This document shows positions 1 to 27,020 of a stretch of DNA of 27,020 nucleotides, piece after piece. Under the pieces are notes generated by a model, which made no database searches, was not told the origin of the DNA, and saw only the letters and a list, made by a program, of their open reading frames with translations. Position 1 is the first letter of the stretch; each line of letters opens with the position of its first letter. Made by a program: the position numbers and the translations under genes. The stretch is from Acutalibacteraceae bacterium (GTDB lineage Bacteria; Bacillota; Clostridia; Oscillospirales; Acutalibacteraceae), in the NCBI GenBank assembly GCA_045133435.1, contig JBGUUF010000175.1, positions 1 to 27,020 on the forward strand, read 5' to 3'.

Positions 1-1
1 A

Positions 2-571
2 TCGACAACTGAGCCGAGCAAGACAGAAAAGACCGCCACAAGCCAAAATTCGGGCAGTGTGGGGCAGAATTCAGAGGGTGAGCAAGAACACCCGAAAAGC
101 TCGCAACAGAGCCAAAATGAGGCTCCAAAACAGCAATCAAAGACGGATACGCAGACTGAAAATAAGCCGAAAGCTTCTCAAGCGCCGAAGGCTGCTGAAA
201 AGCCCAAAGCCGAGGAAAAACCGAAAGAAACGGAAGCTCCAAAGCCAAAGGCAACGGAAAAGCCAAAGGCGACGCAAAAGCCTGCGGAACAGCCAAAGCC
301 GCAATCTGTCGACTTAGGTCGTGTAACAAGCGCACTGATAAGCTACGGCTGCTCGCTCGGTATGGTGTATAATTCTTCGCTGAATACCGGAAACGCCGGA
401 TGGTTTCCTCCGCTTGATGTCAGCGGATACAGCAATACCGACAGCGTGATCTCTGCCGGATACGATGAAGTAGGCTATCTGCCATACTACTTCGGCAGCA
501 GCGCCGAACCCGGCGATATAGCGTTCAACGTAATAGCAAGCAACAACCAGATATATGTAGTATATGGCTAA
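2..571 (+). CDS. 5'-truncated hypothetical protein with P/K/E/Q-rich linker and small C-terminal domain, probably surface-exposed
   Basis: Frame is open from base 2 (STTEPSKTEKT...), so the GTG at 59 is probably internal. EKPK/PKA low-complexity repeats, then a globular end (...NQIYVVYG). A terminator follows. Confidence 0.75.
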   Translation, partial: STTEPSKTEKTATSQNSGSVGQNSEGEQEHPKSSQQSQNEAPKQQSKTDTQTENKPKASQAPKAAEKPKAEEKPKETEAPKPKATEKPKATQKPAEQPKPQSVDLGRVTSALISYGCSLGMVYNSSLNTGNAGWFPPLDVSGYSNTDSVISAGYDEVGYLPYYFGSSAEPGDIAFNVIASNNQIYVVYG

Positions 572-576
572 TATCG

Positions 577-604
577 AAACACCCGAACTCGCTTCGGGTG
601 TTTT
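577..604 (+). terminator. Intrinsic terminator-like hairpin
   Basis: Perfect 11-bp stem AAACACCCGAA (577-587) / TTCGGGTGTTT (593-603), 5-nt loop, T-rich tail, directly after the stop at 571. Confidence 0.75.
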
Positions 605-631
605 CCTTTAGAAACGAGGTGACAAACAGAC

Positions 632-1786
632 ATGAATGTTTTAACAAAAATCGGATATAGCAACTTAACCGTAGAAATCAGATTCCCGATTGATGATGAC
701 TCGCTCGAAAAAATATTACGGGACAATTATATGCCCACTGATACGACAAAACCGTTTTCTGTACGGTCAATAGACTATCCCGAAGTGCTGTCAGGACTCG
801 AAGGACAGACCGTCAATCTGGACGAGCTCAATTACCTTGCCAAAAGGATTGAATGCTTCTTTGATGATGAATTCAATCAGTTCAGCGCAGCGGTTGACCA
901 CACAAAAGCGACCGGCCTCAAGGACTTAATCAACCTCTCGTTCAACCTTGATAAATATACGCTGATTACGGATATCAGTGATATGACGAAGGTCGGCAGA
1001 GAATATGTACTCAACACTGAAGGTTCAGTTCCTGCCGATACCAGATATGATGAAAAGTACGCTCAAATCGGCAAAGAATTGCTGAATTCAGGTCGCGGGA
1101 TCTTTACAGAAAAAGGTCTGCTGTTTATAGAGGACAAACCACTTGAAGAAATCTATGACGGTCAGGTTTTTCCGTCCTTCGCGTATAACCGTTCCATTGC
1201 GGATGTAGAAATCGAATACAACGGCAAACTTGAAACCGTCTTTTTGCCGGACTCAGAGCTTGCCATTAGTAAAGCGATAAACAGGCTTGGAGCGGAGAGT
1301 ATTGAAGATTGTGACTGCGTGATGGAGATTCTCGATCCCAAGTACAATAAGCTGAGTGACACGCTTGAAGAAATCTTCAATAACGAGGGCATCAACGAGC
1401 TTAACAGTATCCTAAAAACATTGAACGAATACGATATTGATCCAAACATGGTATCCGCCCTAATCGAATATACCGGCGTAACCTCGGCAAGCGACGTCAA
1501 TGTGCTGATAGACAGTGTTGATGACTTTGAACTAATCGCTGACGTTGACGAGGGCGACTATGACGAAGTTGGCAGATACTTTATCAATCACACTGATGAT
1601 TATGATTTGTCCGAGGAATTGGAAGATTTCTTCGACTTCCAAGAGTTCGGAGAATATATCTCTGACGAAAAGTCAGGGCAGTTCGTATCCGGTGGCTTCA
1701 TTTACTATATCGGATACAACAGCTTGGACGAAATAATGGATCAGCTTGATACCGCTGACAGCTCTATGCGGATGGGAGGTATGTAA
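632..1786 (+). CDS. ardA: ArdA-like antirestriction protein (acidic DNA mimic, two ArdA-like modules)
   Basis: NLDELNYLAKRI...KDLINL...VGR motif and C-terminal EVGRY...LEDFFDFQEFGEYI..SGQFVSGGFI resemble ArdA-type domains. Very D/E-rich. SD GAGGTG at 616-621. Ends SMRMGGM. Confidence 0.7.
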   Translation: MNVLTKIGYSNLTVEIRFPIDDDSLEKILRDNYMPTDTTKPFSVRSIDYPEVLSGLEGQTVNLDELNYLAKRIECFFDDEFNQFSAAVDHTKATGLKDLINLSFNLDKYTLITDISDMTKVGREYVLNTEGSVPADTRYDEKYAQIGKELLNSGRGIFTEKGLLFIEDKPLEEIYDGQVFPSFAYNRSIADVEIEYNGKLETVFLPDSELAISKAINRLGAESIEDCDCVMEILDPKYNKLSDTLEEIFNNEGINELNSILKTLNEYDIDPNMVSALIEYTGVTSASDVNVLIDSVDDFELIADVDEGDYDEVGRYFINHTDDYDLSEELEDFFDFQEFGEYISDEKSGQFVSGGFIYYIGYNSLDEIMDQLDTADSSMRMGGM

Positions 1787-1787
1787 G

Positions 1788-2324
1788 ATGACCGATAAAC
1801 GCATGGAAGAACTATTGAATAACATCCTTTTTTGGATCACTGAACTCGTTCACGACGACGAAGAGATATATCATACGCTTCATGACGTTATTGGTATGAA
1901 CGATTGTGAAATCGTAAACTGCGGTATTGATTATCTGAGCGAGTATTTTACGGATAGACCGGATAAATCTATGCTATTCTCAAAGGTTACGCTTACCGCA
2001 GATAATGGTTCAACGGATGAATTCATCTGCGGAGGTATCGTAAACTGCGAGGAAGATTTGGAAAATGCTGATCTTTACAATGAATTTCTCGAAGATAACC
2101 CTGATGCTGAAAGCATTGAGGTCAACGCCAGAGTGTACTCCTTCGGAGATGGAGAGTCAGAGAATGCAGATGACGAGGAACTTGCGTATATCAGAAACAG
2201 AGGCGATGAATTCCTTGACAGTGATGAAGTCGACGATATAGAATCCTCCAACTTTATCATCCTTACCGAGAATGAAGAATTTGAGGAAGAGGATGATGAA
2301 CCGTTCAGAATGGGAGGCTTGTAA
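1788..2324 (+). CDS. Acidic hypothetical protein, two-domain; C-terminal domain paralogous to the next gene
   Basis: Start moved from 1746 to ATG 1788 (GGAGG at 1775-1779, 8 nt upstream). LFSKVTLTA domain shared with 2324..2662. Ends EDDEPFRMGGL. Confidence 0.8.
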   Translation: MTDKRMEELLNNILFWITELVHDDEEIYHTLHDVIGMNDCEIVNCGIDYLSEYFTDRPDKSMLFSKVTLTADNGSTDEFICGGIVNCEEDLENADLYNEFLEDNPDAESIEVNARVYSFGDGESENADDEELAYIRNRGDEFLDSDEVDDIESSNFIILTENEEFEEEDDEPFRMGGL

Positions 2325-2662
2325 TGGCAATCCTATTCTCAAAAGTAACGCTTACCGCCGAAAACGGAAATGCGGCACAGCTCCTTTGCAGTGGGATCCC
2401 GAAAAGCCATTATGACTTAGAGGATTGGCTGATTTATCAAAAGTTTATATGCGACAATCTCGACTGTCGTCAAATCAAAGCAGAAGTTGAGTCCTTTCTC
2501 TATGGAGAGGGAGAGGTATTCACAGCAAATGAATATGAGATAGCTGCCTACACAGGCAGAGGCGAAGGATTCCTTACGCATCCCGACGTGCATCCGCAAG
2601 GCAGATCGGAATTTACAATATACACTCCCATTATTAGAAACGAGGTGAGCTTATGCTTATAA
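2324..2662 (+). CDS. Hypothetical protein (LFSKVTLTA domain)
   Basis: TAATG overlap with the upstream stop and GGAGG SD. Homologous to the C-terminal part of 1788..2324. Confidence 0.75.
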   Translation: MAILFSKVTLTAENGNAAQLLCSGIPKSHYDLEDWLIYQKFICDNLDCRQIKAEVESFLYGEGEVFTANEYEIAAYTGRGEGFLTHPDVHPQGRSEFTIYTPIIRNEVSLCL

Positions 2663-3504
2663 CAGCAGTTGTGAATAACAAAGGAAACACAGTTGTGGTA
2701 GATCTTCCGCGCGACAGAATGGATCTTGATACAAAGCTATACTCCATCGGGCAGGAGTTATCCCACAACACACCCATAACAGACGATCCAGACAGTGATA
2801 TTACCGTAAAGCTGTTGTCTGACAGCGATATCGGCACTCACTTGATAAAGCTGTTCAACGACAGCCATACGCTGAGAGATGTCAACAATCTCACCAATTC
2901 TGTGATGAACGCGCCGGATGAAGTCAAAGAGGCGATAGAATCAGATATCCTTAACGATCAGTATTCTACGCCTGATGAACTCATTGAGGATGTCAAAAAG
3001 CAGACATTTGAAGCCGGACAGTACACTGAAACCTTCTACTTTCCGCTTACCGGTATGCTTGAAGATGAAGAGTACGATGACGAGTACGAAGTAGGCAACC
3101 CTTTCCTCATGGATTATAAATGGGATATTGATGAACTCGTGGAAAAAGAGCAGGATGCTGACTTGGGCGATATGAAGGATTATTTCTACGATGACGATAA
3201 CGCCCAAGCTAAAATGGTGACTGCCAGATGGGGAATAGCCGAGAAGAACGGCAAGCTCTATGGCAAGGTCGATTTCAAACTCCGTGAGCCTTTCTCGGCA
3301 GAAGAAAAGGAAAAGGTCAGGAATTGGGTTTGTGGTCAGAACTCAGACGGCTTTGGGGAAGGGCTTGAACAGAGACCTATCGAAACCGAGGACGGCGACC
3401 TTTATGTATCCATGTGGAGCTCCGGCGATGATTACTTTATCTACGATGAGAACGAGATGAATGAATATCTTTCTCAGCAGCAAAGCGGAGGGATGAAGCT
3501 GTGA
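2653..3504 (+). CDS. Acidic conserved ICE hypothetical protein with GQxSDGxGEGxEQ motif
   Basis: SD GAGGTG upstream, overlaps both neighbours. GQNSDGFGEGLEQRPI...LYVSMW motif is one I recall from Clostridial ICE proteins. Ends QQQSGGMKL. Confidence 0.8.
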   Translation: MLITAVVNNKGNTVVVDLPRDRMDLDTKLYSIGQELSHNTPITDDPDSDITVKLLSDSDIGTHLIKLFNDSHTLRDVNNLTNSVMNAPDEVKEAIESDILNDQYSTPDELIEDVKKQTFEAGQYTETFYFPLTGMLEDEEYDDEYEVGNPFLMDYKWDIDELVEKEQDADLGDMKDYFYDDDNAQAKMVTARWGIAEKNGKLYGKVDFKLREPFSAEEKEKVRNWVCGQNSDGFGEGLEQRPIETEDGDLYVSMWSSGDDYFIYDENEMNEYLSQQQSGGMKL

Positions 3505-4490
3505 CGTATGCGGATTTAGCCAATTGGCTTGAAAACGACGCTGACCGTCACTGTATCGTTGAAGAAAGAGGAGATCGAAAGCACCTAGTCAAAGTACCGT
3601 ATGATGATGACTTCGACTTTCTCTATTATCAAAGAGTTTGCAACGGTAACAATCTGTCCCGTAACCAAGCCTTTTACTACTGTGGTTTCTACAATAAGCT
3701 GGACGGAAAGCTTTACGACTTGCAAAGTGTATTGAGAGGAAAATGTCCTGAACTATATTCAGGAAAAACGATCCGTTCCATACAGGATGAATTTGAGTCT
3801 GCAGTTCGCAGCTTTGTCGAAAACACTGTAGATAATAACGTCGATAACCTTCGCAGTCCATTTTTTGAGGATGCGTCATATCAGCAAAAGTTTGACCATT
3901 TCAGAGAATACTATGTGGACTCAGATGTTCGGCAGAGATTCTTGAACGGTGGGACCGCAGACGATGTAAAATTCCACTGCGACTATGACTGTAACAGATT
4001 TGAAGAAGCTCAAATGATACGGTTTCTCAAATACCCGACTGCAGCTGTAGAAGAAGCGGCGACAGAGTATTGGCAGACTCATCAGGATGATATGCTTCTC
4101 AAACTGTATATGAACGAACACGTCCGTGATTTCCTTGAAAAGCTCGAAGCCCAAGAAGATACACGCTTTCACCGCCAGAGAAATATCAGCAAGGCAATCA
4201 ATGAGAGCGGAGCAAAGTCTGTAAATGTAACTATCCAACGTGACGGAAAGGATTTCACATTCAAGTATGATGCGTATAAGCTTGGCTGTAACGCATATAT
4301 GGATTATCATTCTTGGGATATGCCCGCGAAAGACAGAGAAAACTTTCGGAATATGTTTGAGGAAGGCTCGCGGTTCTATCCGCAGGAAATCACCGCGATC
4401 ACTTACAGAGGAAAAACGATCTATGAAGCTGAGCCCTGGGGCATTGACGAATCTCCTGATGAGGGCGAAAGCTTTGATATGAAGATGTAG
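3501..4490 (+). CDS. Conserved ICE hypothetical protein
   Basis: GTG start overlapping the previous stop (GTGA) with GGAGG SD. 329-aa ORF in the operon. Ends DEGESFDMKM. Confidence 0.8.
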   Translation: MTYADLANWLENDADRHCIVEERGDRKHLVKVPYDDDFDFLYYQRVCNGNNLSRNQAFYYCGFYNKLDGKLYDLQSVLRGKCPELYSGKTIRSIQDEFESAVRSFVENTVDNNVDNLRSPFFEDASYQQKFDHFREYYVDSDVRQRFLNGGTADDVKFHCDYDCNRFEEAQMIRFLKYPTAAVEEAATEYWQTHQDDMLLKLYMNEHVRDFLEKLEAQEDTRFHRQRNISKAINESGAKSVNVTIQRDGKDFTFKYDAYKLGCNAYMDYHSWDMPAKDRENFRNMFEEGSRFYPQEITAITYRGKTIYEAEPWGIDESPDEGESFDMKM

Positions 4491-4504
4491 AAGGTGAAGC
4501 ACCA

Positions 4505-6061
4505 ATGACACAGATACAAATAGAACTGACAATGGAGAAAGAAAACGGCGGCGGTTACTTTTACGCCTCACTTAATCTGCCCGCGACCAAGATGCAGATT
4601 GAGAATGCCAAACAGCAGGCGCGGTATATGCCGAACCTTAATCTTTACCATGATATCTCGGTCTACGAATCGACCGGAATCAGCTTTGATAACGTAAGGC
4701 TGGATACCACGAGCATTGAGGAACTCAACTTCCTTGCAAAGCGGTTGAATTCGCTGAACCGTCAGGAGCAGACTGCCTTTGACGCCTTGACGGAGAAATA
4801 TTTTTCCAATATAGGCAGAGAAGATATCGCATCCGTAAAGGATTTGATTAATCTGACTTACGGTTTGGATACGATTCCGATGCTTCGGAATATCAACGAC
4901 CTTGAAGAACTCGGCAGATTCGCTGTTGTGAATGATTTCATTACAGACTTAGAAGAAGTTCCCGATTCAGCGCTGAAATACCTTGATTATGAGGTGATTG
5001 GACAGGAGCAGATGGAGAAAGATGACGGCTTCTTTATCGACGGCTGTTATGTCGCCGTTGGTGAGTACGGGTACCCCGAAGTTTATGACGGAGTAAATAT
5101 TCCGCAGACAGAAGAATTTGAAAACGCTGTATTCAGGCTCCTTGTATCTAAGACTCCCGTAGAGGATCCGAGCGAGGTGATGGACAGCGCAAGGTGGCTT
5201 GAACTGCCGATAGGTATTGATGAGCTCCACGAGTTTGCCGAAGAGCTTGGTGCGGACAGTATTGAGGACTGCGTTTACTATGACTTTCAAAGCGGTATTC
5301 CTCAGATCGATGAGGATGTCTTTGACTCTATGGAGAAGATTGAAGCGCTGAATATCATAGCCAACGAATATCTCATGCAGTCATATGACAACCGAATCCT
5401 GTTCAAATCTATCATTGAAGCGGAGAATATCGGCTCCCTCGAAGAAATGAAAGACGTGTTCGGCGCGCTGAACAGGTATGAACTATGTTATCAGGATGAA
5501 AACGCCGATGAGTTTTTCAAGCGATTTCTCGCCTATCACGCTCCGACGGATTTCGATACCAAGTGGCTTGAAGAAGTATCCTCCCACGATGACGCAGAAA
5601 AACTGCTTAAAACACTCGGCGCGAAGGTCACCAATTACGGTATTGTATCTGCTTACGGCAGATCACTTTATGAGAATGTTGCGTTTCCAACGCAGGAAGT
5701 AGAAGCGGAATGCTATGAACTGATGGAGGTGTGCGGACAAAAAGCATTGTTCAGCGACAGTCGTATATACGACAGCGAAGTTCCCGAAGGGATGTACTGT
5801 TATGATTTCAGAGAGGCGACCGGTTCAGAAGATTATTACTACGGCTCAATAGAGAAGAACGTACACATTGATCACGCAGGCTCATTTATCGTGAAAGAGC
5901 CGCTTGATCTCGGTACAGATGGCTATATCGAGCTCGATTACGATACCGAGCCGAATTTTCTCGGAGAAATGATGACAGCGGAAGAATTCGCAAATACAGA
6001 TTTCCCCGATGATGAAAATATAGATGATGAACCCATACAGACAGGAGGAATGAAAATATGA
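4505..6061 (+). CDS. ardA: ArdA-like antirestriction protein fused to a C-terminal LPD28-like domain
   Basis: SIEELNFLAKRL...KDLINLTY...LGR...LKYLDYEVIG..DGFF matches the 632..1786 module. From about 5711, EVCGQKALFSDSRI...VPEGMYCYDFR...HAGS...NFLGEMMTAEEF resembles LPD28 (polyvalent-protein-associated domain). Ends EPIQTGGMKI. Confidence 0.7.
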   Translation: MTQIQIELTMEKENGGGYFYASLNLPATKMQIENAKQQARYMPNLNLYHDISVYESTGISFDNVRLDTTSIEELNFLAKRLNSLNRQEQTAFDALTEKYFSNIGREDIASVKDLINLTYGLDTIPMLRNINDLEELGRFAVVNDFITDLEEVPDSALKYLDYEVIGQEQMEKDDGFFIDGCYVAVGEYGYPEVYDGVNIPQTEEFENAVFRLLVSKTPVEDPSEVMDSARWLELPIGIDELHEFAEELGADSIEDCVYYDFQSGIPQIDEDVFDSMEKIEALNIIANEYLMQSYDNRILFKSIIEAENIGSLEEMKDVFGALNRYELCYQDENADEFFKRFLAYHAPTDFDTKWLEEVSSHDDAEKLLKTLGAKVTNYGIVSAYGRSLYENVAFPTQEVEAECYELMEVCGQKALFSDSRIYDSEVPEGMYCYDFREATGSEDYYYGSIEKNVHIDHAGSFIVKEPLDLGTDGYIELDYDTEPNFLGEMMTAEEFANTDFPDDENIDDEPIQTGGMKI

Positions 6062-6654
6062 TTCAGAATATACAGGCAGTTGATCTTCGGAAAATGAACG
6101 GCAAAGAGGGATTGATCCTTCAAGGCTGCGGCGGAGATCCGCAGGAATGGGTAGACGGCATAAATCAGATGTTGACTGAAGCAGGAATACTCCTTGATAA
6201 CACAAAGTTTACCGATGTAAGCGTATTTGAACATGAAGGTCACACCAACATCCTGTTCCCGTTTGATGACAGCGTCCATGTCCACACAGGAAAGCTTGCC
6301 ATGTGGCGGCTTGCTACCCATAACGATTTCGGCGGCACATGGCTCTCCGATTATGTTGACAACAATCTCGGCGGTTTCAAAACCGAGGAAAAGGAGAGAG
6401 TAAAACCCGACTGTCCATTGATTGGCGCAGACGGCAACATCTTTAATCTCATGGGAATCGCATCCAGAACGCTCAAGCAAAACGGCATGAGGGACGAGGC
6501 TCATGAGATGTGCGACCGAGTAACAAAATCCGGCAGCTACTCCGAGGCACTTGGAATCATTGGAGAATACGTCAACATCACCGACGGCTCCGAGAGCGAG
6601 GACTATGATGACTTTGATGAGGATGACGACGAAGGGATGGGCATGCGGTTATGA
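6058..6654 (+). CDS. Conserved ICE/phage hypothetical protein, two small domains
   Basis: ATGA overlap with AGGAGG SD. GLILQGCGGDPQEW and KPDCPLIGADGNIFNLMGIASRTL motifs. Acidic tail ending DDDEGMGMRL. Confidence 0.8.
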   Translation: MIQNIQAVDLRKMNGKEGLILQGCGGDPQEWVDGINQMLTEAGILLDNTKFTDVSVFEHEGHTNILFPFDDSVHVHTGKLAMWRLATHNDFGGTWLSDYVDNNLGGFKTEEKERVKPDCPLIGADGNIFNLMGIASRTLKQNGMRDEAHEMCDRVTKSGSYSEALGIIGEYVNITDGSESEDYDDFDEDDDEGMGMRL

Positions 6655-6827
6655 AAACGCTAATTTTAACCGATGATGAATCCGACGTTCTCGAAGAACT
6701 CGTAGGCAAAGCTTTGTGTGGCTATACAGATGAGAGGACAGAACAGATCCTGACAGGATTGGAAGAGAAGTTTGCAAATCTTAACAGCGATGAATCCCTC
6801 GAAACAAACAGGGGAATGAAGCTGTAA
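6651..6827 (+). CDS. Small acidic hypothetical protein (58 aa), not in the supplied ORF track
   Basis: ATGA overlap with the previous gene. MKTLILTDDESDVLEELVGKALCGYTDERTEQILTGLEEKFANLNSDESLETNRGMKL ends in the cluster's tail motif. Confidence 0.7.
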   Translation: MKTLILTDDESDVLEELVGKALCGYTDERTEQILTGLEEKFANLNSDESLETNRGMKL

Positions 6828-6837
6828 GTTGAGATAT

Positions 6838-6882
6838 ATGTACGGAAAACCATATGAAGAAAGGCAGGCGATGAGGTTATGA
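6838..6882 (+). CDS. Possible 14-aa mini-ORF or gene remnant (MYGKPYEERQAMRL)
   Basis: ATG 6838 to TGA 6882. Ends with the same M-R-L tail as 6058..6654. Only a weak SD upstream. Confidence 0.3.
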   Translation: MYGKPYEERQAMRL

Positions 6883-6926
6883 TTTACTGCAGCCCTATCG
6901 GGTAAATCAACACACTATTTCAATGC

Positions 6927-6959
6927 GGCAGAGGAAATACCTCTGCCTATTCTATTTTT
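6927..6959 (+). terminator. Intrinsic terminator ending the acidic-protein operon
   Basis: GGCAGAGG (6927-6934) / CCTCTGCC (6940-6947) stem, 5-nt loop, followed by TATTCTATTTTT. Confidence 0.7.
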
Positions 6960-6976
6960 GAAGAAAGGAATTGCAC

Positions 6977-9900
6977 ATGGACAAAATTGTTTCAAGAAAA
7001 AATTTCAGAAGAGTATCGGCGCTTATCCTTGCGGCGGTAACAATCCTCTCCGTGTTTTTCGCCCTTCCCGTAGGAGCGCAGACAGGAGATAAGACAACCA
7101 TCACCTTTGATTATTGTTATGACACGGCAGGCAACATCATTACTTTCGCCAAGACTGTTACCAACGGCAGCGTTACCGTAGGAACACCCGGTGAAGAGCT
7201 CTGCAGAATCTACGCGGACGGCAAAGACGCCTACTGCATTGAACCCGGCTACAGCCTGTTTTCGGGCAATCAGCTGACAGAAGGAAAATCTTCTGTTTGG
7301 GACGGCGTTTCTGCGGCCAAGAGAAAGGCGATCAATATTGCGCTTCTCTATGGTAAGCCCGGCAGCGGTAAGAACCTTTCGGGAACCGAGGGTCAGAAGT
7401 GGATTGCTACTCAGCTTATTGTATGGGAACTTATGACCGGATGCCGTAACACAAGCGAAGGCTTCAAGTGTACAAACACCAAGTATATCGACGGTATGTG
7501 CGCAGGCGATAAGAATCCCGGCGTTAAGTCTGTTTACAATTCTATCTCAAAGTCAATGGCGGCTCACAGTACCGTACCTTCTTTTGCTGCGGTATTGGCT
7601 TCAAAGGCTCCTACTCACACGATGGAGTATAAGGACGGCAAGTATCAGATAACACTGACCGATAATAACGGAGTCCTTTCCCAGTTCAATTACAAGACAA
7701 GCGGCAATATCGCTGTCAGCATTTCAGGCAACAAAATGACGCTTGCCACTAATTCTCCTATTACAGAGGAAAAAACGCTTGCTATCAACAAGACTGTCCC
7801 GACAGTTTCGAGCAACTCTGTGCTTGTAGCTCATGGTGATTCCTCCAAGCAGGATGTTATCACGGGTCTTGCTGCTCCCGATCCCGTGCCTTCGATCTTC
7901 AAGCTGAAAACCAGTGCCGGACATCTGAAAATCGTCAAGACCGCAGAGGACGGCAATGTTTCGGGAATTGAATTCACGGTAAAGGGCAGCAACTACAACA
8001 AAACCGCTAAGACCGACAAGAACGGCGAATTGATTCTCGCGGGACTCGTCCCTGGCACCTATACGGTAACGGAAACTCCTTCAGATAAGTATGTCAAGCA
8101 GCCCGCTCAGACCGTTAAGGTTGAGAACGGCAAAACAGCGACAGTCAAGTTTAATAACTCCATCAATAGAGGTAACCTTGATATCGTCAAGACTTCCGAG
8201 GACGGTGTAGTTGCCGACATTCAGTTTACCGTAAAAGGCACAAACTATAATCAGACCGCAAAGACGGATAAGAACGGTAAAATCAGCCTGACAAATCTTC
8301 TTCCCGGTTCCTATACAGTAACAGAGGCTCCCTCGGAGAAGTATGAGAAGCAGGCTCCTCAGACCGTTAAGGTCGAGTATGGCAAAACAGCGACTGTCAA
8401 GTTCCACAACACTATCGACAGAGGCGCTCTCGACATCATCAAGACATCCGAGGATGGCGTTGTAGCGGATATTGAGTTTACCGTAACGGGTAACAATTTC
8501 AATAAGACAGTAAAGACCGACAAGGACGGCAAAATCAACATCCCGAATCTTCTCCCCGGAAAGTACACCATTACCGAGAAAACGCCCGACAGATATGTCA
8601 ATCAGCAGTCCCAGATCGTAACCGTTGAGTACGGCAAGACTGCAAAAGTCAGCTTCAAGAATGTTCTCAAGCGCTCCGAGATCGTCATTCAGAAGAAGGA
8701 TATGGAGAGCAAGAAAATCATTCCTCTCGCCGGATTCGGCTTCCAAATCAAGAAAGCTGACGGAACTCTTGTAAAGGCTGACGGCAAGGATACCTTCTAT
8801 ACCGATAAGACAGGTACCATCAAGCTCCCGATTCAGCTGACCTACGGCAAGTATCAGCTTATCGAGGTGAAAGCAGGAATAGGTTATGTCCTTGACGGTA
8901 AGCCCATTGATTTCAATGTTGACGGTACAAAGACAGTTGTGACTCTTGAACAGTATAACAAGGCTGAAAAGGGAACGATCACCATCTTTAAGCTCGGCGA
9001 CATCTTCAAGACTGTAACCGAGGAAACCGTGACTGCTCCTACAGAGGAAACGGAACCCGAAACTACCGTTCCGAATGACGCAAAGGAAACAGAGCCCACC
9101 GAACCTTCAAAGCCTGCTGAACCTACAGCGCCTTATGGTGATCCTTCCGAGTCTTCTGCTTCGCAGGAGCCCACTAAACCTCAGAAGCCTACCGAACCCA
9201 CAAAAGAGATATTTGATGAGAAAACAACGGCTCCTACTGAGGAAGTAACCGAACCCGAAGAGATCACCAGATATATTCCCGTATTCGAGGAAGGTTATCT
9301 CAAAGGTGCGGAATTTGAAATCACTGCAGCCGAGGACATCACAACTCCCGATGGTGTAGTTCATTACAAGAAGGGTGAAGTGGTAGATACCATCACCACC
9401 TCCAAGAAGGGCAAAGCTGTATCCAAGCAGCTCTATCTTGGTAAATATCTGATTCGTGAGACCAAGAGTCCCTACGGATATATCAGAAACGCGGAGGCAT
9501 ATCCCGTAACACTCAGCTACGCGGGAGAAACCGTTGAGGTAACCAATACCGACCTGACTGTTCACAATCAGAGAGAAAAAGCAGAAGTGTCTCTCAAGAA
9601 GATTATTGAAAGATATGAGAAGCTGAATCTCGGTACTGAGGTTCAGCTCACAAAGGTAGCCTTCGCTATCTACGCCAACGAGGATATCACAGCCGAGGAT
9701 GGCAAGTTCATTCCGAAGGACGGTTTAATTGAAATCGTGTACTGTGATGAAGAGGGCAATGTTAAGTTTGAAACAGAGCTTCCTTTCGGCAAGTACTATG
9801 TTCAGGAATATTCAACCGATGACCACTATGTGCTTGATGATACCAAATATGAGTTTGAGTTTGCCTATTCCGAGGATCTCGATGTGGAGGAAGTCCATAT

Positions 9901-10672
9901 CAACGAGGGCAAGGAGATCGAGAACAAGCTCAAGCGTGGTACGGTAACAACCACAAAGGTAGATGAGGAATATCCTGAAAACAAGCTGTCCGGCGCTGTG
10001 TTTGAGATTTACGCAGATGTTGACGGCGACGGAAAATTCAATAAGGACGTTGATGTTCTAATTGACACAATGACCGAATCCGATAAAGACAAGGGCAATT
10101 ACTCCCTCGGCGATCTTGTAAAAGGCGGTTACTTCATGTATGAGGCAAAAGCGCCCGAAGGTTTCGTAAAGGACGATAACTATCACTATTTTGAGATTAG
10201 CGAGGATGGCGACGTTATCAATGTTGAGAACAAAGCAGGCGTAGGCTTTATCAATAAGCCTATTTACGGCGAGCTTGAAATCACCAAGAGAGATGTTGCA
10301 ACCGGAAAGCTTCTCCCGAATGCCGGATTCCGCATCAAGGATGAAAACGGCAATATCGTCGCTGAGGGTTATACCGATGAAAACGGCGTAGCAAAGTTCA
10401 AGCTCCGTTACGGCAAGTACACCTATGAGGAATTTGACGCTCCCGACGGTTATATCCTTGATTCCAAGCCTTATTCCTTTGAAATCAAAGAGGACGGACA
10501 GATCGTTAAGGCTGAAATGACCAACGAGAAACAGCCCACTCCCGACACACCCCAGACCGGCGATGACTCCAATATGGGCGTACTGATCGGTATCGGCGCG
10601 GTCGCTGTCGGCGGTCTCATTGCTTTCCTTATCATCAAGTTCAAAAAGAGAGATGAGGATGACGATGACTGA
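6977..10672 (+). CDS. Sortase-anchored adhesin with N-terminal thioester domain (TED) and multiple SpaA/CnaB-type isopeptide domains
   Basis: Signal peptide, YCIEPG (7232-7249) and TQLIVW (7409-7426) TED motifs, repeated KxxED...TxTE...FxN domains, TPQTG (10547-10561) plus hydrophobic helix and basic tail. ATG 6977 lies 7 nt after AAAGGA. Confidence 0.85.
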   Translation: MDKIVSRKNFRRVSALILAAVTILSVFFALPVGAQTGDKTTITFDYCYDTAGNIITFAKTVTNGSVTVGTPGEELCRIYADGKDAYCIEPGYSLFSGNQLTEGKSSVWDGVSAAKRKAINIALLYGKPGSGKNLSGTEGQKWIATQLIVWELMTGCRNTSEGFKCTNTKYIDGMCAGDKNPGVKSVYNSISKSMAAHSTVPSFAAVLASKAPTHTMEYKDGKYQITLTDNNGVLSQFNYKTSGNIAVSISGNKMTLATNSPITEEKTLAINKTVPTVSSNSVLVAHGDSSKQDVITGLAAPDPVPSIFKLKTSAGHLKIVKTAEDGNVSGIEFTVKGSNYNKTAKTDKNGELILAGLVPGTYTVTETPSDKYVKQPAQTVKVENGKTATVKFNNSINRGNLDIVKTSEDGVVADIQFTVKGTNYNQTAKTDKNGKISLTNLLPGSYTVTEAPSEKYEKQAPQTVKVEYGKTATVKFHNTIDRGALDIIKTSEDGVVADIEFTVTGNNFNKTVKTDKDGKINIPNLLPGKYTITEKTPDRYVNQQSQIVTVEYGKTAKVSFKNVLKRSEIVIQKKDMESKKIIPLAGFGFQIKKADGTLVKADGKDTFYTDKTGTIKLPIQLTYGKYQLIEVKAGIGYVLDGKPIDFNVDGTKTVVTLEQYNKAEKGTITIFKLGDIFKTVTEETVTAPTEETEPETTVPNDAKETEPTEPSKPAEPTAPYGDPSESSASQEPTKPQKPTEPTKEIFDEKTTAPTEEVTEPEEITRYIPVFEEGYLKGAEFEITAAEDITTPDGVVHYKKGEVVDTITTSKKGKAVSKQLYLGKYLIRETKSPYGYIRNAEAYPVTLSYAGETVEVTNTDLTVHNQREKAEVSLKKIIERYEKLNLGTEVQLTKVAFAIYANEDITAEDGKFIPKDGLIEIVYCDEEGNVKFETELPFGKYYVQEYSTDDHYVLDDTKYEFEFAYSEDLDVEEVHINEGKEIENKLKRGTVTTTKVDEEYPENKLSGAVFEIYADVDGDGKFNKDVDVLIDTMTESDKDKGNYSLGDLVKGGYFMYEAKAPEGFVKDDNYHYFEISEDGDVINVENKAGVGFINKPIYGELEITKRDVATGKLLPNAGFRIKDENGNIVAEGYTDENGVAKFKLRYGKYTYEEFDAPDGYILDSKPYSFEIKEDGQIVKAEMTNEKQPTPDTPQTGDDSNMGVLIGIGAVAVGGLIAFLIIKFKKRDEDDDD
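7919..8674 (+). repeat. Three tandem 252-bp (84-aa) in-frame domain repeats inside the adhesin
   Basis: Units start at 7919, 8171 and 8423 (GHLKIVKTAEDG / GNLDIVKTSEDG / GALDIIKTSEDG), with many synonymous differences. Confidence 0.9.
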
Positions 10673-11031
10673 TGAGAAACGTGTATGTCTGCTCGCCCTT
10701 GCGCGGTAACATCACCGAAAACCTCGAAAAAGTAAAGCAATACGGAAAATTCGTTTTAGAGTGCGGTATGGCTCCGGTCATACCGCATTTCTATGCGGAG
10801 ATTTTAGACGATTCGGTTGATGAGGAACGCGCTCTCGGAATGACAGCAGGAACCTCACTGCTGTTTCGTGCCGACGCTTTATGGGTGTTCGGTGACAAGA
10901 TCACGGAGGGCATGAAGAAGGAGATCGCTTTTGCCGAGCACTTAAAGCTCGACATCAGATATATTACAGAAAAAGATTTAGAAATCGGAGGTAAAAAGTA
11001 TGCCAAAAAATACGGCAAAAAGAAAAAATAA
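10672..11031 (+). CDS. Nucleoside 2-deoxyribosyltransferase-like fold protein (DUF4406-like)
   Basis: VYVCSPLRG...PVIPHF...ADALWVFG..ITEGMKKEI pattern. TGATG-coupled to the adhesin. Confidence 0.65.
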   Translation: MRNVYVCSPLRGNITENLEKVKQYGKFVLECGMAPVIPHFYAEILDDSVDEERALGMTAGTSLLFRADALWVFGDKITEGMKKEIAFAEHLKLDIRYITEKDLEIGGKKYAKKYGKKKK

Positions 11032-11359
11032 GAGGATCGTGAGCGCGGTGGCAGGCGTATTGTTTGCCCTTGTGATCGTCGCCATGTCCTCTTTAACGGT
11101 TTTTGCGGCGGGAGATGTCTCATCTGCTATCCAGAGCACATGGACCTCGGCTCAGACTCAGATCAAGAACGTGGTAAACAATGTCGTGTTTCCCGTAATC
11201 GATATGATCCTCGCTGTTCTGTTTTTCGTTAAGCTGGCAACGGCGTATATGGACTACAGAAAGCATGGTCAGTTTGAATTTGCTGCGCCAGCAATACTCT
11301 TCGGCTGCCTTGTGTTCGCATTAACCGCGCCAATGTACATTTGGACTGTCCTCGGTTAA
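11000..11359 (+). CDS. VirB2/pilin-like conjugation membrane protein (DUF3852-like)
   Basis: Signal-peptide-like N-terminus ending VFA-AGDV, two hydrophobic helices, first position in the Mpf block. Confidence 0.7.
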   Translation: MPKNTAKRKNKRIVSAVAGVLFALVIVAMSSLTVFAAGDVSSAIQSTWTSAQTQIKNVVNNVVFPVIDMILAVLFFVKLATAYMDYRKHGQFEFAAPAILFGCLVFALTAPMYIWTVLG

Positions 11360-11373
11360 GGGGTGGTTTTTAA

Positions 11374-12285
11374 ATGTTTGATTGGTTAGGTGATTTATTA
11401 GGAAACGCATTCGGATCGTTAGGACAGCAGATATCAAGCGCCATCTTTGATATATTGTTGGAGTGGATATATCAGCAGATTTACAATGCGGTTGCCGATT
11501 TCTTTACGCAGATGGGCAACATGGGCGCGGAAATCTTTGATCTCGACGTTGTCAAATCCACCATCAGCTTGTTTACAATGTTTGGTTGGGCGTTGTTTGC
11601 CGCAGGAACGGTAGTCGCCGTGTTTGACGTTGCGGTTGAGTATCAGAATGGCAGAGCTTCTATCAAGACAACCGCTATCAATATTCTCAAAGGTTTCTTC
11701 GCCTGTTCGTTGATCGGCATAGTGCCTGTTGAGTTGTATAAGTTCTGTATCTCATTGCAAAATTCACTCGCAAAGGATCTGTCGCTGCTCAACGCAAGCG
11801 GAAAATCGCTCGGATTAGCGGAAGAATCAACGGAGCTATGGAAAGGCGCGTTTGCGCTTTCCGGCAGTGTGTCGTTGAGTCTGTTCAATATTCTTGCGAT
11901 GATTGCTTTTGCTTATTGTGTAGTAAAGATTTTCTTCGCCAACATCAAGCGCGGAGGCATCCTGCTGATTCAGATGGCGGTCGGTTCACTGTATATGTTC
12001 AGTCTGCCGAGAGGTTATCAGGACGGATTCAATCAATGGATGAAACAGGTGATAGCTATCTGCCTGACGGCATTTATGCAAACGACGCTGTTGTATTTGG
12101 GCTTGATGATATTCCCTGATAACATGCTGCTCGGTCTCGGTGTTATGCTTTCGGCAAACGAAGTTCCGAGGATCGCGGAGCAGTTTGGTCTGGATTCAAG
12201 CGTAAAGGTGAATATGATGTCTGTCGTACACGCAACTACAACGGCGGTAAATCTGACACGTTCCGTTGCCCGCGCAGCTTCGTAG
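11374..12285 (+). CDS. VirB6/TrbL-like polytopic conjugation membrane protein
   Basis: Multiple TM segments. KRGGILLIQMAVGSLYMFSLPRGYQDGFNQWMKQVIAICLTAFMQ resembles TrbL-family Gram-positive proteins. Confidence 0.75.
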   Translation: MFDWLGDLLGNAFGSLGQQISSAIFDILLEWIYQQIYNAVADFFTQMGNMGAEIFDLDVVKSTISLFTMFGWALFAAGTVVAVFDVAVEYQNGRASIKTTAINILKGFFACSLIGIVPVELYKFCISLQNSLAKDLSLLNASGKSLGLAEESTELWKGAFALSGSVSLSLFNILAMIAFAYCVVKIFFANIKRGGILLIQMAVGSLYMFSLPRGYQDGFNQWMKQVIAICLTAFMQTTLLYLGLMIFPDNMLLGLGVMLSANEVPRIAEQFGLDSSVKVNMMSVVHATTTAVNLTRSVARAAS

Positions 12286-12306
12286 TGTTTTGTTTGGAGG
12301 TAATAA

Positions 12307-12579
12307 ATGAAAACCTATTTATATCCGCAGAATCTCCGTGCCACAGCCAACCTCTGGCTGTGGTCGCTGCGTGATTTTGCCATTATGTGTGTAGCCCTGC
12401 TGCTCTCGATCCTTATTCTTTCGCAGACCGGAATCGTTGTCCCTCTGGCGCTGACATTGGCTTTTGCATTTCTGTCGATTCGCTTTTCAGACACGACCGT
12501 TTTGGATTTCATCAGGTATGCAGCGAAATACTTTATGCTCACACAACAGAAATTCATCTGGAAAGAAGGGAAACGATAA
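12307..12579 (+). CDS. VirB3/PrgI-like small membrane protein
   Basis: 90 aa, two TM helices, GGAGG SD, located between the VirB6-like gene and the VirB4 region. Confidence 0.65.
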   Translation: MKTYLYPQNLRATANLWLWSLRDFAIMCVALLLSILILSQTGIVVPLALTLAFAFLSIRFSDTTVLDFIRYAAKYFMLTQQKFIWKEGKR

Positions 12580-13215
12580 ATGACGAAAGAGGAAAAGAAG
12601 GCTCTGAAAGCTGAACGTAAAAAGCTGAAGAGCCTGAATAAGAAAAAGAGAAAAGGAATGTCCGTGCAGGTTCTCCTCGGCATCAAATCCTTTACCAAGC
12701 ACGGCTTGAAGGTCGGCAAGAATACCTTTGTTTTTTTCAGTGTAGTACCGACCAACATCTCGGTTCTCTCATACGAGAACATCGAAATCAAGATCAATCA
12801 TCTGATGATGGTGCTTTCTGCCGTGCCGGATATCGAAGTCAACTGCACCGACGCCGCAGAATGTTTTGATACCAACAAAAGCTATCTGTTAAAACGGATC
12901 GATAACGAGCCGCATCAGGGAGTCAGAGAGCTTCTCAAGAAGGATTTTGAATTCCTCGACAATCTCAATGTTGAAGGCTCAACAGCCAGACAGTTTCTCT
13001 TTATCGTTCGCTGTAAAAACTCGTCCGATGATCAAACGCTGACGATTGCGAACAGGGTAGAGAAGATTATCAGCGAACAGAACTTCGATATTAAGAGATT
13101 GGGCAAGGATGATATTAAACGCTTTCTCGCAATTTATTACGACGCGAGTCTCAACGGCGAAAGCATTCCCGACTACGACGGGATCCAATATCTTAAATCA
13201 GGAAAGGATGATTAA
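12580..13215 (+). CDS. Conserved conjugation-associated cytoplasmic protein
   Basis: Abuts the upstream stop. PTNISVLS...TARQFLF motif is one I recall from ICE tra regions upstream of VirB4. Confidence 0.7.
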   Translation: MTKEEKKALKAERKKLKSLNKKKRKGMSVQVLLGIKSFTKHGLKVGKNTFVFFSVVPTNISVLSYENIEIKINHLMMVLSAVPDIEVNCTDAAECFDTNKSYLLKRIDNEPHQGVRELLKKDFEFLDNLNVEGSTARQFLFIVRCKNSSDDQTLTIANRVEKIISEQNFDIKRLGKDDIKRFLAIYYDASLNGESIPDYDGIQYLKSGKDD

Positions 13216-13218
13216 ACT

Positions 13219-14058
13219 ATGCAGAGGAAGAAAGTTAGAAATTGGAAGAGTATTTGGGGCACGATCGCAGTGATCCTTGCGTTCGGCATTGTTATCTTTG
13301 CCTGCATTTATTCCCTTGCGCACAAGGCAAGTACCGAACAGCAGGCTGACGACACCTTCTCACAAATCGAGGAAACAGTCACAAAACCGCGCGTCAGACT
13401 TCCGAACCCAATTATCTGCAGTGATGACGGAAGCAGGAACGAGGAAAAGAACGCGGACGCCGAACCGCAGAATATGGCTGTGGAATACGAACAGACGGAA
13501 TACTATCAGCCCCATTCTATCGCAGAGCTCATTAATATGAATGACGACTGCTTTGGTTGGGTATCTATTGACGGTACAAACATCAGCTATCCTGTTATGC
13601 ACACTCCCTCTGATCCCGAAAAGTATTTGTATAAGGATTTCTACGGCAATTTCAGCTATAGCGGTACACCCTTTCTTGACGCGAGATGTTCCGCAGGCGA
13701 TGACAACCTCATCATCTACGGACACCACATGAACGGCGGCACGATGTTTGCCGACCTGTGTAATTACCAATATGAAAGCTACAGAAACGCGCATCCCAGC
13801 GTAGTACTTGAAACAAAGGAAGGTGCTGCCGCTTACAGAGTGTTCTCCGTTATGAGAGTGAAGTCAACCGATTATTGGTACAACTTTCTTAACGCCGAAA
13901 CAGAGAGAAAGTATGACACCAAGATCGATTACGCTTTGAAGCATTCTCTGTACAGCACCGGAATTACCCCGAAGCACGGTCAGCAGATCCTTACGCTTTC
14001 CACTTGCTGCGGCAGCGCGAAGGATGACAGGATCGTGGTACTTGCCGTTAAGGGATAA
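13219..14058 (+). CDS. srtB: Class B sortase
   Basis: N-terminal TM anchor. GW..IDGT.ISYPV, YL.KDF.G..S.SGTPFLD, NLIIYGHHM and catalytic LTLSTC...DDRIVV motifs. Confidence 0.9.
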   Translation: MQRKKVRNWKSIWGTIAVILAFGIVIFACIYSLAHKASTEQQADDTFSQIEETVTKPRVRLPNPIICSDDGSRNEEKNADAEPQNMAVEYEQTEYYQPHSIAELINMNDDCFGWVSIDGTNISYPVMHTPSDPEKYLYKDFYGNFSYSGTPFLDARCSAGDDNLIIYGHHMNGGTMFADLCNYQYESYRNAHPSVVLETKEGAAAYRVFSVMRVKSTDYWYNFLNAETERKYDTKIDYALKHSLYSTGITPKHGQQILTLSTCCGSAKDDRIVVLAVKG

Positions 14059-14077
14059 CATCTCTATCTAATTATCA

Positions 14078-14142
14078 GTCATTTGCAATGCGGATGACCG
14101 CTACCCCAAAGTCCTCCCGTTGCAAATGACGTGACAGGAGGA
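14078..14142 (+). promoter_or_regulatory. Structured leader of virB4 with anti-SD and alternative stems
   Basis: 11-bp inverted repeat GTCATTTGCAA (14078-14088) / TTGCAAATGAC (14120-14130). TCCTCC (14112-14117) is complementary to the SD GGAGGA (14137-14142). Confidence 0.45.
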
Positions 14143-14145
14143 AAA

Positions 14146-15987
14146 ATGTTTTTATTCAAAAGAAAACCTAAAGAATTAACGCCTGATGAGAAGGAGCAGA
14201 TTTACACCAAAGATTTCTTTGATATGATCCTGCCTCCGACAATCAGCTTCAAGGCAAACTACTATATCATAGGCGACAGTTATCGATCTGCCTGGGTAAT
14301 CCATGAGTACGCGCCGACCACAGAGGAACAGGCGATATTATCTCAGCTTGCAGACCGCAACGGCGTAACGCTCAGAATCTTCAACCGTCTTGTTGAGCCG
14401 TTTGAGCAGAGGAAGATCCTGCAGAACGCGGAGAGGAAGAATAAGCTGAAAACCACAGGCAACAACGTGTCCGACACCATCGAGGCACAGGGCAATTTGC
14501 AGGACGTTACTTCGCTGATTACCAATATGCAGCGCTCAAAGGAGATTCTGCTCCACTGTTCCGTATTCATGGAACTGAAAGCCAAATCCAAGAAAAAACT
14601 CAGAGAACTGCAAACCGAAATTGATATGGAGCTGGCACGCTCCAAAATCAAGGTCGACAAGCTTACCCTTCGTCAGAAGGAAGGATTTCTCTCTGTAAAT
14701 CCTCTCGGCACGAATATGTTCGGCTCGCTCTATGAGCGTGTTCTGCCTGCAAGCTCGGTGGCAAATATGTACCCGTTCAACTTCTCAGGCAAGACGGATC
14801 CCAACGGTTTCTATATCGGACGCGATAAATATGGAACGAATATCCTTGTAGACTTTGACCGCAGAACAGAGGACAAGACGAATTCAAACGTCCTCATTCT
14901 CGGCAATTCCGGACAGGGAAAATCCTTCCTTTTGAAACTGCTTCTCACCAACATCCGTGAAAGTGGTAAAGCCTTGATCTGCCTCGATCCCGAAGCGGAG
15001 TACGAGGACTTAACAAAAGCTCTCGGCGGCTGTTATATCGATTTTATGAACGGTCAGTACAAAATCAATCCGCTCGAACCGAAGGATTGGGGAGAGAGCA
15101 GCGATGAGGAAAACGATGAGAACACGCCAAACGCATTCAAGCGAGTGACAAGACTCTCTCAGCACATTGCTTTTCTCAAGGACTTCTTCCGTGCCTACAA
15201 GGATTTCACGGATCAGCAGCTCGACACCATCGAAATTCTGTTGATGAAGCTATACGCCAGATTCGGCATCACGGACGCGACCGACTACAGTCAAAAGAAA
15301 CCGTCGGATTTTCCGATCATGAAAGACCTCTATGAGATCTGCGAGGAAGAGTTCAAGACCTTCGATTCCAAGCGCAAGCACATCTATACCGAACAGACCT
15401 TGCAGGAGGTATGCCTCGGACTGCACTCTATGTGTATCGGTGCGGAATCAAAATATTTCAACGGACACACCAACATCACCGATGATACCTTCCTGTGCTT
15501 CGGCGTGAAGGGCTTGCTCGATACGAACCGCCGACTCAAGGATGCGATGCTTTTCAATATTCTGTCGTATATGAGCAACAAGCTCCTCGGCATCGGCAAC
15601 ACAGTTGCTTCCATTGACGAGTTGTATCTCTTTCTGAGTAACCGGACTGCTATCGAGTATATCCGAAACGCTATGAAGCGTGTGCGTAAGAAGGAAAGCT
15701 CCGTTATCCTCGCTTCACAGAATATCGAGGACTTCCTGCTTCCCGACATCAAGGAATTCACAAAGCCCTTGTTCTCCATTCCGACTCACCACTTCCTTTT
15801 CTATCCCGGCAACATCAACGCCAAAGACTATGAAGAGGCACTCATGGTTGAGCCGAATGAGTATCAGCTGATTCGATTCAGCTCACAGGGTACTTGCCTG
15901 TATCGCTGCGGTAACGAGCGATATCTGCTTCAGGTCATCGCCCCGAAATACAAGTCAGCATTGTTTGGTAAAGCAGGCGGCAGATAA
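14146..15987 (+). CDS. virB4: VirB4-like conjugative transfer ATPase
   Basis: Walker A GNSGQGKS, LDPEAEY, Walker B SIDELY, RVRKKESSVILASQN. ATG 14146 follows AGGAGG (the GTG at 14131 has no SD). Confidence 0.92.
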   Translation: MFLFKRKPKELTPDEKEQIYTKDFFDMILPPTISFKANYYIIGDSYRSAWVIHEYAPTTEEQAILSQLADRNGVTLRIFNRLVEPFEQRKILQNAERKNKLKTTGNNVSDTIEAQGNLQDVTSLITNMQRSKEILLHCSVFMELKAKSKKKLRELQTEIDMELARSKIKVDKLTLRQKEGFLSVNPLGTNMFGSLYERVLPASSVANMYPFNFSGKTDPNGFYIGRDKYGTNILVDFDRRTEDKTNSNVLILGNSGQGKSFLLKLLLTNIRESGKALICLDPEAEYEDLTKALGGCYIDFMNGQYKINPLEPKDWGESSDEENDENTPNAFKRVTRLSQHIAFLKDFFRAYKDFTDQQLDTIEILLMKLYARFGITDATDYSQKKPSDFPIMKDLYEICEEEFKTFDSKRKHIYTEQTLQEVCLGLHSMCIGAESKYFNGHTNITDDTFLCFGVKGLLDTNRRLKDAMLFNILSYMSNKLLGIGNTVASIDELYLFLSNRTAIEYIRNAMKRVRKKESSVILASQNIEDFLLPDIKEFTKPLFSIPTHHFLFYPGNINAKDYEEALMVEPNEYQLIRFSSQGTCLYRCGNERYLLQVIAPKYKSALFGKAGGR

Positions 15988-16006
15988 CAGAAGATTTGTC
16001 CAAGAA

Positions 16007-16032
16007 AACCTCCGCATTTTCTTGCGGAGGTT
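16007..16032 (+). terminator. Strong hairpin after virB4 (core of a larger 15983-16061 fold)
   Basis: AACCTCCGCA / TGCGGAGGTT perfect 10-bp stem with 6-nt loop. There is no long T-run on the + strand, so termination strength is uncertain. Confidence 0.55.
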
Positions 16033-16034
16033 AG

Positions 16035-16063
16035 TGGACAAGCGGTTGCTTTTCTGTTATCAT
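16035..16063 (+). promoter_or_regulatory. Sigma-A/70 promoter for the cargo genes
   Basis: TGGACA (16035-16040), 17-nt spacer, TATCAT (16058-16063) with extended TGn. Confidence 0.6.
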
Positions 16064-16097
16064 AAAGACAGATAAATTGGAAGTTAAAGAGGTAGTT

Positions 16098-16427
16098 ATG
16101 AAAATAGATTTTAATGAGTTTCAGGAAATGACAATTCCGTGTATGAATGACGGCGCGGGTATGATGACTGTGAAGATGTACAACGATGAAAACTATCGTA
16201 TCATTCCCACAAGAATACTATCAGGCGGCAGTATCGGTTTACACACACAGAACACCGGCGATGACCTAAACTATATCATCAGCGGTACGGGGAAAGCGAT
16301 TTGTAACGGCGTTGAGGAAGAACTGAAAAAAGGCGTTATGCATATTTGCCCCAAAGGTTCACAGCACACAATAATCAATACCGGTGACGATGAACTTGTT
16401 ATGCTGACAATTGTTGTGGCAAGATAA
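16098..16427 (+). CDS. Cupin domain protein
   Basis: GGSIGLHTQ...LNYIISGTG...G.MHICPKGSQHTIINTG cupin motifs. ATG 16098 follows GAGG. Confidence 0.85.
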   Translation: MKIDFNEFQEMTIPCMNDGAGMMTVKMYNDENYRIIPTRILSGGSIGLHTQNTGDDLNYIISGTGKAICNGVEEELKKGVMHICPKGSQHTIINTGDDELVMLTIVVAR

Positions 16428-16468
16428 ATTCAAATTAATAGGATTAACTGGACATTGAGGTAACGAGC

Positions 16469-16633
16469 ATGAAATTGATACCACTCAATAAGCAAAGCAA
16501 AAAAGAACAGAAGAAATACCATGCTCGACGCCGTAGGGATTGGAACGGCTTGAAGCCGACCACCAGAGTTGTCAAGAGCAAAAAGGTTTATGACAGAAAG
16601 AAGCTGCGCAAACTTGACGCGGATTCTATGTAA
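16469..16633 (+). CDS. Small very basic hypothetical protein (54 aa), not in the supplied ORF track
   Basis: GAGG SD. MKLIPLNKQSKKEQKKYHARRRRDWNGLKPTTRVVKSKKVYDRKKLRKLDADSM fills the gap between two + strand genes. Confidence 0.7.
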   Translation: MKLIPLNKQSKKEQKKYHARRRRDWNGLKPTTRVVKSKKVYDRKKLRKLDADSM

Positions 16634-16647
16634 CATAGGGGTGGAAG

Positions 16648-16938
16648 ATGGCAGACAAAAACAAAGACTATTTCTTTCGCGTGATTTCAAATCAGGTAAG
16701 GTTCGGTTGCGGGTTCAGAACTATTGACGGAAAACGTCAGTATTTTGCTTGGCATGGCTATCCTGACAGAAACAGCGATTATATCACAACAAGCGAAATC
16801 AGTGAAAGCGAGTTTAACGAGATAAACAAAAAGTATCCCAAAGAGATTATCGCTAACAGAGCAAAGGCAGAGGTGTTCCGCAATAAATATGTAGACGGTC
16901 ATCAGGTTATTCTTGAAGGCTGGGACAGACTGCTGTAA
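16648..16938 (+). CDS. Hypothetical protein
   Basis: GGGGTGG SD-like sequence, 96 aa, co-oriented and gap-filling. Confidence 0.7.
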   Translation: MADKNKDYFFRVISNQVRFGCGFRTIDGKRQYFAWHGYPDRNSDYITTSEISESEFNEINKKYPKEIIANRAKAEVFRNKYVDGHQVILEGWDRLL

Positions 16939-16979
16939 GAAAAGCCTGATAGCAACACAATTAGATAAGAGGAATCATC

Positions 16980-17273
16980 ATGAGTATATTTGCAAAGAAA
17001 TACAAGGTAGATTACTGCGGCGAAAAATACGCATATAAGAACGCAAAGGACGAATACCGCGCAGGGGAAAAGGTAACTCTCTATTACTGGATGATCGCTA
17101 CCGACACGGACTATTCTTTCAGTTTAGATGGAGCCGAACTATCACGTGACTATGATTCGAAGAAGGGATTTGTTCTCAACTTCATTATGCCTGACCATGA
17201 TGTAGTGCTGCATTGTTTTTCAAGAAACTCAATGTTAAGAGAAATGCCAAAGGAGGGTTACGATGAGCAATAA
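16980..17273 (+). CDS. Small protein resembling a single divergent InlB B-repeat-like beta domain
   Basis: YRAGEKVTL and FIMPDHDVVL motifs, GAGG SD, no signal peptide. Confidence 0.6.
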   Translation: MSIFAKKYKVDYCGEKYAYKNAKDEYRAGEKVTLYYWMIATDTDYSFSLDGAELSRDYDSKKGFVLNFIMPDHDVVLHCFSRNSMLREMPKEGYDEQ

Positions 17274-17490
17274 GATTACACTAGACACTTTATCAAACTA
17301 TGAAAAGCTTCTTATAATAGCTGCCCGTGAAGCGGATGAACGTGCAAGAGAAGATGCGCTTAATCTGTTGAGATCAAGAAAGCAAGAAGAATATATTGTT
17401 AACGGCGGTATAAAAAAGACAAAAAGCTATGGCTATACCAGAGGCGCAGAGTATTATAGCAGACCGAGGAAAACGGAACCGGATAAATAA
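17263..17490 (+). CDS. Hypothetical protein
   Basis: AGGAGG SD inside the upstream gene, 11-nt overlap, 75 aa. Confidence 0.6.
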   Translation: MSNKITLDTLSNYEKLLIIAAREADERAREDALNLLRSRKQEEYIVNGGIKKTKSYGYTRGAEYYSRPRKTEPDK

Positions 17491-17493
17491 CTA

Positions 17494-17535
17494 TTGACAT
17501 TACACTCAACTGCCTGTATAATAACGATACAGGCA
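17494..17535 (+). promoter_or_regulatory. Consensus sigma-A/70 promoter with overlapping operator-like inverted repeat
   Basis: TTGACA (17494-17499) - 17 nt - TATAAT (17517-17522). TGCCTGTAT (17511-17519) N7 ATACAGGCA (17527-17535) straddles the -10 box. Confidence 0.85.
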
Positions 17536-17566
17536 AATGCCTGCAATTCTATTTGAGGTGAGCGTA

Positions 17567-17896
17567 ATGGAGAATATTAGTTTAGATGGTTTTTGTACGG
17601 TACATATAAAGCCGGAAAGCGCTTTGCGCGAACGCCGTGTTATTCTCGGTTTGACACAGCAGGCGGTTGCTGACAGAGCTCAAATCCCGATTCAAAGTTA
17701 TCAGCAGTTTGAAAGCGGTAAAAGGAAAATAAGACGGGCATCTTTTGAAATAGCCTGTCGTGTTATTGAAGCCCTTGAAATGACGCCTACAGATTTCTAT
17801 CACACTGATTATTCAATCGGTGAAGAAATCTACAATTCGGAAGAAGGGCTTCGCTATAAGAAAACAGGAAAGTTAACATATGAGGACGTAGAATAA
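17567..17896 (+). CDS. XRE-family helix-turn-helix transcriptional regulator
   Basis: LRERRVILGLTQQAVADRAQIPIQSYQQFESGKR HTH. ATG 17567 follows GAGGTG. Confidence 0.88.
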   Translation: MENISLDGFCTVHIKPESALRERRVILGLTQQAVADRAQIPIQSYQQFESGKRKIRRASFEIACRVIEALEMTPTDFYHTDYSIGEEIYNSEEGLRYKKTGKLTYEDVE

Positions 17897-17997
17897 ATGG
17901 ATTTGGAAAGCGTTCCATAAATACATAGTTGGGGCACCGTTATGGTCAAATCAAGGTTCCGCTAACAGGAGAAAAAATAATACATAAATAAAAATGA

Positions 17998-18032
17998 AGC
18001 ACCAATCGACTGGCTGAGTCGGTTGGTGTTTT
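17998..18032 (+). terminator. Intrinsic terminator-like hairpin before the hydrolase gene
   Basis: 14-bp stem (two G.U pairs) AGCACCAATCGACT / AGTCGGTTGGTGTT, 5-nt loop, T-run. Confidence 0.65.
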
Positions 18033-18050
18033 CTGTTAGGAGGAATAATT

Positions 18051-19424
18051 ATCAGCGCAACGATAGGCGCCGCACTAAAGAAAATAGCTGTGGCGATACT
18101 CACAAACAAGAACGCTCTGAAAAAAGCATTGACCGTTATTCTTATTATTTTGCTTGTGATTCTGATGCCGGTTATAGCGATAGTCTCGTTTTTTACAGGA
18201 AATATCAGCATAGACACAGCCGGACTCTCGCAAAAGATAGAATCACAGTTAACGGCTGAAGAAAGAGCAAAAATATCCAAAGCTGAAGAATTACTCAAAA
18301 AAGTTGAAAGTGAGATGAAGAAAAAGAAGTATACAGACGATCAGATCTTGCAGGCAAGAGTTATTACTGTTTTATTTTTGCAGGATAAGGTATCAGATAA
18401 GGATTTTGTCTCTAAGCTTGTCGGCTGCTTCAAGAAGAATCAGAAAACTCAAACGCTCATCAGTAACGTCAACAGAACCTTCAGCACTACGATTGAGGTT
18501 GAGGATTTTGAAAAGCTAATGTCATACATCAATACTTCATCAGGCAGTGGTGATATCGTAAGGATAGCCCAAAAAGAAATAGGAAATGTCGGCGGTGAAA
18601 AGTATTGGAAATGGTATGGATTTCCGTCAAGAGTTGATTGGTGTTGTATCTTCGTGTCTTGGTGTGCTGATCAGTGCGGATATATCAATTCGGGATTAGT
18701 ACCCAAATACTCTGTAGTCGATGACGGCGCGAATTGGTTCAAGCAGAAGAATCAATGGCTGCCTGGTTCCGCAACACCGAGTCCCGGATATATTATTTTT
18801 TTTGATTGGGCATATGATGGCTTGGACGGCAAAGGTGATCACACAGGCATTGTCGAAAAAGTTGAGAACGGTATTGTTTATACCATTGAGGGCAACAGCG
18901 GAGATAAGGTTTGTGAGAATCAGTATAGAGTAGGAAACAAGGAAATCTTGGGCTACGGTAAATTCAAGCAGCCCGAAATAGCCGCGTCTGGTGACGCAGC
19001 AACTCAAGTGTGGAATTATTTGAAAAGCTATGGCTATTCAGACAGCGTAGCCGCAGGGATCATAGGAAATATGATGCGAGAATGCGGCGGCGATACGCTG
19101 AACCTTGATTGGGATGTTGTCGGTCACTTTAACGGCGACGAGTATTATGGATTATGCCAGTGGTGTTTGAGATATACTCCATCAAACTTCAAAGGTGCGA
19201 CCATTAAGGAACAATGCGAATATCTGCATCAGACAATCGAATCTGCTTTTGCTTCTTACGGCGGTAACTATAACGGGATCACCTACAGCGAGTTTCTGAA
19301 AGCGGACACGCGCAAAGCGGCGATAGCATTTGAAAGGGTATATGAACGATGCGGTGATTATTCGTTTGAGGATGGACGCAGAGCGGATAACGCTGAAACA
19401 GCATATAAGAAGTTTCACAAATAA
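18051..19424 (+). CDS. Conjugation peptidoglycan hydrolase (VirB1-like): N-terminal TM, CHAP domain, phage-tail-type lysozyme domain
   Basis: CHAP motifs WCCIFVSWCA, DHTGIVE, TIEGNS. Lysozyme motifs VWNYL...AAGIIGNMMREC...YGLCQW...FERVYER. Start placed at ATC 18051 (7 nt after AGGAGG); the first canonical start is GTG 18090. Confidence 0.85.
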   Translation: MSATIGAALKKIAVAILTNKNALKKALTVILIILLVILMPVIAIVSFFTGNISIDTAGLSQKIESQLTAEERAKISKAEELLKKVESEMKKKKYTDDQILQARVITVLFLQDKVSDKDFVSKLVGCFKKNQKTQTLISNVNRTFSTTIEVEDFEKLMSYINTSSGSGDIVRIAQKEIGNVGGEKYWKWYGFPSRVDWCCIFVSWCADQCGYINSGLVPKYSVVDDGANWFKQKNQWLPGSATPSPGYIIFFDWAYDGLDGKGDHTGIVEKVENGIVYTIEGNSGDKVCENQYRVGNKEILGYGKFKQPEIAASGDAATQVWNYLKSYGYSDSVAAGIIGNMMRECGGDTLNLDWDVVGHFNGDEYYGLCQWCLRYTPSNFKGATIKEQCEYLHQTIESAFASYGGNYNGITYSEFLKADTRKAAIAFERVYERCGDYSFEDGRRADNAETAYKKFHK

Positions 19425-19504
19425 GAATTATTATAAAGAAGAGAGCTGGATTATTAATTTAAATGTGGTATTGTATGTTGTTACACAGAGGGAGGTGAAA
19501 ACCA

Positions 19505-20554
19505 ATGATTTATAAAGCACAATTTGAAACAAAGCGCAGCAGAGTGGATTTTGATGAATGCGATATTAGATTCAGCGTAGGATTATCCAAAGAGGACTTT
19601 GATCATCTGCGGACGAATCTGTTAGAGGAATCGAAGTTTATCAAGCCGTATCTTCATATGCTCGACCGAAACGCCGAGGTGGATCAGGCTATGCTATTCA
19701 CTTGCGATAATGAGAAATACGGATTGATTGTGATTCCAAGTGATACAGGCTATGCTCGGTACACGGCGTTCGTTCCTGACGCGAGAAGAATGCCTGCTCA
19801 TCTGCAGTACAGCTCACTTGATAAATACGATGAAGAGATGACGCGCATTGTCGGACTCTATACTCAGAAAGCATTAGACGATCAAGAGGACGGAGAGTAC
19901 AATCTTGATATGGACGAAGTGTATGATGAGTTTAAGTTCCGAGAATTTAATCAAAATCTATTCCTTGATATGCTGCGTGACCGCCCTGAATTTGACGATA
20001 TCAATTACTATGACGGTGTGTACACAGTCAAGATAGCAAAGGACTATCTCAGCGATGACGAATACTACCGTTTATTTCAGGACGATGTCGACATCATGGA
20101 AGCTAAGCACATCCTTTGGATGCACGACGCAGGCGGCGAACAAGCAGACTTCCGAGGCTGTGAGATGGATGGGATTGATTTCAAAGGAAAAAACTTCGCC
20201 GGAGCAATATTTGATGACAGTATCGTTACTAACTCGGACTTCGGGAACGCAATGCTGATGGGCGCAAGCTTCAATCAGTCAGAAATCAATAGATGTGATT
20301 TCACAAATACAACCGCCGAAGAAGTCAAAGCGAAAAACGCCGCTTTCATTGACTGCAAGTTTACACAAGCAGATTTCATTGAAAGTGATTTTGAGGGAAC
20401 GCGCTTTGATAACTGCGATTTCGGTTGTATCTCAATTGAGAACAGCTGTATCAAGGACACCGAGTTTTACAGAACAGAACCCGAAAAGGAAGAATTGGAC
20501 AGGTGCTATGAAACAAAACCTGATACCAAACAAAATCAAAATATTAATCTATAA
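19505..20554 (+). CDS. DUF6329-like N-terminal domain plus pentapeptide-repeat protein (paralogue 1)
   Basis: GLIVIPSDTGYARYTAFVPDAR N-terminal motif, KHILW..AGGEQADF followed by about 110 aa of A(D/N)F/Lxx pentapeptides. GGAGGTG SD. Confidence 0.8.
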   Translation: MIYKAQFETKRSRVDFDECDIRFSVGLSKEDFDHLRTNLLEESKFIKPYLHMLDRNAEVDQAMLFTCDNEKYGLIVIPSDTGYARYTAFVPDARRMPAHLQYSSLDKYDEEMTRIVGLYTQKALDDQEDGEYNLDMDEVYDEFKFREFNQNLFLDMLRDRPEFDDINYYDGVYTVKIAKDYLSDDEYYRLFQDDVDIMEAKHILWMHDAGGEQADFRGCEMDGIDFKGKNFAGAIFDDSIVTNSDFGNAMLMGASFNQSEINRCDFTNTTAEEVKAKNAAFIDCKFTQADFIESDFEGTRFDNCDFGCISIENSCIKDTEFYRTEPEKEELDRCYETKPDTKQNQNINL

Positions 20555-20580
20555 CGCCGATGGGAAACTATCGGCGTTTC
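20553..20580 (+). terminator. GNRA-capped hairpin between the two pentapeptide genes
   Basis: AACGCCGATGG-GAAA-CTATCGGCGTT, 11-bp stem, short T tail. Confidence 0.5.
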
Positions 20581-20603
20581 GCTATGTAAAGAAGTGAAAA
20601 CGA

Positions 20604-21653
20604 ATGATTCTAAACGTACACCTTAACAGAAAACCAACCGAGTACGGTTTGAGCCGTTGCAATGTCGCTCACATCGTCGAACTTAGTCATGATGATTTTA
20701 TCATGCTGAAAAGCAGACCGCTTGATGATTACAGCTTCATAACGGACAACAAGGATAAGCTTCAGTACGATAACAGTAATACACGTCAGTGCATTATGTT
20801 TCTTGACGGCGAAGGTGATGACGGAATCCTTGTAGATCCGCAGGGATATGATTACGCCAGATATTCGGCGTATATTTCCAACGCGCGGCAGCTCTGCAGA
20901 CTCGGACAGTACCCTTCGCTTGATGACTCAAACAGGGATATGGAGAGTCTGGTGGAGCATTACGTCAGAGAGGTGATGGAAACACATTCTGAGGGAGAGG
21001 CGACTCTCTCCCTTTCCGATGTGGACGATTATTACCACTCAGAGTATCAAGGCTTTCTTGACCACGAGCTGTTTCAGAATATGATGACAGAACGCCCTGA
21101 GCTTGACGGTGTAGAAGAAAACTGCGGCGATTTATTTATCCATGTTAAGTCACAGTATCAGCATAATCAGATGAGAGAGCTTAGTCAGCAGGAAGTTGAC
21201 GTGATGTGCGCGAAGCATATCCTGTGGTTGAACGATGCCGGTGGTGAACAGGCTAACTTTCAAAACTGCTATCTGAATAACATTAATCTGTTTGGAAAGG
21301 ATTTATCCAACAGTTATTGTGAAGGTGCTTTGTTCGAAAAATGCGATATGCACTCTACAGATTTCGAAAACGCCGAAATGGAGTCAGCGAGATTCGATAA
21401 CTGCTATATGCAGGATTTCTTCGCAAACAAGACAAACCTGATTCAAGCAGATTTTATCGGGTGCGATATTTCTAACTCTGTTGTCTGCGATTCTATTCTC
21501 ACAGGTGCGACGTTGCAGAACTGTAAGGTTGATAACACGCAAATCATCAACTGTCAGCTTGACGGCTTCGATTATCCGGCAACAAATATCGAATCGTTGT
21601 TTTGCATGACGCAAAAATCATCCGATGAAACAAGCAACATGAATATATCATAA
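20604..21653 (+). CDS. DUF6329-like N-terminal domain plus pentapeptide-repeat protein (paralogue 2)
   Basis: LNRKP...DDGILVDPQGYDYARYSAYISNAR, KHILWLNDAGGEQANF and pentapeptide repeats. Same length (349 aa) as the upstream paralogue. Confidence 0.8.
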   Translation: MILNVHLNRKPTEYGLSRCNVAHIVELSHDDFIMLKSRPLDDYSFITDNKDKLQYDNSNTRQCIMFLDGEGDDGILVDPQGYDYARYSAYISNARQLCRLGQYPSLDDSNRDMESLVEHYVREVMETHSEGEATLSLSDVDDYYHSEYQGFLDHELFQNMMTERPELDGVEENCGDLFIHVKSQYQHNQMRELSQQEVDVMCAKHILWLNDAGGEQANFQNCYLNNINLFGKDLSNSYCEGALFEKCDMHSTDFENAEMESARFDNCYMQDFFANKTNLIQADFIGCDISNSVVCDSILTGATLQNCKVDNTQIINCQLDGFDYPATNIESLFCMTQKSSDETSNMNIS

Positions 21654-21663
21654 GAGGTAGCCT

Positions 21664-21915
21664 ATGAAGAAAGAAAATATCAGTATTGCTTATGACAGCG
21701 AAAAGCTTTCTGCTGTCAAGTTATATATGGAGCAGCGCGATACCGATTTGAAATCAGAGATGGAAAAGTCGCTCGACGCGCTCTATACAAAATATGTTCC
21801 CGCAAACGTGCGTGAGTTTCTTGATATGAAATCATCTGCGCCGTCAACAAGCAGACCAAAATCAAATCGTTCTAAGCCGAGCGAAAATAAAAGCGAGGTG
21901 AATGAGAATGTTTGA
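21664..21915 (+). CDS. DUF6103-like small ICE protein
   Basis: YDSEKLSAVKLYMEQ...LYTKYVPANVREFLDM motif, GAGG SD. Confidence 0.75.
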   Translation: MKKENISIAYDSEKLSAVKLYMEQRDTDLKSEMEKSLDALYTKYVPANVREFLDMKSSAPSTSRPKSNRSKPSENKSEVNENV

Positions 21916-22582
21916 AATAAACTTTGATTTCGATTACAACAGCTATAAGCTCAACGCTATTATTGATTGCTTCAATCACGAGGAAGAGGAACTGCGGATG
22001 GAGTTGATCAATCACATGGAAAAGCTCTACGATGAGCTTGTGCCGCCCGAAGTGAAAGAACAGGTTGACCAAGAAATCCTTGAAGAGCATAACCGTCAGT
22101 GGCAGTATGATAATTGCTTTGCGCTTATCCATATGCACAATGACGATGATGAAGAAGTGTATTTCGTGGCAAAAGGAATACACTCGCTTTATGACGCTGC
22201 GAGTTTTTATTATCATCATCTGTTAGATATGAAAGATGAATATACTCTTGATTGTCTTGTAGAAAAATTCGATTCCTATGATTATACAGATAAGCCAGTC
22301 TTTGATGTGCTGTCCGATGCGCAAGACAATGATAAGAGAATCAGCTGTACAGTAGACTATGATTTTGAAACCGGCATTCTTACCTTCAAGGAAAACGGAG
22401 CGCAGGAATCAGAATACTTTGACTTGAATTTCTTGGAGTCTGCTATTGAAAGAGCAGAACACGGAGGTGTCGGAGAAGCTCAACGTCATGATTCCTTCGA
22501 CGCTGATATCGAATGGTATAAAAACCAGAGTCAAAGTCGTTTCGGTGAAGGTCAGGACGAGGGCAGTACAATGCACCTGTGA
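21908..22582 (+). CDS. DUF6103-like N-terminus fused to an acidic C-terminal domain
   Basis: ATG 21908 is 7 nt after GAGGTG. N-terminus aligns with the upstream gene. Ends QDEGSTMHL. Confidence 0.75.
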   Translation: MFEINFDFDYNSYKLNAIIDCFNHEEEELRMELINHMEKLYDELVPPEVKEQVDQEILEEHNRQWQYDNCFALIHMHNDDDEEVYFVAKGIHSLYDAASFYYHHLLDMKDEYTLDCLVEKFDSYDYTDKPVFDVLSDAQDNDKRISCTVDYDFETGILTFKENGAQESEYFDLNFLESAIERAEHGGVGEAQRHDSFDADIEWYKNQSQSRFGEGQDEGSTMHL

Positions 22583-22739
22583 TCGCCGTGTTCGCCTTGT
22601 GTCGGCTTTTCAAAACGCAGGAAGAACAGTAACCGCCTGAACGCAGGAAAGCCAACGCGGGCGATTGTTTGCAGAATTTAACGAAAGGTAAATCATCGGC
22701 AAATCGGGGTATAAAACGGCGGTCGAAAAGTAAGCAGGA

Positions 22740-22935
22740 GAAAGCGTGTGTGTCGCAGACGCGACCACACGCAGTTCACAGCAGCCGGCAATGCCGACTG
22801 CAAAGCCATTTTTCGGGGCTTTAGTGATTTGGAAAAGTGTGTGTCATAAAACAGCTTTTGTGTCAGCTTGTGTGTCATAAAACCCGATTTTCCGATGTTA
22901 AAGCCGTTTATCTGTACTCAAAACTGTGTGTCAAG
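22740..22935. other. Candidate origin of transfer (oriT) / relaxosome-binding region
   Basis: Non-coding region upstream of the RHH and relaxase genes with three adjacent inverted repeats (22744-22772, 22781-22801, 22802-22822) and multiple TGTGTC direct repeats. The nic site cannot be identified from sequence. Confidence 0.65.
22838..22883 (+). repeat. Two exact 15-bp direct repeats TGTGTGTCATAAAAC, 31 bp apart
   Basis: Copies at 22838-22852 and 22869-22883. Extra TGTGTCA at 22859-22865 and 22927-22933. Confidence 0.9.
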
Positions 22936-22956
22936 AAGAATTGAGGTGAATTAAGC

Positions 22957-23367
22957 ATGGATAAGCCCGATAAAAAGGTTAGATTTGCGTTGTACGTCAA
23001 TCAATCAGCTTTAGATCTTGTAGATGAATACTTCGAGAAAGATAACTGCTTTAGTAAGAGTGAGTTCATAGAAAATGCGATCAGATTCTATGTCAGCTAT
23101 CTTTCTTCCGATACAAATATTCCTTATCTATCTACCGTCGTTATGTCAACGATGGATTCTTTATTAAAAGAAAATACAAACAGACTCAGCAAATTGCTTT
23201 TTAAGTTAGCGGTTGAGCTCGCTATCACCATGAATGTCGTAGCGGCAAATCAGGGAGTTGATAAAGAAGTCCTTAATAGTTTGCGCAGTGAATGTATCAA
23301 AGAAGTCAAGAAGACTAACGGCATCTTTACCTTTGATGAAGCAGATAATTGGCAGAAAGGCTTGTAA
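22957..23367 (+). CDS. Ribbon-helix-helix relaxosome accessory protein (MobC/TraM-like)
   Basis: N-terminal beta strand RFALYV plus two helices (SKSEFIENAIRFY). Sits between the oriT-like region and the relaxase. GAGGTG SD. Confidence 0.75.
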   Translation: MDKPDKKVRFALYVNQSALDLVDEYFEKDNCFSKSEFIENAIRFYVSYLSSDTNIPYLSTVVMSTMDSLLKENTNRLSKLLFKLAVELAITMNVVAANQGVDKEVLNSLRSECIKEVKKTNGIFTFDEADNWQKGL

Positions 23368-23370
23368 TCT

Positions 23371-25560
23371 GTGGCGAGGATAGTGACGAAGTTCAAATAT
23401 CTCAAGCCTGACAGGAAACAAAGCGCCGGAGGATATGCGAAGTATATTGCTACGCGCGAGGGTGTAGAGAAGATAGATGACTCCAAAAGGTTTGCTCCGG
23501 TTACCGTGAAACAACTGAAGTTGATAAATAAACTATTGAAAGACTTCCCGGATTCTGCTGACAGCTTGGAGTATCATGATTATCTTGCACAGCATAATGT
23601 AGCGACTGCTTCTGAGTTTATCACTCGCACGGTTGAGGATAATAGCTATGAGATAGCCGGAAGAGAGAGCTACGCAAAATATATTGCTACCCGTCCACGC
23701 GCTAAAAGATTTGGTCGGCATGGGTTGTTTACCGATAAGGGTGTCCCTGTTCACTTGACAAAAGTGCAGGAAGAACTCAATAAGCATGAGGGTAATATCT
23801 GGACTGCGATTATTTCTTTGAGAAGAGAAGACGCTGAACGGTTGGATTATAACAACGGTGCAAGATGGAGAGATATGCTTCGGAGTCAGGCGTTTGCTAT
23901 GGCGAAGAATATGAGGATTAGTATAAAAAATCTTCGTTGGTATGCCGCGTTTCATAATGAAGCCCATCATCCTCACGTTCATCTTATCTTGTATTCAACC
24001 GATCCTGACGAGGGATATTTGACGGAGAGAGGAATAGAAAACCTCCGCTCCTCATTCGCAAGGGAAATATTCGCTCAAGACTTGGTATCTATTTACGCCA
24101 AGCAAACCGAGAGCAGAGATAAGTTGAGAGCCGACAGCAAATCTATAGTAGGGGAGATCGTTGGTCAGATCAACAGCGGAGAATATGATAATCCGACGGT
24201 TGAAAAACTGCTCCGTCAGCTATCTGATAAACTCTCGCGTGTCAGCGGTAAGAAGCAGTACGGTTACTTGAAAGCAGAGGTCAAAGATATCGTAGACAAC
24301 ATCATCATTGAACTATCCAAAGACGAGAGAATATCAAAGCTCTATGATATCTGGTATGAGCAGAGAGAAAAGGTGTTGCGAACCTACACGGATACGCTCC
24401 CGAAACGAATTCCATTGGTAGACAACGACACGTTCAAACCGATCAAGAATCATGTTATAGCGGAAGCGTTAAGGATAGAGTCAGAAAGCTTATTCGATGA
24501 GGAATTTGACTCAGCGGCGGATTCAGCTGTTTCTTTTTTGGAAGTAGTTCCTGAAGAGCTTGGTGCGGATATGGAGGCTGCAGACTCCGTAGAAGCAGAT
24601 GAACTTATGAACACGAACACCGCATTAAAGCTCGGCAAGCTGTATCTGAGAGAGGACTACAGCGGATATGATCCTCTCAAAGCGGTTGATTATCTTGAAA
24701 TAGCAGCAAGTTCAGGCAACAGCTACGCTCAATTTCTGTTGGGTAAGTTATATCTGCAAGGAGATGTCATTGGCAATGACAGCGAATTGGCTTTGAGATA
24801 TTTGACAGAAGCGGCTGAGAACGGGAACGATATAGCGATGTACATTCTCGGAAAAGAACTGCTCCTCGGTGAAAATCTCCCGAAAGATGTCTCACAAGGC
24901 TTTGATTGGCTGGTGAAAGCAATGGACAGCGGCAATCAATTTGCCAAGTTCTTATTGGCTAAGGAATATCTATCGGGAGAAAACATTCCCCGGTATCCGG
25001 ATATCGCTGTGCAGTTGCTTGAAGAACTCTCAGCGGATAATTTCGAGTATGCTGAATACCGTCTTGGCAAGCTGTACTATCAAGGGGTAAATATGCCTCA
25101 AGACATCGGCAGAGCCGTGTATCATTTTGAGAAAGCCTTCGATGCAGGCAATCAGTACGCCGCTTATCAGCTTGGGAAAATCTATCTGAACGAACTTCAT
25201 GATACTGACAAGGCGGTGTTCTATCTTAAAGCGGCAGCGGAAGAAGGTAATCCCTATGCACAATATCAACTCGGAAAGCTGTATCTGTACGGCAACGGCG
25301 TAGTGAAGAATGTCGAACTCGCCTATGAGTATCTGATTGAATCAGCGAAGAACGGCAATCCTTACGCTTTGCAGCTATTGAACAGTCACAGCAAGGGGAG
25401 AGGCGCGTCCGTTGCGATGTGTTCAATGTCTCTGCTTCATCATCTGAGTCGAATCATCCAGAATCAGATAGAGCAAAACAGACGTCGCAGAAAAGTAAAA
25501 ACAGACCGAAAAACCCGTCAGAAAATTGACGACAAGAAATTCGGTCTCGGACTTCATTAA
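23371..25560 (+). CDS. MobP3-family relaxase with seven C-terminal Sel1-like repeats
   Basis: YIATREG and YIATRP motifs, WTAIISLRREDA, HUH motif WYAAFHNEAHHPHVHL. LGKxYxxG...AxxxGN repeats at 24622-25365. Confidence 0.9.
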   Translation: MARIVTKFKYLKPDRKQSAGGYAKYIATREGVEKIDDSKRFAPVTVKQLKLINKLLKDFPDSADSLEYHDYLAQHNVATASEFITRTVEDNSYEIAGRESYAKYIATRPRAKRFGRHGLFTDKGVPVHLTKVQEELNKHEGNIWTAIISLRREDAERLDYNNGARWRDMLRSQAFAMAKNMRISIKNLRWYAAFHNEAHHPHVHLILYSTDPDEGYLTERGIENLRSSFAREIFAQDLVSIYAKQTESRDKLRADSKSIVGEIVGQINSGEYDNPTVEKLLRQLSDKLSRVSGKKQYGYLKAEVKDIVDNIIIELSKDERISKLYDIWYEQREKVLRTYTDTLPKRIPLVDNDTFKPIKNHVIAEALRIESESLFDEEFDSAADSAVSFLEVVPEELGADMEAADSVEADELMNTNTALKLGKLYLREDYSGYDPLKAVDYLEIAASSGNSYAQFLLGKLYLQGDVIGNDSELALRYLTEAAENGNDIAMYILGKELLLGENLPKDVSQGFDWLVKAMDSGNQFAKFLLAKEYLSGENIPRYPDIAVQLLEELSADNFEYAEYRLGKLYYQGVNMPQDIGRAVYHFEKAFDAGNQYAAYQLGKIYLNELHDTDKAVFYLKAAAEEGNPYAQYQLGKLYLYGNGVVKNVELAYEYLIESAKNGNPYALQLLNSHSKGRGASVAMCSMSLLHHLSRIIQNQIEQNRRRRKVKTDRKTRQKIDDKKFGLGLH

Positions 25561-25580
25561 AAATATATTTTACTAACAAG

Positions 25581-25645
25581 GGGCTTTTATACCCATAAAG
25601 TGACAGGACCGTCCTGTCACTGTGATAGGAGTGGTATAACAGCCC
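25581..25645. repeat. Nested inverted repeat with a near-perfect 23-bp palindrome
   Basis: AGTGACAGGAC-C-GTCCTGTCACT (25599-25621) inside outer arms GGGCTTTTATACC (25581-25593) / GGTATAACAGCCC (25633-25645; one mismatch). Confidence 0.8.
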
Positions 25646-25717
25646 AAAGTAAGATAACTACAACAGAAAGATAGACAGACAAACTCTTGAATAAAAGTCA
25701 GATGTATAGGAGAAGTA

Positions 25718-26629
25718 ATGTCAGTATTTAATTATTTTACAAAAGAGCAAAGAGAACGTGCGAGGAACACTGATCTTGTGCAGCTTCTTAGAAGCCAGGG
25801 TGAAAAACTTAAGCGGTCGGGTTCGGAATTTGAATGGCGGGACGGGTCTGAAAAAGTGACCGTGAGAGGAAATCTCTGGTTCAATCAGTATGATCAGAAA
25901 GGCGGCGACGCGATAGATTTTGTCCGCAGATATTACAACAAAGATTATCCCGAAGCGGTTGCTTTCCTGCTCAATCAGGGCTGCGGACAAATCATTCATT
26001 CTTTTTCTGCCGAGGAAAACCCGAAGGTGTTGGAACCTCCCAAGCCAAACTCGGATATGAGAAGAGCCTACGCTTACTTGCTTTTGAGTCGCTGTATCGA
26101 CCGAGATATCCTCAATACCTTTATCCACAACAAGATGATTTTCGAGGATGAAGAATATCACAATGCTGTGTTTGTCGGTTACGATCCGCAAGGGAAGCCC
26201 CGGCACTACCACAAGCGGGGAACGCTATCAGCCAGTTCTTTCAAGGGGAACGTGTCGGGCAGCATACCCGAATACAGCTTTCATTGGCACGGCAGATCAG
26301 ACAAGATATTCTTATTCGAGGCACCCATTGATATGCTCTCGTATATCTCCATGCACAAAGAAAATTGGTATGACCACAGTTATGCGGCATCCTGCTCCGT
26401 TTCGGACAGGGTGCTTTTTCAATGCCTCAAGGATAATCCGAACATCAAAAAGGTTTATTTGTGCTTTGACAACGATTGTTGGGGGCAGCAGGCTAATCAT
26501 CGGATAACAGAGAAGCTCAATCAAATGGGTATCGAAAACCATATCTTGAAACCGCAACACAAGGATTGGAATCAGGATTGGCTGAATCAAGACGGAAGGA
26601 GCGAACAGCTATGTTACCGCAGGGCGTAG
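25718..26629 (+). CDS. DUF3991/Toprim primase-like protein
   Basis: Toprim motifs LFEAPIDMLSY and LCFDND, GGDAIDFV N-terminal primase-like motif, KDWNQD end. AGGAG SD. Confidence 0.8.
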   Translation: MSVFNYFTKEQRERARNTDLVQLLRSQGEKLKRSGSEFEWRDGSEKVTVRGNLWFNQYDQKGGDAIDFVRRYYNKDYPEAVAFLLNQGCGQIIHSFSAEENPKVLEPPKPNSDMRRAYAYLLLSRCIDRDILNTFIHNKMIFEDEEYHNAVFVGYDPQGKPRHYHKRGTLSASSFKGNVSGSIPEYSFHWHGRSDKIFLFEAPIDMLSYISMHKENWYDHSYAASCSVSDRVLFQCLKDNPNIKKVYLCFDNDCWGQQANHRITEKLNQMGIENHILKPQHKDWNQDWLNQDGRSEQLCYRRA

Positions 26630-27020
26630 GAATTATGATAGCGGCCGTTGGAGGCTTGCTGTTATTCTTTTTTCTGGTGTTGTCACTCTCCAACCGATAC
26701 AATCTCAATAACATCAAGGACAAGACAGTAGGACACGGTCAGCATGGTACGGCTCGCTGGGCAACAAAGAAAGAAATCAAGAAAATCTACAAGCATATCA
26801 ATTTTGATCCGGATAAGTGGCGTGAGGATCCCAAGATCAGACCAAAGGAGCAAGGGATAGTGGTTGGCTGTAAAAACCGCAAGCTGACTATTTTCACAAA
26901 CTTTATGCGGAGAGCATGGTACAGACTCAGGAAGCTGAGAAATAAGTTTCGTTGTAGGAAGAACAAAAAATATATCCCAGAACCAATTCAAAAAGGTACA
27001 ACTACAGCGATGGTAGACAC
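26611..27020 (+). CDS. virD4: VirD4-like type IV coupling protein, 3'-truncated (not in the supplied ORF track)
   Basis: ATG 26611 after AGGAG, frame open to the window end. N-terminal TM then YNLNNIKDKTVGHGQHGTARWATKKEI, the typical start of Gram-positive VirD4/TraG proteins. The Walker motifs lie outside the window. Confidence 0.75.
   Translation, partial: MLPQGVGIMIAAVGGLLLFFFLVLSLSNRYNLNNIKDKTVGHGQHGTARWATKKEIKKIYKHINFDPDKWREDPKIRPKEQGIVVGCKNRKLTIFTNFMRRAWYRLRKLRNKFRCRKNKKYIPEPIQKGTTTAMVD

Follow-up and report, generated by a model that had tools for sequence, protein, structure and literature searches.

We found that many unrelated soluble proteins encoded within one Oscillospirales family of conjugative elements end in the same short linear motif, in which (G)-[F/M/P]-x-M-x-[M/L]-COOH comes after a flexible linker rich in D/E. 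Members of this element family encode a MobL/MobP3 relaxase and a VirD4-type coupling protein, and their T4SS is TrbL_5/DUF3852/VirB4-like. With moderate confidence we interpret the tail as a recruitment tag for the coupling protein or the T4SS, in form closest, by analogy, to the acidic signal of Legionella Dot/Icm substrates.

C-terminal tails within the window

The window, meaning the whole stretch of DNA that was analysed (27,020 nucleotides), was searched protein by protein with Pfam, and these scans identified a Gram-positive T4SS represented by TrbL_5, DUF3852, VirB4-like and VirD4-type proteins. The features relevant to the tail were as follows.

632 to 1786, + strand: ArdA-like acidic protein (384 aa, net charge -53), ending SMRMGGM, a register variant of the tail
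1788 to 2324, + strand: acidic protein (178 aa from ATG 1788), ending PFRMGGL, a register variant
2653 to 3504, + strand: acidic protein of unknown family, ending QQSGGMKL, a canonical tail
3501 to 4490, + strand: acidic protein ending GESFDMKM, with no overlapping gene downstream
4505 to 6061, + strand: ArdA and LPD28 protein (518 aa, net charge -74), ending IQTGGMKI
6058 to 6654, + strand: acidic protein ending DDDEGMGMRL
6651 to 6827, + strand: acidic protein (58 aa) ending TNRGMKL, with no gene downstream
6838 to 6882, + strand: 14-codon ORF ending QAMRL
6927 to 6947, + strand: terminator-like hairpin closing the acidic operon ahead of the adhesin gene
19505 to 20554, + strand: DUF6329-like and pentapeptide-repeat protein, ending QNQNINL, a degenerate tail (I-N-L)
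20604 to 21653, + strand: DUF6329 and pentapeptide-repeat paralogue, ending SNMNIS, the tail plus one residue
21902 to 22582, + strand: acidic protein (226 aa) ending DEGSTMHL, followed by non-coding DNA
23371 to 25560, + strand: MobL/MobP3 relaxase with a Sel1 repeat insert, ending DDKKFGLGLH
26611 to 27018, + strand: N-terminus (one TM helix) of a VirD4-type coupling protein, truncated where the contig stops

All eleven C-termini listed in the original prediction were re-read from the sequence and matched that list. Seven of them end in M-[KRH]-[LMI]-stop as had been described (3504 MKL, 4490 MKM, 6061 MKI, 6654 MRL, 6827 MKL, 6882 MRL and 22582 MHL), and within the window tail-like ends were indeed missing from the T4SS core proteins, the adhesin, the sortase, the VirB4-like ATPase, the hydrolase and the cargo-block genes. 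The primase-like protein of the window, a plausible substrate, also had no tail. As a definition of the motif, M-[KRH]-[LMI] proved too narrow: K/R/H at -2 was not kept in orthologues or related elements, where this position is often S, Q, N, E or T. What stayed constant was M at -3 and M/L at -1, together with the acidic linker and, in many cases, G and F/M/P at -6/-5, and we redefined the motif accordingly, as given above. M at -3 was enriched approximately 5-fold, as was M/L at -1, and the mean net charge of residues -25 to -4 was -6.2 in tagged ORFs compared to -0.7 in untagged ORFs. The tail always formed the last 6-8 residues, at the free C-terminus.

Several individual ends deserve comment. 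The MGG[ML] ends (1786, 2324) are a register variant in which M-R-M or F-R-M is followed by an SD-encoded GG, and in the tail of the 632 to 1786 protein this GG serves as the SD for the gene that follows. The latter was listed as spanning 1746-2324, but its most likely start is ATG 1788, immediately past the SD within the preceding tail. Its paralogue (2324-2662) is without linker or tail. Orthologues of the protein at 3501 to 4490 retained F/N-x-M-[KS]-M behind a variable linker, while 26 homologues of the 6058 to 6654 protein from related loci ended in GQAMKL, RQMMNL, GMSMKL and similar sequences, and homologues of the 21902 to 22582 protein ended in STMRL, FTMQM and APIQM. The ORF at 6838-6882 is probably what remains of the 3' end of a tagged gene that has been lost; Ruminococcus sp. 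YE282 has the same final 21 nt, but the codons ahead of them differ. Taken alone the NINL and NMNIS ends are weak (top 11-13% of background PSSM scores), but both proteins belong to a DUF6329/pentapeptide family in which most members have a hydrophobic-x-M/L end. Some homologues of the 20604 to 21653 protein end in MKLS or MTLS, likewise the tail plus one residue.

Enrichment and distribution of the tail

Comparison of the tail with host C-termini, proposed with the original prediction, found M-[KRH]-[LMI]-stop on 6 of 2641 crude ORFs (at least 80 aa) in the host MAG. Five of these lie in the window, and the sixth is a DUF4314 protein on a contig (C518) that carries another element of the type found in the window. 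Chance is excluded as the source of the window tails.

A search for LPD28 in 400 genomes of the class returned few, short loci, and a TrbL-anchored scan, which gave 80 related loci, was used instead. M-x-[LMI]-stop was observed on 97 of 1024 non-redundant same-strand (+) ORFs in these loci versus 5 of 2585 background ORFs, and the generalised tail with acidic linker on 121 of 1024 versus 16 of 2585 (Fisher p ~8e-51), although such per-ORF counts overstate independence because the 80 loci are mutually related. When proteins were clustered without their last 25 residues, the tagged ORFs fell into some 21-23 unrelated families. Of 36 full-length loci, 35 contained one or more tagged genes. The tagged genes adjoin the T4SS core on its flanks and are nearly missing inside it. 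Control families that were without the tail throughout included DUF6103, DUF7768, the hydrolase, the relaxosome accessory protein and an acidic-ended T4SS protein. The plasmid collection contained only three distant TrbL relatives (28-32% identity), and the two that were inspected had no tails.

Phage homologues and relaxases of mobilizable elements

Four of the tagged families have homologues in phages. The Amidoligase_2 and GGACT proteins of six Heliusvirales phages from the same host clades end directly after the domain, and the DUF4314 proteins of four phages and the Tad4 proteins of Bacillus phages stop at the domain end with no linker or tail, whereas the ICE copies of amidoligase, GGACT, DUF4314 and Tad4 carry 15-45 extra residues consisting of linker and tail. 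This extension was present in only 11 of 150 diverse amidoligase representatives. The lack of the tail in phages is compatible with any ICE-specific role, export being one.

A clade of 452-aa MobL relaxases, observed in modules of Xis, accessory protein, relaxase and integrase, ends in ...NDEEQGFTMSM, and 108 of 120 homologues of this relaxase have hydrophobic-x-M/L/I ends. No T4SS gene was found within 10 kb on either side of these modules on four long contigs. Both their accessory protein and their relaxase domain have homologues in the window. Because the phage copies of four families are without the tail and the relaxases of integrative mobilizable elements (IMEs) that have no T4SS carry it, these sequence comparisons provide indirect support for a link between the tail and conjugation. 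Small mobilizable elements may append the same tail to their relaxase and so gain access to the machine of a helper.

The relaxases of the ICEs themselves are a separate case. The window relaxase end, FGLGLH, fits the tail only with its final His ignored, and DDKKFGLGLH is a conserved relaxase end with a loose resemblance to the tail. We rejected the ICE relaxase ends (...QG[LV]KM, ...FGLGLH) as tails, with PSSM scores at best in the top ~1% of background. A ...KK-x-x-x-GLK segment sits internally in the IME relaxase, and since it is an internal family motif there, the likeness of the ICE relaxase end to the tail may be coincidental.

Candidate receptors and proposed mechanism

The VirD4-type coupling protein at the end of the window is a candidate receptor of the tail. 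A basic C-terminal extension of the coupling protein, considered as an electrostatic receptor, was rejected: it is K/R-rich in YE282, but R. bromii-type coupling proteins have acidic ends. A complex prediction pairing the soluble domain of the coupling protein (residues 30-600 of the Ruminococcus sp. YE282 orthologue) with the 58-aa protein at 6651-6827 scored 0.00, which weighs neither way on binding. The Sel1 array of the relaxase is not a general receptor because tagged elements without Sel1 exist; one such element (L125), with a 472-aa relaxase that has no Sel1 domain, tags Amidoligase_2 and GGACT. The M/F/L/I-x-M/L-COOH ends fit the pattern of class II PDZ ligands (hydrophobic-x-hydrophobic-COOH), and Pfam scans gave no PDZ match in any window protein.

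The receptor, binding mode and transfer that we infer would operate as follows. Recognition would take place in the donor, where the coupling protein, or a partner bound to it, would read the terminal carboxylate and the two hydrophobic side chains of residues -3 and -1, aided by the acidic linker. The tagged proteins would then be brought to the T4SS and moved to the recipient, with or before the DNA, where the ArdA-like, pentapeptide, Tad4-like and enzymatic cargo would act prior to expression of the element's genes. The original description of this cargo as an anti-defence/DNA-mimic battery holds for ArdA, pentapeptide and Tad4 proteins but does not cover the tagged enzymes, which include amidoligase, GGACT and a HipA-like kinase.

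Alternative explanations

The tail might instead dock proteins onto a shared partner other than the secretion machine, which we consider unlikely though worth weighing. Candidate partners would be the relaxosome, a chaperone or hub that the element encodes, or a conserved recipient host protein that concentrates tagged proteins at the incoming DNA. As a format for peptide docking, a hydrophobic-x-hydrophobic-COOH end behind a flexible linker is generic. Functionally diverse proteins have the motif in common, and the Sel1 array of the window relaxase is of a type able to bind C-terminal peptides. However, cargo is still tagged where the relaxase of the element lacks a Sel1 insert, and the window proteins include no PDZ-like or other peptide-binding domain. 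A host target would be expected to select the motif on phage homologues as well, where it is missing, and the tail on the IME relaxase better suits recruitment to a transfer machine.

AAA+ proteases can read exposed non-polar C-termini. The tail, which is such an end, could in principle be a C-terminal degron that makes these proteins short-lived and their anti-defence or enzymatic activities only transient, and the tagged proteins are potentially costly for the host. We regard this as improbable. The ends are M-[S/K/Q/R/N/E]-[M/L], with a polar residue at -2 and no A-A end, unlike the L-A-A type of the ssrA-like ClpXP degron, the one degron class compared here; there is no clear reason for the relaxase of a mobilizable element to gain a degron; and phage copies of the same enzymes are without the tail.

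Finally, selection at the protein level, which the original prediction had drawn from codon variation, was borne out, with Leu at -1 encoded by five codons (TTA, CTG, CTA, TTG and CTC), many codons used at -2, and all three stop codons represented. Across orthologues the tail stayed constant while the length and sequence of the linker changed. The earlier expectation that the tail is independent of SD/start overlap also stood: the next ORF is overlapped by 26% of tagged versus 36% of untagged genes, and the tail is kept where no gene follows (4490, 6827, 22582). Nor have the tails disappeared from all orthologues without a downstream gene. An origin as a by-product of nucleotide constraints, either downstream SD/start overlap or a conserved cassette recombination junction, is suggested by the several window genes whose GG codons supply the GGAGG for the gene that follows and whose stop overlaps the start of that gene, and by the DNA-level conservation of the relic at 6838-6882, but is largely refuted by these observations and by the lack of the tail in equally compact T4SS core genes, and we consider it very improbable.

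Implications

If the recruitment-tag interpretation is correct, a sequence rule would predict the proteins delivered by a large family of gut Oscillospirales ICEs. It would also account for the possible disarming of restriction, Thoeris and other defences before element gene expression, and for the recruitment of helper machines by small integrase-relaxase elements, and it would provide a short portable tag to test protein delivery between gut anaerobes. The tail makes what a monoderm VirD4 reads testable with peptides and point mutants.

More broadly, and only tentatively, we suggest that Gram-positive conjugative elements may use family-specific, interchangeable C-terminal "zip codes" that set which proteins are injected, with mobilizable elements copying the code of a helper onto their relaxase. 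The injected set would then comprise anti-restriction proteins, DNA mimics, anti-Thoeris proteins, peptide-modifying enzymes and kinases, and, if this were true, the injected proteome could be read straight from sequence.

Comparison with known systems

To our knowledge, Gram-positive conjugation has no established consensus signal for protein substrates. The literature searched described no Gram-positive signal of this kind, which is silent on function either way, and contained nothing relevant on the DUF families concerned.

Plasmid proteins do pass through conjugative T4SSs. In pED208/F (the "conjutome"), RP4 and pKM101, element-encoded establishment and maintenance proteins cross the conjugative T4SS, and C-terminal or internal signals contribute to their transfer (PMC8406263, PMC11288057). 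Unlike the tail described here, these signals are heterogeneous with no shared consensus, and the systems tested are all Gram-negative. The substrates of Agrobacterium VirB/VirD4 (VirE2, VirF) and the Bartonella BID domain with its basic tail carry positively charged C-terminal signals. These signals resemble the tail in being C-terminal labels, and are transferable and read by a VirD4-type coupling protein, but they are opposite in charge, the tails here being acidic with K/R at -2 not conserved. Neither an Arg motif nor a BID-like domain was observed here.

The closest resemblance is to the Glu-rich/E-block signal of the Legionella Dot/Icm (type IVB) system, which is bound by DotM of the coupling complex. 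Its computed signal consensus ends in ...EEEEEEEESSLLSSLKL (...SSLKL, the last Leu being essential), and the effector CegC3 ends in ...EESSRFTM (PMC5802825). Like this signal, the tail lies within the last ~30 residues, combines an upstream acidic block with hydrophobic residues at the extreme C-terminus, and is common to many unrelated proteins. Dot/Icm is a Gram-negative effector translocator with DotL, DotM and IcmSW, whereas the machine here is a Gram-positive conjugative T4SS, and Pfam scans found no DotM, IcmS or IcmW among the window proteins. The tail also differs in having a much tighter consensus over its final six residues, where Met occupies -3.

Gene content of the window

The window comprises the entire contig C175 of a fragmented host MAG (613 contigs, 2.6 Mb, 47% GC), and all of its large genes are carried on the + strand. 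Domain identities were assigned with Pfam, giving the following features:

587-599 and 6927-6947: terminator-like hairpins on either side of the acidic operon
632-6827, + strand: operon encoding very acidic proteins, two of them ArdA-like (one with LPD28)
Elsewhere in the window: thioester/SpaA adhesin
DUF7768, DUF3852 (VirB2-like), TrbL_5, TraL-like protein, sortase and VirB4-like ATPase
Small cargo block; CHAP/lysozyme hydrolase
Two DUF6329/pentapeptide proteins; DUF6103
MobL relaxase with Sel1 repeats (NCBI name MobP3); DUF3991-Toprim protein

Contig NZ_FMUV01000005 of Ruminococcus sp. YE282 was collinear with the window at 77-90% DNA identity, and comparison with it identified the last, truncated ORF (from 26611) as the N-terminal part of a VirD4-type coupling protein (T4CP) of 688 aa. 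This gene (26566-27018) is broken off at the contig end, leaving only the transmembrane helix and the first ~135 residues. Three further T4CP genes were observed in the host MAG (C252, C599 and C606), and these other copies are probably the cause of the assembly break.

C-terminal tails in the window and host MAG

All eleven C-termini of the original prediction read exactly as first reported. Ends of the form M-[KRH]-[LMI]-stop were observed in 6 of 2641 crude ORFs of the host MAG, five of them in the window and the sixth on a DUF4314 protein of C518, itself a piece of a second element of this type. With position -2 left free (-1 being the last residue), 15 MAG ORFs matched, and all ten matches with a polar -2 residue were located on the mobile-element contigs C175, C518 and C503. 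The second element carries four tagged genes on C518 (LGGMNL, GFSMSM, GYEMSM, APTMKL) and one on C503 (ESGMSM). Most tagged window proteins were unrelated, with only three paralogous pairs found by all-against-all BLASTP; their net charge ranged from -8 to -74, and none contained a hydrophobic segment.

The acidic protein at 1788-2324 has a paralogue beside it, a 112-aa protein (2324-2662) that matches its C-terminal half (38% identity over 100 aa). The smaller protein lacks both linker and tail, so that the two form an adjoining tagged/untagged pair. The 14-codon ORF at 6838-6882 (ending QAMRL) is identical to YE282 over its final 21 nt and the ATGA behind them, while the upstream codons differ; judged from this pattern, it is probably what is left of a tagged gene and its coupled neighbour after a deletion.

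The tail across related elements

Orthologues of 3501-4490 ended in F/N-x-M-[K/S]-M after an acidic linker of variable length and sequence. Two related metagenomic elements contained many further unrelated acidic proteins with similar ends (EGYSMSM, EGFGMSL, TGGMSL, LGGMNL, GQGMSL, TEGMSL, APTMRL, AQTMGM), several of them encoded by genes with no close downstream gene. Using TrbL_5 as anchor, we assembled 80 related loci with a TrbL identity of 68% or more throughout; their sources were Ruminococcus, Oscillospiraceae, Acutalibacteraceae and further gut Clostridia. M-x-[LMI] ends occurred in 106 of 1226 + strand ORFs (97 of 1024 with identical ends removed), compared with 5 of 2585 background ORFs outside the mobile-element contigs of the MAG. 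The pattern [MLIFV]-x-[ML] following a net-acidic linker was observed in 121/1024 versus 16/2585 (Fisher p about 8e-51). Clustered with the last 25 residues left off, the tagged proteins formed 21-23 families, with a family-weighted consensus of [D/E]-E-G-[M/F/P]-x-M-x-[M/L]-COOH and an approximately 5-fold enrichment of Met at -1 and at -3. The tail was never present in five control families of the same loci, including a T4SS protein with an acidic end. The motif is almost certainly real.

Scored with a PSSM of this consensus, the window tails at 3504, 4490, 6061, 6654, 6827 and 22582 exceeded about 99.7% of background or more; five exceeded 99.9%, and for 6827 the background fraction was 0.0027. 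The MGG[ML] ends (1786, 2324) represent a register variant. Taken alone, the NINL and NMNIS ends did not score significantly against background; their DUF6329/pentapeptide family (30-33 homologues) mostly ends in SPITM, NISM, VLSM, NLKM, GMSM or NMKL, sometimes with an extra Ser.

At least one tagged gene was found in 35 of 36 full-length loci, where tagged genes lay 4-10 kb from TrbL on its upstream and on its downstream side, with nearly none in the T4SS core. No such tails were present on two plasmids whose TrbL is only distantly related (28-32% identity), and therefore the tag seems to be restricted to one clade of this T4SS type.

Tagged families and their phage homologues

The tagged families include ArdA-like, LPD28 (with DUF1281_C), DUF6329/pentapeptide, DUF4314, DUF3846, DUF4259, Tad4 (anti-Thoeris) domain, Amidoligase_2, GGACT and HipA_C-like kinase proteins. 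The ArdA-like, pentapeptide and Tad4 members fit the proposal of an anti-defence/DNA-mimic battery, but enzymes (amidoligase, GGACT, kinase) are tagged too, and the cargo is therefore wider than DNA mimics. In the Tad4 protein (L036:921-2300, 460 aa) the tail comes after the type I Thoeris inhibitor domain (338-445), and a conjugative element thereby carries an anti-Thoeris module.

Amidoligase_2 with a GGACT neighbour is also present in Heliusvirales phages of Ruminococcus, Acutalibacteraceae, Coprococcus and others. In all six phages examined the amidoligase ended directly after the domain, as did the GGACT neighbours (annotated or size-matched); in one phage the downstream gene encoded an unrelated 103-aa protein. 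The ICE copies have an additional 45 and 25 residues, approximately, ending SGFIMSM and GMSGMTL respectively. DUF4314 proteins of four Streptococcus or Erysipelothrix phages lacked both linker and tail, one having an unrelated C-terminal extension, and Tad4 of two Bacillus phages likewise had neither, the ICE copy being extended by DAEDDSPDISPKMQL. Among 150 diverse amidoligase representatives, only 11 had an acidic extension with the tail and most stopped after the domain. These untailed phage homologues provide a first line of evidence, by sequence comparison, that would tie the tail to conjugation.

The amidoligase-GGACT pair (L125:7228-8793; phage loci L126-L131) is common to ICEs and gut phages of the same host clades, which suggests a common counter-defence or peptide-modification module moving between vehicles. 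Of the same 150 homologues (P0176-P0325), 39 have an A-A or V-A terminus preceded by a basic stretch (e.g. ...GRAAA, ...RRVA), and a few others terminate in runs of Arg (...RRRRR, ...SRRSR); such ends may represent C-terminal labels of a different type.

Tagged relaxases of mobilizable elements

A MobL relaxase of Ruminococcus intestinalis ends NDEEQGFTMSM and belongs to a clade (about 452 aa) abundant in R. bromii and relatives, in which 108 of 120 homologues have a hydrophobic-x-M/L/I end. On four long contigs (69-469 kb) the tagged relaxase lies within an HTH_17-accessory-relaxase-tyrosine integrase module, and no VirB4, TrbL or coupling protein was found within 10 kb on either side. This layout is that of an integrative mobilizable element (IME), whose relaxase depends for its recruitment on the coupling protein of a helper. 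The module's accessory protein and its relaxase domain share 36% and 37% identity with their homologues in the window, and the relaxase tail is the same as on cargo of the helper family. Its occurrence on IME relaxases offers a second line of evidence that would link the tail to conjugation.

These IMEs (L141-L144, 10001-12749; L140, 5035-8231) are very abundant in R. bromii and its relatives. Their genes encode, in order, HTH_17, a small HTH protein, the accessory protein, the MobL relaxase (452 aa) and the tyrosine integrase, and their cargo varies (type I RM, helicase, VWA protein, bacteriocin exporter).

Relaxases homologous to that of the window end ...DKKQAQG[LV]KM, ...QGLK[LI], ...KKFGLGLH or ...MAQGLH regardless of Sel1 insert size, only loosely resembling the tail. 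The counterpart segment (...KKLTHGLK) is internal in the IME relaxase and is followed by an appended linker and tail; the ICE relaxase end therefore counts as weak evidence. The Sel1 array was excluded as a general receptor, since the L125 element tags cargo although its 472-aa relaxase has no Sel1.

Interpretation and comparison with known systems

On the best reading, which we favour by a modest degree, the tail would serve as a tag that recruits proteins to the element's coupling protein and T4SS or marks them for translocation. A common motif for docking onto some other partner appears unlikely, and a degron, the alternative named in the original prediction, is more doubtful still. A by-product of nucleotide-level constraints is highly improbable: the GG codons of several window genes are indeed the GGAGG SD of the next gene, but the tail is kept at 4490, 6827 and 22582 with nothing downstream, as had been noted, overlap with the next ORF is rarer among tagged (26%) than untagged (36%) genes, and the reported codon variation extends to Leu -1 (TTA, CTG, CTA, TTG, CTC), many residues and codons at -2, and all three stops.

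That conjugative T4SSs move plasmid proteins is established, the signals being heterogeneous and described for Gram-negative systems only (PMC8406263, PMC11288057); the literature searched yielded no account of a consensus tag for Gram-positive conjugation. Basic VirB/D4 signals do not fit the tail of the window proteins. Among known systems the tail most resembles the acidic Dot/Icm signal, for which a computed consensus peptide ends ...EEEEEEEESSLLSSLKL and CegC3 ends ...EESSRFTM, the acidic tails being bound by DotM (PMC5802825). However, the machine of the window differs, with no DotM-like protein in a Pfam scan of the window proteins, so the likeness to Dot/Icm is one of working mode rather than family membership.
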